Source of the DNA: Microcoleus sp.
GTDB lineage: Bacteria > Cyanobacteriota > Cyanobacteriia > Cyanobacteriales > Microcoleaceae
Direction of reading: 5' to 3'
NCBI GenBank assembly: GCA_042408215.1
Contig: JAYFMW010000006.1
Span: forward strand, 192,001 to 256,000
DNA: 64,000 nucleotides
Shown here: positions 1-64,000 of the stretch, piece after piece
Position numbering within the stretch: the stretch's first letter is position 1
How the letters are laid out: every line of letters begins with the position of its first letter
Notes under the pieces: generated by a model
Databases searched by the model: none
Seen by the model: only the letters and a program-made list of their open reading frames with translations
Told to the model about the DNA's origin: nothing
Program-made: the position numbers and the translations under genes

Positions 1-200
1 TCGCCGGCAGAATTTATGCCCTCTTGTTGCACTTTAGACAAAACTGGCACTTCGTACTGGTAAGCTTGAAACCAGTCATCGCGATCGGTAATGTCTCGTA
101 CTTCTAGTTGAAATTTGAGGCTTTCAATCTGTTCGAGTTTTTCTTGCAGCCCTTCGCACAGGTGGCATCCGGGTTTGCTGTACAAAATCAATCGTATCAT
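1..200 (-). CDS. Glutaredoxin-like protein (DUF836-like), 3' end runs off the window
   Basis: Manual translation from ATG at 200: MIRLILYSKPGCHLCEGLQEKLEQ...DITDRDDWFQAYQYEVPVL, with a CxxC motif. Not in the ORF track because it is truncated. Confidence 0.85.
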   Translation of the reverse strand, partial: MIRLILYSKPGCHLCEGLQEKLEQIESLKFQLEVRDITDRDDWFQAYQYEVPVLSKVQQEGINSAG

Positions 201-402
201 CTGGTAAAATTACACTCGATATTCAATGCTCAAACCTGCGATCGTAAGTTAGGGAACCAGACTTTGCAAGAAGCAAGTCATGGCATCATTGACCTCAATG
301 CGCGATCGATGTTATCTTAGCATTGACGGCGAACCAATGACTGCGCTTTGCCGTCCAAACGCAACTACAAGCCCATCAAACCATAAACTCTGTCAGCAAA
401 AA

Positions 403-1458
403 ATGCAAATCACCCCTGAAGTCTCTTGCAGAATTAAACTATTGCGTCTGCCTCTAATTATTGGCATAGTCACTATTCATTCATCTATAGTTTCTTTGGG
501 TTCTACTGACAAATTTTTCCAGACTTTTATTGCCGGAACTTGGGGCGGTTCTTGCGTGGCTTTTTTGTTTATTCTTTCAGGATTTTTGTTTTTCAGGAAT
601 TTTAATTTATCGTTAAATTCTTACTTAGAAAAACTTAAATCTCGGTTTGGGACGCTGCTGGTTCCTTATCTATTTTGGAACTTAGCTTTGTTGGGGATGG
701 TCTTAATAGTCTTGAACGTACCAGCGACAAGTTCAATTATTCAAGGGCATTACAAGCAATACATCGGAGACTACAGTTTAGCCAATTTTATAGATTGTTT
801 GACTGGCTACAAAAGCGGCTACCCGATCGCATTTCATTTCTGGTACGTCCGGGACTTAATCACGATGGTAATTCTATCTCCGGTATTTTTACTGGTAGCT
901 AGAAAGATACCATATATAGGTTTGGCTTTATTTGCCGCGCCTTGGCTGCTGCGATTAGAACTAGGTTTTATTAACATCCAGTGGTTGGGGCCGTTGTTTT
1001 TTTATTTGGGATGTCTCATCGCTGTTAAAAACTTGGATCTAACTTGGCTCGATCGACAAAAAAGTTTGATAATAGGCATATATTTAGCGATGGCTGTAGT
1101 ATTGACAGCAATGGAAACGGCAGACATTCAAACTTTCAAACACCTGTTTGAATGCTGCACGAGAGTCGTAGGTACGGCGGCTATTTGGTGCGCTTCCGAT
1201 TTGGTAGCTGGGAAGCTGCAAAAGCTGCTGTTAAATCTTTCGGGATTAGCATTTTTTGTTTATGCAGCCCACGAACCAACGGTAACAGTTTTGAAAGAAG
1301 TTTTTGACAAATTGTCAAAGCCTTCAAATTCGATAACTGTGATAATCTACTATTTATTGATAGCGACACTTGCCACTTTAGTAACCCTGGCGGTGGGTAC
1401 GATTTTGCAAAGGTATGCACCTAAGTTTTTCCAATTAATTACAGGTGCAAGGGGATAA
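403..1458 (+). CDS. Acyltransferase family 3 membrane protein
   Basis: Multi-TM protein with motifs LRLPLIIGIVTIH, LFILSGFLFF, RFGTLLVPYLFWN and FWYVRDL. Likely start at 403 (MQITPE). Confidence 0.85.
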   Translation: MQITPEVSCRIKLLRLPLIIGIVTIHSSIVSLGSTDKFFQTFIAGTWGGSCVAFLFILSGFLFFRNFNLSLNSYLEKLKSRFGTLLVPYLFWNLALLGMVLIVLNVPATSSIIQGHYKQYIGDYSLANFIDCLTGYKSGYPIAFHFWYVRDLITMVILSPVFLLVARKIPYIGLALFAAPWLLRLELGFINIQWLGPLFFYLGCLIAVKNLDLTWLDRQKSLIIGIYLAMAVVLTAMETADIQTFKHLFECCTRVVGTAAIWCASDLVAGKLQKLLLNLSGLAFFVYAAHEPTVTVLKEVFDKLSKPSNSITVIIYYLLIATLATLVTLAVGTILQRYAPKFFQLITGARG

Positions 1459-1550
1459 TCATTCGTTACCCGAAATACCGCCGGGACTTAAGTCCCAGCC
1501 TGCGATTTTGCCCTGCTTGTTAACGCCAATGAATAATGTTGCATCTTTAC

Positions 1551-1579
1551 TTGACTAATGAATCAAAATTTTGTATAAT
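1551..1579 (+). promoter_or_regulatory. Sigma70-type promoter of the ligase gene
   Basis: TTGACT-N17-TATAAT, followed by an AGGAGG RBS before the ATG at 1610. Confidence 0.75.
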
Positions 1580-1609
1580 GTGAAAATGGCCCTACAAAAA
1601 GGAGGCAGT

Positions 1610-2887
1610 ATGGACTGCACCGAATACGCAGAAACCAAGCGAAAAGCAGCTAAGAAAATCAGCGCTGACATTCGAGAACGCTGGAACAATCGCATTGTCC
1701 AGCGAGAATTACACTTGATGGGTGAAGCGGGTGCCGTCCAATATTTAAGTGATTATGGGCGCGGAATTGGTACGGCAAAAGTGATTAGTTTTGCACTGTG
1801 TGCGGAGTCGGAAGGATACCCGGAAATGGCGATCGGCTTTTGGAAAAGAGCCTTTGAATTAGAAACTGGAGAAAAGCCGATCGCACTCAATGCTCAAAAC
1901 AATTCTACCACCCATCTCGCGACTGCTGCAAAATCAACTTCCGCTGCCAAAAATGAGACTCTGAACAATCCCATAGTTGCCGAATTGCCTCCTCACTTGC
2001 AGCCGGGAAAGATTGTCACAATGCAACCGGTTGACGCGCCAAGTGAACGTTCTTATTACATCGAAAATCCCGATTATTGGGGACAGCCGAAGCGCGACGG
2101 CAATCGAGTAGTTGCGATCGCGACTAAAGACAAAGTATACTACCAATCGCGATCGACTAATCTACGACAACAGCCATCTATTGAAATCGAGGGAGCATTA
2201 ATTGAGACAGCCACTAAAATTGGCACTTTTGTTTTAGACGGCGAATTGTATTACAAAAGCTGTACCGGCAGCGAACACCGCACAGGTGCCCAAGCTGCTA
2301 CAGTTAATATTGAAAGCGGTTTGCCCACAATTCAGCCCAGCGCAATTTATGCCATTTTTAAATCTTTGTTTTTTCAAGGAAATGATTTAACTAAAGTTGC
2401 GGAATCAGCCCGAATTGCAGCGGGAGTTGAAGTTGGCGAAATCCTGGCGAGTTTATCTAAACAATTTGAAGTTTTACCGACATTTTGCACCGCAGCCGAA
2501 AAACTTTTACTGGCAAATCAGCAGGAATCAGAAAATAGAGAAGGCGAAGTTTGGGTTTTGCATAACTGCCGCTATGTGGGCGGTAAAGATGTTAAGAAGT
2601 TCCCGATAGTGAGGACTAAATACTGTCAGGAACTAGACTTGTTTATTGTCGGATTGACTCCGACAAAGGTTGCGGGACGCCCCTTTAGTGCGATCGAAGT
2701 TGCTCAAGAAATTGAGGGCAAATTAGTGCCAGTGGGAACAGTGGGAACGGGGTTTAGCGGGGAGGAAATGCAGGAAATTGCCCGACTCTACGAGGCTAAC
2801 CCTAAAAACGTCAAAATTAAAGTGCGATCGCAGGGTTTGACAGAGAGTGGCAAACTGTGGCACGCACGATTTTTGGAGTTTTGTTGA
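1610..2887 (+). CDS. ATP-dependent DNA ligase-like protein (nucleotidyltransferase + OB fold) with an extra N-terminal domain
   Basis: Motif I QPKRDGNR, motif III VLDGELY, motif IV REGEVW, OB-fold VGTVGTGFS and C-terminal LWHARF. Confidence 0.8.
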   Translation: MDCTEYAETKRKAAKKISADIRERWNNRIVQRELHLMGEAGAVQYLSDYGRGIGTAKVISFALCAESEGYPEMAIGFWKRAFELETGEKPIALNAQNNSTTHLATAAKSTSAAKNETLNNPIVAELPPHLQPGKIVTMQPVDAPSERSYYIENPDYWGQPKRDGNRVVAIATKDKVYYQSRSTNLRQQPSIEIEGALIETATKIGTFVLDGELYYKSCTGSEHRTGAQAATVNIESGLPTIQPSAIYAIFKSLFFQGNDLTKVAESARIAAGVEVGEILASLSKQFEVLPTFCTAAEKLLLANQQESENREGEVWVLHNCRYVGGKDVKKFPIVRTKYCQELDLFIVGLTPTKVAGRPFSAIEVAQEIEGKLVPVGTVGTGFSGEEMQEIARLYEANPKNVKIKVRSQGLTESGKLWHARFLEFC

Positions 2888-2910
2888 ATTTGTAGGGAAA
2901 CGGCAGTGCC

Positions 2911-3152
2911 CATTGGTGTCAACTTAAGACTAAAACCCTTGATAAATCTCGTTTTTACGCTAAGTCTAGATCCCCCTAAATCCCCCTTAATAAGGGGGAC
3001 TTTGAGAAGATTCTTGTCCCACACCCCCTACTCCCCTACTCCCCTTATTAAGGGGAGTAGGGGTTGAGTAGGGGGCAAGAAGACGGGGGGATCTAGATTT
3101 AACGATCAAACAGCAGATCGGTACTACATTTGATGTTAAGTTGACACTAATG
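2911..3152. mobile_element. 242-bp MITE with 17-bp TIRs and a 9-bp TSD, inserted in a REP-like palindrome
   Basis: TIRs CATTGGTGTCAACTTAA / TTAAGTTGACACTAATG (1 mismatch). GGCAGTGCC is duplicated at 2902-2910 and 3153-3161. Confidence 0.85.
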
Positions 3153-3226
3153 GGCAGTGCCGTTTCCTACCCTGGTATGCAAATATTAACAAATATTATC
3201 AAATACAAAAATTGGAGGAAACATCA

Positions 3227-3802
3227 ATGTTTGTCAGCAAAAATAATTTCTACATCTCCCCAGAAGATTACCTAGAAGGCGAGGGAGTAAGCCCCATAAA
3301 ACACGAGTACAGACGCGGACACGTTTATGCAATGACGGGAGCAAAAAAACCTCACATTATCATTACTAGCAACTTAGTAAGACGACTGGGAAATCATCTA
3401 GATGACACGGGCTGCATCATTCTACCGTTAGATGTAAAAGTCAGACTGGAAGCAGCAAATTGCTATTACTATCCAGATGTAGCCGTGACTTGCGATGAAA
3501 GGGATGTAACTTCTACGGAAGACTTCATTCTCTATCCATCTCTAATTATTGAGGTGCTATCTCCTTCAACAGCAGCTTTCGATAGAGGCGATAAATTTGC
3601 AGATTACCAAACTTTATCGAGTTTGCAGGAATATGTACTAATCACTCAATCAGAAATCAAAATAGAGTGTTTTCGCCTCAATGCTGAAGGAAATTGGCTT
3701 TCTCAGACTTACAGAGAAGGAGATGAGTTAGAGTTAATGAGTATAAATTTTAGATGTGCGATCGCCCAAGTTTATCAAAAAGTCCCTGGCATTATATTGT
3801 GA
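3227..3802 (+). CDS. Uma2 (DUF820) family endonuclease
   Basis: KHEY..G.VYAMTG, YYYPDVAVTC, IIEVLSPST, DRGDKFADY; GGAGG RBS. Confidence 0.92.
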   Translation: MFVSKNNFYISPEDYLEGEGVSPIKHEYRRGHVYAMTGAKKPHIIITSNLVRRLGNHLDDTGCIILPLDVKVRLEAANCYYYPDVAVTCDERDVTSTEDFILYPSLIIEVLSPSTAAFDRGDKFADYQTLSSLQEYVLITQSEIKIECFRLNAEGNWLSQTYREGDELELMSINFRCAIAQVYQKVPGIIL

Positions 3803-3872
3803 TATGTGAAACAAAAATTTTAGGAGTCAACTCCTCTCATCTTTACCTTGGCAAAAACATTAAACCAATTTC

Positions 3873-3918
3873 GTAGTAAGGACTTTAGTCCTTAAAATGA
3901 GGACTAAAGTCCTCACGA
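3873..3918. repeat. REP-like palindromic element
   Basis: GTAGTAAGGACTTTAGTCCT...AGGACTAAAGTCCTCACGAC inverted repeat in the intergenic region. Confidence 0.6.
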
Positions 3919-3952
3919 CAAACTGAAATGATAGCTAACAATAGAAAAAACA

Positions 3953-5194
3953 ATGATTAAAATTCTGCATCTTTCGGATATCCACATGGGAAGCGGGTTT
4001 TCCCACGGGCGCGTCAATCCAGAAACAGGTTTAAATACACGCTTGGAAGACTTCGCGAACACGCTGAGCAAATGTATTGACAGAGCGATTTCTGAACCTG
4101 TAGATTTAGTCATATTCGGCGGCGATGCTTTCCCCGATTCCACGCCGCCACCGTTTGTAAAAGAGGCTTTTGCGGGTCAATTCAGCCGCTTGGTTGATGC
4201 ACAAATTCCGACTGTTTTGTTAGTAGGAAATCACGATCAACATTCCCAGGGACAAGGTGGCGCGAGTTTGGGTATTTATCGGACTTTGGGGATACCTAAG
4301 TTTATTGTAGGCGATCGCCTGGATACTCACCGCATCGAAACCCGCAGCGGGCCGGTACAGGTGGTAACATTGCCTTGGTTGACGCGATCGACCTTAATGA
4401 CGCGATCGGAAACTGAAAACCTGTCTATGGGCGATGTTAACCAATTATTAACCGAAAAACTGACGATCGCCCTAGAAGGAGAAATTCGTCGCCTCGATCC
4501 AAACATCCCCACCATACTTTTAGCACACTTAATGGCAGATAAAGCGATTTTGGGTGCCGAACGTTTTTTAGCAGTTGGAAAAGGCTTTAATATCCCCGTT
4601 TCGATGCTAACTCGCCCTTGTTTTGATTACGTTGCTCTCGGCCATGTTCACAAACACCAAAACCTAAATTTATCGAACAATCCGCCCGTAATTTATCCCG
4701 GAAGTATCGAACGGGTTGATTTTAGCGAAGAGAAAGAAGACAAGGGTTTTGTGTTAGTTGAGTTGGAACGGGGGAGAGCAGATTGGGAATTTTGCACTTT
4801 ACCTGTGCGAGTATTTCAGACTATTAAAGTGAAGGTTTATGACTCAGAAAATCCCCAATCAGAGTTAGTTAAAGCTATTGGGAAGACAGAGATACAAGAC
4901 GCGGTGGTGAGATTAATTTACCAATTGCGATCGGAACAATTGGATTTAATTGACAACGCAGAATTGCACGCACTTCTGGGTGAAGCACACAGCTACACAA
5001 TTCAACCGGAATTAGTCAGTCAGTTAGCAAGACCGCGATTGCCGGAATTGAACGCTAACAATAGTATAGACCCGTTAGATGCTTTGAAAACTTATTTAGC
5101 AAGTCGCGAAGATTTGAAAGATCTTGCTGAGAGTATGTTGGAGGCCGCGCAGGGTTTGTTGGGCGGCGACGAGAGCGAAATTATGTCATTCTGA
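3953..5194 (+). CDS. sbcD: Exonuclease SbcCD subunit D
   Basis: Metallophosphoesterase motifs HLSDIHMG, GGDAF, VGNHD, YVALGHVH and YPGSIERVDFSEE. Confidence 0.93.
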   Translation: MIKILHLSDIHMGSGFSHGRVNPETGLNTRLEDFANTLSKCIDRAISEPVDLVIFGGDAFPDSTPPPFVKEAFAGQFSRLVDAQIPTVLLVGNHDQHSQGQGGASLGIYRTLGIPKFIVGDRLDTHRIETRSGPVQVVTLPWLTRSTLMTRSETENLSMGDVNQLLTEKLTIALEGEIRRLDPNIPTILLAHLMADKAILGAERFLAVGKGFNIPVSMLTRPCFDYVALGHVHKHQNLNLSNNPPVIYPGSIERVDFSEEKEDKGFVLVELERGRADWEFCTLPVRVFQTIKVKVYDSENPQSELVKAIGKTEIQDAVVRLIYQLRSEQLDLIDNAELHALLGEAHSYTIQPELVSQLARPRLPELNANNSIDPLDALKTYLASREDLKDLAESMLEAAQGLLGGDESEIMSF

Positions 5195-5479
5195 GCGAAG
5201 CGAAGAATCTCAAACCATTGCAACACCCTGACAATAAGTAAGTCCTGTTACATAAGTCAGGGCTTACGCACGTAATACGATTTACTGTCATTACGAACGT
5301 AGTGAAGCAATGTTTCGACGGAGTTTATCCTGAGCGAAGCCGAAGTTTCGGAGACCATGTGAATTCCAAAAATCTCCGTATAAACCCTGTATCCCGATCC
5401 AAATATTTATGATAATTTTATTACATCAGTTCAAGTGTTAGCTATCAATTCATTGATCGGGGAAATCGAATGAATAGTT

Positions 5480-5803
5480 ATGAACTACGGCGAAAAACAT
5501 TACTGCGACAAATCTCACTGTCCTCACCCTCAAAAGCTAGCTTGCAATCAGTTTTGTATCAGTTGTAGTCGCACAATTGGGCCCCATCGCACCAGGGAAG
5601 TGAAATCTGAGTTTGTGCAGGTAACGAAGAAGGAACTTGCTCCCCAAGAACGCTTACCTCCTCGTTCAAAGCTGAATTTAACTTACGGTGATCTCCCCAG
5701 TAGACTGCGGAGTACGCCAGACGATTATTGGTCAAAACCTTCTCATTCTTGGCAGAGTTCTGCACCACAGAAGAATGATTTTCAGCGTGTATTGGGATAT
5801 TAA
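5480..5803 (+). CDS. Small hypothetical protein with a 4-Cys-prefix-like Zn ribbon
   Basis: YCDKSHCPHPQ...FCISC resembles the N-terminal 4-Cys prefix of cyanobacterial Ser/Thr kinases; no kinase domain follows. Confidence 0.4.
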   Translation: MNYGEKHYCDKSHCPHPQKLACNQFCISCSRTIGPHRTREVKSEFVQVTKKELAPQERLPPRSKLNLTYGDLPSRLRSTPDDYWSKPSHSWQSSAPQKNDFQRVLGY

Positions 5804-5930
5804 AAGTATACTTTCGTTGAACATCCCGGAGAGTCGAGTGGGAGTTGGAGGAAATTATTTTGGCCGATCGTAATTGGTGCGGCGTTGTGGTTCTGGTTTT
5901 TCCGCTGATTCTTTGATAATTGAGAGGGTG

Positions 5931-7187
5931 ATGAAGTATTTTTTGCTGTTTTTATTTGCTTTAGTAATTTCGGCGCTCCTGGTAATAACCTATGGGAGTA
6001 GAGAAGCAGTTGGAAATAAACATTCAAGAGTTGGAAGGATAGCAAACATGACATCTCAAGGATCGAATAACAGCAATAAAGTTAAACAAGATGGCCTCCT
6101 ACTTGAAATCAGAGAGCCACAAATTATTGCACTAGCCATCCCAGAAAACAAGCCCAATGCCACGGCTCCAGTAAAGCTTGCTGTTGTCGTTACCAATAAT
6201 ACACAAACCTCAATTCCCTTCAGAATCTCTGGCGCTTTAATACCAGAAATTGTCGGGTCTGATGGTCAAGCACTGCACCGAAAAGAACCGAAAAATCGGC
6301 AAGTTGGGGTTGGCAAATATGATTGTGTATTACTTGGGGTCGGAGAACAAATAGGCATCTCTTTGGACGCAAGACTCTCTTGGCAGAATAACTTACTTCA
6401 ACTCGTAGTACCTAATAGCCCAGACTACTGGCAAATTCCTACTAATTTCGATAACTCTTGGTCTTTTGATACTCTTGGGTCTGGGGAATATCAGGTTCGA
6501 TTCTCTTATGACAGCCCTGTTGGGAATGTCTTTTGCTTAGACCCACAAACTGGACAAGAAAAGATAATAGAAGTAATCGAGACAGGTAAGTTGACAACTC
6601 CCTTCGCTAATCTTCGCCTAATTCAACCTGTTGGATTTAATAACAATGCAGTGGAAGTTGATGGCATTCATTTTGAAACCTTGATGCCGGAGCCAGTTGT
6701 TAACCGTGCTCAACAAGCAGGCGCAATGCAGAAAGTTCTGTACAGATTGGTATGCGGATTACCAACAACACACCAACCCCATTTTACTTCAGCTTTTATG
6801 GCACTTTTACTCCAGACCTTGTAATGCCAGATGGTCAGGTACAGCGGGGAGGCTACAATACCGACTGGATGAGAGGGCCTGAAGAATCTGACTTTCTGTT
6901 AGTCACACCTGGAAAAAGTCTGACATTCTTTCCAGCATCAGCCCTGTCTTTGAGGAAGCGCGAGCCAACTTTTCCCTTCTTGTCTACTAATGGATATGGT
7001 GGTTCATTGCCCTTTTGACTCACTCAAGCCAGGTATATATCACTTCCGCTTCCAGTATTACAATACGAGTGATACCATACCGAAGAAAAATCTTGCTGGG
7101 GAGTCGATTGAAAGTCGGCCAATAGAAAAAGTTTGGACTGGGCGGGTGGATACTCCCTTTGTTGAATTTAGCATAGTCCAGCCTTGA
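5931..7187 (+). pseudogene. Secreted protein with two internal repeat domains, broken by two frameshifts (~6722, ~7015)
   Basis: Signal peptide MKYFLLFLFALVIS. Domain 1 (DGLLLE...VTNNTQT...DGQ...FDTLGSGEYQVRFSY) is mirrored across ORFs 6752-7018 and 6990-7187 (DGIHFE...ITNNTPT...DGQ...FDSLKPGIYHFRFQY). Confidence 0.75.
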
Positions 7188-7649
7188 AATGAATGAGGAA
7201 TGATTCAAGGCGGTGTGGTTCTGGTTTTTTCGCTGATTGTTCGGTAATCCAGAGGGACATGAGGTGTTTTTTTCGGTTTTTAGTTTACTACTTTCCCACG
7301 AAAAACAGTATCCATTGAAACTTTTTAGCTACAGAAGTCAAGATTTTCTCTGAAATCTTCCTTTAGGCATAACTAATATTACTGGGTAAAATTTGATTTC
7401 CTTCTCTGGATGTTACTAAAGTCAGTAAATTTTCGGATGTGGTCAGCATTTGTGCTGTGATAAAATTCGGAAATAATCTCACCAAACTTCTTTTAAATCA
7501 GCGTGCTACTGCTACAGTTTTTATTGTTTTAAACGTGACCATCCAGAACATCAGGATTGAGGCAAGAGGTTGGCGCTGCTTTTAGTAGCTGGCTTCGTAT
7601 TGCGTTGGGATTATTTAACTAATCATCAGGCTAAAAAATAGCCCAGATT

Positions 7650-8456
7650 ATGAAGCATTTTTTCCTGTTTATGTTGGCTTTAATCCTTTCTGTGACAATG
7701 GCACTAGGCTCTGTTTTACCTGGAGTTACTGCCTATAACGAGGGGGAAATAGAGAGGGTAGCTGACTTGAATCGAGGCAATACAGTATCAAACAGTCGCT
7801 ACTCTGTCAGTGGCTCACGCAATGGCATTGTTACTGTCAAGGATGCTGTTTCTTCTGAGGTGATTCGTACCTTTCAAATGGATGCTGGAGTGGTTGTCAG
7901 AGAGACTTTTCTTTTGGAGGGTGGTAAGACAGTTGCTGCTTCGCAAAAAGACCATGCTGTTTTCTGGGAGTTGGCGACAGGTAAAGAAGTTCGCCGTTTT
8001 CCTCAAAGGATTTATGGCTTTTCCCACGATGAAACCAAGTTTTTTACTTACGAACTTCCGCAAGGGATAATATTCCTGCACAGCTATCCCAGCTTTACAC
8101 TTGTCTGCAAATGGGAAAAAGGAGCTCCCGGGCCTGTGCAGTTTCGCTTTTCGCCAAACGATCGCTTTTTGAACATCACATTTGGTAACGGATATCCCCC
8201 GATCGATGAAAATTATCCTCTACCGGATCGGAGTGGAGGTCCGGTGAATTACGCGCGACTTTTTGACATCGAAACTTGTCAGGAAATTAAAGAATTTTCT
8301 CAGCTTGATTTGCTATCTATAGGCGAGTTTTCTGCCGATTCAATTTTTTTAGTGACGCCACGATATATCTACGTCGATGTTAATAGCAATCGATTTGTAC
8401 GGACGTTGTGGCGTTTCAATCTCAAAACTTACCAAGTTGAAAAACTTGCTGATTAG
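7650..8456 (+). CDS. Secreted WD40/beta-propeller-like protein
   Basis: Signal peptide MKHFFLFMLALILS; WD-like segments AVFWELATGKEVRRF, FRFSPNDRFL and RLFDIETCQEI. Confidence 0.7.
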   Translation: MKHFFLFMLALILSVTMALGSVLPGVTAYNEGEIERVADLNRGNTVSNSRYSVSGSRNGIVTVKDAVSSEVIRTFQMDAGVVVRETFLLEGGKTVAASQKDHAVFWELATGKEVRRFPQRIYGFSHDETKFFTYELPQGIIFLHSYPSFTLVCKWEKGAPGPVQFRFSPNDRFLNITFGNGYPPIDENYPLPDRSGGPVNYARLFDIETCQEIKEFSQLDLLSIGEFSADSIFLVTPRYIYVDVNSNRFVRTLWRFNLKTYQVEKLAD

Positions 8457-8493
8457 GATTTAATACACTTTCAAGTAAATAGGAGTCAAGGCT

Positions 8494-9924
8494 ATGTCAC
8501 ACCGAAATACTAGCACAACATACATATGTGCGATCTCAATAGCTGCATTTTTTGAAACCATTTCAAGCGGGGCAGTTTGTGCAGCACAACTGACTTTTGA
8601 TGTAATCGTCAAAAATGAAGTTTTAGGTAATATTAGCCTGGAGAAAGAAACCAGGCCTGTCCCAACAGGAACCGAAGATGCAATTGTCGGTCAATTCGTT
8701 GCTACTAAAAATGACTGGAAAAATTTTCTCGGCGTCGATCATCTCAACTGGCTTCAAATAGTAACGCAAGATTCAAATCCACCCATACCTATTGACCCCC
8801 GCTTCGCCAATAACCCCCTAAAAGTCCCATATATAGATACCCCACCATCTGGTTATCTTAGTGGATGGGCTGACCAGGAACCTTGGTACTGGAATGAATA
8901 CAGAATTCCAGAAGAATTAGAACCATTTCTACCCTGGAGTGAATATACCCAGCTAGCAGTACAGAGTCAAAACAATGGTCAGATTTTAAAATTCTCTGAT
9001 GTACCGAGTGGTTCTCAAGCCAATAATCTCAAGTTTGAGACATTTTTGGTAGGTGATTTCGGCAACAAAACCTACGATTTTTTAACAAGTTTTTCCTGGT
9101 CAATTTCCCTCACTGGAGGCACTTCAAGTATCACAAATATCGAAAAAGGTGCAACATTTACCGAACAGTATGCCAACCTAGTTGAGGAACAGTTTGGGTA
9201 CAAAAAGGTTGACCTACTCCCCACCTATTTATTTTCCAGTGCCTTATCTCCTGGCAAGGTGGATTCTTTTACAGAATCTGGACTTCAAGCATCAGCACCT
9301 TTTGTCGCCTGGACTAATAACTTTCCCGGTATCAATCCACCCAAACAACCAGACACAATTTTAGGAGCGTTTAACCAATCGGGAAATTTGATTGCGGTGA
9401 ATGACGACGGTGGGCCGTTTGGGAGCAATTGGGGTTCAGGGATTAAAAGTTCTGTAAACAATGACGGTTCTCTCAAACTCAAGGTGAGTGGCTACAACGA
9501 CTTCAACTTTGATGAGCGTAATGACTTTAGTGGCGACCCATGTAACGGCGGTAGCGGTGGTGGTGGATGTGTACGCAATGTACCACATCCTCAAGTTGGA
9601 AAATATGACTGAGCTGTCAAGATGTATCAAGATTATCTTCCTTCTCGCAGTAGCGTTTCTACGTCTGCGAGTAACGTTTATACGAATACAAGAACCTTGG
9701 CTGCTAGGAATATAAACCAGGAAATGTCTTTTTCCGAAAGCAACGTTTCTGACATAGCAAGCCTTTACAGCAACGAATCACCAAACGAAAAAGCCTCATC
9801 TGAAAAAGCCGAGGAGGATGCCCTCGCGGCAGAAGCTGTGCCCGAACCAACCACCGGATTAGGAACTTTATTAGCCCTAGCTATATTGCCTGTAATTAAA
9901 AGACTTAAAAATAGAAAAAATTAA
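8494..9924 (+). pseudogene. PEP-CTERM sorting-domain surface protein interrupted by one in-frame TGA (9610-9612)
   Basis: ORFs 8494-9612 and 9622-9924 are in the same frame (KYD*AVKMYQ). C-terminus VPEPTTGLGTLLALAILPVIKRLKNRKN; PPC-like segment DTILGAFNQSGNLIAVNDDGG. Confidence 0.8.
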
Positions 9925-9929
9925 GAGTA

Positions 9930-11243
9930 ATGAAAACCCTCTACACCCTGCTATATGCCCTCAGCATCATCCTCATCAACCCGTGGGGAAGCAGCCGGGG
10001 CATCATCTGGACTTCCCCAAAAGTGTTCGTTATTTGGCTAATAGTAGGAGTCAATCTCGCCCTCTTGTGGGAACAAAGAAAAGCCATAACCATTCCCAGA
10101 CAATGGAAAATCTCGCTAATACTTTGGACAATATTTCTATCAATCGGAGCTATCTCGACTCTACAAAGTCCTTTTCCCTTAACCTCTTTCTTCGGTCAAG
10201 ATCAAATGGGAGACGGCTGGCTCTACTGGCTGTTAATTGCCGCCTTCACCCTCAGCAACAGCTTACTCCTAATCGTACACCCGCAACTGATTAATTCCCA
10301 ATTCCAAGGACTGCTAATTGGTGGCATCATTCTTTCTCTTAGTATCTTCCCCCAAATCATCGATTGGCGGATCGACTATACCGCGACAATGGGGCAAATT
10401 ATCAGAGCTGATGTCCTAGCCAGCAGTATTTTTCAAGGACAACAACCAATAGGATTGTACTCCCACAGAGGCCATGCAGCTATAGTTTTAGCATTAATAG
10501 TAATTACTACTATTGTGGGCTGGATTGGGAGATTTACGACAACTAAATTAACTGCAATTACTTTGATTTTAACTGTTCCTGCACTGCTGCTAACTTCTAC
10601 CCGAAGTGCTATTTTAGCTTGGATTGTGGCTAGTGCCTATTTGCTCAGAGGCAAATATTATAAAATCCTTGTAGGAATTGTTCCGATCGCCATAATCGCT
10701 ATTGGCATCATGACTGTCAGCAGACCCCTAGATTGGAGCAAACCGACCATCGCACAAATCATGTCTAGCCGATCGCCAATGTGGACACTCTCAGTGCGTG
10801 GCCTCAAAAAACGCCCGCTATTTGGATGGGGATTTGACGGTTTTGGCATTGCCTATCCCTACATCAGAAATCCTCAAGTAACTCCGATCGTTGTAAATTT
10901 AGACGAGTTTACTTACGACTATATTAACATAAAAGGTGAAATCAGCACTAGAGAAATTTCTACTTACAAAGCTCACAATTGGATTCTGGATACAACCCTA
11001 TCAGTTGGCATTTTAGGGCTGCTTGCTGCTATGGCACTTTGGGGATATTATGTGTGTTTAGCGCTGAATTATTCTCTGGGTGGCCTTGAGGCAGTTGTTA
11101 TTGCTTATTTGATTTTTACGTTCACTTGGTTTGACTGCGCTCAATACGCACAGATTGCCTGGTGGACGATGAGTTTCGCTGGAGTTAGATATCCTCATGC
11201 TCTGGGGCTGGAGAAGAGAAGATTAATTTTATACAAAGTTTAG
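9930..11243 (+). CDS. O-antigen ligase (Wzy_C) family membrane protein
   Basis: Multi-TM; LLLTSTRSA, RPLFGWGFDGF and KAHNWILD motifs. Confidence 0.85.
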   Translation: MKTLYTLLYALSIILINPWGSSRGIIWTSPKVFVIWLIVGVNLALLWEQRKAITIPRQWKISLILWTIFLSIGAISTLQSPFPLTSFFGQDQMGDGWLYWLLIAAFTLSNSLLLIVHPQLINSQFQGLLIGGIILSLSIFPQIIDWRIDYTATMGQIIRADVLASSIFQGQQPIGLYSHRGHAAIVLALIVITTIVGWIGRFTTTKLTAITLILTVPALLLTSTRSAILAWIVASAYLLRGKYYKILVGIVPIAIIAIGIMTVSRPLDWSKPTIAQIMSSRSPMWTLSVRGLKKRPLFGWGFDGFGIAYPYIRNPQVTPIVVNLDEFTYDYINIKGEISTREISTYKAHNWILDTTLSVGILGLLAAMALWGYYVCLALNYSLGGLEAVVIAYLIFTFTWFDCAQYAQIAWWTMSFAGVRYPHALGLEKRRLILYKV

Positions 11244-11363
11244 TATTAGATCGAGTCCGGGTTAATTAACCCCTTGATTACTCGGCGGTTAAAACCGCTA
11301 CTATACAAACTTTCGTCCCTCTCTAAGAGACTAAGAATAAAATCGACTATTTAGAGGTTATTT

Positions 11364-12377
11364 CTAACCTTTAACTTCCACACCCCCAAAAACTTCGCCC
11401 ACAGCCAACCGAGTTCCGTTCGCAAAATCCACCCCAGACTGCACCTTTTTCCCGGCCAACTGCACCTCCCGCAATAATAATAAACCATTGCCAGTTTGGA
11501 CGATCGCCCCCAAGCCCTTCACAACCTTAACAACAGCCCCATTCTCCCCCGACAACTGCGACAAAACAGGCCAATCGCGCTCCAAAACCCTCAAATCCGG
11601 CGGCATTTGCAGCCAATATTCCGGCGCGACGGGCACAGTCGCCATCACCTTCAGAGAATTGCCGCGAAAACTGGTGGTACAATCCGGGTAAAAACCCCTA
11701 ACTTGATTGTGAAGCGCGATCGCACTTTTCGACCAATCCAACACAAAATCAGCACCCTTAATCATCGGCGCATAACTCGCCTGGGCCTCATCTTGAGCAA
11801 CAGCTTCAATTTTCCCATCCCTCAATTTTATCAAAGTTTCTACCAACAAATCCCCCCCAATTTCTGACAGCCTATCCCCCAAAGAATCAGCATTATCCAA
11901 CAGCGAAATACCAGCAAAAGCCTTCAACAACATCGCCCCAGTATCCATCCCCGCATCCATCAGCATTGTGGTAATTCCGGTTTCCTTTTCCCCGTCATAA
12001 AAACACCGCTGAATCGGTGCCGCACCGCGATACTTCGGCAAAATCGAACCGTGAACATTGACGCAAGCTAAACTAGGAATATCCAAAATTGCTTGAGAAA
12101 GAATCTGGCCATAAGCTACCACTACAAAAACATCGGCTGACGCTTCCCGCAATTTGGCAATTGTTTCTGCATCTTTCTTAATTCGCTGCGGCTGCAAAAC
12201 CGGGAGATGGTGATTTAAAGCCGCCATTTTTACCGGTGAAGCCATCAACTGATTGCCTCTTCCCCGGCGTTTATCCGGCTGAGTGACAACAGCCACTACC
12301 TCGAATTCGGGATGGCTTAGCAGACTGGATAAGGTAGGAACAGCAAATTCTGGAGTGCCAAAAAAGATTATTTTCAT
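11364..12377 (-). CDS. fmt: Methionyl-tRNA formyltransferase
   Basis: MKIIFFGTPEFAVP, VVTQPDKRRGRG, NVHGSILPKYRGAAPIQ, MDAGMDTG. Confidence 0.97.
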   Translation of the reverse strand: MKIIFFGTPEFAVPTLSSLLSHPEFEVVAVVTQPDKRRGRGNQLMASPVKMAALNHHLPVLQPQRIKKDAETIAKLREASADVFVVVAYGQILSQAILDIPSLACVNVHGSILPKYRGAAPIQRCFYDGEKETGITTMLMDAGMDTGAMLLKAFAGISLLDNADSLGDRLSEIGGDLLVETLIKLRDGKIEAVAQDEAQASYAPMIKGADFVLDWSKSAIALHNQVRGFYPDCTTSFRGNSLKVMATVPVAPEYWLQMPPDLRVLERDWPVLSQLSGENGAVVKVVKGLGAIVQTGNGLLLLREVQLAGKKVQSGVDFANGTRLAVGEVFGGVEVKG

Positions 12378-12450
12378 ATAAATTGGTAATTGGGCATCGG
12401 CCAAAGAGGGCATCGGGAATTGGGCATTGGTTATTAGTTATTATCACCAA

Positions 12451-12609
12451 CCAATAACTGCTAACTAATGACTAATAACTGCTAACTAATGACTAATAAC
12501 TGCTAACTAATGACTAATGACTAATGACTAATGACTAATGACTAATGACTAATGACTAATGACTAATGACTAATGACTAATGACTAATGACTAATGACTA
12601 ATAACTAAT
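12451..12609. repeat. STRR heptamer tandem repeat (CTAATGA)n with 21-bp variant units
   Basis: Directly visible tandem array. Confidence 0.95.
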
Positions 12610-13545
12610 GGCAACTTCAATGCGGCGATTGCGCTGCCGGTTGGCATCGGAACTGTTGTCCACCGAAGGGCGACTTTCTCCATAGCCGATCGCCACCCAA
12701 TGATACTTCTCCCCAAGCACATTAGACAAATACCGCGTCACAGCCTCAGCCCGCGCAAAGGACAAATTGCGATTTTCCGCCACTTCCCCCACATTATCAG
12801 TGTGGCCCGCCACCCGCACAGTCGCGCCCTCGTAATTTCGCAAATCCGCCACCAAATTGTCCAAAATCGCATTAGTTCCCGCGCGGAAGGAAATGCTGCC
12901 AGTATCAAACAAAACATCGCTAGGTAAAGTCACCATCAGCGCATCCCCTGCAAACACGGGATTTTTATCACTTGGTTGCGCCCTAGTTACAGGCTGTGGA
13001 GTCGGAGTGCCGCCGATCGCAGGTAAAGCCGGAGTGGGGCTGGCCACTGTTTCCGGTGATGCCAATTCCCGCGACATCAATTGCAATCGCTTTTCCAAGG
13101 TTTCCGTCGGGCGACTGCTACCTAACTGACTCTCCAAAGCCGCCGTGCGGCCAATTAGGGCGTTTAACTCACCCTGCAACTGTCTCAAATCTGACTGCAA
13201 CTTCTGTTTCTGGGCGGGATTGACTTGCGACTGCCGACTCGGTGTAGCGATTGTCGGTAGCGCCGGAATTTGCTTTGCTGGAGCGCGTTTCCTATGGGGG
13301 GTCAAATTTTGAGTTTGACGCAGCAATCTCTCGGCGATCGGCATTTCTGTGGCGGTAGAGGGGTGAATTTGGGCGATCGTCATACCCAAAACCCAGGCAA
13401 AACCGCTGCCTACCCCCAGCAGCAACAGCCGAAAAATCAGCGATAGTACGAAAACACCTTTTCCCCGCGACTTGGGGGTGCGAGTTGGGGGGATTGCAGG
13501 TTTTTGGTTAAAAGATGCCGTCACGGTTTCTCCCTCTCGGTGCAC
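12598..13545 (-). CDS. OmpA/MotB-family peptidoglycan-binding protein (start uncertain)
   Basis: N-terminal TM, coiled coil, then LPSDVLFD, VAGHTD, NLSFARAEAV, GYGESRP and NRRIEV. Confidence 0.9.
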   Translation of the reverse strand: MHREGETVTASFNQKPAIPPTRTPKSRGKGVFVLSLIFRLLLLGVGSGFAWVLGMTIAQIHPSTATEMPIAERLLRQTQNLTPHRKRAPAKQIPALPTIATPSRQSQVNPAQKQKLQSDLRQLQGELNALIGRTAALESQLGSSRPTETLEKRLQLMSRELASPETVASPTPALPAIGGTPTPQPVTRAQPSDKNPVFAGDALMVTLPSDVLFDTGSISFRAGTNAILDNLVADLRNYEGATVRVAGHTDNVGEVAENRNLSFARAEAVTRYLSNVLGEKYHWVAIGYGESRPSVDNSSDANRQRNRRIEVAISY

Positions 13546-13568
13546 TTACCATATTACTTTCGATACTA

Positions 13569-13669
13569 CAGGACTTAAGGGCGTGGGACTAAAAACCCGG
13601 TTTCTGCCTCAATATATCGGAGAAATGCACAATTTTTCGGAGAAACCGGGTTTTTTTGCGTAAGCCCTA
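13569..13669. mobile_element. MITE of the CAGGACTTACGCA-type TIR family with a 5-bp TSD
   Basis: CAGGACTTAAG...TGCGTAAGCCCTA flanked by TACTA on both sides; internal AAACCCGGTTTCT/AGAAACCGGGTTT palindrome. Confidence 0.75.
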
Positions 13670-13766
13670 TACTATCCTAACTGCTAGACTTTGTGCTTTG
13701 GGTTTTGTTTCTCAAGCCAACATACAATTTGTTAGATAATGCAATATAACTTTTGGCAAAAAACCC

Positions 13767-14438
13767 ATGAACGACCCTTTAAATAGCTCTTATCCTGTTC
13801 CTTGGGAATGGATCACCGCTACTCATGCTAAAGTTAGCTCGACTATGGGCACTGGTCTCCGTTACTATCGTAGTCCTTCCCTAGTTTCGACGAATGGTCA
13901 ATACGCAGCTTACAGTCGAATTGAGTTGCAGGTACAGCCGGAATTCTCCCGCTGTCGAGTTAGTAGTGTCATGTTTGTGGAAAATCTCAAAACGGGGGAA
14001 CTGCAAACCGTGGCGGCTGCTTCACCGCTGGCTGAAAGCGGGTTTTATGCTACTGACGAAACAGATATGTCTGGGACGATCGCCATTTTAGTACCAGTTG
14101 CTTGGAATCAAACGGGTTCCCGGGTTCTCGCCCGCGAATTTGAAGCCATTTTCAATTCTTCGGATATGTCCGACTACGCTGTCATCTGGGACAGAAATGA
14201 GAATTACAGTTATACCGTTGCTCCGGCTCGCAGTCTTTACACTCATGCTGTATTGTTGGGTTGGAGTCAAGTTTGTCCGGGACAGGTTCTGTTCCGCGCT
14301 GGCAATTTGGGCGATCGAACTTGGCCTCTTTGTGCAGTCGATCAGAGTGGCCAAACGGTAGCTGTCAGCGACGATCAACCCCTGGTTTTCGGCAGTCAAG
14401 CCAGCACTGACTGGAGCGAACCTAAAACTCGTTTTTAG
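13767..14438 (+). CDS. Conserved cyanobacterial hypothetical protein
   Basis: 223-aa ORF with normal composition; YYRSPSLVS..GQYAAYSR. Confidence 0.75.
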   Translation: MNDPLNSSYPVPWEWITATHAKVSSTMGTGLRYYRSPSLVSTNGQYAAYSRIELQVQPEFSRCRVSSVMFVENLKTGELQTVAAASPLAESGFYATDETDMSGTIAILVPVAWNQTGSRVLAREFEAIFNSSDMSDYAVIWDRNENYSYTVAPARSLYTHAVLLGWSQVCPGQVLFRAGNLGDRTWPLCAVDQSGQTVAVSDDQPLVFGSQASTDWSEPKTRF

Positions 14439-14448
14439 ATCTTATATT

Positions 14449-16533
14449 ATGGCGGTATCTTTTTTTGTATTGCCCCAAATTATCCTACTGTCAGGTCAAT
14501 CTTTTGACCAGTGGATTTTGGGTTTGGGGCTGATAATTTTGACTGTTATTTTTGGTCTAACAACTTTTATTTTTATTCGGATTTTCATCAATTGGTTGCA
14601 GGCGATAGCGGAGCCAAAGCGCCAACTCGCCAAAAACAGGGCGATCGCCGAAAATGACGGCTATTCAACTAATCCTATTTCAGGGGATAAAAGCGCTATC
14701 TTAGAACCGGTGTTCGTAGAAAGTGACGGGGATTTAACTACTTCTCTTTTTGGGGATCAAACCGATGTTGCAGAAGTAATTCAGCAGCCGATAATAATCT
14801 GCGAAGATCCCGTTGCACTTGCTCAGCTTTATCAGCCGATCGCTCTTTGGCAAGGACGCTTAATTTTGCCGACCGACGACCAGCGAAAACCCTACGGTTC
14901 GGTGTTTTTGCAAGTGATAAATACACCTAAAAAATATCGAAAATTAATCGGAAAAACTGCGACATTAAACTTTAGCACTCACCGCAAAAATCAGTTTTTT
15001 GTCCACGCTGTTACCCAAGATATCAAGTTCACCAAACAAACTGAAAACAGTAAAAAATCCGGTAACATCCATCCCGATAGATTGAAGGGCTGGCGCAAGG
15101 TCGGCCCTTTAGAAACTCTAGCAGGGAGTAGACTCGAAGACAGCGTGACAGTGATGCTGCGGCGGCCAGTCAATGTGATAAATTATGGCAGTAGCGATCG
15201 CCATGAATTAATACTCGATCGAGAACCAGTACAAATTACAGGAAGTTGGTGTGCCCTCGTCTCAATTTTACAGCGACAAGAACCGGAGAGCGACAAATTT
15301 ATTGTCCGCCATTTCAACAAAACATCTCAACAATTTGACGGGCTAGCTGAAATAATTAGGATTCCGCAAGTCAAGCCAGACAAAAATGGCGTAGCGAGGT
15401 CTACAAATTACCTCATAGAAAAATCGCCATTAAATCCAGACGGCTGGTACATTTACGGCGAAAAAGGCGAAGACAATATTTTTAGAGTCCAAGCAATCGA
15501 GCCCCGAAAAATTGCCCAATTAATCCCAGATGAAACACATTTGGGACTGAAAAAATGTCTCGATTATTTAAACTGCGAAAATTGGCAAAATACACCGAGT
15601 CAAAAAGGGCAAGCAAAAATAGTCTTATTATCGCCTTCGGAAGAACCAGAAAACGCATACATCTCTCCTTGGGAAGAAGGAGACATCGGCATAGTGATTC
15701 ACTGTTTCGGCGGGATTGGCGGCAAAAAAGCAGAACCCGCACCGCTGGGAATTGTCACCGGACATTTTGCTTTGGGAATAGCAAAAGTAGTGCGCGATCG
15801 CTTTACCGGCGAACTGCGTTTTGATATAGAATACAAACAAGTGTACGCCCACAATCCCGATGGAATTGTCGCCGGATCGAGCAAATGGCAAAGTTACATG
15901 GGAGACTTGGAGCGCGGCTTGTTGGGCGATCGCCCGGTTTGCGATATCATTTGTAAATTAGATTGCGTGTGTCGTGACTACAACTTTGACGGCATCCAAT
16001 TGTCGCCCTTAGACGAATTAAACCAGCAATTAGATATTATGATGGCCCGTTACCGCAGCGGAGACGGTACCGGAGCAAGTTTAGTCACCCCTGCGACTTC
16101 CTGCGTCCAAGATTCCAGTCAGGCAATTTACGCTACCATTAAAAAAATCACTTCAGAAATTGAATCAAATCCTCAGATTCAAGAATGGCTAAAAACCCAT
16201 CCCACCGACGCACAAACTCAAAGATTTCACCAGTTAGTAGCTTTAGGACAAAGTTTAGAAAAAGTATTAATTCCCCTGGGCATTGTCCGTCCAGATTGGC
16301 GCAAAAATGCTAAATTAGCGGGGATTGATTCCCACCTCAAACCAAGTTTATTTGCGATGATAGCTAACCCCATAACAGCGGCTATTAGCTACCGAACAAT
16401 GCTACCCAGACGCACTCAAGATGCCATAGCCAAAATTTTCTTAAAACAGGGAGCATTTTTGTGGGTAATTCGGACAAATCAAGTCGGGGGATTTGATGCA
16501 AATATTGAGCCGATCGCACCTACAAGACTTTGA
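14449..16533 (+). CDS. Hypothetical membrane-anchored protein resembling the soluble part of large cyanobacterial CAAX-protease/Abi-annotated proteins
   Basis: 694-aa ORF with an N-terminal TM; conserved blocks VGPLETLAG, HCFGGIGG, MMARYRSGDGTG, SCVQDS and RTNQVGG. Confidence 0.6.
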   Translation: MAVSFFVLPQIILLSGQSFDQWILGLGLIILTVIFGLTTFIFIRIFINWLQAIAEPKRQLAKNRAIAENDGYSTNPISGDKSAILEPVFVESDGDLTTSLFGDQTDVAEVIQQPIIICEDPVALAQLYQPIALWQGRLILPTDDQRKPYGSVFLQVINTPKKYRKLIGKTATLNFSTHRKNQFFVHAVTQDIKFTKQTENSKKSGNIHPDRLKGWRKVGPLETLAGSRLEDSVTVMLRRPVNVINYGSSDRHELILDREPVQITGSWCALVSILQRQEPESDKFIVRHFNKTSQQFDGLAEIIRIPQVKPDKNGVARSTNYLIEKSPLNPDGWYIYGEKGEDNIFRVQAIEPRKIAQLIPDETHLGLKKCLDYLNCENWQNTPSQKGQAKIVLLSPSEEPENAYISPWEEGDIGIVIHCFGGIGGKKAEPAPLGIVTGHFALGIAKVVRDRFTGELRFDIEYKQVYAHNPDGIVAGSSKWQSYMGDLERGLLGDRPVCDIICKLDCVCRDYNFDGIQLSPLDELNQQLDIMMARYRSGDGTGASLVTPATSCVQDSSQAIYATIKKITSEIESNPQIQEWLKTHPTDAQTQRFHQLVALGQSLEKVLIPLGIVRPDWRKNAKLAGIDSHLKPSLFAMIANPITAAISYRTMLPRRTQDAIAKIFLKQGAFLWVIRTNQVGGFDANIEPIAPTRL

Positions 16534-16765
16534 GGCATGGGGCATGGGGCATGGGGCATGGGGCATGGGGCATGGGGCATGGGGCATGGGGCATGGGGCA
16601 TGGGGCATGGGGCATGGGGCATTGGGCATTGGGCATTGGGCATGGGGCATTGGGCATTGGGCATGGGGCATTGGGCATGGGGAATCGGGAATTTGGAATC
16701 GGAAGCCCCAAGCGAATAACCAATAACCAATAACCAATAACCAATAACCAATAACCAATAACAAT
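16533..16765. repeat. STRR arrays (GGGCATG/GGGCATT)n and (CCAATAA)n between convergent genes
   Basis: Directly visible tandem heptamers. Confidence 0.95.
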
Positions 16766-17965
16766 TTACCAAGGACTCACTTGAACAGTGCCGCCTGGTG
16801 CAAAAACTACCCGGAAATCAGCCAGCGGTTCCGCAGATGGCCTGCTACCCACAGGCTTGTAAAGCAACTCAGAGAAAAGTGTATCCCCGATGCGATCGAC
16901 TGTTTGAGAATTCTCTGACTTGTAACCGACAATCGCACCGTCTTTAGCCACGCTTACCCGATAAATCAACTCCCCATTAACAGCAGACTGATTCTTCAAA
17001 ACTCCGTCAATTTGCTCGGAAAGCTTTCCCCTCAACAGCTCAATTTCCGCTGGATCGGTAATCGCGACAGCTACCCCCGAACTCTGCAAACCTTCAGAAA
17101 CAGGTGTGGGAGTAACCGACGGCGAAGCATCAGCAGCCGGAGTTGGACTCGAAGTTTGACTGGGAGTTTGACTGGGAGTTTGACTGGGAGTTTGACTGGG
17201 AGTTTGACTGGGAGTTGGCGCAGGCGATATAGCCGACTGAGTACGATCGCCCGGTAGCAAACCGTCAGCCGCCGGCGTTGGATTGGGATTCGGTGTCCCC
17301 GCACCCGGATTCGGCGTGTCGATATTCTGGCCCGTAGTATTGGGTTGACGAATCGGATCTCTGGGGCGCTGGACTTCCGGCACCGGCACCAAGAAAAACG
17401 CCATCGCAGCCAAAGCTAAACTCGACACCCCTATTACCCCTGGTAAAGCCCGCTGGGCTACCGGTTCGGCTGACTTGATATAACGCTTGGACACTGGAGT
17501 TAATTGCAGTGATAACTCTGGTAACGTTTGCGTGTCGGCAAAAAATTGGTCGATCGCCTCCACTAAGTCAAATAGCTGTACCGTCGTTAAATCAACCTCT
17601 GCCGAGAATTGGGTTTTTTCGGCGATTTGGACTCCGCTGTCTGATGAAGCGGGTAGAATCGTCAACCGGTGCGTATTCCCGTCAATTCTGTGCAACTGCA
17701 CCAAGCCCGAATCATGGTCCTGGCGATCGGGATAATGGACTCCGCTCATAAATTCTTGAGCGTAGCTGCTGACAACCCTCACCAAGCTTTCAAAAAAATC
17801 CCTTCCCCCAGTTAGGGGCTCGGCGAGACTGCTCAAATAGCATTCAGCGCTCATTAGTATCGAAAGCACCGGCCGTTTTTCTAACTGGCTGGCTGCTGAG
17901 CCATCGCTTAACCCTTCGAGAACCAGGGTGCAATTTGGCAAACTGTACTGACGCCTAATAGTCAT
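16766..17965 (-). CDS. DUF4335 domain-containing protein
   Basis: MTIRRQYSLPNCTLVLEG, QLFDLVEAIDQFFAD; TM segment and Pro/Thr linker with a 12-bp repeat (PSQT). Confidence 0.85.
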   Translation of the reverse strand: MTIRRQYSLPNCTLVLEGLSDGSAASQLEKRPVLSILMSAECYLSSLAEPLTGGRDFFESLVRVVSSYAQEFMSGVHYPDRQDHDSGLVQLHRIDGNTHRLTILPASSDSGVQIAEKTQFSAEVDLTTVQLFDLVEAIDQFFADTQTLPELSLQLTPVSKRYIKSAEPVAQRALPGVIGVSSLALAAMAFFLVPVPEVQRPRDPIRQPNTTGQNIDTPNPGAGTPNPNPTPAADGLLPGDRTQSAISPAPTPSQTPSQTPSQTPSQTPSQTSSPTPAADASPSVTPTPVSEGLQSSGVAVAITDPAEIELLRGKLSEQIDGVLKNQSAVNGELIYRVSVAKDGAIVGYKSENSQTVDRIGDTLFSELLYKPVGSRPSAEPLADFRVVFAPGGTVQVSPW

Positions 17966-18399
17966 AAAAAAGTTCGGTAAGTGGGAAACGAGCGAGTCTT
18001 TAGACCTGAGAGGGAAACGACGCGGGTGGTTTTAACCACCGTGAATCTTTTTTCCATTACCGCCTTGGAATTGCTTGACGGGAGTGTACTTTTGTAATGC
18101 ACTTTCGATGGGACAATTACCATTTCAAGCCTTGCAATCCTGTACGCATAATGGTTGCCTTTGTTGGGCCTCCCTTGCGGGGTAAAGTTCGCTTCGTCAA
18201 TGTTATTTGGGCTTGTTAAGGTAGTAGCACTATAAAGCGTGACTTTAGAATTGTTTAACTAATACCGACAGAGCAAGAAACTAGCGTCGCATTTCAGGGT
18301 GTCGTGACCCAAATAACGTAGCCAATTAAGGCTTAGACTGGTCAGGATAGCTCACAATTTCTTGCAAGCTCAGTGGCGTTGACTCCCTGAGTTCCTGAC
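17966..18399 (-). mobile_element. Non-autonomous IS200/IS605 (IscB-type) mini-element carrying an omegaRNA; iscB deleted
   Basis: Minus strand begins GTCAGGAACTCAGGG right after the DUF3038 TAA and ends right before ATGA (the DUF4335 start). Subterminal hairpins at both ends; only a short ORF remnant (ATG at 18149). Confidence 0.85.
18165..18399 (-). ncRNA. Stand-alone omegaRNA (HEARO-like) scaffold 1
   Basis: Ordered blocks TGACCAGTCTAAG, CTACGTT, GACACC, ATGCGACGCTAG, GTTAAACA and CATTGACGAAGCGAAC, shared with the omegaRNA upstream of iscB. Confidence 0.85.
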
Positions 18400-19005
18400 T
18401 TACTCAACCTCTCCATCAAACAGGCTAACCCAGAAGCGCTGCATTCCGGCAGTGCCTGTACAAAATAGCAGTTTGCTCAATAAGTTCAAAGCTAGTTCAT
18501 CGAGCTTGTCGTCGGAGTCGTAAGCTGCTACTAGCGATCGCTTGGGGTTCATGCGCGATCGAAAGTGAGCTCGAAAGCGTTCTAAATACTCGGCCAGCGG
18601 TAAGTGCTGGTTGAAGGGGATATTTCTCGATCGCGACTGCTGGGAGTCTTGCAGCAACTGGCGAATTGTCGCTGTTAGCTTGCGCGCCAAATTGCAGGCG
18701 ATCGCCACCAGCGCTTTTGCCTCCAGCGCGGTGAGGGAGCGACGCTGGGTATAGCGACGCAGCGGGTTAGTATTACGCAGCAGCCAAAGGGCAACCCGAT
18801 TTTTGATAATTGATTCCAATTCTAGTTCCTTTGACACTGCCAGCATTTCTTCAGCACCTCCGAGATACAAGGCTTCGATCGCCAACAACATCAGGTCAAT
18901 TTGCAATCTGGCGCGACGGGGACATCCGTCATCGGAGGGCGACAAATCTGGCAAACTGTCTAAAATCAACGGGTTTGACTCGGTAAGCGAAGTTTCTAAC
19001 GGCAT
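18400..19005 (-). CDS. DUF3038 domain-containing protein (start 19005 or 19077)
   Basis: IDLMLLAIEAL, RNTNPLRR, YLERFRAHFRSRMNP, KLLFCTGTAGMQRFWVSLFDGEV. Confidence 0.88.
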   Translation of the reverse strand: MPLETSLTESNPLILDSLPDLSPSDDGCPRRARLQIDLMLLAIEALYLGGAEEMLAVSKELELESIIKNRVALWLLRNTNPLRRYTQRRSLTALEAKALVAIACNLARKLTATIRQLLQDSQQSRSRNIPFNQHLPLAEYLERFRAHFRSRMNPKRSLVAAYDSDDKLDELALNLLSKLLFCTGTAGMQRFWVSLFDGEVE

Positions 19006-19112
19006 TACGATCACGGCAACATATATTCCAAAAAAACTATACGGACACAGAGGGGCTCCAGCATGAGAAATTCTCAACCAAGGACTCCTCTGAGATACTT
19101 GATTTTTATCAT

Positions 19113-19487
19113 CCGAAAATTGGGCGGAGCGTAGCGGAGGGTTGAAACCCCGTCCTTTTAGGACGGCTTTGCTTGATTTGATAAATTAGTTGCCTACCTC
19201 TTGCTAGGTGGAGGGGTATGGTTACCCCCTCCCTTGGAGATCTGGTTGTCGACCGCCCCTTTCGGGTGATGTTAGCGCGCGCCTTTGTTATAAGAGCTTT
19301 TTAAACCTGCAACACTGTTCCAGTGACTTTAGAACTGTTTAATTACAGACGACAGAGCCCAAAACTAGCTTCGCATTCAAGGAGTGTCGTGACTCAAATA
19401 ACGGAGTCAGTGAAGACTTAGGCTGGTCAGTACAGCTTGCTTCGATCGCTCTAACAAGCTCAGTCCCTTTAGGGCTGAGTTACTGAC
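19113..19487 (-). mobile_element. Non-autonomous IS200/IS605 (IscB-type) mini-element carrying an omegaRNA, no ORF
   Basis: Minus strand begins GTCAGTAACTCAGCCCTAAAGGGACTGAG and ends ...AAAGCCGTCCTAAAAGGACGGGGTTTC...CAATTTTCGG, followed by ATGA. Confidence 0.85.
19250..19487 (-). ncRNA. Stand-alone omegaRNA (HEARO-like) scaffold 2
   Basis: TGACCAGCCTAAG, CCGTTATTTGAGTCACGACAC, ATGCGAAGCTAG, TTAAACAGTTCTAAAGTCAC; closely similar to scaffold 1. Confidence 0.85.
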
Positions 19488-19565
19488 TCACTTTATTGTG
19501 TATTTTCAATCTAGCAGCAAGCGGTCATTGCAGGCGATCGAGTGCCAGAGTAGCAGAGTCCCAGA

Positions 19566-20075
19566 TCAATGTCCTTGATGCTCCTGTTTCGTCACCACTA
19601 CTCTTTGGGCCGTAAAATCAGTAGCCGCGGCATTCTCAACCAGACTAATTTTTCCTTTCAAGCTTTCTCCCTCCACAATTCCTCGCAGTTTCACCACACT
19701 CTTTTGACTACCGCTGCTTGTTGACTCGCCGCAACCTGTTAAATTGGGAACCACACCGGATAAATTCAACCCTTGAATTTCCCACTTGCCAATTAGAGAA
19801 GGTTTCTCCTCAGCAGTTTTTTTGCCATCCACAGGGCTGTTGTCTGACTTCAAATTACCGCTCAAATAAACCCCTGATTGCTCAATTGTCAACACCAACG
19901 AGTCAGATTTCAAACATTCTGGCCAATTTTGAGCATCAAAGCGATAACTTCCGGCAATTGCAGGAGCAGCTTTCAAATTTGTTTCGCCGTAGGCAGTTAC
20001 TACCTTAAAAAGTACGGCAACGAAGGCTATCGCAATTCCGTAAAATGCCAATGACTTGAGGTTGAAATGACTCAT
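19566..20075 (-). CDS. Hypothetical protein with an N-terminal TM, downstream of the antiporter
   Basis: Likely start [13 protein letters not shown] at 20075; the longer ORF extension is STRR-encoded. Confidence 0.75.
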
Positions 20076-20079
20076 AATT

Positions 20080-20395
20080 TTGGGAATGGGGAATGGGGAA
20101 TGGGGAATGGGGAATGGGGAATGGGGAATGGGGAATGGGGAATTGGGAATGGGGAATTGGGAATTGGGAATTGGGAATTGGGAATTGGGAATGGGGAATG
20201 GGGAATTGGGAATTGGGAATTGGGAATTGGGAATGGGGAATTGGGAATGGGGAATTGGGAATTGGTAGCAACTCACAAATAACCAATAACAAATAACCAA
20301 TAACAACAGTCAACTAACAACAGTCAACTAACAACAGTCAACTAACAACAGCCAACAGTCAACTGTCAACAGTTAACAGTCAACTGTCAACTAAC
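20080..20395. repeat. STRR arrays (GGGAATG/GGGAATT)n and AACAGTC/CAACTAA heptamers
   Basis: Directly visible. Confidence 0.95.
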
Positions 20396-22599
20396 TACAT
20401 TTGAGGAAGTATCGAAGCCAGGTGCGATCGCACTTTAACGTAACACCGCGCAATCAGCAGCGAAGAGTGACACCGAACTGCCAATTCATCAGTATATTGT
20501 CCCAAAGTTTGGCGCTCAATTCCCCACTCCCGACTCGTACCCGCAATAGTCAAATCAGCATTAGCAGAAGCCGCGACTACTGCTTGAATTGGCTCCGCCG
20601 CCTCCACAATCGGGGTTTCAATGCGCGATCGCACCTCCACCGGCAACTGCTCGATTACCCGCCGAAACTCGTAACTGAGCTCATTTTCAGCTTCACCGTC
20701 AACTGCCACCCGCAGCACCGTCAAACGGCGTTCCTGGCTATTAACTAACAGTCTTAGTGCCAATTCTAATCCCAAATCGTCGTGAATATTTGCCGCGTAA
20801 GGCACTAACAAATTATTCAACCGTTCCCGGCCTCTGTCAACAAAAATTGCTACATCCACTTTAGCAGTGCTCAAAATCTGACCGACACGTCCTCCCAAAC
20901 GGTTGCTGCTAAAAGTAGGTCTGTGCCATCCTACCAAGATTAAATCCGCGCGATCGAGTTCGGCAATTTGTGCAGTTTCCCGCGCTACGTCATTAGTAAC
21001 ACGAATAATGGGATGCACCAAGTTCCGAGCTTCTGGAGGCTGCAAACTCTCAATCAACTCTGATAATTTCCCTAGGCGCTCTTGGATAATGCGATCGGCT
21101 TCCGCAGGCGTACTTTCAAAGGCATAATCCTCACTTAATTCTATCAAACTCAGAGGATGAACCGCCGCCGACTGCAAATCGCTACCACCCATACCCGCAG
21201 CCGGCTGCGCCAGCGATACCGCCAGTTGCAGCAAACCTTTCTGGGTGCTGGGATTAGCAACTGGTACTAAAATTCGATAAGTTGGCAGCAATTCCTTATT
21301 GGTTTCTTTGAGATCGCCAGCACTTTTTGAATCTTCTAATTCTGAATCATCAGAGCTAAATTCTGAAATATCTAACCGAATCAGCCGTTTCGGATAAGTC
21401 CACTCCAACAGCGGCGAAGTCATAAAAGTTGTCACCAAAGCCATAATCACTAACATTGTAAATAAAATCGGCGAAATTACCCCCAGAGAAAGACCGATAT
21501 TCAGCACAATTAATTCGGTCAAACCGCGAGTATTCATCATCCATCCCAGGGCTGAAGCTTCGCGGTTGCTTATGCCACAAACTCTAGCAGCCGCGTAAGT
21601 ACCGACATATTTCCCAATAATTGCTACTCCTAAAACAGCGGCGCATAGCAACCACAATTCTGGACTATTTAGCAGGCCAATTTGAGTCCGCAAACCGCTG
21701 TAAGCAAAAAATATTGGCAGCAGAAATATTAGTACAAAGTCTTCGGTTTTTTCAGCTAATTCTCTGGTTAATCCCGCATTTTTGGGCATGGCCGCTCCCA
21801 GCAAAAATGCACCGAAGATTAAGTGAATTCCAATCCATTCAGTAATTAAGGCAGATGCTACAACTCCCATGTAAATTCCGGCCAGGACTAACTGAGTTAA
21901 TCTGCCGGTGCGGTTGTAGTGTTTGGAAAGCCGCTGCAAGAACCAGCGGACTACAGTCAGCATGAAAGCGATATAAATTAAAGATGCAAAAATTGTTGGC
22001 AAAGCGCCGATCATTGAATTAGTGCGAGTAACTGCGATCGCCACTGCTAACAAACACCAAGCTGTCACATCGTCTACCGCCGCGCAAGTCAGGGCTAACG
22101 TCCCCAATTTGGTATTCTGCAAGTTGTGTTCGGTAATGATTCTTGCCAGTACCGGAAATGCTGTAATTGACATCGCCGCCCCCAAAAACAGCGCAAAGGC
22201 AGTAAAAGAAACGCTGTTGTTTGAGACAATCGGATACAGCAGCAGTGCTAGCAAACTTCCCAGGGAAAATGGCACTAAAATGCTGACGTGGGAAGTCAAA
22301 ATTGCTGTGTCTAAGTTGTTTTTGAGGTACTTCGGATTCAGTTCCAAACCGATCAAAAACATGAAAAATATCAGCCCAATTTCCGATAGCACCTCCAGGA
22401 AAGGGACGGCCTCGGCTGGAAAAACTGCTGCTGCTAAATCTGGGGCTACCAAACCAAACAGAGACGGGCCGAGCATAATTCCGGCTACGATTTCTCCAAT
22501 GACTTGGGGTTGCTTGATCCAGCGGAATCCCAAACCGACAAGTCGGGACAGTGCGATGACAATTAGAACTTCAACTAGAACTAGAATGGCGATCGGCAT
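20395..22599 (-). CDS. CPA2 cation:proton antiporter with C-terminal USP-like domains
   Basis: QPQVIGEIVAGIMLGPS, SITAFPVLARI, AAVDDVTAW, MNTRGLTELIVLNIG; ILVPVANP. Confidence 0.92.
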   Translation of the reverse strand: MPIAILVLVEVLIVIALSRLVGLGFRWIKQPQVIGEIVAGIMLGPSLFGLVAPDLAAAVFPAEAVPFLEVLSEIGLIFFMFLIGLELNPKYLKNNLDTAILTSHVSILVPFSLGSLLALLLYPIVSNNSVSFTAFALFLGAAMSITAFPVLARIITEHNLQNTKLGTLALTCAAVDDVTAWCLLAVAIAVTRTNSMIGALPTIFASLIYIAFMLTVVRWFLQRLSKHYNRTGRLTQLVLAGIYMGVVASALITEWIGIHLIFGAFLLGAAMPKNAGLTRELAEKTEDFVLIFLLPIFFAYSGLRTQIGLLNSPELWLLCAAVLGVAIIGKYVGTYAAARVCGISNREASALGWMMNTRGLTELIVLNIGLSLGVISPILFTMLVIMALVTTFMTSPLLEWTYPKRLIRLDISEFSSDDSELEDSKSAGDLKETNKELLPTYRILVPVANPSTQKGLLQLAVSLAQPAAGMGGSDLQSAAVHPLSLIELSEDYAFESTPAEADRIIQERLGKLSELIESLQPPEARNLVHPIIRVTNDVARETAQIAELDRADLILVGWHRPTFSSNRLGGRVGQILSTAKVDVAIFVDRGRERLNNLLVPYAANIHDDLGLELALRLLVNSQERRLTVLRVAVDGEAENELSYEFRRVIEQLPVEVRSRIETPIVEAAEPIQAVVAASANADLTIAGTSREWGIERQTLGQYTDELAVRCHSSLLIARCYVKVRSHLASILPQM

Positions 22600-22929
22600 G
22601 GTGTTTTTAGATTGGGGATTTTTGCTAATGTTAAGAGCGACAAGTGCAAAGGGCAAAATTGGCGATCGAGAAAAATCGCGATCGGGCCCGATCGAAGATA
22701 GAAAGCACTGGAGACAACACCAACAAGGCAATTGTGTCACGATCAACTCAGCCTTGACAATCTTAAACCTGGATTTTTGATTTTGATGCCGCAACCAAGC
22801 CGGCGAAAATAAAGTTTTGATCGATCGCTTCTACATAAGTCCCTTCTACATCAGCGCCTTCTGCCTTCCCAATCTAAGATAGTCAGACAAAGTGGCGCAG
22901 GCTGTGATAAGCTAGAAAAGTTGTTTAAA

Positions 22930-23012
22930 TTCGCACATCCGGGTTTTCGGGTGTTTCTAAGGCGCAAACCTTCAGAAATACGACCGGGTGGAGGATTAAC
23001 CCGAATTAGGAG
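22930..23012 (+). promoter_or_regulatory. rpsB leader (S2 autoregulatory RNA)
   Basis: GCACATCCG...GGGTG...CGGGTGGAGG..TAACCC pattern directly upstream of rpsB-tsf. Confidence 0.65.
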
Positions 23013-23023
23013 TTAAAAATACC

Positions 23024-23845
23024 ATGCCAGTAGTCAGTTTGGCTCAAATGTTAGAGTCAGGAGTTCACTTCGGACACCAAACCCGTCGGTGGAACCCGAA
23101 AATGGCTCCCTACATTTTTACAGAGCGCAATGGGGTTCACATCATCGACCTCGTGCAAACCGCTCAGCTCATGGAAGAAGCCTACGAGTATATGAGAGTA
23201 GCCTCGGAAAAAGGCAAAAAGTTTCTGTTCGTGGGTACGAAGCGCCAAGCGGCCGGGATTGTGGCACAAGAAGCCCAGCGCTGCGGCGCTTACTACGTCA
23301 ACCAGCGCTGGCTGGGGGGAATGCTTACCAACTGGACGACAATTAAGTCGCGGGTGGAACGCCTCAAGGATTTGGAGCGCCGCGAGGAAATAGGCGCTCT
23401 CGATTTGCTGCCGAAAAAAGAAGCTTCGGTGCTGCGGCGGGAAATGGCCAAACTCCAGAAATATCTGGGCGGAATTAAGTCTATGCGGAAGATTCCCGAC
23501 GGAGTGGTGCTGGTAGACCAACGCCGGGAGTACAATGCTGTTTTGGAATGCCAAAAATTGGGAATTCCGATCGTATCTTTGCTGGATACTAACTGTGACC
23601 CGGATTTGGTGGACATTGCGATTCCCGCTAACGACGATGCCATTCGATCGATTAAGCTAATTGTGGGCAAGTTGGCTGATGCCATCTACGAAGGCCGTCA
23701 CGGTCAGCAGGAGGGTAACGACATGGATGAAGACTACGACTACGAAGGTGCTTACGAAGGTGCTGAATATGACGTAGAAATCGAAGAGTTGGATGACCCC
23801 GACTATGTAGATCCCGACGCCGAAGGCGAAGCCGACGCAGAATAA
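23024..23845 (+). CDS. rpsB: 30S ribosomal protein S2
   Basis: [38 protein letters not shown]. Confidence 0.99.
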
Positions 23846-23940
23846 ACCCAGCAATAGTAGGCCGCTGGGAATTGAACACCGGGCAATTAAAAATTAAAAA
23901 TGTCAAATTAAAAACGATCATTTTTAATTTTTAATTGTGA

Positions 23941-24031
23941 TAGGACTTACGCACAGACTCTACTTGTAAGACGATGCACAACGCACCTTACTACTATCGT
24001 GTAAAAATTGACTCATGCAGCGTAAGTCCTG
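23941..24031. mobile_element. 91-bp MITE of the CAGGACTTACGCA-type TIR family
   Basis: TAGGACTTACGC...GCGTAAGTCCTG with a 5-bp TSD TGTGA (23936-40, 24032-36). Confidence 0.85.
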
Positions 24032-24059
24032 TGTGACTGACATTGGTCTCGGTCATTAG

Positions 24060-24165
24060 TAGACTTCCTGCAAAAGCATTCATTGCGTCAGCGCCAGAAT
24101 AAATTCTGGCGCTACACATACAAAGTCCCAATGGTGCGGGGAATAAAGATTTTGCAAGAAGCCCA
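24060..24165. mobile_element. Degenerate MITE-like element
   Basis: Imperfect terminal IRs AGACTTCCTGCAAAA / TTTTGCAAGAAGCCC around a GCGCCAGAAT..ATTCTGGCGC hairpin. Confidence 0.5.
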
Positions 24166-24264
24166 ATCATCAATATCAGATTAAAAACTAATAACTGATG
24201 ACTAATGACTAATGACTAATGACTAATGACTAAATAACTAATTTTGATTGGGAACAGAGAGAAG

Positions 24265-24924
24265 ATGGCGGACATATCTGCAAAACTTGTTAAAGAACTG
24301 CGCGACAAAACTGGCGCCGGCATGATGGATTGCAAAAAAGCCCTCATTGAAAATGAAGGCAATATGGAAATATCCATTGAGTGGCTGCGGAAAAAAGGCC
24401 TGGCCTCCGCAGGCAAAAAAGCGGGACGTGTTGCTTCTGAAGGACTCGTAGGTAGCTACATTCATACCGGCGGCCGCGTTGGGGTGTTGGTGGAAGTTAA
24501 CTGCGAAACCGATTTTGTCGCCCGCCGCGAGGAGTTCCAAAGTCTGGTGCGGAATATTGCGATGCAAATTGCAGCTTGTCCGAATGTGGAATACGTGAAA
24601 GTTGAGGATATCCCAGCGGAAGTTGTCGCAAGAGAAAAGGCAATTGAAATGGGTAAGGATGACTTGGGCAACAAGCCGGAAAATATCAAAGAAAAGATTG
24701 TTCAAGGGCGGATTGATAAGCGTTTGAAAGAGTTGTCTTTGATGGATCAGCCTTTTATTCGAGATCAAAATATCTCGGTGGAAGAGTTGGTAAAACAAAC
24801 CATTGCTCAAATTGGCGAAAATGTCCAAGTGCGCCGCTTCGTGCGTTTTGTGTTGGGCGAAGGTATTGAGAAGGTAGAAGCTAACTTTGCCGATGAAGTG
24901 GCGGCCCAAATGGGTGCTCAATAA
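24265..24924 (+). CDS. tsf: Elongation factor Ts (short cyanobacterial form)
   Basis: [35 protein letters not shown]. Confidence 0.99.
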
Positions 24925-24998
24925 TCAAAGATTGAGATTGAGAATTAAGAATTAAAAATGTCAGAATAGTTTTTGGCATTTTTAATTTTTAATTTTTA

Positions 24999-25100
24999 CA
25001 GGACTTATGCACTGTAGCAAAAACCCGGTTTCTCACCAGTATTTAACCGAGAGTCAGACAATTTGTGGCAGAAACCGGGTTTTTTTGCCCGCAGGTTCTA
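24999..25100. mobile_element. Degenerate MITE of the CAGGACTTACGCA-type family
   Basis: Left TIR CAGGACTTATGCA; internal AAACCCGGTTTCT/AGAAACCGGGTTT; right TIR eroded. Confidence 0.55.
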
Positions 25101-25124
25101 TTCTAATTTTACACGGGAGATAGG

Positions 25125-25979
25125 GTGGGAGCAAGAGAGCGCATAGAACAGGATTTGACAGAACTATCCGAGGCGATGGCAGCCTTGAATTTGGAGTTTC
25201 GCAGCACCTACAAGGCTTATTTAACTGCTTTGGGACAAGCGGTGCGGCAGCAGTTAATTTTGGCTTGCTATCACCTTTGCACTCAAGCGGCGCCGGAGTC
25301 GTTTCTCAAGTTGTCTTTTGATGGGCGACAAAAAATGCAGCATTCGGTACGCAGTTTGGCAATGGCATCTCAAGAAAAATTGCGATCGCTGGTGACACAA
25401 TCAGAGTCAGAGTCAGAAATCGAGTCAGAGTCAGAGTCGGAAATCGAGTCAGAGTCAGACTTTTTCGCCATTAATTTTCAATTTCCAGCGAGAAATAACC
25501 AGTTGTCTATGGCGAATTCCCCCGAAAGTTGGGCGCGCTGGCAAGAGAGTATTGAAAAGTCGATCGCTAATATTATCAAGCTGCTTTCTCGTGACACAAA
25601 CCGCTTGTTGAAACAGGTGGGAATCTTGCCGCATCAATTGCCGGAACCTGTTTTATTAGCAGCTTCTCAAGCTGATTCATCCGGCGACAGTGTTGCAGGG
25701 CCTCCTAATTTATTAAACTTAATTATTGAAACCAATGACTCCTCAGAATCGGAAAGCTTGGGAGAAACCAGAGGTACTACTGCCATCCAGATTACAGCGA
25801 TTAAGCTCCGGTTGTCGGAAATAGAGTTTGCTGATGCGGACACCTCGGCTTGGCGTCAGCAAATTCGCAACCTCTCTGTGCGGTTAAATGCGATCGGGCG
25901 CGATTACCAGAAAAAGCAGCGGGAATTAGCTGTAGTGGAGGCTGAGTCGGCTTGGCGAGCGAGTTGGTTTGAAGATTAA
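25125..25979 (+). CDS. Conserved cyanobacterial hypothetical protein upstream of recG
   Basis: YLTALGQAVRQQLILACYHLCTQ, LRLSEIEFAD, AEAW-like C-terminus AESAWRASWFED. Confidence 0.8.
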   Translation: MGARERIEQDLTELSEAMAALNLEFRSTYKAYLTALGQAVRQQLILACYHLCTQAAPESFLKLSFDGRQKMQHSVRSLAMASQEKLRSLVTQSESESEIESESESEIESESDFFAINFQFPARNNQLSMANSPESWARWQESIEKSIANIIKLLSRDTNRLLKQVGILPHQLPEPVLLAASQADSSGDSVAGPPNLLNLIIETNDSSESESLGETRGTTAIQITAIKLRLSEIEFADADTSAWRQQIRNLSVRLNAIGRDYQKKQRELAVVEAESAWRASWFED

Positions 25980-26119
25980 TTAGTCATTAGTCATTAGTCA
26001 TTAGTCATTAGTTGTTATTTTTTTTGGTTATTTTTGGGTTAGAATAGGCAATTATCAATCACCGATCACCCATAACCAATAACTCATTTAAAATCTCAAA
26101 TCTCAAATCTCAAATCGAT

Positions 26120-28615
26120 ATGACTAATAACCAACCAGAATGGCGGCGATGGCAGAAAGCTCTCTCAGTAGAAGCCGATCGCGGATTTAATGACTTACAA
26201 GGCAGTCAATACCGCTTTAGCGAGTTTCTCAGTGTCAGCTTGAGGCAACTCGCAGGTGTGTTGCCGGCTCATTTGCGCGATCGCTCGCGACAACTAGCTG
26301 CCGAATTTGACATCTACCCAGAGAAGGATATCGAAGAACGTCAGCATTTGCTCGCCATCACGGGTAGTTTTTTGAGCCAAATGCAGCGAGTTTGGGAAGC
26401 AGAAAGCAGCCAACAGGGGGAACCAGAAAGACCAGAAAGACCAGAAAGACAAGATCCGCCAATTTCCACTCCCCGAACAGCACCTCTGAGTTCAGCATCT
26501 GTACCGCTGAGTCTGACTCTTCAGCAAGAGTTGACTCGCGTCACGGGAATCGGCCCTGGGAACGGTAGCCGCTTGGCAAAATTGGGTTTATACACTGTAT
26601 ACGACTTGCTTTACTACTATCCCCGCAACCATATTGACTATGCCAAGAAAGTGCAAATTCGGGACTTAGTAGCTGGGGAAACTGTCACTTTGATAGCAGA
26701 AGTAAAGCGCTGCAATTGCTTTTCTAGTCCGAAAAATAAGAAGTTAACGATATTAGAATTAATTTTAAAAGACCGCACCGGCGAAATTAAAATCAGTCGC
26801 TTTTTTGCGGGGCCACGCTACAGCAATCGCGGCTGGCAAGAATACAAAAAACGCGAGTATTGTACGGGTGCGGTGCTGGCTGCTTCGGGGTTGGTGAAGC
26901 AGGGGAAATATGGCATTACTTTAGAAAATCCTGAATTAGAAGTATTGGATGACTCAGGAAGTGCGATCGAATCTATGAAAGTGGGCCGCCTGATCCCTGT
27001 TTATCCGCTGACGGATGGGGTGGATGCGGGTGTTGTGAGGCGGGGGATTTTGACTGTGATGCCTGCGGCTACGATGTTGTCGGAATCGCTGCCGGCCGAT
27101 TTGCGAGATCGCTACGGTTTAATGGGTATAGCCGATTCTGTGACTAACATTCACTTTCCAGTCGATCGAGATTGTTTAGCCGCCGCCCGCCGCCGCTTAG
27201 TTTTTGACGAGTTTTTCTATCTGCAATTAGGACTTTTGAAGCGCCGTCAAACGCAGCGAAAAGCTCAAGCTAGCGCCATTATTCTGCCTAGTGGCAAGTT
27301 AATCGAACATTTTTATGAAATATTACCTTTTGCTTTAACTAATGCTCAGCAAAGAGTAATTAACGACATTCTCAATGATTTAGCATCGGCGGAACCGATG
27401 AACAGATTGGTGCAAGGAGATGTCGGTGCTGGTAAAACAGTGGTAGCCGTGGTGGCAATGTTAGCAGCGATTCAATCTGGTTATCAAGCAGCTTTAATGG
27501 CACCGACGGAAGTGTTAGCAGAACAGCATTACCGCAAATTGGTAGGTTGGTTTAATTTGATGCACTTGTCAGTTGAATTGTTAACTGGTTCGACGAAAGT
27601 AGCCAAACGCCGCGAAATTCACAGCCAGTTAGAAACCGGAGAATTGCCTGTTTTAGTGGGAACCCACGCGCTAATTCAAGATACGGTAAATTTTCATAAA
27701 TTGGGTTTGGCAGTAATTGATGAACAGCACCGATTTGGGGTGCAACAGCGCGCTAAATTGCAGCAAAAAGGCGAATCTCCTCACGTTTTGACGATGACTG
27801 CTACTCCCATTCCTCGGACGTTGGCGCTGACTTTGCACGGCGATTTAGATGTGAGTCAAATTGATGAGTTGCCACCGGGAAGGCAGGCGATTCAAACGAC
27901 TGTTTTGTCTTCAAAGGAACGTAGTCAAGCTTACGATCTGATTCGGCGGGAAGTGGCAAGCGGGCATCAAGTTTATGTGGTTTTGCCGCTGGTGGAGGAG
28001 TCGGAAAAGCTGGATGTGCGATCGGCAATTGAGGAACAGGAAAAACTGCAAAAAAGTATATTTCCTGAGTTTAGGGTTGGTTTGCTGCACGGCAGAATGA
28101 GCAGTGCCGATAAGGATGAGGCAATTACTAAGTTTCGGGACAAAGAAACTGATATTTTGGTATCTACTACTGTTGTGGAAGTTGGAGTAGATGTGCCGAA
28201 TGCAACGGTGATGTTTATCGAGAATTCTGAGCGTTTTGGATTGTCACAGTTGCACCAGTTGCGGGGTCGAGTTGGTCGGGGAACCAGCCGTTCTTATTGT
28301 TTGTTAATGCCCGGTTCTAAGGCTACGGAGGCGATGCAAAGAATGAAGGTTTTAGAGCAATCTCAAGATGGCTTTTTTATTGCGGAAATGGACATGAGAT
28401 TGCGCGGGCCTGGTCAGGTTTTGGGAACTCGTCAATCGGGTTTGCCGGATTTTGCTTTGGCGAGTTTGGTGGAGGATCAGGAGGTTTTGGAGTTGGCGAG
28501 GGAGGCGGCTCAAATGGTGATTGATAGTGATGAAAGTTTGAATCAATGGCCGGTGGTGCGGGATGAGTTGGAACGGAGATATCAGCGGATGATGAGTGGG
28601 TCGATTTTGACTTAG
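26120..28615 (+). CDS. recG: ATP-dependent DNA helicase RecG
   Basis: RLVQGDVGAGKT, IDEQHRFG, MTATPIPRTL, QLHQLRGRVGRG, RGPG..LGTRQSG. Confidence 0.98.
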   Translation: MTNNQPEWRRWQKALSVEADRGFNDLQGSQYRFSEFLSVSLRQLAGVLPAHLRDRSRQLAAEFDIYPEKDIEERQHLLAITGSFLSQMQRVWEAESSQQGEPERPERPERQDPPISTPRTAPLSSASVPLSLTLQQELTRVTGIGPGNGSRLAKLGLYTVYDLLYYYPRNHIDYAKKVQIRDLVAGETVTLIAEVKRCNCFSSPKNKKLTILELILKDRTGEIKISRFFAGPRYSNRGWQEYKKREYCTGAVLAASGLVKQGKYGITLENPELEVLDDSGSAIESMKVGRLIPVYPLTDGVDAGVVRRGILTVMPAATMLSESLPADLRDRYGLMGIADSVTNIHFPVDRDCLAAARRRLVFDEFFYLQLGLLKRRQTQRKAQASAIILPSGKLIEHFYEILPFALTNAQQRVINDILNDLASAEPMNRLVQGDVGAGKTVVAVVAMLAAIQSGYQAALMAPTEVLAEQHYRKLVGWFNLMHLSVELLTGSTKVAKRREIHSQLETGELPVLVGTHALIQDTVNFHKLGLAVIDEQHRFGVQQRAKLQQKGESPHVLTMTATPIPRTLALTLHGDLDVSQIDELPPGRQAIQTTVLSSKERSQAYDLIRREVASGHQVYVVLPLVEESEKLDVRSAIEEQEKLQKSIFPEFRVGLLHGRMSSADKDEAITKFRDKETDILVSTTVVEVGVDVPNATVMFIENSERFGLSQLHQLRGRVGRGTSRSYCLLMPGSKATEAMQRMKVLEQSQDGFFIAEMDMRLRGPGQVLGTRQSGLPDFALASLVEDQEVLELAREAAQMVIDSDESLNQWPVVRDELERRYQRMMSGSILT

Positions 28616-28807
28616 AAATTATGATGATTTGTTGAGCATGAAAATTTAAGTTTTCGGGCGGGAAGGATGCCAACCCCTACTCCTCACAAGAGATAGATTA
28701 ATAGTTAGCTTTTAAACCCATCGCACAGGCGGGACGCCCGTGCCACGATGGATGGGGAGGGATTAAGGGCGATCGCACTATAGAAAAGTTAAAAAGTTAT
28801 TTTTTAG

Positions 28808-29155
28808 CTATAAATTCAAAAGAATGCGTAGTCTTTCTTCTACCATCATCAATGTTGTTGAAGAAACAGTACCCCACAGTTCAAAAAATCTGTCTATACT
28901 GATCGATCGCACATCTTCACATTTAATGAAACTTCGCTGTCTAAGTCCTCCTTCTGGGGGGTTAACTTCAACGTGCCAGGGAATTCCTTTATCTTTGGAT
29001 GTGACTGGCACCACAACGACTAATCCTGACGCACCCTGATTGAATAAATCTACAGATATCACCAGACAGGGACGCTTTCCAGCCTGTTCTCGCCCTCGTA
29101 TTGGGTTCAAGTCAATCAGCCATATATCACCCCGTGATGGTTTTGCTGAGGTCAT
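28808..29155 (-). CDS. PemK/MazF family toxin
   Basis: RGDIWLIDLNPIRGREQAGKRPCLVIS, VVVPVTS. Confidence 0.92.
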   Translation of the reverse strand: MTSAKPSRGDIWLIDLNPIRGREQAGKRPCLVISVDLFNQGASGLVVVVPVTSKDKGIPWHVEVNPPEGGLRQRSFIKCEDVRSISIDRFFELWGTVSSTTLMMVEERLRILLNL

Positions 29156-29397
29156 TCTAAACCATCCTCTAAAGTGATATCCCAAGCTTCGCGTTCTTCA
29201 AGTTCTTCTTGCCAAGCTTCTGGGCGATCGCGTAAGGTCAAATAAGCCTGGTTGGCTGCTTCTAAAAACTGTTGTCTTCGGTATTGTTCGATTGCTTGTT
29301 CGAGGACTGTTTGGATTGGTTTTCCTGAGCTTGCAGAGAGTTCTGCGAGGGTTTGATAAGATGTATTGCTGATTGTAACTGTAGAAGTTTGATTCAT
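29152..29397 (-). CDS. Ribbon-helix-helix antitoxin for the MazF-type toxin
   Basis: 81 aa with an ATGA overlap with the toxin; acidic C-terminus WDITLEDGLE. Confidence 0.85.
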   Translation of the reverse strand: MNQTSTVTISNTSYQTLAELSASSGKPIQTVLEQAIEQYRRQQFLEAANQAYLTLRDRPEAWQEELEEREAWDITLEDGLE

Positions 29398-29645
29398 GTT
29401 AGTTTTTTACCTACCACAATGTTACCCAACTATTATACCTTACAAGCTTGATGTTCGTACTTTTTTCGTTCGCAGGTACACGCTGATGGATGTAGTGGGG
29501 ATTAAGGGCGATCGCTCTTTTTGTCGTAAGGGCGATCGCCGCAGCTCGTCGCGGACTTGTATCCCTGTAGGATGAGCCATAATAGACAAAGCTGCAACCC
29601 TTGTAGCCCGATCGATTAACCAGCAACTATTGGAGTGTTTGATTT

Positions 29646-29846
29646 ATGCTAATTGAGAAGATCGTTCAAGAACTACAAGACATTCCCGAAGACAAACTCG
29701 CAGAAATCTATGACTTGATTCACTATTTTCGCCTCGGATTAGGACGAGAACAGCCACAGCCTCGCACCCCTGGTTTACTGACGGGAAAACTCGGTGATGC
29801 TTTTTTTGAACCCCTACCATTCGAGGAACTGGAAAAATGGGAATAA
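29646..29846 (+). CDS. Antitoxin (DUF2281/VapB-like)
   Basis: 66 aa, IPEDKLAEIYDLIHYF...RTPGLL.G...FFEPLP; overlaps the PIN toxin. Confidence 0.8.
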   Translation: MLIEKIVQELQDIPEDKLAEIYDLIHYFRLGLGREQPQPRTPGLLTGKLGDAFFEPLPFEELEKWE

Positions 29847-30235
29847 GCTACCTCATTGACACCCATATCCTGTTGTGGTGGCTCTTTGACGACCCCAAAC
29901 TCAATGCCCAATGCCGCGACATCATTCGCAACCCCGATTTTAATATCATTGTCAGCACTGTTTCAGCCTGGGAAATAGCCACCAAATATCGCATCGGTAA
30001 ACTTCCTGAAGCCAAACAGATTGTGGAGGAATATTCGCAAATTCTCCACCGAGCCAAATTTATTGAACTAGCTATAACTTCAGCCCATGCCCTCCGCGCT
30101 GGCAGCCTGCCGATTGCCCACCGTGACCCGTTTGACCGGATGATTATGGCACAAGCTGAACTCGAAAATTTGCCAGTTATTACCTACGATACAGCTTTTC
30201 ACACGGGGCTAATTCAAGTTATCCCCACCGCCTAA
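29837..30235 (+). CDS. VapC family PIN-domain toxin
   Basis: YLIDTHILLW, VSAWEIATK, HRDPFDRMIMAQA. Confidence 0.93.
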   Translation: MGISYLIDTHILLWWLFDDPKLNAQCRDIIRNPDFNIIVSTVSAWEIATKYRIGKLPEAKQIVEEYSQILHRAKFIELAITSAHALRAGSLPIAHRDPFDRMIMAQAELENLPVITYDTAFHTGLIQVIPTA

Positions 30236-30357
30236 TCAAGAGCATGAGCATCGGAAGGGCGATCGCACTTTTTGTCGTAAAGGGCGATCGCCTGTGGAAC
30301 TAAACCGATTATAATTGCTAAAATAAAACTGAACTGCTCTTTATCTATAATCAGATT

Positions 30358-30609
30358 ATGACTGTTATTGAACAGATTTATGCGATCGTCAAAACTCTTC
30401 CCCAAAATCAAGCTAGCGAAATTCTCACTTTCGCACAGTTTATTCGTGCCAAGTACCTGAATGGGAATCAATCCACCGATACAGTAGATGCTTTAATTCC
30501 TTGGACGGAACTGGTTTATTCCCTAGCTGGAACTTGGGCAGAAGACTTTCCTACTCTGGAAGAGATTCGTGCTGAGTCGGGGGAAGACATTTTGCGGGAG
30601 AGCTTTTAG
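30358..30609 (+). CDS. DUF2281-like antitoxin
   Basis: LPQNQASEILTFAQFI...LAGTW..DFPTLEEIR; abuts the PIN toxin. Confidence 0.8.
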   Translation: MTVIEQIYAIVKTLPQNQASEILTFAQFIRAKYLNGNQSTDTVDALIPWTELVYSLAGTWAEDFPTLEEIRAESGEDILRESF

Positions 30610-31002
30610 ATGTATATTTTGGATACAAACACATTAATTTACTACTTCAAAGGACAAGGACAAGTTGCCCAAAATTTTGCCAATGTATCTCCTGAAGAAA
30701 TTGGAATTTCCACGATCGTCCTATTTGAATTGCAAGTGGGTATTGCTAAATCTACTTCGCCTGCAAAGCGTACCCAACAACTTCATCAACTTTTGAGCCG
30801 AGTTAATCTTATTCCTTTCGATCGCGATTCTGCTGTTGCTGCTGCCACAATCCGCGCCCAATTGGAGCAACAAGGTACTCCGATCGGTCCGATGGATGTT
30901 TTGATTGCAGGGACAGCCTTAGCTTTGCAGGCAACTCTTGTTACTCACAATGTCAAGGAGTTTGCGAGAGTTTTTGGACTTGCGATCGCCGATTGGTATT
31001 GA
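30610..31002 (+). CDS. VapC family PIN-domain toxin
   Basis: YILDTNTLI, GTPIGPMDVLIAGTAL, LVTHNVKEFARV. Confidence 0.93.
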   Translation: MYILDTNTLIYYFKGQGQVAQNFANVSPEEIGISTIVLFELQVGIAKSTSPAKRTQQLHQLLSRVNLIPFDRDSAVAAATIRAQLEQQGTPIGPMDVLIAGTALALQATLVTHNVKEFARVFGLAIADWY

Positions 31003-31118
31003 ATGTCTGGCATTAAGTGTGACTTGTCTTTGGTCAATGGTTTGAGACAGTAAATTTAGCATAACAGAAGGGCGATCGCACTTTGTGTGTTAAGGGCGAT
31101 CGCACTAATCCGATTATC

Positions 31119-34100
31119 CTAAATCAGTGGCAGATTGATGGGGACAAAACTACCGCTTAACTGACTCGGTGATACACCGACAACAAGACCTAAGATTTGA
31201 TTCGATCCGGCAATCTTGATGACAGTATTTCCCTGATCGAAGTTCAGCAGTAAGTTCGATTCTGTTAATCCTTCTGTCAGTCCAATTTTATCTGCACCTA
31301 ATTGGAAGTCTAAGATAGCATCTGGCAGAAAATCACCAGTTACGGCCGCATTTTTTGGTAGGACAAAGGTATCACTGCCGGGGCCGCCAAATAAGATATC
31401 TCGACCTAAATCGCCGCTGAGGGTGTCATCGCCTTCGTTCCCTTTGAGGCGATCGTTGTCAGTACCTCCTAGGATTAAATCATTGCCTCGGCCGCCAAAA
31501 ATATTGTCATTTCCGCTGTTGCCGGTGAGGATATCATTGCCTTTATTGCCGTAGATGATGTCATCTCCGCCAACTCCGGCAAGGGTGTCATCACCAGCGA
31601 AACCAGCAATGCTATCTGCTGCGTCTATGCCAACTAAATTGTCGTTTTCAGGAGTTCCTAAAACTTGACGCAGTGGAGGACGAGGTGGTGTGGGTGTGGG
31701 TGTTGGTACAACATTATTTGTTGTCGATTCAGTACCGTCATTTGTGACTGTAGTGCTGGCGAAATCGACATCATTTGAGATATCGGGGTCGTATGTTTTA
31801 CTCGTTATGCTAGAGGTACCGGTGATGTTTCCAGTTGTCGGCGCGGTAACGGTAATGCTAACAGTTGAAATTTGACCTTTGGCTACATCGCCGAGGTCAA
31901 AAGTTAGTTCATTTCCTGACTGTTTGGTGGGGGCGATATTAGCCGAAACAAATTTAGCACCCTCTGGCAAGGTTTCGGTGAGGATTGCACCTTTAGCGTT
32001 ATCAGTGCCGTTGTTGGTGACTGCAACCGTGTAGGTGATGTTAGTTCCCGGTATTGCTGTATCGCGATCGGCTGTTTTAGTGACTGATAAATCTGCTGAT
32101 TCTGTCACTTTAATCGGCAGCGGTGCGTAGCTGAAAACAGGTGCGTTGTTTTCATCCATCGCCATTGCGTAGACGTAGTAATCGCCTGTGGGTAAGCCTT
32201 GAGTGTTCCAGATGAAGTTGCCTGCACCGTCTTTTTCCTCAAGGCCACCTTTGATTAAGATGCCATCGAAACCTTGGTTATCAGTGTCGTAGAACAGGCT
32301 AACTTTGGCAGTGGAGTCAGAGTCAAAAGCGTTGTAATTGATGGTGACATTTTGCCCACTCACATCTTTAGATGGGGCAGTCACTTGAACAGTCGGAGCC
32401 TGAGAATCCTGAAAAGCACTGTACTCCACAGTACCTAAAGCAGCGGAATTTGTTAAGTTGATATCCCAATTACCCGGTTGTGGATTGGCGATCATAACTG
32501 CTTTAGTAGTTGTACTGGTGAGGGCATCAACAATTGCAATTTTATTGGCTGCAAAATCCGACTCTTTGAAAATAGCTCCATTGGGTGCTTTGATTTCAAC
32601 AGGAGTATTAGCAGTGGCATTATCCCAGTTGGCGTTGAGAATTATCCACGGCGTGCCTGGGGCAACAGTAAAGCCTTGTATGGCGGAAGCTGTTTTATCT
32701 GCACTAGCTTCAAGCTGATTGCTAGAGGCAACTCTTTCGATTTGACTAGAGGTAACGATAGAACTATTTGTTCTTGGGACTGGTTGACCTACACTAGCCG
32801 AGGCTTTACCATCAAAGGAAACTTTGAGCGTCGCTTCATATTCTATTTTGATAGACTCCTTAAAGTTTAAAGGATTGAAGATTTCTATGGGTGGTAACTT
32901 ACCATAAGCCTGAACAAAGTCGTTCGATAAATCGTTGTCATTGGAGTAGTTGAGCGCAAATTCTGCTTGTGCAAGTGGCTGACCTTTGAAGTTTAATTTT
33001 CCACCGCCTACCTCATTTCCAAGAATTTTTACTTTGGGAATTTCAAGGGATATATCTGGGAATTTGACGTTGGCACTACCACCCATCATGATGTTGAAAT
33101 TCTTATCGGTAGTAAATTTGCTTTTGGTATTGATTACACCCCCAAGCATTGAGAACTCACCCTCAGCATTGAAGAATTTTTTATTCCAATTGAGTTCAGC
33201 CTCACCTTTGCCCTCTGCTAATCCACCTGCTATTTTGATAGTACCGTTTGTTTTGAGACGATCGCGAGTGATACTACCGCTTGCATTAATCTCAACAGCA
33301 GACCCAATAATAATATCTTTTGCCGCCCAAGAAGGCGGTGATATCTTGATATCAGGACCAGCAGTCACTTTAACATCGGTAAGACTGGTCTCAATTTGAT
33401 CGGGTTTGGCGAGATTATTCACTTGCCCTGATATGCTCTGAAGAAAAGCACCAGTAGCACCAATAGGTTTGTTGAGGTTACTACCTCCTATTTTGATAAA
33501 GTTTAATTTCTTATCAACAAAACCAAGTCCGCCAATTAGTTCAATTCCTGCCGGAATAAGCATTCTACCTTCGCCCTTAACCTCTTTGGCTTCTGTATCC
33601 AAAGATAATTTTGCATTTCTAATTTCCCAGACATTTGGCACCAGCTTGATATTGTCTAAAGAAAATGACCCTTTGACATCCACAATGGGGTTAAAGTCAC
33701 GGTTTATCTTAATGTAATTGGGCTCGGCAAAGTTGGCAGTAAAAGTGGGAGTAGGGGTGGGAGTGGGAGTGGGAGTTGGAGTTGGAGTTGGGGGAAATGG
33801 AAGAAACTCGGCTTTACCTTGAAGCGTAATCCCTGCTTTAGGCTGAGAAGTATATCCTAGAGCTAAACCTTTCCCTTTAACGTCCAGTAATTGGCCAATA
33901 GAGAAGTTTACATCTGGGAAATCAATTTTTCCTCCTGTCACGCTCACACCATTCTCGCTAATCAGGATTTTATTGTTGCCCCTGATGTCTAACGTTAAAG
34001 GGGAAGTAGGAGTGGGAGTTGGGGTGGGAGTTGCAGCGGAATTGGAAGTTGGAGTTGGAGTTGGAGTTTTATCTCGGCTGAAGATTCCAGGTGGGAATTG

Positions 34101-36830
34101 AAGCGTCCCTTCTAATTCAATTCCTTTTTCTGTAAAAGCTAAGTTGGTAAACTTAACTTCTGTTCCAGCTAGCTTAAACTGGTTTGCTACTGCTTGAGTA
34201 GTTTCCTGAACAGATTTTGCAACCGCTTTGCCAACGTCAAATTCTAAATCACCTTCATACAAAGGTACTGTTATTAAGTCACCAATAGTGGGTGAGAATA
34301 TCCCATTAGCTTTGATGGTTTTGTTGTCGTAACTAACAGAGCCATTAACACTCAACAACGGGGGGCGATCTTTTAACCCTATTTGAATAGTACCGGATGC
34401 TTCGTAGCGTTTGGTTGTATTGTTAAATACGAATTGACCGTTAACTACTTTGAGCCTCAGCGGACTTAGATCCGGCTCGCTAATAGGAGGTGGTGTCGGA
34501 GTTGGAATTGGAAGAGTTATGGGAGTTGGCGTCGGAGTCGGAGTTAGGGGTGTTGGTGTCGGAGTCGGAGTTAGGGGTGTTGGAGTTGGAGTTGGAGTTA
34601 GGGGAGTTGGAGTTGGAGTTGGAGTTAGAGGAGTTGGTGTCGGAGTCGGAGTTGGTGTCGGAGTTGGTGTCGGAGTTGGGGGTGTCGGAGTCGGAGTTAG
34701 GGGTGTCGGAGTCGGAGTTGGAGTTGGTGTCGGAGTTGGAGTCGGGGGAGTTGGTGTCGGTGTTGGAGTCGCGGTTACAATAGATGTGGCTCCAAATATT
34801 CCACCGCTAACACCCGTAACATCTTTATCAAGAGTGCCTACTCCTGTTGCTGGATTGATAACAATCCGCTGGTTAGCTCCGGTGAAGCCGAACAGATTCC
34901 CATCTTTGCTGGATAAACCATACACTTTACTGAAGCCGATGTTACCAATCTTGGTAGCCTGACCAGTTAAGGATATGGAGAATAAGCTGTTATCACTGTT
35001 GACCCCAGATGTAGCTAAAAAGCGATTACCAACAGGATCAAATAATAGATCGCCACTAGCATCAAAGTTAGATCCCAGATTAGCAACCAAGGATGCTGCA
35101 CCCGTAGTTTGATTAATGGTATATAAGTTAGAACCGCCAGTTGCATAAAGTACATTACTAGGAGAAAATGCCAAACCAACTATGTCTACACTTGCACCGA
35201 GGTTTCCAATCGGTGAGGATGAACCTGAGACTGGATCGACGCTGTACAACTGGCTATTAGTGATGCCAAACAACTTGTTGTCACTAGATAAGGCGATATC
35301 ATTTAAACTTGGGCTAGTTGCAATCTTTACAAACTTTCCTGCTGAGTCAACGCTTCCGACTTGCCCGCTATCTGTAGAAACCAAAGATGATGCAGTCCCC
35401 AAAGAGCTAGTTTTGAAGGTATAGTTTCCTGTCTCGTTCGCATTCAAGCTAGTAGCTCGAATCGCGTAATTCACACCGGGAATTGCTGTGAAACTTAACT
35501 GTGAATTCTTACCACCATTGATTAAGTCATCGTTAAAGGCAATCACTTCACCTGTTGAAGCATTTATCAGTTGTAGGTAACTGTCAATAGCCGCAGTCGA
35601 ATCCATGTTAACTTGAACTTGCTGCCAATTGGAAATCCCAGTCAAGGTATAGTCATCGGAGAAGCTACCCAATCTTTTAGGGTTTTTAGTATCAGTGCTA
35701 CTCAAACTTTCGTTAATCGTTTCCCCTAAGCCAATAGTCAGGGGTGTCGGGGTTGGTGTTGGAGTCGGAGTTGGAGGGGTCGGAGTTGGAGTTAAAGTTG
35801 CGATCGGGATAGACCCTGCACCACTAATCGTATAGCCATTGGTAAGACCTGTGATATCACTATCAAAAGTCCCTTCTCCTGTTGCTGGATCAATAATAAT
35901 CCGCTTATTATCTTCTGTGAAACCAACAAGAGTGCTTCCCTCAAAAGACAAGCCAACCACATCATCAAAGCCAATGTCACCAATTTTAGTGGATTGGCCA
36001 GTTAAGGACACAAAAAATAAGCTAGAGCTAAAACCACTACTTTTAGCAAACAAAAATCCGTTATTGACAGGATCAAATACTATGTCGCCACCTGAAGTTT
36101 CGTCCAAAGAAAAGTCTGCTATTGATGATGCAGTCGCATTTTGAGGATTAACGGTGTATAATTTAGAGCTATTAGAGCTATTAGAACGACTAGCTCCATA
36201 CAGTGTGCCATTAGGCAAAAATTCCAGGGCAGCCATCTGCACACCAGAAGGGAAGTTGCCAATCACCGACGATGAACCTGAGTCTGGATCGATACTGTAC
36301 AACTGGGTAGGGAGGCTATCTCTCTTAATACCCAAAAGCTTGTTGTCATTAGAAAAAGCAATGTCAGCAAATTCTGAGTTACTTGCGGCTTCAACAAAAT
36401 TTCCTATCGATACAAATCTTCCTAATGGATCAACTGTTCCGGCTTCTTGTCCATTCCTCGTAACAACTAAAGATGATGCAGTTCCTAACGAGCTAGTTTT
36501 GAAGGTATAGTTTCCTGTCTCGTTCGCGTTCAAGCTAGTAGCTCGAATCGCGTAATTCACACCCGGAACTACTGTGAAACTTAACTGTGAATTCTTAAGA
36601 CCATTAATTAGGTCATCGTTCTCGGCAATCACTGCACCTGTTGAAGCATTTACCAGTTGTAGATAACTGTCAATAGCAGCAGTCGAATCCATGTTAACTT
36701 GAACTTGCTGCCAATTGGAAACCCCAGTCAAGGTATAGTCATCGAAGAAACTACCTAATTTTTTAGGATTTTCAAGATCAGTGCTGCTCAAACTTCCGTC
36801 AATCGTTTGCCCTAAGCCAATATTCGTCAT
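31119..36830 (-). CDS. Giant secreted surface protein: two PPC + beta-propeller modules, PT linkers, DUF11, RTX-type Ca-binding C-terminus
   Basis: Duplicated N-terminal module; [21 protein letters not shown] (DUF11); GxxGxD nonapeptides; C-terminal [13 protein letters not shown]. Confidence 0.85.
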
Positions 36831-37126
36831 AATCCCATCTCCTCAAAAATATAGTTGCGTCAAAACCAGCAAAGCCCGCCTAGCAAGCCTTCCTAAATGT
36901 TTATCAGGGCCTTCATCTGCTTTTTATGCAAATCGCCCTATTTTTGTAACAAAACTTTACATTACTCCCAAGAGCAGATAAGCTGTATGCCCGATCGCCC
37001 GCCAGATTTACCCTAAAACTAGGTAAGCTACGATCGCCCTTAATCTCCCTAGCTTCACCTCCGTAGCTGAAAGCCAGACTCATCACTTCACAATACTCCA
37101 GAATCCCTACACTGTATCGGCAAAAC

Positions 37127-37197
37127 GGCTCACCATTTGGCTCAGCAAAAAAGGCTCATTTGGCTCATTTGGCTCATTTGGCTCACTTTTTGGCTCA
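37127..37197. repeat. Seven GGCTCA direct repeats (partly tandem TTTGGCTCA) in a divergent promoter region
   Basis: Copies at 37127, 37139, 37153, 37162, 37171, 37180 and 37192. Confidence 0.85.
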
Positions 37198-37249
37198 CCA
37201 GATCGTGTAACATTCTTGACTAACGCAGAGTTTCCGTAGAGGAGTCGCA

Positions 37250-39022
37250 ATGGCTGGTTTGCTCAGAGCATCTGAAGAAGGGCTAAAAATCATTGACATG
37301 GTGCGACGCAACCTCGGATGGAATAAAAGTGAGGATACTCTGGTGTCAAGCTGCTCTAACTTCAAAAGCCACTTTAAAGCGATTTTGGGCGCAGAAACCG
37401 AATTAGACGAGAGAACATTTATCGATATTTGCAAAGCTGTAGGAATGAATAACTGGGAAGACATTGTTGAGCGCAAAATATCAAGAAACAGAATTACTTT
37501 TAGCCGCCGCGATCGCAGATATCCCCCTAGACAACCAAACCGATCGCACATTCCCCCTCCCAGAAAACTTACCCCCCGTCAGAAACTGGGTACAGCGCAC
37601 CAAAGAAATCGACACCTTAAAAACCCTAATCGCTACTCCCCCCCTTACCAAGGAATCGCCCACTCCTACTCCCCCCCTTACCAAGGAATCGCCCACTCTT
37701 GCTCCCCCCCTTACCAAGGAATCGCCCACTCTTGCTCCCCCCCTTACCAAGGAATCGCCCACTCTTGCTCCCCCCCTTACCAAGGGGGGGCTGGGGGGGG
37801 TTCCCATCGCCATCTCAATAGTCGGATTACCCGGAATCGGAAAAACCACCCTCATCAGCCAACTAATCCGCCAACTCCACACCGAAAAAACCCCCTTCAC
37901 CATGCGCCGCTTGGCAATCCTTGCAATCCGCAACAGGCAAAGCACCCCCGTGCGATCGCACAATTGACTCCCTGCTATTCACCCTCTCCAACGGCGACAT
38001 TACCGCAGCCGTCAACGCTCAAAATGACTGCGGCAAAAAAACCGAAAATCTGCTCAAAATCCTCAGAGAAAAACCTTGCTTAATTGTATTCGATCGCGCC
38101 GACACACTTTTGAAAGCAGGAGAAGCCAAAGCCGCCGGTTATTTCGCAGAAGATTGTGCAGAATATGCTTGGTTATTCAAACAACTATTAGAAACAGAAC
38201 ATCAAAGCAAAATCATCTTCACCAGTCGCGAAAGCTTAGCCGAATTGCCGCCAACAGTCACCCGCGAAATCCAGCTCAACGGATTGGATCGAGATGCGGC
38301 AATTTCCCTGTTGCAATCTTTCAATCTGACTGCAAATGCAGAGGAATTAGCGGAAATGGGCGATCGCTATTCAGGACATCCCAAAGCCTTACAACTCGTC
38401 GCAGCCTTGATTCGAGATGATACCGAGTTTCAAGGAAATGTCGGGAATTTTCTACACCAGAGAGACTGGTTGCTGATTCGAGATATTGAGAGATTGATTG
38501 ATGAAATCATAGCCCGTCTCAGCGACGGCGAACAAACTTGTCTCAGCCGAATTTCTGTCTATCAAACCTCAGAATATCCCCTATCTTTTGCAGGAATTAG
38601 CGCTCAAATGCCAGAAGTTCAGCAAGTATGAACTTAAAGAAAATATTATCCTTGCACTCAAGCGCCGACAATTGCTATATTACGATTACCAACGAGAATC
38701 CTATCAATTGCATCCGCTAGTTCGAGAAAAGGGCGAACATCTGCTAAATCAAAATCCCGAAAATCTCCGTACCGCCCACAGCCAAGCCTATAATTATTAT
38801 ATCAGCATTCCGCTCAAACCGGAATCTGAATGGCAAGATATCGAGGATATTCAGCCCTTAATTAGAGCGCACTATCATGCCTCTCAAGCAGGAGATTTAG
38901 ATGCTGCAAATGGGATTATTTCTAAAGTTTATGAGTATTTGCGGCAGTGGAATTGTGCAGAGTTAGTATGTGGAAATATAGAGTTACCATTGTTAGCAGA
39001 AGTGAAAAATATTAGCCTTTGA
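37250..39022 (+). pseudogene. NB-ARC/NACHT-like (STAND) ATPase with an N-terminal HTH-like region and three frameshifts (~37475, ~37900, ~38622)
   Basis: Consecutive ORF pieces give LPPVRNWVQR, Walker A GLPGIGKT, Walker B-like CLIVFD, IIFTSRE, GHPKALQL and YQLHPLVRE. Confidence 0.8.
37636..37801 (+). repeat. 33-bp tandem repeat (4 units) ending in a CCCCCTTACCAAGGGGGG dispersed repeat, in frame within the NB-ARC gene
   Basis: Unit CTCCCCCCCTTACCAAGGAATCGCCCACTCTTG encodes PPLTKESPTLA. Confidence 0.9.
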
Positions 39023-39168
39023 TGGGCGGGCAAGATGCCCATCCCACAAGAAACTTGATGTGCTGTGGAAGGGGCATCTTGCCCGTTTTCTTAGTCTCGC
39101 GTTGCGCGGACTTTGTTGGTGTAGAAGCGATTTAAATCGCCGATTAAAACCGCCTAATTTTTCTTCTA

Positions 39169-40548
39169 TTACTCCCCCGCCAAATCAGCCCGAATTATCT
39201 CCACAACTCGATTCAACTCAACCGAATGAGAAGCCTTAAATAAAATGCGATCGCCATTTTCTACAAACTCCAACAACCGCTTTGCTAAATCTGCCCGCCC
39301 CTGCTGGGCCGCAATATCTCCGAGCTCCACAAAAGGCAAACCCGCAGCACCAGCCGCCATCGCCGCCGCTTCCTCAAAATCAGCAAAAATAAACAAAGCA
39401 TCCAGATTAAAGTCTCGCGCCGCCTTTCCTACTTGTCGGTGAAATTCGATCGACTTTTCGCCCAATTCCTTCATCGTTCCCAACACCGCAATCCGGCGCT
39501 TTCCCGGAGTATCTGCTAACAATCTCAGCCCCGCCAACATCGACTCCAAACCGGCATTGTAAGTCTCATCTAGAATCACAATATCATTGGGCAATTCGTA
39601 GCGGCGAGCCCTTCCATCTGGCAATTCTACGGACAAACCTTGCTTTAAAACTTCCCAATTAATATCTAAAACTTTCCCTACCGCCAAAGCCGCCAAATAA
39701 TTCACAGCATTGTGACGCCCCGGTAATGGCAATGGCAATTCTATACCATCTACAATTATTGTATCATTATTTGGTAATTCCCCGCACAAATCCCCACCTT
39801 CTAACCCGTAAGTTAAAGTTTTTCCCTGCCAAACTTTCGCCGCAGTTGCGATTAATCTCCGATCGTGATTGAGAATAGCAATGCTGTCAGCAGGCATTTC
39901 GGCTAACAACTCGCACTTCGCGATCGCGATCGCCTCTTCGGAGCCCAATCGCCCAATATGCGCCGTTCCCACATTAGTAATCACCCCAATATTCGGCCGC
40001 GCAATTTGCGAAAGCAGCGCAATTTCACCCTGGCCGCGCATTCCCATCTCAATTACAGCATAATTGTGTGACGGCGAAAGCTCCAACAACGTTTTCGGCA
40101 CTCCAATTTCATTGTTGTAGTTATATTGAGTTTTCAGAACATTTCCTTTAGTTGACAAAACTGCCGCAATCAGCTCTTTTGCAGTAGTTTTACCTACAGA
40201 ACCAGTAACAGCAACTATCGGTATGCTGAATTGGTCGCGCCACCAGTGGGCGATCGCCTGATAAGCTATTAAAGTATCATCAACTCGCAACAGTGGAAAA
40301 TTGGGAATTTCCAGCGGCCAAGTGCGATCGACAATCGCCACAATCGCCCCCAAATCCCGCGCTTTTCCCACAAATTGATGCCCGTCAAAATTATCTCCGC
40401 GCAGCGCCAAAAACACTTCGCCCCCCTGAAGAGTGCGCGTGTCTGTAGCAATACCTGTCCCTAAAGTTGTCAAAACACTCTCAGACACAGCAGGCAAAGG
40501 TACAGCTAAAATTTCAGCAAGTTGGGAGATACTTACGCGACAAACCAT
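39169..40548 (-). CDS. murF: UDP-N-acetylmuramoyl-tripeptide--D-Ala-D-Ala ligase
   Basis: FLALRGDNFDGH, VTGSVGKTTAKE, NNEIGVPKTL, EMGM, DETYNA, LGTMKELG. Confidence 0.97.
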   Translation of the reverse strand: MVCRVSISQLAEILAVPLPAVSESVLTTLGTGIATDTRTLQGGEVFLALRGDNFDGHQFVGKARDLGAIVAIVDRTWPLEIPNFPLLRVDDTLIAYQAIAHWWRDQFSIPIVAVTGSVGKTTAKELIAAVLSTKGNVLKTQYNYNNEIGVPKTLLELSPSHNYAVIEMGMRGQGEIALLSQIARPNIGVITNVGTAHIGRLGSEEAIAIAKCELLAEMPADSIAILNHDRRLIATAAKVWQGKTLTYGLEGGDLCGELPNNDTIIVDGIELPLPLPGRHNAVNYLAALAVGKVLDINWEVLKQGLSVELPDGRARRYELPNDIVILDETYNAGLESMLAGLRLLADTPGKRRIAVLGTMKELGEKSIEFHRQVGKAARDFNLDALFIFADFEEAAAMAAGAAGLPFVELGDIAAQQGRADLAKRLLEFVENGDRILFKASHSVELNRVVEIIRADLAGE

Positions 40549-40959
40549 ATTACCAGAACTCACGCTTCAAATAATTATTTTTAGAGCTAACCCTACCTCG
40601 CCCCAGCTCAAAATTCACTCTGCGAAGGCTGCCAAACAGGATTTGCTTTAACAATCCTAATACTAAATCGCCCGCCGACCCAACAAATCCTCTACTCTCC
40701 ATCCACAATCTTTACCCGTTGACAAAAAATATGGTGATTTTCAGTCTTGCTAATTGACAACAATTTATGTCATGCTGGTATTGGTGAAGATTTTAACTAG
40801 GAAAAAATATCGCTCGTCGGGTTAAGATGCTGACTGCTTCCACCCTAAAGCCTTGGAAAACTAGAACATAGGTTAACTGAATGCAGGCGCTGGCTTAAGC
40901 CAATTCATCCAGCCAATAGTGCTGAAAAGCTTCAGCTCAAGCCTCGGAGGGCGATCGCA

Positions 40960-41001
40960 GTGAACAATACCTGGACAAACATTTACAACCGACAAATTCA
41001 T
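40960..41001 (+). pseudogene. Original 5' fragment (14 codons) of the gene at 42692-43945, separated by the iscB element
   Basis: GGAGG RBS, then GTG AAC AAT ACC TGG ACA AAC ATT TAC AAC CGA CAA ATT CAT joins in frame to CCA GAA GAA at 42692. Confidence 0.75.
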
Positions 41002-41139
41002 CTCAGCCCCCAGGAGACCCACACCATAGCTGTACTCAGCTTGGTGTTGGGAGGAATGGGGGTGAATTGCGAAACGTCCCCTGAGTGAATTTTTGCGTTA
41101 GCAAAAACAGGGATGGGGACAGTTGAGTAATTCACAAAC

Positions 41140-42411
41140 TCAAAATGCATAGTTATATCCGTCCTTTTGGTGAATGGTTTTGCAATATTTGAAATTAATA
41201 CCCTGAACCAAGGTATCTGCGGAGATATTGAACGAACCGCTAGACCTAACGGCAACACGCCCGACATACGTGCCAATTTTCTTGCCACTGGTAACAGTTG
41301 CCCTCACGATGTCGCCAGTCTGAAACCCTTTGACAAACTTAAGTCGTGGCACATAGCGAGATGGGAAACCAAATTTATCCGTGCGACACATTTGACGAGT
41401 ACCGTATCCCGTCGTCTTAATTAACAACGGCTTGTTTGTCAGCACAGATAACGATTCAACTTGACCAACACAAGCTGCATCAAGCCAATGGGTTTTAGCT
41501 AGTTTCAATCGAGTCCGGTTGAACTTAGTTAATCCACCCGAACCAGTCGAAACAGGCAATCCCGTTTCTTTAAGGCGATTGAACAATGCCCATCTGGTAG
41601 AGTTGACGGCTGCTGCATCCTTGAGAGGACGTTTAGCTTGTGCAAGAATGCACTTCAGAACGTCTGGTTTCTTGGCTAAGAATTGCTCGACATCCTGAGT
41701 ACCTTTCTTGAGGTTGCACTTCTCACAAGCAAGGCAAAGGTTAGAAATGCGATCGCTGCCACCTTTGGCTTTGGGATGAATATGTTCAATTTGCAAAGGT
41801 ACATTTTCAACACTACAGTAAGCGCATTTCCTGTCCCATTTTTTCAATAGATATTCCCGAACTTCGTAGCCAGCTAATTCCCCTTGCTGATATTCAATGC
41901 CTGAATTTTCAGGATTTTCTAATTGTTGTAAATCAAACCTGACCAGTTCTTGAACAATTGAACCGATGGGGGCAAACCTAATTAATTTGTTCACCCAAGT
42001 TAGGGTAGTTTCTACACGATGTTGCAGACTTGGAGCCAGCCAGCCTTTGGTGCGGGTGCGATTTAAAAATCTTGCCTGACGATAACGAGTATGACGATTT
42101 CTCCTTGAGCGACGCAACTCGCTTCGGGACTCCAAAGACGCTTTAATTGTTTGACCTCGATGGCTTAATTCCGCACCAAAAATAACTTGCTCGTCTTGAA
42201 CCAAAGCAATCCCTGTAGTTTGAGAACCCGGATCTAATTTGAGAATAATTAATTCAGGAGTTGCTGTCACCGCCTTTTTGAGAATGATGGTAAATGGATA
42301 CCTTCTAAAAACCGCAGCTTTTCCTGCCGTTAACAACTTGTGAGCCATTGACGGCTTACAGGGTGTGAGCGGTTTTTTATTGGTATCAAGTACGAAAACG
42401 AGATTAGACAT
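41140..42411 (-). CDS. iscB: RNA-guided endonuclease IscB
   Basis: PLMP-like KKPLTPC, RuvC-I LDPGSQTTG, bridge helix RRSRRNRHTRYRQARFLNR, RuvC-II ELVRFD, HNH EHIHPKAKGG...CEKCN, RuvC-III HWLDAAC. Confidence 0.96.
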   Translation of the reverse strand: MSNLVFVLDTNKKPLTPCKPSMAHKLLTAGKAAVFRRYPFTIILKKAVTATPELIILKLDPGSQTTGIALVQDEQVIFGAELSHRGQTIKASLESRSELRRSRRNRHTRYRQARFLNRTRTKGWLAPSLQHRVETTLTWVNKLIRFAPIGSIVQELVRFDLQQLENPENSGIEYQQGELAGYEVREYLLKKWDRKCAYCSVENVPLQIEHIHPKAKGGSDRISNLCLACEKCNLKKGTQDVEQFLAKKPDVLKCILAQAKRPLKDAAAVNSTRWALFNRLKETGLPVSTGSGGLTKFNRTRLKLAKTHWLDAACVGQVESLSVLTNKPLLIKTTGYGTRQMCRTDKFGFPSRYVPRLKFVKGFQTGDIVRATVTSGKKIGTYVGRVAVRSSGSFNISADTLVQGINFKYCKTIHQKDGYNYAF

Positions 42412-42419
42412 TGTTGTGT

Positions 42420-42691
42420 CTCTCCACTTGCGCGTAATGTTAGCTTCGTCAATGTTTAAGGTCGGTAACTATGTCAAAAGCACTGGTTTAACCCTTAAGC
42501 CTGTTTAACTTCTGAGTTCTAGAGCAGTGGACTAGCTTCGCATCCACTGGTAGGTCTTTAACTCTTGCCCTAAACGTAGTAAAAGTGGCTCCACTGAGCG
42601 AAGCCGAAGTGTTCTCTTACTTAGACTGGTCAACTAGGCGAATTTCTTGCCCCCGCTATATCGGTACTCCGATTAGCGGTGGGTGATTGAC
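42420..42691 (-). ncRNA. omegaRNA (HEARO-like) of iscB
   Basis: TTGACCAGTCTAAG, CTACGTT, GGATGCGAAGCTAGTCC, GTTAAACA and CATTGACGAAGCTAACATTAC immediately upstream of iscB. Confidence 0.9.
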
Positions 42692-43945
42692 CCAGAAGAA
42701 CAGCTACTTTACAACCACTGGCTGGAGCTTGTACAGCTAGAGACGCCGGCCGAACTCATCGATCGCTTTCGGACTTTATTTATCCACTGTACAGGATATC
42801 CCGATCGCTCGATCGCCCAGGCCCTGGAAAAATTAGCAGCATCAAAACAGGCGGAACAAGAATTTAAATACATTTTGAACCGCTGCTGTCACATCCCGAT
42901 CAACCGCTGGCAAACATACCCCAGCAAGCAAGCAGCCATCCCCGAATTGATTGCTGTGTTTGAAGATGCGCCCTTCGTAGTATTTGGAAACAGTCGCTCG
43001 CGGGCGATCGGCTGCATACCCCAATTAGTACATCAATTTATCGCAAGCGAACAGTATCTCACACTCAAACGCTTCGCCCAAGTCATCACCCACAATTGGG
43101 AAGACAGCAGCAACAGCAAAACCCCTACTAGCAAGGCTCTCGGAACTTTAATTCCCCGCTACCCCTACCTTTACCAACACTGTCTCCTCAGCCAAGACAG
43201 CACCTACGAACAGCAGAAAATCATCAAAAAAATCCAAGCTCAAAAGCAGCAGCAATTTGAAATCGACCTCTCTCAATATGTAGCTCACCAAGTGAGAAAA
43301 ACCCAAATAGCCCGCCGAGCAACCTCTATCTCCTTCGCTCGTACTATACATAGTATAAAAAATCCCACCCTCTTGAGCGACCCCGAACTGTTCTGTGCCC
43401 TCAAGCAATTTGTCGGAAAAGTAGAAGGCGCCGATACTTACAGACAGCTCGCCTCGCGCTTCAGAGCGAACGCCAGCCAAACTCAGAACTACGGATCCTT
43501 TAAAGACGACTTGTACGAATACCTAATTTCTTCTGTCACCGACCACCGCTACGGCAAATGTCAATTTAACGATAAATTGTATAAGCAATTACAAAGTACC
43601 TTTCCCCACAGCGATGCTCAGAAGTTCAACGAATTTTTAACGATCAGAACTTGCAGCCAGTTGTTAAACTTTTTAGTAGTAGAGAGTCCTCAGCGACCCA
43701 ACCACTTTGTGTTCATTGACCTGATCTCAAACCTCGGCCCCACCCAAACCACAGGTCTGCTGCTGAAAATTTTACTAATTTGCCACCAAGTCAAACCCTA
43801 CCTAGAAAAGCGGCTGGCAATTTTGTTCGCCCACTACGAATTCTCGACCAGAGCAGGCGTAATGTGGTTAGTCAAAGCCCTCGAAAACCTGAATCTCGCT
43901 TTGAGTACCAACTTTGGCAAGGTAGACGTATCTTTCCTGCGGTAA
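42683..43945 (+). CDS. Conserved cyanobacterial hypothetical protein; the current GTG start lies inside the transposon end
   Basis: ILNRCCHI.INRW, RYPYLYQH, NPTLLSD, RTCSQLLNFLVVE, LENLNLALSTNFG. Confidence 0.8.
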   Translation: MIDPEEQLLYNHWLELVQLETPAELIDRFRTLFIHCTGYPDRSIAQALEKLAASKQAEQEFKYILNRCCHIPINRWQTYPSKQAAIPELIAVFEDAPFVVFGNSRSRAIGCIPQLVHQFIASEQYLTLKRFAQVITHNWEDSSNSKTPTSKALGTLIPRYPYLYQHCLLSQDSTYEQQKIIKKIQAQKQQQFEIDLSQYVAHQVRKTQIARRATSISFARTIHSIKNPTLLSDPELFCALKQFVGKVEGADTYRQLASRFRANASQTQNYGSFKDDLYEYLISSVTDHRYGKCQFNDKLYKQLQSTFPHSDAQKFNEFLTIRTCSQLLNFLVVESPQRPNHFVFIDLISNLGPTQTTGLLLKILLICHQVKPYLEKRLAILFAHYEFSTRAGVMWLVKALENLNLALSTNFGKVDVSFLR

Positions 43946-43995
43946 ATAGCATTGGCACAACTAACTACTAAAACCCGTTGAAAAGAGGCTATTCT

Positions 43996-44175
43996 CGAAA
44001 AATTGGGTGGAAAACCCCGTCCTAAAAGGACGGCTTTGTGTTAAAATGGCTTCAAGTCGGGATAGGAAACTGCCACGACTCTAAATGGACCTAGAGAAAA
44101 CGTAAGACTATTTCGGTAGCAGATTTCTTAGAAGTGTCAAGAATCACCGCACCTGATAGTCGGTGAGTGTTTCAA
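43996..44175 (+). mobile_element. 180-bp non-autonomous IS605/TnpB-type mini-element (left end + right-end guide-RNA scaffold, no ORF)
   Basis: Left hairpin CCCCGTCCTAAAAGGACGGCTTT is near-identical to the tnpB element's left end. Right end GAATCACCG...CGGTGAGTGTTTCAA matches the tnpB right end GAATCACCG...CGGTGAGAATGTCAA. Confidence 0.85.
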
Positions 44176-44197
44176 ATTTTAAAGTACCAAGTGTGAA

Positions 44198-44312
44198 TCA
44201 GATTCGGTTGCAGGCTTTGTTCATTGCTACAGAATTGTCTAAAAACTTGCCCTTCTGTATCGGCAGGGAACTCTCCGAAACTGAAATCTTACACCATCTA
44301 AATTTTGGAGTT
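44198..44312 (+). promoter_or_regulatory. Conserved rbp 5'-UTR boxes
   Basis: TTCGGT near 44203 and TCTCCGAA at 44272, complementary to the TTTGGAG RBS region; resembles the leader boxes of cold-inducible cyanobacterial rbp genes. Confidence 0.55.
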
Positions 44313-44319
44313 ATTCCCC

Positions 44320-44667
44320 ATGTCGATATACGTCGGTAACTTATCCTATAAAGTTACCCAAGAAGACATCACCGCCGTCTTCGCTGAATACGGAACCGTT
44401 AAACGAGTACATCTACCTACAGACAGAGAAACGAGTCGCCCCCGTGGCTTCGGTTTTGTAGAAATGTCAACCGATGCAGAAGAAGATGCAGCCATTACGG
44501 CTCTCGACGGAGCAGAGTGGATGGGTCGTGACCTCAAGGTTAACAAAGCCAAGCCTCGCGAAGATGAAGGCGGCCGGGGCGGCGGCAGCCGGGGCCCCGG
44601 CGGCCCAGGAAAATTTCCTCGCGGAGAAAGAGGAGGAGAAAGAGGAGGAGAAAGAGGACGTTATTAA
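44320..44667 (+). CDS. rbp: RRM RNA-binding protein with a Gly-rich tail (Rbp family)
   Basis: MSIYVGNLSY, RGFGFVEM, WMGRDLKVNKAKPRE. Confidence 0.96.
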   Translation: MSIYVGNLSYKVTQEDITAVFAEYGTVKRVHLPTDRETSRPRGFGFVEMSTDAEEDAAITALDGAEWMGRDLKVNKAKPREDEGGRGGGSRGPGGPGKFPRGERGGERGGERGRY

Positions 44668-44776
44668 TTTCCTCGGAATTTCCTCTGACGCAGATTTGAG
44701 ATTTGAGATGGGAGATCAAGAGCACCTAGCTCCGAACCGCCTTCTCTTCAAATTTCCTGCTCTACGGTAAATACAC

Positions 44777-44813
44777 GCTAAAGCCAAGGGTCAAGCCCTT
44801 GGCTTTTAGCTTT
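44777..44813 (+). terminator. Probable intrinsic terminator after rbp
   Basis: GCTAAAGCCAAGGG-TCAAG-CCCTTGGCTTTTAGC hairpin. Confidence 0.6.
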
Positions 44814-44815
44814 GA

Positions 44816-44910
44816 CAGTCCTGGACGCAAAAACAGAAGAGCAACACTATTGGTAGCGGTAAGGTGTTCTTAGGCGCACCCTACAGATCTAGTTTATGCG
44901 TCCAGGGCTA
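44816..44910. mobile_element. 95-bp MITE with 14-bp TIRs and a 5-bp TSD
   Basis: CAGTCCTGGACGCA...TGCGTCCAGGGCTA flanked by TTTGA on both sides. Confidence 0.8.
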
Positions 44911-44997
44911 TTTGAGTTAAAAGCGCGATTAGCGAATCTAGTTAAGACCGATCGAATTTTTGGTTGAGATGGCAGACCCCTGCTGTGTACTCAGAGT

Positions 44998-45279
44998 CTA
45001 TTCGTCAGATTCGATGCTACTGCTCAATCCGTGATTGTTCAGCGTTTCGCAGTAAAACTCAGCGTGTTCTAGAGCACAAACAATCACCAGTCCCAGCCCG
45101 TTAGTGTGAGCTTCCATCATAATGTTCACAGCCTGTGGCTGAGTCAGACTCGGTACCGTCTGCATCAGAGTCTGCACCACATACTCCATAGGGTTGAAAT
45201 CATCATTGTGGAGCAGAACGCGATAGCGCGGTGCAAGCTTACGGACCGTTGAAGGCTTTACAAGAATTTCGACAGACAC
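44998..45279 (-). CDS. clpS: ATP-dependent Clp protease adaptor ClpS
   Basis: PRYRVLLHNDDFNPMEYVV, IMMEAHTNG, EHAEFYCE. Confidence 0.96.
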   Translation of the reverse strand: MSVEILVKPSTVRKLAPRYRVLLHNDDFNPMEYVVQTLMQTVPSLTQPQAVNIMMEAHTNGLGLVIVCALEHAEFYCETLNNHGLSSSIESDE

Positions 45280-45594
45280 TACTTTGTATCCTCCTGCTGG
45301 GTCAAATGTTAAAATTTGTGAATAATCTAGAGCCGGATTCCTCCGCTGTGCAATGGTATCCGACTTTTAGTTATTTTAAATGAATGGAGATGCTGTTAGG
45401 TAATGAAATTCAAAGAAAGCAGCCAAAAAGTCGATCGCCACCTTTGAACCCAAAACCGGACGCAGATGCGGTTTTTTCCAACTCCAGTATCCAAAGCCAA
45501 TCGCCCTACCTTCCTAGCGCCGTACAATTAGAATACAACAGATCAAAATAACAAACTACTACCTGTCGAGTCTCCAGAACTGAGTGAACGCTAT

Positions 45595-46197
45595 ATGAAA
45601 CGCAAACCTAAACCCTTCAACGACAGATTCAGCGCCGACGCACCAGGGGGAGAAGATGACTCCGACTACTCCGGCCCCTTTGGCGGACAGTCGCGACGCC
45701 AACCTCAGTCTGGTAAACCCTCCTTCCTCAACTACACCTCCCTGGGCATTTTAGCAGCCGTTTTTATTCTCGGAATTGGTATTGGCATTGCTTTTAGCTC
45801 CACCGCTACCATTAGCCCAGAAAATGTAGCATCCCGCGAATTTATCGATCGCAGTGCCCCGAATCCCGAACTTTGCGTGCAGTTTGGAGCCAGCGCGATG
45901 GTGACAGATATGCGCGCCTACGTCACCCTCAACCCTTTCAACGTCTACATTTCACAGCCGACTATGCGCCCCGGATGCGTGCTGCGAACCAACAACTGGG
46001 CAATTCTGGAACAAAGAAAACTCGTCAGCCAAAACCAAGTGCGCGAGTGCAAAAATCGGATGAATACATTTGGCTTCACCGGTGCCCTGGAAAGTCAACC
46101 CGACATCAACTGTATCTATCAAAACGACAGCGCCAAAAACCTGTTTATCAACCAGCCCGGTTCAGTGGCTCCAACCACAGATAATCAGAATTTCTAA
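45595..46197 (+). CDS. DUF3172 domain-containing protein
   Basis: FILGIGIG TM, APNPELCVQFGASA, PGCVLR..NWAILE, CKNRMNTFGFTG. Confidence 0.85.
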   Translation: MKRKPKPFNDRFSADAPGGEDDSDYSGPFGGQSRRQPQSGKPSFLNYTSLGILAAVFILGIGIGIAFSSTATISPENVASREFIDRSAPNPELCVQFGASAMVTDMRAYVTLNPFNVYISQPTMRPGCVLRTNNWAILEQRKLVSQNQVRECKNRMNTFGFTGALESQPDINCIYQNDSAKNLFINQPGSVAPTTDNQNF

Positions 46198-46203
46198 CTT
46201 TGA

Positions 46204-46310
46204 TAGTCCTGGACGCATCAAAACCTTAAGAAACCGGGTTTTTTGGGTTTTGATGGGCTGTAACGAAGTCTTGGAGCAAAAACCCGGTTTCTGACCACCC
46301 GTGCGTCCAG
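46204..46310. mobile_element. MITE of the GTCCTGGACGCA family with an eroded right end
   Basis: TAGTCCTGGACGCA...TGCGTCCAG with an internal AGAAACCGGGTTT/AAACCCGGTTTCT palindrome. Confidence 0.6.
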
Positions 46311-46413
46311 TTGTTTCGGAATGATTTAACCGCAGAGACCGCAGAGACCGCAGAGTCGGAGAAGAGAGAGATGAATCATTCTGATACCAACGGATTTGAT
46401 ATGACTATTAAAG

Positions 46414-47142
46414 CTACTGTTTGGGAAGCGGTTCACCAAAGTTGATGATGATTATCCGCCGTTCTGGTGCGGCAGGACGGGGTATAGGAGCAACAGGTAT
46501 CCCCCGCCGTTCTTGAACCGCAACCCTGACTAAAGGCACTGTTATCGGTCGGATTTGGTCGTTTTGAGTTGTTGGCTGGGAAGGATTTCGCTCGTAAGTT
46601 TGAGTGGCGATCGGCTGGGGCTGCGGTACTTGTGTTGTTGATGGGGTTTGGGTTTCGGTTGTGTTACGACTCGAACTTGGGGCGATCGCGGGCACTAACA
46701 CCCAGCGATTGGCGGCCCCGATTTTTTGGAATTGAGTGCGATCGGGCTTTACAGCAAATCCTGGTGCCAACTCCATCACAATTCTCACCCTTCCCGGTTG
46801 AATTTGACTCATTCCCACAGAACGTACTAATCCTTTTGGGTATAATTGAGTCGCATCTACTGAGATTTCAGTATTGGGCAAATCCACAGCAATTTGATTT
46901 GGGTTTAATACAGAATATTTGGGCGTGGTTCCCTCTGGGAGGGTAATTACTAACTCATTTGTGGCCGGATCGAATTGCCAAATTGGGACTGTGGAAGCGG
47001 TGGCTTGTTGTTGTCCGATTTGCATCGAAACTGTGGCGGCGACTGCTAGACTCAGACTCAGTGACTTGCTTGCTAACAATCTGGGTGTTAGAGAATTAAC
47101 AGTCAATTTTTGTAAGTCTTGCCAAAATCTTTTGTATTGCAT
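46414..47142 (-). CDS. AMIN domain-containing protein
   Basis: Signal-like segment, WQFDPATNEL.I.LP..TTP, NPNQIAVDLPNT, RVRIVMEL; likely start MQYKRFW. Confidence 0.8.
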   Translation of the reverse strand: MQYKRFWQDLQKLTVNSLTPRLLASKSLSLSLAVAATVSMQIGQQQATASTVPIWQFDPATNELVITLPEGTTPKYSVLNPNQIAVDLPNTEISVDATQLYPKGLVRSVGMSQIQPGRVRIVMELAPGFAVKPDRTQFQKIGAANRWVLVPAIAPSSSRNTTETQTPSTTQVPQPQPIATQTYERNPSQPTTQNDQIRPITVPLVRVAVQERRGIPVAPIPRPAAPERRIIIINFGEPLPKQ

Positions 47143-47165
47143 GGCTGCTGTGTGAAAGTTTTGAT

Positions 47166-48504
47166 TTGACATTCTCACCGGGCTGAAGCCACGGTGATTC
47201 TAAACATCACTGTTTAGGCTTCCTCTTTCGGCGATCCGACTTATTTAAAAGAGTTTCCTCATTCAAACTCTTGTTGATATCTCCAGAGGCGTTTGAGGTT
47301 TCCGTGTGCCCCACGGTACGCAATCCAAGTTCTAATATGTTGCGAGCGGCGTTCCAATCTCGGTCTAAAACGAATCCACAATGTGGACAAATATGTGTTC
47401 TTTGACTTAATGACTTTTTCGCCACTTTCCCACAACTAGAACAATTTTGACTTGTATAGTGTGGCGGTACTGCAACAGTTGCCACCCCAAACACTTTGCC
47501 AAAATATTCAATCCAATTTCTAAAAGCTGTCCAAGCCGCATCTGATATCGACTTGGATAGCTTTTTGTTTTTGACCATGTTACGCACCTGCAAGTCTTCA
47601 TAGGCTACCAAGTCGTTAGACTGGACTACGCACCTTGCTAATTTCACAGCAAAGTCTTTACGCCGCCTGCTTACCTTGAGGTGTTTTCTACTTAAACAAT
47701 TTCGAGCCTTAGCTCTATTTTTAGAACCTTTCTGCGTTCGAGAAAGTCTACGATTAAGCTTTTTTAACGATCTTTCGGACTTTCTTAGATGGCGCGGGTT
47801 CTCTACGGTGTTACCGTCAGAGTCTGTGTAGAAATGAGTTAGCCCTACATCCAAACCGATTGTTTTTCCGGTCTGCTCCCGCTTTTCGTTTCGTTCAGTG
47901 TCAATACAAAATTGCACGTAGTAGCCATCGGCTCGACGAACTACGCGCACTCGTTTAACTTGACTTAGCCGATAGAAATGTAGGTCACGAGTTCCCCATA
48001 ATTTAAAAATTCCGGCTTTAAATCCATCAGTGAAAGTTATATTTCGTCGGTCTTCAGAAAGCTTCCACCCACAGGTCTTGTATTCAACAGAACCGTGCGT
48101 TTCATGCTTTTTGAAGTGCGGAAAACCTTTCTTTCCTGGTTTTGCCTTCTTGCAGTTGTCAAAGAATCGTGCAATCGCTGACCAAGCTCTTTCAGCAGAA
48201 GCTTGCCTTGCCATTGAGTTGAGTTTACTGGCCCAAGGAAATTCTTTGGCAAGAACTACGCAATAAGCGCTTAAGTCGTAGCGACCTACCCCTGGGGTAT
48301 CCATCCAGTACCTGATGCAGCTATTACGAATGAAGCGAGCAGTACGAATGGCTTCGTCTAGCCGTTCGTACTGCTCGCTTTTCCCTTCTAGCTTGGCTTC
48401 AAATACTAACATTTACGTCGAGTGAGTGAATATAAAGACTATAACAGAGTTCTGGAGAAATTAAAGCCGTCCTATAAGGACGGGGCTTTAGACCCAGCTT
48501 TTTG
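47166..48504 (-). mobile_element. IS605/IS1341-group tnpB-only element
   Basis: Minus strand TTAC|CAAAAAGCTGGGTCT-AAAG-hairpin left end; right end GAAT-hairpin...TCAA. Confidence 0.9.
47207..48412 (-). CDS. tnpB: RNA-guided endonuclease TnpB
   Basis: RuvC-I IGLDVGL, RuvC-II AYEDL, Zn finger CSSCG...CPHCG, RuvC-III DRDWNAARNI. Confidence 0.96.
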   Translation of the reverse strand: MLVFEAKLEGKSEQYERLDEAIRTARFIRNSCIRYWMDTPGVGRYDLSAYCVVLAKEFPWASKLNSMARQASAERAWSAIARFFDNCKKAKPGKKGFPHFKKHETHGSVEYKTCGWKLSEDRRNITFTDGFKAGIFKLWGTRDLHFYRLSQVKRVRVVRRADGYYVQFCIDTERNEKREQTGKTIGLDVGLTHFYTDSDGNTVENPRHLRKSERSLKKLNRRLSRTQKGSKNRAKARNCLSRKHLKVSRRRKDFAVKLARCVVQSNDLVAYEDLQVRNMVKNKKLSKSISDAAWTAFRNWIEYFGKVFGVATVAVPPHYTSQNCSSCGKVAKKSLSQRTHICPHCGFVLDRDWNAARNILELGLRTVGHTETSNASGDINKSLNEETLLNKSDRRKRKPKQ

Positions 48505-48598
48505 GTAAACTAGATTTGAGAATAATTGGGCATCGGGCATCGGGCATCGGAAAAAGCGTGTTCCTTGATGGTCGAATCAAGGTATTATAACTATTTAA

Positions 48599-48780
48599 TA
48601 CCAATTTTTTATGAGGCTGCATAGAATCCGATCCCCCTAACCGAGGGCGGGCACGGGGGCACCGCCCCTACATTCGGGGAGTAGCGGGGGACAAGATTCC
48701 GATCAAAGTCAACCCCTACTCCCCTTCTTAAGGGGGATTTAGGGGGATCGAGATATGTGCAACGACCCATTAAATTGGTA
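48599..48780. mobile_element. 182-bp MITE with 9-bp TIRs and a TAA TSD
   Basis: TAA-TACCAATTT...AAATTGGTA-TAA; contains CCCCTTCTTAAGGGGG and GGCGGGCAC..CCGCCCCTAC repeats. Confidence 0.65.
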
Positions 48781-48826
48781 TAATCGGAATCGCGATCGCC
48801 TTAAAATTCCTGCCGTCAGAACACCT

Positions 48827-51800
48827 ATGACTTACAGTAACAGCGAACTTGAGGGAAAATCTTTCTATCAATCGGAACCTTTAATCGCCAGATTGAGGGG
48901 AATTATCCGCGATTATCCCGAAGGTGTGGGGATTCTCAAAGAATTAATTCAAAATGCTGACGATGCGAAAGCCACGCGGGTAGAAATAACTCTCGATTGG
49001 CGGAACCATCAAGTCGAAAAATTGCCGGACGATCGCATGGTACGGTTAATGGGGCCGGCGATGTTAGTCTACAACGATCGCGTGTTTGCAGACAAAGATT
49101 TTGACAGCATTCGCAGTTTGGGACAAAGCGAAAAAGCGCGAGACTTGCAGAAAACTGGTAGGTTTGGCGTCGGGTTTAATGCAATTTATCATGTTACAGA
49201 TTTTCCCAGTTTTGTGTCGCGCGATCGCATCATCTTTTTTGACCCTCACGGTGTGGCGATTCCCGGTACTTCGAGACAGGAACCGGGGCGCGAGTGGAAT
49301 TTGGCTGATGCTAAATGGTATGATAAATATCCCGATTTTATGCAAGTCTACGCAGCGGGAGGATTGCCGTTTGGAGATACCAACTTTCAAGGTACTCTGT
49401 TTCGGCTACCTTTGAGAACAACAGAAAGCGCCAAAAATAGCGAGATTCGCAAACAAGCTTTTACTGAATCAAACGTCAAGGAACTGCTAGATGAATTGAG
49501 ACAGTCGGGTGAAGAACTTTTGCTATTTTTGAAGTCTGTTCAGGAAATTAGAGTTTATGAAATTTTGGCTAACAGTCAAGAAACCAGACAAGAAATTCTG
49601 GCGATTGTTACCAAAAATCCGCAAGAAGTCAGAGAAGCGCGACAAAAACTCCTCGATGCAATTCCCGATACTCCCGACAAACTGCTGGAATTGTGCCACC
49701 ATAATCCTGACGGTTTAGTGTCAGTTTCTTACCGCCACGAGATAGAAACGATTAGTTGCGATCGCACAATCAAGTCTACTTGGAGAACAGTCAGTTTAAT
49801 TCGCACAGACTCAGGCGACGATTTGGCAAAAGTGATCGCAGCAATGCACGAAAGCCAAGAAAAAGTCGTACCTTGGGCCGGTGCTGCTGCTAGAATTAGT
49901 GCTGTTAGTACCGAGGGAAATCTGCCGCCTGTTTCCGGGAAAGTTTACTGTTTTTTGCCGCTTCCTCTGGAAACTGGTTGGCCGGTTCACATCAACGGTT
50001 TTTTTAACTTAAATAGTTCGCGGGATAACCTCAGCAGCGACAGCGGACAAACTGGAAAAGACCGACCTAGATCTATTTGGAATCAGCTACTCGCGCGCCA
50101 TGTTTTGGCTCACGCTTATGCTAACTTAATTGTCGATTTAGTACAAGATATCGGACGGTTTCAAGCAGAGGAGTTTTACAAATTTTGGCCGATTAGCAAA
50201 ATCACTACTAGCAAAGCTCTGGAAGAATTACACAATTTTGTGATGCAGTTATTGTACCACAAACCAGTTGTGCGATCGGCTGTCAAACATATTGTAACTG
50301 AAGGTCAAATTAACGAGACAAGATGGGTAACACCTCCGACAGTTCAAAATCTACCCTCAAAAAAGTGGTGGGATGAATTATTAGCACCGCTGTGTGCCGA
50401 TAATATTGATATTCCCAATCCGCCCTTGCCCGATTCGATTTTAGCAGCTTTTAAAGATGCAGGTTTGCCCTTACCAACATTCACTGCTACCAATTTGCGA
50501 AAGCATTTAACCGAAAATAAATCCCTAGGGGTTTCGCTGTCGGATGCACCGAAAGCCAGCCTGCGAAATCGCCAATGGATTGGGAATATGCTGCGCTATT
50601 GTCTCAGCGATAAATGCCAAGATTTGCGCGGTTTGCCGCTAGCTATTCTGGCTGACAATACTTTGCAGGTATTTGGATATAATGCGATCGGCACTATTTA
50701 CATTGCAGATGAGGCGCAGAGGGGAATATTTGCCAATTATCCCGACTGGTTTCTCCACCAAGATTTAACTAAATTATTGCCGGGATACAATATAATTGGC
50801 ATCTCAAACATGACTGCTGCGGAAGTAGCAAAGAAGTTGGTGAATGTCATTGGTTCAACTCAGTCAGAAATTGATTGGAATCCCGATGCACCGCATCCGC
50901 CAAATGCAGAATGGTTGACTTTAGTTTATCAATATTTTTACAATATCAGCCCCAGATATCTATCGCAAGAAACAGTCGAAAACTTGAAAAAAGTAGCGCT
51001 GGTTCCGGGAAATCATGGTAAGCTTTATAAAGGGGGAACTGTTGACACTCCTTTGTTGCGCGGCGATAAAATTGAGGCGGAAACAATTGCAGCGGTAGAA
51101 TATTTTGGGGCGACACTTGTCAAAGCACCGGCAAAACTTGAAGGCGCGATCGCACAATTTGCCGATCGCCACAAAAATCAGTTAGTCTATTGTATCACCG
51201 GCCCGGATATCCTAGACATAGTATATTCGCGGTGCGATCGAGGTTTGCCGCCTTACGACGAACAGCATTATACACATCTGCTCAATTTCCTAGCAAGTCT
51301 AGAGCAAAGAAATTACGATGAAACTAGGCAAAATAAGCTGCGCCAACTGCCAATTTACCCCACAACTTCCGGCGAAATAGTTTCTCTGAATAGTGAAAAT
51401 GTCTACCTGACTGGCGATGGATACGCACCGCCAGAAATTGCAGGTAATTTGAGGCTTTTATGCTTAGGTAAAAACCGGGAATGGCTGTCGCTATTCCAAT
51501 ATTTGCAAGTGCCAATACTCAACCGCGCGAGACTGATTCGCGACTGTTTGTTGCCAGAATATGCCTCATTTTCCCCAGAAGAACAGTTAATAGCGCTAAC
51601 TTGGATTCGGGATAACTTGACTAAAGCTAGCATTGAGTTAGAAAAGGGAGGAGAAAATGCTTTAGGATTTAATGAAGAGCTGAAAAAGGCTCGTCTGGTG
51701 CGCTGTAGTGACAGGAGATTGCGATCGGCCCAATTGATTTACAATCCTTTAAGTGAGGTAGTTAGGGATATTATCGGCAATGTAGCAGCGATTCCAGACA

Positions 51801-53476
51801 TGGAATTTTACTCCCAGGATTCTGAAAGTTGGCTGAATTTTTTCTCGGATTTGGGAATGAGGCAAAATCCCGATGCTGACGACATTTTAGCCTGCATTGA
51901 CAATCTAATTCAAACCGCAAATCGATCGAGTACAAGTGCTGTTACTGATAGCTGCATTGCTGTTTTCAACTACATTGTTGACAACTGGGATGCGCTCAAA
52001 AATAGCAGAATTGCTAACAGCAACAAAACACTACCAGAAGCACTTACAGATAAACCTTGGCTTCCTGTCGAGGGAAATCCTGAGAAGTTAAGCCAATATT
52101 TCGGTGCTGCAAAACCTGAAGCGAGACTTTACCGTGCTAAAGGTTTGTGCTTCATTCAAGATGCTTGTTTAGTTGCTAGCCAAAAACTCATATTGGCGCG
52201 TCCTCAGCGAGACTTGCTGAAGGTAGAAATCAGGAATGCCCTTGGTTTTGAGCCTGTAGAACCAAATACAGTTATCGACCACTTTGATGTTATCATAAAA
52301 CTTTGGGAAAATTATATAATTCAATTATCCAACAATCAAAATACACTATTAGAATCAGTAAAGACAATTTACAAGTATTTTTATGATACTTTGGTAAAAA
52401 GCGGTATTTCGGGCGATCGCCAGAGGCAAATTCAACAGCGGTTTGCTCACCGCCAATGTCTGTGGGATGAGTCTACAGGCAAGTTTTGGCAGCCGAAACA
52501 CGCCTTTTTAGAGGATGTGCCGTTTTTCGGAAATCGCCGCACAACCATAGCTAGTTCTAATTCCCATTGCGAAGTTTATCAGTTGTTAGGACAAAGGCGA
52601 TCGCCCGTCGTACAAGACTACTTAGATTTCCTCACAGAACTAGCAGCAGAGTACGGCAACAACTCCTTAAATGAAGCGGATAAAAACTGTGCGATTCAGG
52701 TACTTAGCCGCCTGGAATCTCAACAGTTGTTAGAGGGAGTCGCAGTGAAAAATATACCGATTCTTACCGCGAACAACACACTTTGTCCAGCGGAAAAAGT
52801 TCTCATCCCCGACGCACCTTGGCGCAAAGATTATATTGACCCCAACCGGATACTTCACGAGCTAGTTTCTGCTAAATTTGCTAAATCCGTTGGCTGTCTT
52901 TCTTTACTAAAAGATGCAATAGAACGCCCGACAGAAGTCAAAACTTCTCGCAACACAAAAAGCTGCGATTGGTGTCTAGAATGGCAAAATACATTAAATT
53001 CAGCAGAATTTCGATCGGGTTTGCAGCGGTTGATTTTTCACGATCGCGAATCCGAACCAATTTTAGATGTAATCTGGCTCGCTCAAGCTAAAGTTTCCGC
53101 CGCCAGTCAAATTAATGTAGATTTATTTTTGAGCGATGAAACCAGAATTGCCACAGATATACCGGGCACTCAACACTTCGAGGAATTTAATAAAACTTTT
53201 CAGATTATCAGTAGCGGTAGCCGATATATTATGCTATGCTTTTTAACAGAAAGCGTTAACGCTAGACTCGGAGAATATGCAGTTAAAAATTTGCTCCCGC
53301 TAGCCAGCATTATTGATGCTAAACCGAGTATGATTAATAGTTTGCTAAACGAGTTGCGAATTAGGTCTTTACCATCGCTTGTTACTGCTACTGAATCGGA
53401 AAATCCAGAAGATAATATGACTAAAGCGGCGACAAATTCTAGGGGCGAGTCTTCAATTTACTGGGGCGCGTTTTGA
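48827..53476 (+). CDS. Sacsin-like protein with an N-terminal GHKL (HSP90-like) ATPase domain
   Basis: DYPEGVGILKELIQNADDA, GRFGVGFNAIYHVTDFP, GTLFRLPLR, YCFLPLP..TG.PVHINGFF, WNQLL. Confidence 0.88.
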   Translation: MTYSNSELEGKSFYQSEPLIARLRGIIRDYPEGVGILKELIQNADDAKATRVEITLDWRNHQVEKLPDDRMVRLMGPAMLVYNDRVFADKDFDSIRSLGQSEKARDLQKTGRFGVGFNAIYHVTDFPSFVSRDRIIFFDPHGVAIPGTSRQEPGREWNLADAKWYDKYPDFMQVYAAGGLPFGDTNFQGTLFRLPLRTTESAKNSEIRKQAFTESNVKELLDELRQSGEELLLFLKSVQEIRVYEILANSQETRQEILAIVTKNPQEVREARQKLLDAIPDTPDKLLELCHHNPDGLVSVSYRHEIETISCDRTIKSTWRTVSLIRTDSGDDLAKVIAAMHESQEKVVPWAGAAARISAVSTEGNLPPVSGKVYCFLPLPLETGWPVHINGFFNLNSSRDNLSSDSGQTGKDRPRSIWNQLLARHVLAHAYANLIVDLVQDIGRFQAEEFYKFWPISKITTSKALEELHNFVMQLLYHKPVVRSAVKHIVTEGQINETRWVTPPTVQNLPSKKWWDELLAPLCADNIDIPNPPLPDSILAAFKDAGLPLPTFTATNLRKHLTENKSLGVSLSDAPKASLRNRQWIGNMLRYCLSDKCQDLRGLPLAILADNTLQVFGYNAIGTIYIADEAQRGIFANYPDWFLHQDLTKLLPGYNIIGISNMTAAEVAKKLVNVIGSTQSEIDWNPDAPHPPNAEWLTLVYQYFYNISPRYLSQETVENLKKVALVPGNHGKLYKGGTVDTPLLRGDKIEAETIAAVEYFGATLVKAPAKLEGAIAQFADRHKNQLVYCITGPDILDIVYSRCDRGLPPYDEQHYTHLLNFLASLEQRNYDETRQNKLRQLPIYPTTSGEIVSLNSENVYLTGDGYAPPEIAGNLRLLCLGKNREWLSLFQYLQVPILNRARLIRDCLLPEYASFSPEEQLIALTWIRDNLTKASIELEKGGENALGFNEELKKARLVRCSDRRLRSAQLIYNPLSEVVRDIIGNVAAIPDMEFYSQDSESWLNFFSDLGMRQNPDADDILACIDNLIQTANRSSTSAVTDSCIAVFNYIVDNWDALKNSRIANSNKTLPEALTDKPWLPVEGNPEKLSQYFGAAKPEARLYRAKGLCFIQDACLVASQKLILARPQRDLLKVEIRNALGFEPVEPNTVIDHFDVIIKLWENYIIQLSNNQNTLLESVKTIYKYFYDTLVKSGISGDRQRQIQQRFAHRQCLWDESTGKFWQPKHAFLEDVPFFGNRRTTIASSNSHCEVYQLLGQRRSPVVQDYLDFLTELAAEYGNNSLNEADKNCAIQVLSRLESQQLLEGVAVKNIPILTANNTLCPAEKVLIPDAPWRKDYIDPNRILHELVSAKFAKSVGCLSLLKDAIERPTEVKTSRNTKSCDWCLEWQNTLNSAEFRSGLQRLIFHDRESEPILDVIWLAQAKVSAASQINVDLFLSDETRIATDIPGTQHFEEFNKTFQIISSGSRYIMLCFLTESVNARLGEYAVKNLLPLASIIDAKPSMINSLLNELRIRSLPSLVTATESENPEDNMTKAATNSRGESSIYWGAF

Positions 53477-53597
53477 GGGAGTAATAATGGAGTAATATCA
53501 GATCCGCTCTTCATCGTCCTGTATTCATCTCTCCGATCTCCCTCTGTGTTCTCTGCGTTCTCTGTGGTTAAATCATGACTATGCAAGCAGATGACAC

Positions 53598-56500
53598 TTA
53601 AACTGACAGGAAATCCGACTCTGTAATCTGGTTATTAGCGCCAATTACCCTAGCCAAAACTTGATTAGTTCCGGCTACTTGCAGTAAAAATTCATTCGCA
53701 GTTTGGCTGATTTGCAATTGTTGGAAACTCAGGCCACCAGCCAGGACAAACTTGTCAACTCCTACTTCAAAATTGAGTATGGTATCGGTACCGCCGTTGT
53801 TAGCGCTTAACACGAAGCGATCGCCCCCAACACCTCCAATCAAAGTATCCTCGCCCCCGTCGCCAAACAGCCAGTCATCGCCCATACCTCCAGAAAGAAC
53901 ATCACGATCGTTCCCTCCCTTGAGAGTATCGTTACCATCATCGCCATTGAGAGTATCTTGACCCTCATTCCCATAAAGCAAGTCATCGCCACTGTCGCCG
54001 TTGATACAATCTTCCTGCCCGATCGCCCCGAATGCAACTCCTTGGTCATCAGCCCGATCGCCAAAAATGGTATCGTTACCCTCATCACCGCACAAAATAT
54101 CGCCACCGTCATCACCGTAAACTAAATCATCGCCAGCATCTCCGTGTACCAAGTCGTCATCCTTGTCGCCACGAAGGGTATCGTTACCAAAACCCCCACT
54201 CAAAGAGTCGGAACTTTCGCCACCATTCAGGAAGTCATTCCCATCTCCGCCAAACAACAAATCGCGGCCATTAACATCACTAACTAACTGGTTTTGTAAA
54301 CCACCGTAAAGCGAGTCGTCCCCCCGATCGCCGATGATCGTGTCAGCGCCGAGTTCGCCCCAAATCATGTCATGATCTTTGCCACCATAAACTAAGTCGT
54401 TACCTTTACCGACGAAAATGCTGTCATCGCCACAGCCACCGCCGATGATATCGTCATTGTTATTGCCAAAAATTAAGTCACCTTCGGAAGTAGCCACAAT
54501 ACTGCCAAAAACAGTGCCGTAATCGCCGAGTATGGTGTCAGAACCTCGGCCGCCGTAGAGTGTGTCGGTGTCAGCTTCGCCGAAAATGCGATCGCCCCCC
54601 TTTCCGCCAAACACCAAATCGCGACCACCACCACCCAGCAAACTATCATCATTCTCTTGACCATTGAGTAGGTTGTTACCGTCCCCTCCAAACAGCAAAT
54701 CGCGCCCGTCAGAGTCGCCAGTGAGGGAATTGAGAACACCGCCGAACAGGGAATCGTCTCCCTTGTCACCCAGCAAAGTATCCGCGCCCCGATCGCCCCA
54801 AATCAGGTCATTATCCTTGCCACCGTGGGCGATATCGCCACCTTTACCCCCGTACACGGTGTCATTACCTTGATTGCCGCCGATCGCATCAGCACCTTCT
54901 CCACCGAAAATTAGGTCGCCGTCGTCACCGGTCAGGTCAAAATTGTTACCATTGTCACCGACGATCGTATCCGGGCTGCGATCGCCATACAATGTGTCGG
55001 AATTGCGATCGCCAAAAATGCGATCGTCATCCTTACCCCCAAAAACCAGATCATTCTCTTTGCCGCTATAAACGACATCATTACCACTCCCCGCAGCAAT
55101 CAAGTCCCGTCCTTGGTCCCCGAAGACAATATCGGCCCCGCCTTCACCTAAAACCGTGTCATCGCCCGCTTCACAAACAAACAATTCGTTAACATCCGAA
55201 TCTGTTAAAAAATCGTTTCCGGGAGTGCCGAAAACAGCATTTCCGATGTCTCCTGACTCTGCGGCATTTGACTCAAAGTTAAGTACCGGCGGCTGCGGGG
55301 GCTCGATAAAAGTTACCGAAGGCACCAGGGACAGAGGTTCGCAACCGCAACCCGCATCCGGTTCAGGTACCCGATTCAGGACGGGAGTCGGCTTTTCGGT
55401 TGGAGTTGGAGTCGGATTTTCGGTTGGAGTTGGAGTCGGCGTCGGTTCGGGGATTGGAGTCGGCTTTTCGGTTGGAGTCGGAGTCGGAGTCGGCTTTTCG
55501 GTTGGAGTCGGAGTCGGAGTCGGATTTTCGGTTGGAGTCGGAGTCGGAGTCGGATTTTCGGTTGGAGTCGGAGTCGGAGTCGGATTTTCGGTTGGAGTCG
55601 GAGTCGGAGTCGGATTTTCGGTTGGAGTCGGAGTCGGAGTCGGATTTTCGGTTGGAGTCGGAGTCGGAGTCGGATTTTCGGTTGGAGTCGGAGTCGGAGT
55701 CGGATTTTCGGTTGGAGTCGGAGTCGGAGTCGGATTTTCGGTTGGAGTCGGAGTCGGAGTCGGATTTTCGGTTGGAGTCGGAGTCGGAGTCGGCTTTTCG
55801 GTTGGCGTCGGAGTCGGAGTCGGATTTTCGGTTGGAGTCGGAGTCGGAGTCGGATTTTCGGTTGGAGTCGGAGTCGGAGTCGGATTTTCGGTTGGAGTCG
55901 GAGTCGGAGTCGGCTTTTCGGTTGGCGTCGGAGTCGGAGTCGGAGTCGGCGTCGGAGTCGGTGTTTCGGTTGGAGTCGGAGTCGGCGTTTCGGTTGGAGT
56001 CGGCGTCGGCGTCGGCGTTTCGGTTGGAGTTGGCGTCGGCGTCGGTTCCTGAAGCGGAATGACAGAGACAGTAGCAACTGTCGCACTGGTGGCGCCGAGG
56101 TTGTCCGTAGCGCTGTAGGTAAAGCTAGCCCCTGTGAAATTGTCAGCAGCCTGGAAAAACAATTGGCTAATTTGATCCGGCGTCAGGGTTTGACCCCCCG
56201 TCACCCGCACTCCCAGGCTGGGTTCGCCCAAAAACAGGATGCCTTGAATTGTTGGCGGCAAAGTCTCGATCGCAAAAGAAGCTACCCAGCCGTCCGCATC
56301 TCTACCTCCGAGTCCGCCAATTTTGACAGCGCTATTGGGTGCCACTGTAGCGTTGCTGTTGTCCGCTACAGGGGCTTGGTTGGGGGTTGTAGGGGGGAGT
56401 AAGATGCTGGTGATGACAGTGGCCCTGGACTCGGAACCGTTGTTGTTGCTTGGTTCGAGGTCGGAGGTGGTCGATCGACTGCTGGAAGTATTTCTGATGC

Positions 56501-59327
56501 TGCTGGCGATCGCTGGAACCACTAAAGTTACCAAGCGATTAGTGCTGCTACTAACAGCCAAATTAGGAATAGTCGGAAATGTGACCACCCCTGAAACTAG
56601 ATCGTAAGTACCACCATCCGATACGCTGACACCTGTTAACCCCGGAACAATACTGTCAGCGATCGTCACCCCTTCTGCGAGACTAGGGCCATTGTTGACA
56701 GTAGTAATCCTGTAGGTAACAGTCTCACCAGTCGCCGCCGTCCTAGGCCCCGATTTAGTCGTTACCAGGTCAGCGTTTGGAGCGATCGTTGTAGAGACAC
56801 TAGAGTTAGTGGGAGTGCCGTCTTTGTTGGTTGCTGAGCCGTTGTTGTTGGTACTCACCGGGTCGGGAGTCGTTGAGCTGCTCCGAGCCGTGTTGCTGAC
56901 CGATTTAAGGGTCGCTGGGGCGATGAAACTGACGGTGCGGGTGGCAGTATTTGCATTTGCCAGCGTCCCTAGTACGGGGAAGGTGACAAGGCCCGAAACA
57001 GGGTTATAACTGCCACCATCCGATACGCTGACACCCGTTAAACCTGGAACAATACTGTCAGAGATAGTGACATTGCTTGCCGAGTCCGGCCCCTTGTTGA
57101 TTGTGCTCAGGGTGTAGGTGATGCTTGACCCGGCCCCAATAGTCACAGGCCCACTTTTCGTAGTAACTAAATCCGCTACCTCACCGACAACAGTCGTAGA
57201 GATTACACCAGGCCCCTCGGATTGTCCCGGCGGCAGTACACCATTGTTGTTGCTCAGGTCGGAATCGAAAGTCGAGGTAGTGCTGAATGCAGTATTGGTA
57301 AAACTGCTACCGCCCCCTAAGCCTGGGGGTACAGAAACAGTCAGCGTATAAGTCACAGTCTCCCCCGGATTCAGCCGGGGAATTAGCGGCCAGGTGACAG
57401 ACCTCGTGGCGTTCTGGTAAGTGCCGTTGTTGGAATTAGTCAGAACCGGAGGTAATCCGCCTGGGAGAAGCAGTTCTGAGGGTATTTCGTCTTGAATCAG
57501 CACATTTTCGGCCGGGGATGGCCCCCTGTTTGTCGTCGCGATCGTATAGGTAATGCTACCCCCAGGCTTGACGAATTGCGGCCCAGTCTTAATCGTGGTA
57601 ATGTCGGTCGCGATCGTCGGAGGAGCGATCGTCTCAACCACTAAATTTTGAACCTCGTGATAATTATTAGCCTCTCCCGTTGAACTAGCAAAACCAAATT
57701 TGAAAGTAGGCGGCATCAGAGGGCCATTCACAGCATTCAAATTAGGGAGATCAACCACAGTTGTCTCGAAAGAGCCATCAAAATTAGTATCAAATGCAAC
57801 CCTCAGTCCATTAGGATTGACAGGATCATTAGGGGGATTCAGCGTAATTTGAACCGATCTCCTGGCTGCAATCCGATTAGTTGTCAGCGTAGTGCTAAAA
57901 GTACCAGGAGGTAGAGGATTTATATTAGAAACACCTGCATGGCCTGGAACATTATCTATGCCAAAACTAACCGACTGCGTAGCAATTAAAGGATACCCCA
58001 ACAAAGAAGTAGCCCCTTGACGCCCTCTAATTGTTACCGAATCCGGTCTTTGTCCAGTATCGCGAATACTTACTGGATTACCACCTAAACCATTGTCGCC
58101 TGGAGGTTTTTCATCTTTACTAGAAAACAAGCCAAACTCATCTAACCCGACACCCAAATAGCCTCCCAAAATTCCCGGTATAGGGGCAAAAGTGGGATTT
58201 GGTGGGTAGATAGTTCCGGGATATTTCGGGGCATAGGCCAGAGAACCGCCAAAGCCTCCAGCCTTTGTTGGCGAAGCAGTACCGTCAACTAAAAAGAAAC
58301 TAATGCCGTCCCCTGGCTGCGGTTGTAGATTTGGATCTAATTGAAATTGCTGAGTGGAACCGTAGGAATAGAAATCAAACTTAACCCTCAGACCATCAGT
58401 GGAAGAAATGGGGTTATTGTAAATAACAAAAGAATCCCGAATGTTTTGCGCTGAAGTTAATCGCAGAACTCCACTACCCGAAGTATCTCCGCCCAAAGCT
58501 GGAAGTACCCCCGATACTGTTCCTCCCGTAATCCCAGGGATAGATTGATTAGCCGGTGGAGTCGGATCGCTAGGATCAAACAGCCTCCCGCCCGTTCCCC
58601 CGTATAGCCAAGGCCCCCTAACAGTAGAATTCTTGAAAGTCTCATTAACCAATGTGACAAGAACATAACCGTAGGCCTTCAGCACCTCTTTTTCAATAGC
58701 GATATCTCTGAGAATTTCCCCTGTTGCAAATTCTAATTCCCAGTCGCCACCGAGAGCCGCATTCCCCGTCAAATCCTCCGAAGCCGCCATATCAGCACCC
58801 GCAATTTCGCTCAGCCGCCGCAGGAAAGCTCTGCCACTTTCCCCTGCTGCGATGCTGCATCCGAATAATAAGATATTCCCTCTCTCGCTGAGGGCTTTTC
58901 CCCACTGTTGCAACAAATGGCTGTAGGTTTCTAAGTTGTCGCTGTTGAGTTCGAGCGACCCTATTTGCACCCCGGCTGGTCGGCCGTGTGAAACTATCTG
59001 AAGGCTGTCTAAATCGCTGTAATTAGCCAGAATGCTAGTAATTTGCTCGACTCCATCCCGCGTCGAGTCGAGTAGGAATACCTCTGTTCCCGCTCTTGCT
59101 CCCTTTGCCAAGTTCTCCCAGTTTTCTACTCTCGAATCGATGAACAGTAATTGGGAATTGGGAATTGGGCATTGGGAATTGGGCATTGGGAATTCGTGGC
59201 TCACCTGGTGGCAGTATTTTGACTCTGGATAAGTTGCTGTTGTTCGGGAGTTTTTGCCAGCAATGTTTGTGGTGCAGCTACCTGCTTGTTGGGTGGGAAA
59301 TACTGGTTTGTTGCAGATGCTTTGCAT
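53598..59327 (-). CDS. Giant RTX-type surface protein: DUF4347, L-type lectin-like domain, three DUF11 repeats, PT linker, many Ca-binding nonapeptides (start uncertain)
   Basis: [21 protein letters not shown] (DUF4347); [29 protein letters not shown] (lectin-like); [10 protein letters not shown] repeats; GGxGxD arrays. Confidence 0.88.
55380..56050 (-). repeat. 30-bp tandem repeat encoding [10 protein letters not shown]
   Basis: Near-perfect GTTGGAGTCGGAGTCGGAGTCGGATTTTCG units. Confidence 0.95.
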
Positions 59328-59448
59328 GGTTATATGACCTCACATATTGTCGTTCAGATGCCGATTTTACCGATGATAATTATCACATCTTGAACCTATT
59401 GAATTGAAGACTTGGACGCTAGGACTGCTTGACGGCACTGGCGATAGT

Positions 59449-59496
59449 ATGTTGTCGAAGATGTTGTCGAAGATGTTGTCGAAGATGTTGTCGAAG
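59449..59496. repeat. 12-bp tandem repeat x4 (ATGTTGTCGAAG)
   Basis: Directly visible upstream of the giant surface protein. Confidence 0.9.
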
Positions 59497-60267
59497 AGGC
59501 AGATTTTTTTCAGCGTATGCGATCGGCAGAGGCCCTTGCTATCTTGCTATTTGAGCGCACTAAAAATATTGCCTAACGAGCAGCAATGCTGAACTTTCAA
59601 ACCCCAATAATTTATCTATCGGTTTTGAGTTTTTCTGATGCTTTGTGTCTGCAATAAATAACGACCGAACGTCTCAAAAATGGATTTATGAATTTGTCTG
59701 TAGCTCTTCTACTGGACTTGATTTAAACAGAATTTTCACAGTAGCAACCAGAAAATAACTATGGTTGCGATTGCTTGGCCGTGATGGATGTGACATAATT
59801 TGGCCCGTAGTACGCTAGTTTTCATTCTCTAGAAATTGGCATACCCTGTATCGAGGCTTCTGCAATATTCAGGACTTGCAGTCGGGAAACAAAAAATCAA
59901 CGTTTGAGATTGCTTTGCTTCGATCGCAAAAACAGAACATTGCTATGGACAGCCAAGTTATCGAACTGTAAACTTAGAGTCTTTGAACAGTTTTTTTGTT
60001 AAAGTAGATAATTTGGACAATGTTCCACGTAGATTTTTTGAGGTGCTGTTTGAGAAGTCGGCTGGCAAATTTGCCATCAGGCTAATGGGGAGTTGTCTTA
60101 GTTAATTTTCTTAACTAGAAACATACTCACTGCAATCGACCAGTTATACCAAGGTTCTAAAGCTGAGCCCTGAGAAAAAGCTCAAACAACAATCCTTACA
60201 CGTAAGTACATACTAACCGATGATTAGTACATCCGCAAATACTCGTAGATACAAGCCCCAATACAAG

Positions 60268-60588
60268 CTAGATCTTTTCACCGCGAACGTCAATAGTTCT
60301 GGCTTTGTAGTGCAGACAATCTTTACAGGGGCCATCTGGGTTGATGGCGCAGCGCAGATAATTAGACCGCGCATTGTACTCGCAAGTGAGATCTCCGATC
60401 GAATAACCGAAGCCTTGTATATAAGTTCGATCGCCCGTTTGTACTTGAGTGCCCCAGGGTCTATTTGCTACCGCCAGCCTGGCCGCTGCAATTCTTTCGC
60501 GGGTTTCGGTTGTTGAATTACGCATCACCCACAAAGATAGCAACCACGGAGTTAAACCGATGAAAAAAATTAGGATAGGTGTTAACAC
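60268..60588 (-). CDS. DUF6464-like small Cys-rich membrane protein
   Basis: N-terminal TM; IGDLTCEYNARSNYLRCAINPDGPCKDCLHY. Confidence 0.8.
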   Translation of the reverse strand: MLTPILIFFIGLTPWLLSLWVMRNSTTETRERIAAARLAVANRPWGTQVQTGDRTYIQGFGYSIGDLTCEYNARSNYLRCAINPDGPCKDCLHYKARTIDVRGEKI

Positions 60589-60744
60589 GTTTTCTAAGCT
60601 TGTGTTGAAAATATTTTTTTAATTGAGACGATCGATTTAAGAAAATTAGTTAAACGCAGACGGTTTGAAATTTAGAAAGTTCCCGGTCGCTGTCTCATAA
60701 TATTCAGAAACTTTTGAGTTTTAAGTTAACCAACAGAAGGTCCA

Positions 60745-60777
60745 GCCCCCCGACTTCTTTAAGAAGTCGGGGGGCTA
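60745..60777. terminator. Strong hairpin downstream of ppsA (terminator or REP-like element)
   Basis: AGCCCCCCGACTTCTT-T-AAGAAGTCGGGGGGCT. Confidence 0.55.
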
Positions 60778-60793
60778 ACAGCTATGGTGTGTT

Positions 60794-63274
60794 CTATGAA
60801 ACCTGCGCTACATCCATCACCAAATCCATCGCAGTCGCCGCACCCTCCACCTTAGCAACATCCAACAAAGTCTTCAAAACCGAATCAGGATTCAAACTAA
60901 TCGAATCAATTCCCAACTCAACCAAGAAGCGAGCAAATTCTGGATAATCACTAGGCGCTTGACCACAAATTCCAATCTTGCGGCCATACTTCTTCGCGGC
61001 TTTAATCGCAATTTCCACCATCCGCTTCACAGCTTCATTCCGTTCATCAAAGATGTGGGCGACTAAAGCAGAATCCCGGTCTAATCCCAATGTTAGCTGA
61101 GTTAGATCGTTAGAGCCGATCGAGAATCCGTCAAACACTTGCGCGAATTCATCAGCAAATATGACATTGCTAGGCAATTCGCACATCACATACACCTGCA
61201 AGCCATTTTCGCCCTTGACTAAACCGTGTTTCGCCATCTCAGCTAACACTTTTCGCCCTTCCTCCGGCGTGCGACAAAATGGAATCATTGGAATCACATT
61301 TGTCAAGCCCATTTCATCCCGAACTCGCTTCAATGCCTTGCATTCCAAAGCGTAAGCTTCGCGGTAATTCGGGTCGTAATAGCGAGACGCGCCACGCCAC
61401 CCAATCATCGGGTTTTCTTCCTGGGGTTCAAATTGCCGCCCTCCCAAAAGATTAGCATATTCGTTGCTCTTGAAATCGCTCATCCGCACGATTACTGGAT
61501 TGGGATAAAATGCGGCGGCGATTGTACCAATCCCGTGGGCTAATTTGTCGGTGAAGAAATCGGGTTTGTTTTGGTAAAGTGCTGTCATTTCGGCAATCTT
61601 TTCCTTGACAGATTGATCTACCAATTCGTCAAAGTGAATCAGTGCCAGCGGGTGTGCTTTAATGTGATTGGCAATGATGAATTCCAGTCGCGCCAAGCCT
61701 ACGCCGTCGCAAGGAATTGCTGATAAACCAAAAGCTTCTTCTGGATTACCGACATTCATTAAAATTTGAGTGCGAGTGCGGGGCAAATTGTCGATCGCAG
61801 TTTCTTGAATTTCAAAAGGAACCAAACCGGCATAAACTCTGCCTTCCTCTCCTTCTGAACAAGAAATCGTGATTTCTTGTTTGTTTTTCAAGACTTTGGT
61901 AGCGTCGCCGGTGCCGACAATTGCGGGAATTCCCATTTCCCGTGCGATGATGGCGGCGTGGCAAGTGCGGCCGCCGGAATTGGTGACGATCGCACTGGCT
62001 TTTTTCATGATTGGTTCCCAATCGGGGTCAGTTTTATTGGTGACTAAAACTTCTCCTGCTTCAAATTCAGCGATTTTGTGAACGTCTAAAATTACGCGGG
62101 CTTTTCCTTGTCCGATCGCTTCGCCAACGGCGCGTCCTTTTGCCAAAATTGCGCTGGAACCTTGCAATTTGTAGTTCCGCAAAACTGTAGCAGACTTTTG
62201 AGATTGTACTGTTTCTGGTCGCGCTTGGACGATAAACAATGCGCCAGTATTGCCGTCTTTTGCCCACTCAATGTCCATCGGGGTGTAAGTTCCGCGCACT
62301 TGGGAGTAGTGTTCTTCTATTAGTACGGCCCACAGTGCTAATTGCAGAATTTCGTCATCCTCAATGGCAAATTTATCTTGTTCTGTTGCCGGCACCGCTA
62401 GGTTTTTGGTGTATTTGGAACCGCCAATATCGTACACCATTTTGAGTTCTTTGCTGCCGAGGCGTTTGTCTAAGATTGGGCGAAAACCTTGTTTTAATGT
62501 AGGTTTAAATACAAAGAATTCGTCGGGGTTTACGGTACCTTGGACAACGTTTTCGCCTAATCCGTAGGCGGCGGTAACTAATACGGCGTTTTTGAAACCG
62601 GTTTCGGTGTCGATGCTGAACATGACGCCGGAGGATGCTAAGTCCGATCGCACCATTTTTTGCACGCCGACTGATAACGCGACTTCAAAGTGGTCGAATC
62701 CTCGGAGTTCGCGGTAGGAAATCGCCCTGTCGGTGAATATGGAAGCGAAGCATTTGTGGCAGCATTCGAGCACGCTGGTGTAACCATGAACGTTCAGGTA
62801 AGTTTCTTGCTGTCCCGCGAAACTGGCGTCGGGTAAGTCTTCGGCGGTGGCGGAGGAACGCACTGCTACGTCTGTACTGTCGCCGTATACAGTGCACAAT
62901 TTATCGTAAGCTTGGGCGATCGCCACTTGCAAGTCTTGCGGAAACGGCGTGTCGAGAATCAGTGTCCGCGCTTGCTTGCCTTTTTGGCGCAGGTTATTGA
63001 CATCTTCTACTTCCAAGTCGGCAAATATTTCGCGCAATTTAGCATCTAAACCCGCCGACTCGATGAAGTAGCGGTAAGCGTATGCTGTAGTTGCAAATCC
63101 GTTCGGAACATTCACTCCTTTGGAAGTTAGCTGTTGAATCATTTCCCCCAAAGAAGCATTTTTGCCGCCGACTAAGGAGATGTCAGCGATGCCGACTTCA
63201 TCGAACCACAATACTAAGGCTTTGTCTTTGGGAATTTGAATCTGCTTTTCTTGAATTGTTAATTTTTTCGTCAT
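60794..63274 (-). CDS. ppsA: Phosphoenolpyruvate synthase
   Basis: VGGKNASLGEM, VRSSATAEDLP.ASFAGQQ, GGRTCHAAIIAREMG, EENPMIGWRG, FSIGSNDLTQ. Confidence 0.98.
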   Translation of the reverse strand: MTKKLTIQEKQIQIPKDKALVLWFDEVGIADISLVGGKNASLGEMIQQLTSKGVNVPNGFATTAYAYRYFIESAGLDAKLREIFADLEVEDVNNLRQKGKQARTLILDTPFPQDLQVAIAQAYDKLCTVYGDSTDVAVRSSATAEDLPDASFAGQQETYLNVHGYTSVLECCHKCFASIFTDRAISYRELRGFDHFEVALSVGVQKMVRSDLASSGVMFSIDTETGFKNAVLVTAAYGLGENVVQGTVNPDEFFVFKPTLKQGFRPILDKRLGSKELKMVYDIGGSKYTKNLAVPATEQDKFAIEDDEILQLALWAVLIEEHYSQVRGTYTPMDIEWAKDGNTGALFIVQARPETVQSQKSATVLRNYKLQGSSAILAKGRAVGEAIGQGKARVILDVHKIAEFEAGEVLVTNKTDPDWEPIMKKASAIVTNSGGRTCHAAIIAREMGIPAIVGTGDATKVLKNKQEITISCSEGEEGRVYAGLVPFEIQETAIDNLPRTRTQILMNVGNPEEAFGLSAIPCDGVGLARLEFIIANHIKAHPLALIHFDELVDQSVKEKIAEMTALYQNKPDFFTDKLAHGIGTIAAAFYPNPVIVRMSDFKSNEYANLLGGRQFEPQEENPMIGWRGASRYYDPNYREAYALECKALKRVRDEMGLTNVIPMIPFCRTPEEGRKVLAEMAKHGLVKGENGLQVYVMCELPSNVIFADEFAQVFDGFSIGSNDLTQLTLGLDRDSALVAHIFDERNEAVKRMVEIAIKAAKKYGRKIGICGQAPSDYPEFARFLVELGIDSISLNPDSVLKTLLDVAKVEGAATAMDLVMDVAQVS

Positions 63275-64000
63275 TGCTTTTTCCTCTAAACTTCAGCTCA
63301 GTTCGGTCTAAGGACAGGACAATTTATTGATGTAGTTTTGTTGCCAAAACGATCTCGAAATATTAAGAAGTCTTGACTTCCGAGTCGTGAGTTGTTAGCT
63401 GTATCCTGTCCGCCAATCATTAAAAATGATTAACTCACCTTGACAGCTAGCTTTTCCTCGTGCTAAGCATCTTCTAGATAATCACTAAAAGTTTGATCCC
63501 CGGCTAGTAAAAGTGAATTAGAGTGTAATTTTCGCGCTGATTATGCCATAGGCTGCATTAATCTATTTTTTTGTTGCCTCTATTTATAGACTATCACTTT
63601 TTTAGCAAAATACAAGATAGGTGCGAAATTTTCCCTTGGTTTCCAAAAGTAAAAACATGGCAGTGGCTAGGGTGTGTTTTCTTGCCCCGGAGATCCCCCC
63701 TAGCTTTCCCCCTAGCTTTCCCCCCTAGCTGTCCCCCTACTCACACCCTACTCCCTTCTGAAGGGGGGAGAATGAGCGTCTTTCGTCAACCCCTACTCAC
63801 ACCCTACTCCCTTGAGAAGGGCGATTTAGGGGGTTCTGAATCTGATGGGAAAGATCGATTAAACTATTCCCTATTGTATATTTCAGCATTGAATTGTTTA
63901 TATGCTATAATGCTCAGTACGACTGCTTTACGATAAAAATCTGGGTATTTATGATATCAGTTTTGAACCCAACCGCAGAGCGAAACGGCTTTAAGGTTCT

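Follow-up and report, generated by a model that had tools for sequence, protein, structure and literature searches.

IscB is a Cas9-ancestor enzyme, and its guide, the omegaRNA or HEARO RNA, is said to go back to Weinberg in 2009 and Altae-Tran in 2021. The closest described relatives of the elements reported here are the PATEs related to ISGst1 and ISGst5 of Geobacillus stearothermophilus (Meers et al. 2023, 10.1101/2023.03.14.532601). Passages of that paper give a host-promoter requirement and, for iscB but not tnpB, an orientation bias toward host transcription, and state use in trans for TnpB, with IscB PATEs carrying no test there; both the action of PATE guides in trans and the reasoning about host promoters are thus in print. 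Also close are ISC1-1_MA and IS605B-1_MA of Microcystis, ISC elements with an N|ATGA target (Kapitonov et al. 2016, PMC4810608), and stand-alone omegaRNAs reported in host chromosomes (cited second-hand in PMC11610941). In the literature covered, we found no report that protein-less omegaRNA elements sit at start codons, and none of the 3′ modules; Weinberg 2009, Altae-Tran 2021 and supplementary files lie outside that scope and may contain such reports.

The window analysed here, a 64,000-nt stretch of a Microcoleus sp. contig, contains five elements of this kind: two gene-less elements carrying an IscB guide RNA (E1 and E2), a gene-less element in TnpB orientation (M3), an iscB element, and a tnpB element (Table 1). 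All five pairs of end coordinates in the original prediction agree with ours, and relatives that lack the elements confirm them. Specifically, E1 is precisely absent (17965 joined to 18400) in contigs from two public runs and its site is unoccupied in the 15 other same-genus loci, G005 excepted; the sites of E2 and the tnpB element are empty in G005, that of M3 in G009 and G012, and that of the iscB element in G008 and G032. Sites are polymorphic even between near-identical strains. As in IS200/IS605 PATEs, E1, E2, and M3 have no gene between their ends, contain no iscB or tnpB homology, and have subterminal hairpin ends, of types A and B, that also occur beside tnpB and tnpA genes, and insertion adjoins a 4–5 nt motif with exact empty sites. 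Their description as MITEs in the classical sense was abandoned, since the two ends are dissimilar and the empty sites show no target-site duplication.

Table 1. Coordinates, strand, and character of the elements and their parts (positions in the window)
Feature	Position	Strand	Remarks
E1, protein-less IscB guide-RNA element (PATE)	17966-18399	-	434 bp; flanked by DUF3038 stop and DUF4335 start codon
E1 omegaRNA scaffold	18182-18399	-	HEARO RF02033, 140.5 bits; transposon right end is scaffold 5′ end
E1 3′ module X1	18054-18154	-	RNA fold with four helices; occupies iscB slot; no Rfam family
E1 left end, type B	17966-18050	-	class as next to intact tnpA genes on C13 and C30
E1 ATGA target motif	17962-17965	-	doubles as start codon of host DUF4335 gene (16766-17965)
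E1 predicted guide	18400-18419	-	final 20 nt of DUF3038 gene (18400-19077); from position
E2, protein-less IscB guide-RNA element	19113-19487	-	375 bp; in leader, 36 nt 5′ of first DUF3038 start codon
E2 omegaRNA scaffold	19266-19487	-	HEARO, 126.9 bits
E2 3′ module X2	19192-19256	-	short hairpins in tandem, loops alike
E2 left end, type A	19113-19175	-	hairpin class common to tnpB elements and M3
E2 predicted guide	19488-19507	-	intergenic host flank
E2 ATGA target motif	19109-19112	-	
iscB element	41002-42691	-	1690 bp; type C left end; ATGA target motif 40998-41001
iscB gene	41140-42411	-	423-aa ORF without breaks
omegaRNA of iscB element	42434-42691	-	HEARO, 121 bits
Host ORF	40960-43945	+	interrupted after ~14 codons by iscB element, antisense
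M3, protein-less TnpB-orientation element	43996-44175	+	180 bp; left-end hairpin, TG-extended -10-like motif, ~125 nt TnpB right-end RNA
M3 predicted guide	44176-44195	+	junction TTCT
tnpB element	47166-48504	-	1339 bp; tnpB 47207-48412; predicted guide 47146-47165

Both nuclease genes of the window proved intact, as predicted. The iscB product scores 471 bits against guided_IscB (NF040563, cut-off 175), has RRXRR and HNH Pfam matches and relatives among solved IscB proteins, and shows the PLMP-type N terminus, split RuvC, RRXRR helix, HNH, and length (~420 aa) of an IscB. The tnpB product, an unbroken 401-aa ORF, scores 286 bits against guided_TnpB (NF040570, cut-off 100) and has the RuvC D/E/D motifs, zinc finger, right-end RNA, and 5′ junction motif of an IS605 TnpB. 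The acidic and His motifs expected of such nucleases were found as well.

The data do not support the view that the five elements form a single working set. The RNA of the window iscB element is of another subtype, with 57% identity to the E1 and E2 RNAs, whereas the latter are 81–82% identical to the RNA of an intact iscB on contig C8. The window iscB lies antisense within a host gene, so a sense promoter cannot make its guide, which counts against the model proposed below; the end of the element provides an in-frame GTG (42683) that reopens 420 codons of the interrupted host ORF. M3 had been described as a right end only; its coordinates hold, but it begins with a left-end hairpin common to tnpB elements and E2 and thus has both ends. 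The window tnpB element belongs to a set of six copies that are nearly identical and share the junction TTTAC, whereas TTCT, the junction of M3, is rare (seen at 2 of 126 type A ends) and was found at no intact tnpB. The M3 RNA, which has no Rfam match of note, resembles other tnpB right ends (74–82%), unlike that of the window tnpB, and is not cognate to the window TnpB, so a role as its guide was rejected. M3 is the TnpB counterpart of E1 and E2, with its own predicted promoter; that it guards its own site is doubtful because of its TTCT junction.

A genome-wide search with the HEARO covariance model (cut-off 83 bits; matches in the window all on the minus strand and covering model positions 1–211), which E1 and E2 pass, yielded 70 matches; iscB sequence follows in 25 of them and is missing from the other 45 (hereafter orphans). 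Full-length iscB ORFs number 15, and the six top scores all belong to orphans. The absence of tnpA from the window was borne out, and 20 matches were found elsewhere in the genome. Two intact tnpA genes (C13:77171 and C30:360795) adjoin a left end of type B whose junction reads ATGA and are candidates to supply Y1 TnpA in trans to type B ends; type A ends beside tnpA have junction TGAC. Two intact iscB copies (elements 11 and 26) bear orphan-type RNA together with type B ends, and unbroken iscB is present in 10 of 10 other mini-element-bearing genomes tested. ATGA is present at 16 of 16 mapped iscB junctions, found with a pattern that itself required ATGA, and from the junctions the 3′ TAM of these IscBs is probably ATGA. 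In the empty sites of the mini-elements the guide is followed by ATGA, the arrangement that IscB requires.

The orphan RNAs retain a paired scaffold. With the right-end hairpin left aside, the 36 pairs of the scaffold compared across 37 orphans are 95.7% paired, with two-sided changes in 19 pairs; none of 500 shuffles reaches the observed value, and slid controls are 34–45% paired. Common descent or recombination may lie behind the compensatory changes: E1 is a mosaic copy, and helices exchange as blocks. The original prediction held that the mini-elements may keep only the scaffold; each in fact carries an extra folded module beyond the point where the HEARO model stops (X1 in E1, X2 in E2). 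X1 or X2 is present in all 42 mapped orphans and absent from IscB-bearing copies. The modules fold, are conserved, and have covariation of their own. Rfam gave no family for X1 or X2 (for X1, no match of note). A location of X1 or X2 within group II introns was considered and dropped: in this genome neither was found away from HEARO elements, and the insert at locus L032, which is group II-like, gave no match either.

The orphans lie preferentially at start codons. An ORF of at least 60 aa opens at the element's own ATGA in 30 of 42 mapped orphans, compared with 3356 of 16028 non-genic ATGA sites (21%; p 3e-12), and the next gene is on the same strand in 40 of 42. We used ORF length beside our home-made gene caller (6121 genes), because the caller missed the conserved start at E1 and PetL. 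Pfam host proteins account for 28 of 31 ORFs opened by orphans and include S16, PetL, PetM, signal peptidase, and a translation GTPase. The E2 ATGA reads into just 12 codons, and at least one "start", that of element 4, has a further in-frame ATG four codons upstream. In relative G006, 22 of 27 orphans are at starts, including all 10 copies of a young burst (97–99% alike), so age alone does not explain the bias; in G130, of another family, 10 of 20 are at ORFs of at least 100 aa, and this 50% counts against the model proposed below. The control in this genome, ATGA-target elements with RNA running outward from inside (chosen by eye, without an assigned TnpB partner), has 4 of its 20 members at starts, and in 10 of 20 the next gene shares the strand; TnpB-orientation mini-elements with an ATGA target in other genomes gave 6 of 28 at starts. 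A transcribed-leader model predicts 40–62% at starts, varying with leader length.

The guides are the host flanks at each insertion. Searching 58 guides against 88,897 ATGA/GTGA sites of this genome gave one perfect match, for element 15, whose guide and ATGA target remain on near-duplicate contig C28; this counts against the model proposed below, although C28 may be a second haplotype. At 14/16 matching, 7 of 58 guides have hits, compared with 1 of 58 shuffled guides, and seed lengths resemble those of shuffles; we claim no trans targets elsewhere in the genome. A repertoire aimed at foreign DNA is not supported: within the genome searched, the guides match only their own sites. To judge from the sequences, the guides would serve the elements, not the host, in self-preservation rather than CRISPR-like defence.

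Public sequencing runs and a promoter scan were also considered. The scan of 17900–19800 gave 5 weak sites, compared with 1.7 expected, and is uninformative. Depth over elements far exceeds that of flanks in 4 of 4 RNA runs, with a lesser excess in 4 DNA runs, but it pools family copies and other organisms, and we do not use it as evidence. Among the RNA-run contigs listed, none spanned an occupied junction by 31 letters on each side. With regard to an IStron, an IS element that leaves mRNA by self-splicing through a group I intron core, the elements match no Rfam intron family, and an exact skip of E1 in an RNA run is also present in a DNA run.

E1 and E2 are gene-less IS200/IS605 mini-transposons with a complete IscB scaffold that insert scarlessly 5′ of ATGA; we consider it likely that they depend on a borrowed Y1 transposase for movement and on a borrowed IscB for renewed cutting of the emptied site. 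TnpA would peel a copy out, re-joining the flank to ATGA. With the guide external to the element, the RNA would arise only where a host promoter reads in. IscB from another locus would bind this RNA and cut guide plus ATGA, which is present only on the emptied chromosome copy, and the occupied copy would template repair, restoring the element. Copies in untranscribed DNA would be lost and those inside genes purged, leaving non-coding sense-strand ATGA sites, about half of them start codons. The position of most copies before start codons is thus probably explained by the need for a host promoter: a copy into which none reads could neither borrow IscB nor protect its own site. Use of orphan guides by IscB in trans is supported, indirectly, by the covariation and by a start-codon bias that is missing from the matched control.

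The start position could instead be set at insertion or by host tolerance, with the transposase or the folded modules favouring transcribed leaders, or a U-rich left end forming a usable translation start, and the RNA kept for a cis role in host mRNA. Element ends are indeed U-rich before ATG (59%, compared with 29% in native flanks), the extra module is confined to orphans, and one-ended, nested, or damaged ATGA ends, which were excluded from the control, are at or near starts in 13 of 20 cases, so start sites preserve relics too; Meers et al. leave undecided whether such insertions are "preferentially generated or retained". We nevertheless judge this reading unlikely: the 6-of-28 control is unbiased with the same U-rich type B end class and target, and a cis role leaves the kept IscB-type pseudoknot pairs unexplained. 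A replacement Shine-Dalgarno sequence in the left end was rejected, with pairing no stronger than in the native flank (mean −1.9 against −2.9 kcal/mol; −5 or lower in 4 of 30 element ends and 6 of 30 native flanks).

That the orphans arose from iscB elements by deletion and are now decaying, as inert PATEs moved by TnpA and homogenised by recombination, with a functionless RNA, we regard as improbable. Of the 25 iscB copies 10 are broken; mosaic, damaged, and nested copies occur; and E1 shares its RNA sequence in full with a broken iscB element on C23. However, E1 is no plain deletion of that element, its middle being the X1 common to other orphans. Moreover, orphans have no iscB remnants and carry conserved, covarying modules, they supply the top HEARO scores, most are 75–90% identical to their nearest neighbour yet 96% paired, and inert elements would be expected at the 21% of the control. 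Adoption by the host, either as a folded leader gating translation or as an IscB-bound RNA controlling the downstream gene, would accord with positions before ribosomal and photosynthesis genes, with occupation of the same genes in different genomes by dissimilar copies (58–64% identity, three sites), and with conservation of X1 across three families. It appears very improbable, since polymorphic sites and recent bursts are the mark of selfishly spreading elements rather than of regulators that have become fixed.

The preferred reading, re-cutting of emptied sites with a borrowed IscB, could be extended, as a speculation to which we give modest weight, to an RNA-only family that lives off host translation starts: it would turn leaders into guides, borrow IscB to home into empty alleles, including those in other strains' DNA, and recombine RNA parts, while X1, in the iscB slot, would process the guide RNA or couple it to host mRNA and in that way keep essential genes functional. 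Whether OMEGA insertions at transcribed sites are generated or retained can be tested by counting in this natural family, where the same cells also hold a matched control; the family further yields population evidence suggesting that IscB acts in trans on dozens of guides. It also provides, in each genome, ~40 natural variants of the scaffold whose helices covary, a resource for IscB guide engineering, adds two RNA modules without an Rfam family, and presents a mobile element that repeatedly replaces the 5′ leaders of essential cyanobacterial genes.

The elements resemble the Geobacillus PATEs, as presented by Meers et al., in having gene-less transposon ends, an omegaRNA that would need use in trans, an orientation that follows host transcription on the IscB but not the TnpB side, and probable retention through cutting of the empty site, and the IscB motif given there as TTCAT on the transposase strand equals ATGA here. 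Unlike in Geobacillus, the 45 orphans outnumber the 25 iscB copies, X1 and X2 modules are added, and the bias is measured on protein-less copies and resolved to start codons. With the Microcystis ISC elements they share a 5′-GT terminus, insertion 5′ of ATGA without duplication, a left end common to iscB- and tnpB-type elements with opposite gene orientations, and, probably, mobilisation in trans; in contrast, the Microcystis elements encode protein, their RNA was then unknown, and "start codon" occurs 0 times in the text of PMC4810608. The window tnpB element and M3 resemble IS605-family tnpB elements and PATEs, with the usual left end, a right end ending in TCAA, and a 3′ flank guide, the rare TTCT junction setting M3 apart from usual IS605 PATEs. 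E1 and E2 match the full-length HEARO model (RF02033), and X1 and X2 extend beyond it.

The five elements of the original prediction were all found in the window at their predicted coordinates, and a search with the Rfam covariance model for the IscB omegaRNA (HEARO, RF02033) gave matches at all three omegaRNA sites: the protein-less IscB guide-RNA elements E1 and E2, and the iscB element. The iscB and tnpB genes are intact as stated, with unbroken ORFs, family cut-offs passed, and expected motifs kept. The protein-less TnpB-orientation element M3, described as a right end only, has both ends. Comparison with empty sites in relatives and sequencing runs confirmed the element ends and revealed no target duplication at the element sites. 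Specifically, E1 is exactly skipped in contigs of two public runs (X10 and X14) and is present in the related genome G005, with the site empty in the other 15 same-genus loci; the sites of E2 and the tnpB element are empty in G005, that of the iscB element in G008 and G032, and that of M3 in G009 and G012.

Elements of the window and their matches to the HEARO model
Element	Position	Strand	HEARO match	Source of match
E1	17966-18399	-	18182-18399	Rfam
E2	19113-19487	-	19266-19487	Rfam
iscB element	41002-42691	-	42434-42691	Rfam
tnpB element	47166-48504	-		
M3	43996-44175	+		

The iscB element breaks a host ORF (40960-43945, +) about 14 codons in. The interrupted gene, whose protein has no match in Pfam or NCBIfam, may be rescued by an in-frame GTG that the end of the element provides. 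The window also contains long intergenic arrays of 7-nt tandem repeats (12430-12610, 16530-16770, 20070-20390, 24180-24230, and 25980-26020), which are common in filamentous cyanobacteria, and three very large ORFs (31119-36830, 48755-53476, and 53598-59327), two with Pro/Thr-type repeats and the third having a sacsin-like N-terminal domain and adjoining the tnpB left end. Judged by its gene content and repeats, the host is probably a filamentous cyanobacterium.

The genome contains 70 HEARO matches (64 above the cut-off); iscB sequence follows 25 (15 full length), and 45, termed orphans, lack it. Left ends, mapped by patterns seeking the junction motif ATGA in 42 of the 45 orphans and in 16 of the 25 iscB copies, sort into three types: type A, which M3 and numerous tnpB elements also have; type B, common to two intact tnpA genes that both also end at ATGA; and type C. 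The proposed genome-wide search for Y1 tnpA gave 20 matches, all outside the window. Since full-length iscB and intact tnpA are present, the parts required for use in trans are available in the genome. An unbroken iscB is present in 10/10 other genomes tested, all sampled as bearing mini-elements. Four orphans (elements 0, 4, 45, and 56; e.g. locus L091) have a type A end followed by a second, different left end and then ATGA. Nine type A hairpins in this genome have a GGAG junction, the usual hairpin junctions are missing from several elements, and iscB elements 39, 54, 58, and 59 have a different 5′ end and an unmappable left end. At locus L032 (G005:C591), the HEARO RNA is broken near its 3′ end by an insert whose opening resembles that of a group II intron.

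The orphans are concentrated at start codons. With our own gene finder, 29 of 42 end at a called start, versus a 17.5% baseline (p 3e-13); by a caller-free rule, ATGA opens an ORF of at least 60 aa in 30 of 42, versus 20.9%. A same-strand gene is faced by 40 of 42, and 28 of 31 ORFs opened by orphans encode Pfam proteins (40 of 42 loci fetched); the ATG of E1 is the conserved start of a DUF4335 gene. In the related genome G006, 22 of 27 mapped orphans pass the ORF rule (35 of 37 HEARO matches fetched); the 10 copies of one burst, which are 97-99% alike, all lie at starts, seven of them at starts that are empty in our genome. In G130, from another family, 20 of 23 loci read (26 in total) that carry X1, a folded 3′ module, have an ATGA junction, and 10 of these 20 open at least 100 aa (p 6e-4, with a borrowed baseline). 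Controls having the same ATGA target in TnpB orientation lie at starts in 4 of 20 cases in this genome, for hand-picked intact elements, with 13 of the 20 damaged, nested, or doubtful ends that were excluded also at or near starts; in other genomes the count is 6 of 28 (34 loci, 6 unusable). The controls include a young PATE family of nine copies of ~400 bp with type B ends (L207, G000:C5:493619-494024; L208, C17:92760-93152). The same start codons are occupied across genomes (L023/L079, L054/L125, L035/L062/L182, L159/L117, and L174/L115), with identity of just 58-64% in three compared pairs; such sharing could reflect hot spots, homing, or a single old insertion that was converted later.

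Because the guide of an IscB sits outside the element, an IscB-type RNA requires a host promoter, and a TnpB RNA does not. Orphan RNAs would be taken up by IscB in trans, restoring excised copies, and a bias in protein-less copies that is absent in same-target controls is what such use would be expected to produce. Against restoration in trans, the window iscB lies antisense inside a host gene, relics also sit at starts, and the bias is weaker in G130. Of the non-coding ATGA sites in sense orientation that lie at genes or immediately before them, 40-62% are starts, so a preference for any transcribed non-coding ATGA accounts for most of the bias. Meers et al. (bioRxiv 10.1101/2023.03.14.532601) state the host-promoter need, give an orientation bias for iscB only, and leave undecided whether bias arises by insertion or by retention.

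The orphan scaffold is conserved. Outside the right-end hairpin, 36 pairs, pseudoknot included, are 95.7% paired in 37 orphans with 19 two-sided changes, a count inflated by related or recombined copies and referring to a structure that the same alignment yielded, with one pseudoknot added by hand from Rfam; 0/500 shuffles reach this level, and slid controls give 34-45%. The set omits three unmapped orphans, three with long inserts, and two not fetched, of the 45. These pairs would be dispensable for transposition. The copy E1 is a mosaic. Most orphans cluster, in a tree of the RNAs, with iscB-bearing elements 11, 15, 26, and 67, apart from the window iscB's RNA; E1 and E2 share 81-82% identity with the RNA of intact iscB element 11 and 57% with that of the window iscB. 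The proposal that the orphans keep only the guide scaffold is not supported; they are not plain deletions: 20 have X1, a module of four helices whose 25 pairs are 97.3% paired with 10 two-sided changes (0/500 shuffles), and 22 have X2, tandem hairpins. None of the 22 strong X1 matches in the genome is on an iscB-bearing copy. X1 matches no Rfam family; among 121 genomes sampled across the phylum, 15 have it, and these span three families.

The predicted dispersed guide repertoire would stand as a set of selfish site guards, not as immune memory: the guides are host flanks of the insertions, and no convincing second genomic target was found for them, bar one match on a near-duplicate contig. 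Contig C23 (32 kb) duplicates part of C28 at the 97-100% level; in C23, a broken iscB element links its guide flank to a response-regulator gene start, ~190 nt of the leader present in C28 is missing, and C28 carries a perfect target for that guide. The difference may reflect a second haplotype or an adjacent deletion.

The window tnpB element belongs to a set of six near-identical copies, and TTTAC is the junction of each. M3 is a member of a ~180-bp TnpB PATE family; its RNA is akin to other tnpB right ends (best 82%, junction TTAT), unlike that of the window tnpB. Its junction, TTCT, is the same in empty alleles and occurs in 2 of 126 type A ends, none with an intact tnpB, and this copy may be unguarded. 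The tnpB element and M3 each have a same-strand gene just downstream, an AMIN-domain gene beyond the flank 47146-47165 for tnpB and a gene for an RNA-binding protein beyond the flank 44176-44320 for M3; judging from this arrangement, their outward RNAs could read into these genes.

The literature searches, with passages of PMC4810608, PMC11610941, PMC13565253, PMC9755519, and Meers et al., gave no account of protein-less copies sitting at start codons, set against a matched control, and none of the X1 and X2 modules. ISC elements with N|ATGA junctions are already known from PMC4810608, and stand-alone omegaRNAs are reported, second-hand, in PMC11610941. Meers et al. (bioRxiv 10.1101/2023.03.14.532601) already describe omegaRNA-bearing PATEs and the promoter logic, and note PATEs whose RNAs must act in trans.

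Follow-up and report, generated by a model that had tools for sequence, protein, structure and literature searches.

An integron-like array of toxin-antitoxin cassettes jointed by extended HIP1 repeats in Microcoleus

In the window analysed here, a 64,000-nucleotide stretch of a Microcoleus sp. genome (assembly GCA_042408215.1, contig JAYFMW010000006.1), three toxin-antitoxin pairs lie between repeats built on the HIP1 core GCGATCGC, and this arrangement represents a single allele of a cassette array that spans the genus. The units of the array recur whole and keep one orientation, their order changes, and their partners switch at the core. The array functions as an integron does without being one. 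It is probably a new form of HIP1-directed recombination on an extended HIP1 site, the extended GCGATCGC being the likely point at which modules are exchanged in an integron-like array without an integron integrase. The novelty of the window is its arrangement and not its toxin-antitoxin proteins.

The repeats of the window are seven plus-strand copies of AAGGGCGATCGC, at 28765, 29504, 29528, 30255, 30280, 31068 and 31092, laid out between 28765 and 31103 as one single copy and three doublets (Table 1). The earlier note on this DNA had described three toxin-antitoxin pairs punctuated by HIP1-based repeats, three of them doublets with a T-rich spacer, and both points hold: the toxins are recognized by Pfam and NCBIfam, and the HIP1 cores of doublets 1, 2 and 3 are spaced by 24, 25 and 24 nt, with T-rich sequence between them. 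The genome contains 5123 copies of HIP1 and 257 of AAGG-HIP1; despite this abundance, seven same-strand AAGGGCGATCGC copies within 2.4 kb occur only in the window and in a toxin-antitoxin array at C3:45.6 kb, so that the cluster goes beyond chance and, as the note had argued, HIP1 abundance alone does not account for it. The exact 18-mer TTAAGGGCGATCGCACTA at 28763 and 31090 turned out to be the sole pair of copies in the 7.36-Mb genome, and the GATGGATG prefix is indeed common to 28747 and 29485 and recurs within a gene at 30891. The 18-mer pair is, however, no special boundary of the array, as had been supposed, because the giant-gene flank and cassette 1 both end in its right half, and in these two contexts it recombines with other left halves.

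Table 1. Features of the cassette array and of its neighbours in the window (positions are those of the window)
Feature	Position	Strand	Remarks
recG	26120..28615	+	current neighbour in the window lineage; not a part of the system
G/A-rich leader	28747-28764		right-hand terminus of a short spacer unit frequent in such arrays
Single site AAGG-GCGATCGC-ACTA	28765..28780	+	left joint of cassette 1; loose metagenome contig ends at 28761 and 28780
MazF/PemK-family toxin, cassette 1	28808..29155	-	115 aa, ATG at 29155; PF02452, E 4.9e-29; NF007386 below cut-off
Putative antitoxin, cassette 1	29152..29397	-	81 aa; overlaps the toxin start; no family above cut-off; role from layout
Doublet 1	29504..29543	+	cores at 29508 and 29532; 16-nt spacer; hairpin fold
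Putative antitoxin, cassette 2	29646..29846	+	66 aa; in 8/28 arrays; no Pfam/NCBIfam match
PIN-domain (VapC-type) toxin, cassette 2	29837..30235	+	132 aa; PF01850, E 4.9e-20
Doublet 2	30255..30295	+	cores at 30259 and 30284; 17-nt spacer
Putative antitoxin, cassette 3	30358..30609	+	83 aa; commonest array family, 20/28; DUF2281 below cut-off
VapC toxin, cassette 3	30610..31002	+	130 aa; PF01850; NF047863, 132 bits vs cut-off 140
Doublet 3	31068..31107	+	cores at 31072 and 31096; right array joint; loose contig ends at 31066 and 31106
DUF11 / RTX-repeat protein gene (giant gene)	31119..36830	-	1903 aa; 3' end adjoins the array; usual right neighbour in relatives

Each of the three pairs combines a toxin family match with a small upstream partner, as in type II toxin-antitoxin modules, the toxicity and its neutralisation being putative. 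The cargo fits the PemK/MazF and PIN/VapC families of MazEF and VapBC systems, and the proteins are ordinary. None of the three partner genes has a curated match above the cut-off in Pfam or NCBIfam (one DUF2281 match falls under it), and the label 'antitoxin' is therefore based on size, position and overlap. A paralogue of the cassette 3 VapC toxin, 90% identical, is located in another HIP1-punctuated array at C3:47.1-47.8 kb.

For the comparison across the genus, 31 regions were fetched from relatives by repeat or cassette matches; 27 of them carry a window-type array and form, together with the window, the set of 28 arrays, with two regions that have no array (L098, L137) and two that hold another array family (L139, L141) left out. 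Many matches of cassette 3 in relatives start at query positions 22-28, which correspond to doublet 2, and stop at 855 or 877, which correspond to doublet 3, and the same search also revealed doublet clusters on single contigs. The array neighbours are pfkB in 19 of the 27 arrays in relatives and a homologue of the window's 1903-aa gene in 15, and recG in none; the array usually lies between the pfkB gene and the large secreted-protein gene, and recG is a recent neighbour. A recombination hotspot anchored downstream of recG, as suggested in the earlier note, was accordingly rejected: the DNA 3' of recG differs across the genus, and among the matches listed for 20 genus genomes no doublet array was seen 3' of recG in 13 loci and part of a 14th. 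Small toxin-antitoxin-like or Uma2 genes are present 3' of recG in L043, L044, L047, L048 and L049. In the own genome of the window, C7:261.6 kb retains a doublet on the pfkB side together with a truncated Uma2 gene, and the block seen in the window has thus likely moved from there. Metagenome contigs indicate that recG and the start of cassette 1 are common to close strains.

A strict doublet pattern was present in 4/4 genus genomes and in 0/297 other cyanobacteria of an even draw, and a looser pattern in 78/79 genus genomes; doublet-matching records, among the matches listed (80 of at least 130), were nearly all titled Microcoleus, Tychonema or Oscillatoriales, with one labelled Richelia and one Obscuribacterales. 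Viral contigs gave no match to the strict pattern, and a phage origin of the doublet was rejected. The loop of 8-9 nt varies by locus with the stems kept, and each loop type has its own neighbours. The cargo of the arrays includes DUF433/DUF5615, RelB/ParE, HigB, HNH, PIN and Uma2 genes, along with several pairs that have no Pfam or NCBIfam match.

The contents of these arrays have been shuffled. The 28 arrays contain 198 genes in 33 families, 31 of which were identified in at least two arrays, and the contents are distinct in 27/28. Both orders were seen for 80/162 family pairs that co-occur at least twice, no family was found in both orientations relative to the sites in the 28 arrays (families lie on both strands), and all long matches between arrays (770/770) are same-strand. 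Cassette 3 is 95.4% identical in one relative (L083), compared with 86.7% for pfkB, and cassette 1 is 97.8% identical in another (L131); that some copies are far more alike than the adjacent core gene speaks for transfer of cassettes, whereas many other copies are 87-92% identical, near the level of core genes. In a further genome (G074), cassette 1 is matched from site to site at 98% and is placed after cassette 3. Homologues of cassette 1 elsewhere often lack the sites, and the antitoxin of cassette 3 occurs in 20 arrays and its toxin in 11.

The position of the exchange was resolved on the site consensus AAGG-GCGATCGC-NCTTT, obtained from 138 sites of the first 20 arrays. In arrays chosen via repeat or cassette matches, where ends and pairs are not independent and the same events are counted repeatedly across kin, 181/495 ends of homology blocks in chained alignments fell at most 12 nt from a site, against 36.5+/-5.7 for random positions, and the corresponding count for intergenic block ends was 181/389 against 89+/-8 expected. 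The excess was smaller with strict unchained alignments (129/392 ends at sites against 88+/-8), in which blocks broke up where the sequences diverge; chaining, for its part, may shift ends towards the repeats. The remaining 314/495 block ends lie more than 12 nt from called sites; some reflect decayed or mis-called sites and many are plain deletions, and several of them recur and truncate toxin genes. The same left context was followed by another right context in 151/195 junction pairs, compared with 174/729 and 239/653 (24-37%) in intergenic controls and 25/1028 and 70/1032 (2-7%) in genic controls.

Rare bases within the sites narrow the exchange further. Those at positions -4 and -3 accompany the left side in 8/8 and 82/101 cases and the right side in 0/18 and 6/99, whereas those at +2 to +6 accompany the right side in 94/101, 74/74, 32/34, 122/140 and 80/85 cases and the left side in 16/100, 0/66, 2/36, 2/114 and 12/99; positions -2 and -1 carry no information, and +1 tends towards the right side. 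As linkage switches between -3 and +2, the exchange took place within about 11 bases around GCGATCGC, and this natural evidence of gene-module exchange at HIP1 is base-resolved. In line with HIP1-directed recombination, the crossover is placed in the GCGATCGC core both by the linkage switch and by the AAGGGCGATCGC overlap at a metagenomic joint described below.

The metagenome evidence consists of contigs from eight runs. One contig (X4) joins 30279 to 31092 with a 12-letter overlap and skips 812 bases, so that cassette 3 is missing precisely from one repeat to the next, and its 17/708 and 47/445 differences from the window on the two sides identify it as the allele of another strain. In a second run (X9), the tail of cassette 2 is joined to doublet 3 and the giant gene, with 19 letters on the short side, and many loose contig ends in the metagenome comparisons fall at the sites. 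Three further runs (X7, X10, X12) had no cover over cassette 3 and no long-sided bridging contig, and were left uncounted. No cassette circles or fresh excision were seen in the eight contig runs, in which back-joints were short repeat-to-repeat pieces. The shuffled orders, the linkage switch at the core and the X4 joint bear out the proposal that modules are gained, lost and reordered at HIP1-anchored repeats.

Arrays of a similar kind, each with its own loop sequence, lie at further loci. By simple gene calls on the own genome, AAG before or CTT after HIP1 was found in 14% of intergenic flanks, compared with 5.5% of genic flanks and 4.2% of those around non-HIP1 CGATCG, and the two flanks co-occur at 49 intergenic HIP1 sites with an odds ratio of 5.2. 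Fourteen clusters with at least three AAG/CTT-type sites were detected in this genome, most of which enclose small genes. With toxin-antitoxin genes taken as four Pfam families outside the window, and with counts that are not independent because such genes cluster, AAG-type doublets are near 7/62 toxin-antitoxin genes and 5/1764 other small genes, full AAG..CTT sites near 10/62 and 21/1764, and plain HIP1 near 25/62 and 327/1764; Uma2 genes had doublets near 0/95, yet two Uma2 families occur in arrays. The enrichment that the earlier note had proposed to look for, 7/62 against 5/1764, is thus present, and the doublet, rather than being scattered regardless of cargo with breakpoints elsewhere, is dispersed but biased in its cargo, and breakpoints concentrate on it. 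Descent alone does not fully explain why the AAG and CTT flanks are conserved between arrays whose loops are unrelated.

A comparison with three close relatives over 497 kb gave 39 clean indels, mostly insertions of IS or MITE elements. Four of the empty sites contain HIP1 (one of them doubtful, beside an N gap) with a HIP1 background of 2.5%, and three further indels have CGATCG at the joint; none has an AAGG doublet. Plain HIP1 is thus used too, and the array looks like one instance of a more general process, an instance that reinforces itself.

What HIP1 does has been an open question for three decades (PMC5861425, PMC13756078, in their accessible parts). In the accessible text of PMC4390886, HIP1 is tied to site-specific recombination in PCC 7002 (citing Akiyama 1998), and Robinson 1997 is likewise cited for HIP1-linked recombination in cyanobacteria; the HIP1 extensions listed in that text, for 12 genomes that do not include Microcoleus, are only palindromic. 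A homology-dependent hotspot role of HIP1 in transformation, with homologous and methylated HIP1 raising integration, is described in the accessible portion of a preprint (Kamoku and Nielsen, bioRxiv 2024.09.10.611283), and the available text of PMC13756078 links HIP1 with competence genes, with RadC and with a protein of the recombinase family. As far as these sources go (PMC4390886, bioRxiv 2024.09.10.611283), the Microcoleus arrays resemble HIP1-linked recombination in having crossovers on GCGATCGC, no linked recombinase and a hotspot given homology; the events in print are, however, single laboratory events on plasmids or constructs, whereas the arrays have asymmetric flanks and doublets and are natural, multi-cassette and genus-wide. 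No description of HIP1-jointed cassette arrays was found in the literature search, which lay mostly outside subscription papers and judged most matches by their listing.

The arrays also share with chromosomal integrons and CALIN elements, as covered in the accessible text of Cury et al. 2016 (PMC4889954), the rows of small cassettes, the repeated sites, the similarity of sites within an array and the toxin-antitoxin cargo. Cassettes in Microcoleus lie between repeated sites in fixed orientation and variable order; unlike integrons, these arrays have neither IntI nor attC cores, their sites of 16-44 bp are based on HIP1, and their genes lie on either strand. Among the five tyrosine recombinases of the own genome, the best match to TIGR02249 reached 48.5 bits (cut-off 265), and none of the five is located on the window contig (C6), in agreement with the earlier note that no integrase is nearby. 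The core consensus of attC sites is RYYYAAC and GTTRRRY, and no such core was detected on either strand around the window's four junctions. Membership among integrons was rejected on these two grounds, and of the earlier wording 'integron-like' the part that stands is the outcome, that is, the behaviour of the array; many breakpoints lie off the sites, and there is no integron integrase. Integron-like arrays can thus run without IntI or attC.

We favour, with moderate confidence, recombination between polar repeats that the host carries out at their HIP1 cores and by which cassettes move between strains. Toxin-antitoxin and nuclease modules bounded by AAGG-GCGATCGC-NCTT would enter, leave and change their order at the HIP1 core, probably through recombination proteins of the host and not through a linked integrase, and the cassettes likely pass between strains as incoming DNA from relatives. 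The asymmetric flanks together with the T-rich spacer may supply 12-36 bases of direct-repeat homology that set register and polarity, and HIP1, probably methylated, may be the preferred crossover point. Each integration would leave a site on both sides, so that arrays would seed their own growth and each locus would keep its own loop sequence, while ordinary deletions would erode the arrays, often removing the toxin. Toxin-antitoxin modules likely accumulate because they are small, have their own promoters and resist loss. ComEC and DprA are present, as are C5 methyltransferases, none of which was identified as DmtC. A cassette of 0.7-0.8 kb between two defined sites is a ready substrate on which the bases, methyl marks and proteins needed could be defined. 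The arrays also point to unnamed candidate toxin-antitoxin pairs in a genus that is common worldwide and forms mats and crusts, and a tool for short-site integration in cyanobacteria could be developed from them.

A bolder proposal, which we consider tentative at best, is a HIP1-built analogue of the integron, in which a dedicated host factor would read the polar AAGG-HIP1-NCTT site or the doublet hairpin and would excise, reorder and import cassettes of the defence type at a dozen or more arrays on the chromosome; if true, HIP1 would gain a definite role, that of a universal joint between cassettes in cyanobacterial gene flow. Rather unlikely is a dedicated unlinked site-specific recombinase that reads the 16-bp quasi-palindrome AAG-G-GCGATCGC-N-CTT or a single-stranded doublet hairpin and that excises and reintegrates cassette circles in the manner of an integron integrase. 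The strict polarity and shuffled order, the narrow crossover window, the co-occurrence of flanks at the 49 intergenic HIP1 sites (odds ratio 5.2) and the strongly folding doublets with stems kept and loops differing between loci would all suit such an enzyme, and a 'recombinase family protein' co-evolves with HIP1 according to the accessible material of PMC13756078 (Table S4). A candidate gene was also available, as a single-copy serine-recombinase-like protein of 426 aa with resolvase, recombinase and zinc-ribbon domains is encoded in 5/5 genomes checked. In a class-wide draw, this gene was found in 48/59 HIP1-rich and 8/22 HIP1-poor genomes and was not found in 11/59 of the rich ones. The usual catalytic motif of serine recombinases, YxRxS, is missing in 12/12 aligned homologues, and with this degenerate motif and the imperfect match to HIP1 richness the gene was rejected as the enzyme and kept as a lead. 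The own genome and five array-bearing relatives have no tyrosine recombinase in common, and one genome (G056) has none at E 1e-10. The loops and most of the cargo are locus-specific, although a free recombinase should mix them, and plain HIP1 marks indels too.

Ordinary short direct repeats, joined by RecA-type recombination or replication slippage with HIP1 merely as their most conserved part, are an unlikely explanation. They would account for polarity and deletions with no new factor, AAGG and the core together give the longest stretch of identity, which at the X4 joint is 12 letters, and many breakpoints use other sequences; crossovers would, however, be expected in the shared NCTTT too, yet rare bases at +2 to +6 hardly ever travel with the left side. 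Further, a single HIP1 or CGATCG without a longer repeat is present at about 6/39 clean indels elsewhere, and slippage cannot import or reorder cassettes.

The doublets themselves fold as hairpins, with -19 to -26 kcal/mol as RNA and about -14 as DNA, and 62 of them were assigned to 16 convergent, 6 divergent and 40 tandem gene gaps. A short sequence tied to HIP1 is known from Nostocaceae as SDR5 (Elhai 2008), which the accessible parts of PMC4390886, PMC5861425 and PMC13756078 describe as one 21-nt sequence between HIP1 bases 3 and 4; as far as those descriptions go, the Microcoleus doublets differ in having whole cores and a locus-variable spacer of 16-17 nt and in bounding gene cassettes, and an SDR5-type split between bases 3 and 4 is absent from both cores. 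Terminator-like matches numbered 3 against 2.5 expected, so that the scan for promoters and terminators stayed at chance level, and Rfam gave two chance-level matches, none near the cut-off. It is improbable that the doublet acts as a very small mobile or regulatory element, an SDR5-like insert or a terminator hairpin, decorating formed junctions of an ordinary toxin-antitoxin hotspot, even with the strong hairpins, the surplus of convergent over divergent gaps (16 against 6) and the insertion of SDR5 into HIP1 (accessible text of PMC4390886 and PMC5861425), since none of 13 recurrent left-right combinations, a small sample, showed one-core and two-core alleles of the same junction, the spacers are locus-specific rather than genome-wide, HIP1 is duplicated rather than split, doublet 1 sits between divergent genes, terminator-like matches are at chance level, and partner switching at the core needs a pre-existing site. 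As the doublets fold as hairpins and lean towards the 3' ends of genes, they may have a side role in RNA.

On the right of the toxin-antitoxin array, the large gene that lies next to it may itself undergo exchange at the terminal site of the array. Other large genes stand in its place in several relatives (regions L091, L096 and L131-L134), and the 3' part of the large gene in relatives shares either about 69% or 89-93% identity with the window's copy. The NB-ARC gene beyond it looks broken, being split across several frames with a tandem repeat within, and its length in relatives is 533-564 aa. At the opposite edge, the short palindromic repeat immediately left of the first HIP1-based site has several near-exact copies at other places in the own genome, and is also present in related arrays, at the end next to pfkB.

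Features of the window, of contigs (C) of the own genome (G000) and of DNA regions (L)
Feature	Location	Remarks
Palindromic repeat	window 28723-28749	
Large gene	window 31119-36830	between NB-ARC gene and array
NB-ARC gene	window 37250-39022	
Large-serine-recombinase-like protein, 426 aa	G000:C6:645454-646731 (= L383:4455-5735)	single-copy; outside window
Array remnant	G000:C7:261305-261659	usual location adjoining pfkB; doublet and truncated Uma2 gene, then unrelated genes
Other HIP1-punctuated arrays	G000:C3:45.5-49.7 kb, C8:134-137 kb, C3:326-329 kb, C5:187-192 kb, C5:251-253 kb, C17:464-466 kb	small TA-like genes
Four recurring cassette gene pairs	L086:8711-9417, L081:8538-9375, L081:10384-10949, L086:4041-4606	
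Y1 (IS200-like) transposase gene	L085:9036-9581, L135:10230-10775	within two arrays

The other HIP1-punctuated arrays of the own genome have loop sequences of their own, including the array at C3:45.5-49.7 kb, which shares cassette 3 with the window at 90%. Among the cargo of relatives' arrays, four recurring gene pairs had no match in Pfam or NCBIfam, one of them recurring in 11-12 of the 28 arrays, and they are candidates for unnamed toxin-antitoxin or toxin-immunity pairs. The Y1 transposase gene is probably a passenger.

Away from the array, the serine-recombinase-like protein is kept in many cyanobacteria, with AYxY[ST][DE] standing where the usual catalytic motif is expected. In the class-wide draw it was present in 48 of the 59 HIP1-rich genomes as compared with 8 of the 22 HIP1-poor ones. 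It may be the recombinase-family protein described as correlating with HIP1 in PMC13756078.

Follow-up and report, generated by a model that had tools for sequence, protein, structure and literature searches.

The interrupted host gene

The window (the whole stretch of 64,000 nucleotides analysed) holds on its + strand a gene of the Sll1247 family that is split near its 5' end by an element lying on the opposite strand. A native Shine-Dalgarno motif, GGAGGG (40946..40951), which has the same sequence and place in the loci of relatives and forms an anti-SD duplex of -10.0 kcal/mol, is followed by a GTG start at 40960 and by the stranded first 14 codons of the gene (40960..41001), reading (M)NNTWTNIYNRQIH; the native frame now enters the element for 28 codons and then meets a stop, giving 42 codons overall. 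The body of the gene, codons 15-431, is an open frame at 42692..43945 on the + strand, and removal of 41002-42691 leaves a single open frame of 431 codons reading ...RQIHPEEQLLYNHW, which confirms an earlier note that had proposed, from the letters of this DNA, a ribosome-binding site with GTG at 40960, an insertion after codon 14 and an in-frame fusion upon deletion. The closest homologue, P0001 (431 aa, 94%), starts with exactly the fused N-terminus, which is identical in P0001, P0126, P0127 and P0129-P0133, and the scarless empty junction is seen as DNA in the genome of a relative (G008). The homologues thus include the 14 residues, as the note had supposed, and do not begin near IDPEEQ.

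Precomputed annotation places PF27130/PF27138 (Sll1247_N/_C) on 120 of the 120 homologues listed, the naming coming from a feature with a score of 0.82 that by itself is a lead, and local Pfam and NCBIfam searches gave no match to the host protein. Its AlphaFold model has a pLDDT of 69 and a pTM of 0.59, and no match to the PDB was returned by Foldseek at E ≤ 0.001; two paralogues are encoded in the same genome (C29, 45%; C22, 26%). The murF gene (TIGR01143, 39169-40563, - strand) is divergent from the host gene, as in Synechocystis, in which the arrangement is given as 'sll1247-murF (slr1351)' (PMC2758717), and Synechocystis Sll1247, a hypothetical protein, has the same Pfam families as the homologues found here. 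The portions available of the literature found on Sll1247 assign it no function, and describe an upstream Crp site, lower levels in a lexA mutant, its standing as a clade-B signature protein and an intergenic ncRNA.

The IscB element and its guide

The inserted DNA (41002..42691, - strand, 1,690 bp) is antisense to the host gene, non-autonomous and without target duplication, and abuts an ATGA target motif (TAM) at 40998..41001, which lies outside the element and reads TCAT on the + strand, or TTCAT with an extra base; ATGA also adjoins sibling copies at other sites. A scan of alternative boundaries left a one-base ambiguity from the locus alone, and the ends were set between TCAT and CTCAG on the left and after TTGAC on the right by siblings that share both ends but differ in their flanks, among them full-length copies elsewhere that are 90.7% (G000 C6:1031175-1032893) and 98.6% (G005:C14) identical. 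The empty site is present in two relatives, G008 and G020. Subterminal hairpins are predicted in the DNA at the left end (41018..41051, + strand; z of -3.5 against 200 shuffles), as a putative TnpA site, and at the right end (42649..42684, + strand; DNA z of -4.6, RNA -24.7 kcal/mol), where the 3' arm holds the GTG that had been proposed as a replacement start. A fixed target motif of 4-5 nt, the lack of duplication, a scarless empty site and hairpins near both ends are all marks of IS200/IS605 IscB elements, for which terminal inverted repeats are not required. The genome has 20 Y1_Tnp matches, most of them without stops, as candidates for a TnpA acting in trans.

IscB is an RNA-guided protein and an ancestor of Cas9. 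The iscB frame of the element (41140..42411, - strand) is open for 423 aa, scores 471 bits against NF040563 (cut-off 175) and carries, by profile match, RRXRR and HNH domains, with the RuvC split by HNH; it resembles solved IscB structures (E 6e-41 to 8e-27), and we take its conserved positions to be the PLMP-like, RuvC and HNH motifs. Directly upstream of iscB lies the omegaRNA (HEARO) scaffold (42434..42691, - strand; Rfam RF02033, model 1-211 of 211, 121 bits, E 1.8e-24), one of three such matches that Rfam gives for the window at the gathering score, which begins at 42691, the very element end fixed by the siblings. Judged by its sequence, the element belongs to a known type, the IscB/omegaRNA transposons of the IS200/IS605 family (ISC2/OMEGA).

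The predicted guide, derived from the flank and assumed to be 20 nt long, occupies 42692..42711 on the - strand, directly 5' of the scaffold, so that by geometry the omegaRNA is antisense to the 5' end of the gene, over codons 15-21, as the earlier note had stated. These 20 nt occur once in the 7.36-Mb genome, followed by GTCA instead of ATGA, and no site in the genome was found for the last 14, 16 or 20 nt of the guide followed by ATGA with up to 2 mismatches. Guide plus ATGA, as read from these sequences, therefore matches only the empty site, and the claim that it would be found only at the restored allele holds.

Comparison with known systems

The closest parallels are the ISC transposons with an N|ATGA target (ISC2-1_HM, ISC2-1_MS and ISC1-1_MA; Kapitonov, Makarova, Koonin 2016, PMC4810608). 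In these, too, iscB is the sole gene, the iscB strand has a 5'-GT terminus, insertion falls directly upstream of ATGA without duplicating the target, hairpins lie near the ends and relatives carry empty sites; the host and the sequence family are different. The term 'start codon' occurs 0 times in the main text of that paper, and so the effect of the ends on host genes is not discussed there. With the ISGst IscB element of G. stearothermophilus, described with a peel-and-paste and cut-and-copy mechanism in the available part of the preprint (Meers et al., bioRxiv 10.1101/2023.03.14.532601), our element shares the left-end TAM TTCAT, a guide encoded outside the right end, a scarless donor joint as the predicted nuclease target, protein-free derivatives and, putatively, TnpA in trans. 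According to the same source, the guide depends on transcription from outside the element, and for that reason such elements are biased to the same orientation as upstream genes; the copy studied here, known from its sequence, is unlike them in being antisense inside a gene. IStrons, which combine a group I intron with IS605/IS607 (PMC4227781), are similar in that an IS605-type element sits in a coding sequence and its removal restores the gene. Identity with an IStron was rejected, the Rfam matches in the window at the gathering score being HEARO only, with no group I intron found, and the omegaRNA and iscB lying on the - strand with the host on the +. The antisense orientation relative to the host mRNA rules out splicing, and any restoration would take place at the DNA level.

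Of 50 family copies in the genome, 30 lie on the start codon of a host gene, against 5% among all ATGA sites. The studied locus is an informative exception to this strong preference and raises the question whether an antisense copy can make its guide at all. The TnpB control for start-codon docking had only 3 TnpB-linked ATGA ends, too few for comparison. In the literature found, subscription papers and bioRxiv supplements apart, there was no report of IscB elements supplying or targeting start codons.

The terminal GTG and the state of the gene

The last bases of the element, GTG ATT GAC (42683..42691, + strand), are in frame with the host body, read (M)IDPEEQ and open 420 codons, as had been noted, and this frame is uninterrupted in the two known filled alleles, P0121 and P0125, which are 17 aa apart. 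The further proposal that the element end supplies a working replacement start is not supported. GTG(A/G)TTGAC is the end of 9 of the 70 omegaRNA (HEARO) copies in the genome, and at the other 8 it opens only 1-50 codons; in 33 of the 70 copies one or more frames have an ATG, GTG or TTG that stays open into the flank, and in the studied element 2 of 3 frames do. At 39 distinct sites with the end pattern, drawn from two collections, the GTG opens at least 100 codons at 2, only one of which has a Pfam match. RNA folding, which leaves ribosome unwinding out of account, predicts the three bases of the terminal GTG to be unpaired with probabilities of 0.00, 0.01-0.02 and 0.19-0.27 (0.00-0.02 for the first two in three window sizes); the mean over -15..+3 is 0.13, and the native start has 0.49-0.64. 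Cyanobacterial genes often lack a Shine-Dalgarno motif; here the best anti-SD duplex, -6.1 kcal/mol against the native -10.0, overlaps the codon itself, and from the sequence the GTG is without a well-placed ribosome-binding site. The shortened form also lacks Arg11, present in 116 of 119 homologues (E17, Q18 and Y21 are in 117), and has 5 residues ahead of the EQ motif, where the 114 anchored homologues all have at least 11. The in-frame GTG is probably a matter of chance, the fixed end motif of a sub-family. As it is a standard family feature with a predicted place inside a hairpin, the host gene has probably been disrupted and not rescued.

It could be argued that the rescue is leaky, with mRNA arising by read-through from the native promoter or from a promoter inside iscB, the terminal GTG being used and the 420-aa protein working well enough for the insertion to be tolerated. 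The exact frame match, the open frame in the two filled alleles, the loss of only 11 residues net and a sigma-70-like match on the + strand at 42220-42249 speak for it, as do residues 1-10, which have a mean pLDDT of 35 in the model, so that most of the lost part may be dispensable. However, a generic motif matches the frame by chance once in three, or twice in three with TTG, the number of promoter matches (4 found, 3.3 expected) is no more than chance would give, which also holds for the terminator scans, and the predicted pairing of the GTG, its want of a Shine-Dalgarno motif and the loss of Arg11 count against it; we regard such a rescue as unlikely. A real rescue by this GTG would represent a novel means by which an RNA-guided transposon reduces the burden of its insertion. 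Element ends resembling a Shine-Dalgarno motif were also considered as a general replacement ribosome-binding site and rejected, being present at only 6 of 31 sites with long open frames and hence limited to two sub-families.

We therefore favor, as the likely course of events, an antisense IscB insertion after codon 14, at ATGA, that inactivates the host gene or strongly reduces its expression. The element would have been pasted here by a TnpA from another locus of the genome, the most likely donor being a near-identical copy ahead of an AI-2E transporter gene in the lineage; little or no protein would initiate at 42683, any product would be without Arg11, and the loss is presumably tolerated in this lineage, which also has a frameshifted allele.

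Filled, empty and broken alleles

The frameshifted allele is that of G008, in which a 1-nt deletion leaves 166 aa and the C-terminal piece is identical to P0122/P0128, recorded on 6 and 4 contigs. Among 78 relatives of the genus, 73 keep the host gene intact, so losing it is not neutral in general, and the filled junction was found in none of the 78 other species (GTDB, one genome per species, in which incomplete assemblies cannot show absence). On the branch of the window, compared with G008, there are 7 synonymous and 4 non-synonymous changes, mostly predating the insertion, and private changes number 3 and 4 in the filled alleles and 0-3 in the empty ones, not clearly more in the filled; neither count detects relaxed selection after insertion. 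In the RNA runs X14-X19 the share of sequence words present is 0.10-0.37, which was not counted as evidence.

The filled allele would be an assembly artefact if a multi-copy element had been mis-joined into the gene, and the family is indeed multi-copy and no read piece satisfied a bridging rule of 31 letters. This is nevertheless extremely improbable, since the junctions lie exactly at the family target motif without duplication, contigs of X3 and X4, from two studies, cross them by 25-30 letters, and P0125, from a second assembly, likewise begins with MIDPEEQ, on a different host haplotype. That second filled allele gives a weak hint, from sequence, of homing or recombination in nature. A bolder reading is that the element is homing through a wild population, being found at the same base on two haplotypes that are each nearer to an empty allele than to each other, and that this is affordable as the omegaRNA end doubles as the start of a shortened Sll1247; we hold it to be quite improbable, although, if true, it would make an analogue of the IStron strategy that needs no splicing, and the reverse of the usual start-codon parking. 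IscB homing has so far been shown in laboratory E. coli assays, and, with filled and empty alleles coexisting in close relatives and the element on two haplotypes, its natural form could be tested here. The locus, a clean natural IscB insertion with an empty allele, is a useful test site and not new biology.

Persistence of the insertion

Excision by TnpA would restore the gene exactly, as is established for the family, and IscB, directed by its guide, would cleave the restored site, favoring re-copying, only given an antisense transcript. The earlier note had held that excision creates an IscB target and so locks the insertion in. The first part stands, in that the empty site would be a target, although excision followed by empty-site cleavage is the published general mechanism of IS200/IS605 elements (Meers et al., bioRxiv 10.1101/2023.03.14.532601) and not special to this locus; for the lock itself, the guide would have to be made from an antisense transcript that crosses the host gene, and a consensus scan of 42692-45400 found 0 promoters on either strand against 2.1 expected. 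The insertion may accordingly be unlocked and reversible, the antisense copy having no host promoter for its guide and hence no guide-bearing omegaRNA, TnpA excision carrying no penalty and populations being mixed, a possibility that concerns persistence and is compatible with a gene knocked out or far down. The promoter count and the dependence of the guide on outside transcription would fit it, as would one sample (X1 = X7) in which the empty joint has depths of 13.3 and 16.6 against about 25-37 at the flanks, roughly half. We nonetheless find it rather unlikely, since many promoters escape consensus scans and antisense transcription is pervasive in cyanobacteria according to the available part of one report (PMC2758717). 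Moreover, the flanks in this sample do not agree with the window at several positions, and it may contain more than one strain; its X7 empty contig has a linked upstream change shared with G008, a sign of a separate strain.

Results and discussion

The insertion at 41002-42691 of the window (C6:192001-256000 of the 7.36-Mb genome) is a real, recent and ordinary IscB insertion. The close homologues named for the window's genes come from Microcoleus and Tychonema, which makes a filamentous cyanobacterium of the Microcoleus type the likely source. On re-reading the bases, what the earlier note had described of the split gene, its fused frame and the element's end proved correct throughout. The native start of the host gene (GGAGGG plus GTG, within 40946-40962) leads into 14 host codons, 28 codons of the element and a stop, and excising 41002-42691 in silico gives a single frame of 431 codons. 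The final nine element bases, GTG ATT GAC, are in frame with the host gene body and create a 420-codon frame, preceded by an in-frame stop at 42674 and with its next in-frame start, a TTG, at codon 65. A full HEARO (omegaRNA) match (42691-42434) and an open iscB frame (42411-41140) lie within the element, and DNA hairpins are predicted at both ends (z of -3.5 and -4.6). A sibling on the same contig (C6:1031175-1032893) matches all 1,690 element bases at 90.7%, and a copy in a relative (G005) is 98.6% identical; both share the element's two ends and its left TCAT, in different flanks.

The 14-residue N-terminus that the earlier note had assigned to the original gene was recovered letter for letter in the best homologue (P0001), which begins with the fused sequence, and the scarless empty junction is present in the DNA of another relative, G008. 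Among 78 genus relatives, none has the filled junction and 73 (counted from listed rows) carry the host gene uninterrupted from residue 6 or earlier through at least residue 430, the other five being the frameshifted G008, two alleles broken at contig ends and two incomplete assemblies without an orthologue. All 120 homologues listed match PF27130 and PF27138, named Sll1247_N and Sll1247_C (names obtained from homologue P0114). The gene is divergent from murF, and so is sll1247 in Synechocystis (PMC2758717), which has a Crp site upstream (PMC3159480), is listed as a clade-B signature (PMC2823733) and is less expressed in a lexA mutant (PMC4759255); the available text of the last three papers gives no function. 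The predicted structure of the protein is all-helical (pLDDT 69), and no PDB fold match to the model was found.

Several observations bear on whether this gene is needed. The G008 allele has a one-base deletion that ends the protein at 166 aa, and the remaining C-terminal fragment reads the same as database proteins P0122 and P0128, which are on record from 6 and 4 contigs. These records may stem from related samples, but they make a one-off assembly error an unlikely source of the frameshift. A different insertion, some 390 bp long, lies upstream of the host gene in the same genome (L041, G008:C460:1889-2281, equivalent to window 40867/40868). The window's genome holds two paralogues of the host gene. 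One (C29:115777-116979, minus strand, 45-49%) is a Sll1247 module fused to another domain inside an open reading frame some 885 codons long, and occurs in nearly all genus relatives listed. Loss of the host gene is apparently tolerated in this lineage, and we consider it fairly probable that the insertion disables a gene that the lineage can spare.

The competing explanation is that the GTG at 42683 rescues the host gene. This codon is not special to the present insertion: the end GTG(A/G)TTGAC closes nine of the 70 HEARO copies in the genome, the other eight GTGs opening 1-50 codons, and a start codon of some kind is open into the flank in 33 of the 70, in the element itself in two of three frames. 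An end-pattern scan of two collections, which measures outcome and not frequency because the pattern includes the GTG, returned 47 loci with 39 distinct flanks (two also in the window's genome). The GTG opens at least 100 codons at 2/39 flanks, one of which matches Pfam (YhcG_C, from residue 33). At that locus (L087:2389-3009, minus strand) the reading frame of the GTG continues into a coding remnant, and the element runs on for 138 bases before the contig stops; it looks like another mid-gene insertion with a chance frame match.

The terminal GTG also lies within the 3' arm of the right-end hairpin (RNA fold of -24.7 kcal/mol), where its first two bases have an unpaired probability of 0.00-0.02 over three window sizes. 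Its best anti-SD duplex reaches -6.1 and overlaps the codon, versus -10.0 in a more open context at the native start. R11, present in 116/119 homologues, would be absent from the shortened product, and model confidence is 35 for residues 1-10 and 80 for residues 11-20. Within the element, promoter matches are about as frequent as expected by chance. With a generic end motif, a GTG predicted to be paired and the loss of R11, the proposal that the element's end supplies a replacement start is not borne out; the GTG is probably used little, and a working rescue is unlikely, even though its frame stays open in both filled alleles and these bear no sign of relaxed selection. We infer that the selection test has little power either way, because so little divergence has accumulated since insertion.

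Among the 70 copies, end motifs read off the sequences allowed a far end to be assigned at 50 distinct sites flanked by ATGA (e.g., C1:112732, C9:14585, C30:473030 and C19:25187); one mis-assigned end was left out, two copies share one end, and the ends of the rest are of other kinds or were not recognised. In 30 of the 50 the element ends exactly on a host ATG in sense orientation, with no earlier ATG in its frame, which runs for at least 80 codons. The background is 5.4% of all 49,823 ATGA sites (p = 1.5e-25) or, on a crude annotation, 17.4% of start-plus-intergenic sites (p = 2e-11), with sites treated as independent. Pfam matches were found in 32/39 scanned frames of at least 28 codons, and full-length models starting at or near residue 1 include rpsP, cobH, chlB, pcxA, psb27, DAHP synthase and EF-G; host genes with an element on their ATG include rpsP, EF-G, chlB, sucD, petL, petM, psb27 and pcxA. 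The N|ATGA target is already in print, in a paper whose available text does not mention start codons (PMC4810608), and our literature searches, including the accessible part of PMC13565253, found no paper on start-codon siting of IscB elements. The preference is likely due to survival: an insertion there spares the host gene and places the guide under a host promoter. The insertion inside the Sll1247-family gene departs from this pattern; the near-identical sibling, which occupies the ATG of a gene for an AI-2E transporter, is its likely donor.

Two sub-families have a G-rich, SD-like end (GGAGG or GGGGG) 5-7 nt before the target ATG, seen at window 41002-41016 (minus strand) and at L062, L068, L070, L071, L080 and L084. 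Because T runs stand in its place in the two commoner sub-families, this motif occurs at only 6/31 long-ORF sites. The genome also has 42 B-type left ends without HEARO; about 29 of the 42 are followed by ATAA (counted by eye) and five by ATGA, many being linked to tnpB, whereas ATGA follows 13 HEARO-linked ends of this type. The target that accompanies this end hairpin seems to differ with the nuclease type.

In the published mechanism, TnpA excises the element scarlessly and IscB or TnpB then cuts the empty joint; for IscB, the guide sequence is situated beyond the element and depends on outside transcription, with a bias to same-orientation upstream genes, as far as the available text of the preprint goes (Meers et al.). 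The predicted guide (42692-42711, minus strand) occurs only once in the genome, and no ATGA-flanked match to it of at least 14 nt was found within two mismatches. Here it would have to come from antisense transcription across the host gene. Given the published mechanism and the TnpA genes present in trans, the predicted lock by cleavage of the empty site is possible, though no promoter consensus was found in 42692-45400.

In the 28-member 90% protein cluster, 15 members of which were compared, at least two begin with MIDPEEQ: the window's own protein and P0125, whose allele, judged from its N-terminus, would have the element upstream. They differ at 17 residues, and each lies nearer to an empty allele, with 11 and 8 differences. 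In an AU test on 13 rows, from which fragments and duplicates had been removed, a sister relationship of the two is barely rejected (p = 0.047). Two filled haplotypes would fit homing, ordinary recombination, two insertions or repeated loss alike. Contigs of four sequencing runs from three samples (X1 and X7 being one) give hints below the 31-letter bridging threshold: an empty joint covered roughly half as deeply as its flanks in X1/X7, and pieces crossing filled junctions by 25-30 letters in X3 and X4.

The window holds other elements. Just 3' of the host gene stop is an IS605-type element some 145 bp long that encodes no protein (43996-44140, limits set by eye), with a B-type end hairpin on one side and GTCAA on the other, and another IS605-type element is close by, with a tnpB at 47207-48412 (minus strand; NF040570, 286 bits). 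Two more HEARO copies without detected iscB stand in tandem at 18182-18399 and 19266-19487 (minus strand) and share a far end, which coincides with the ATG of a gene encoding DUF4335.
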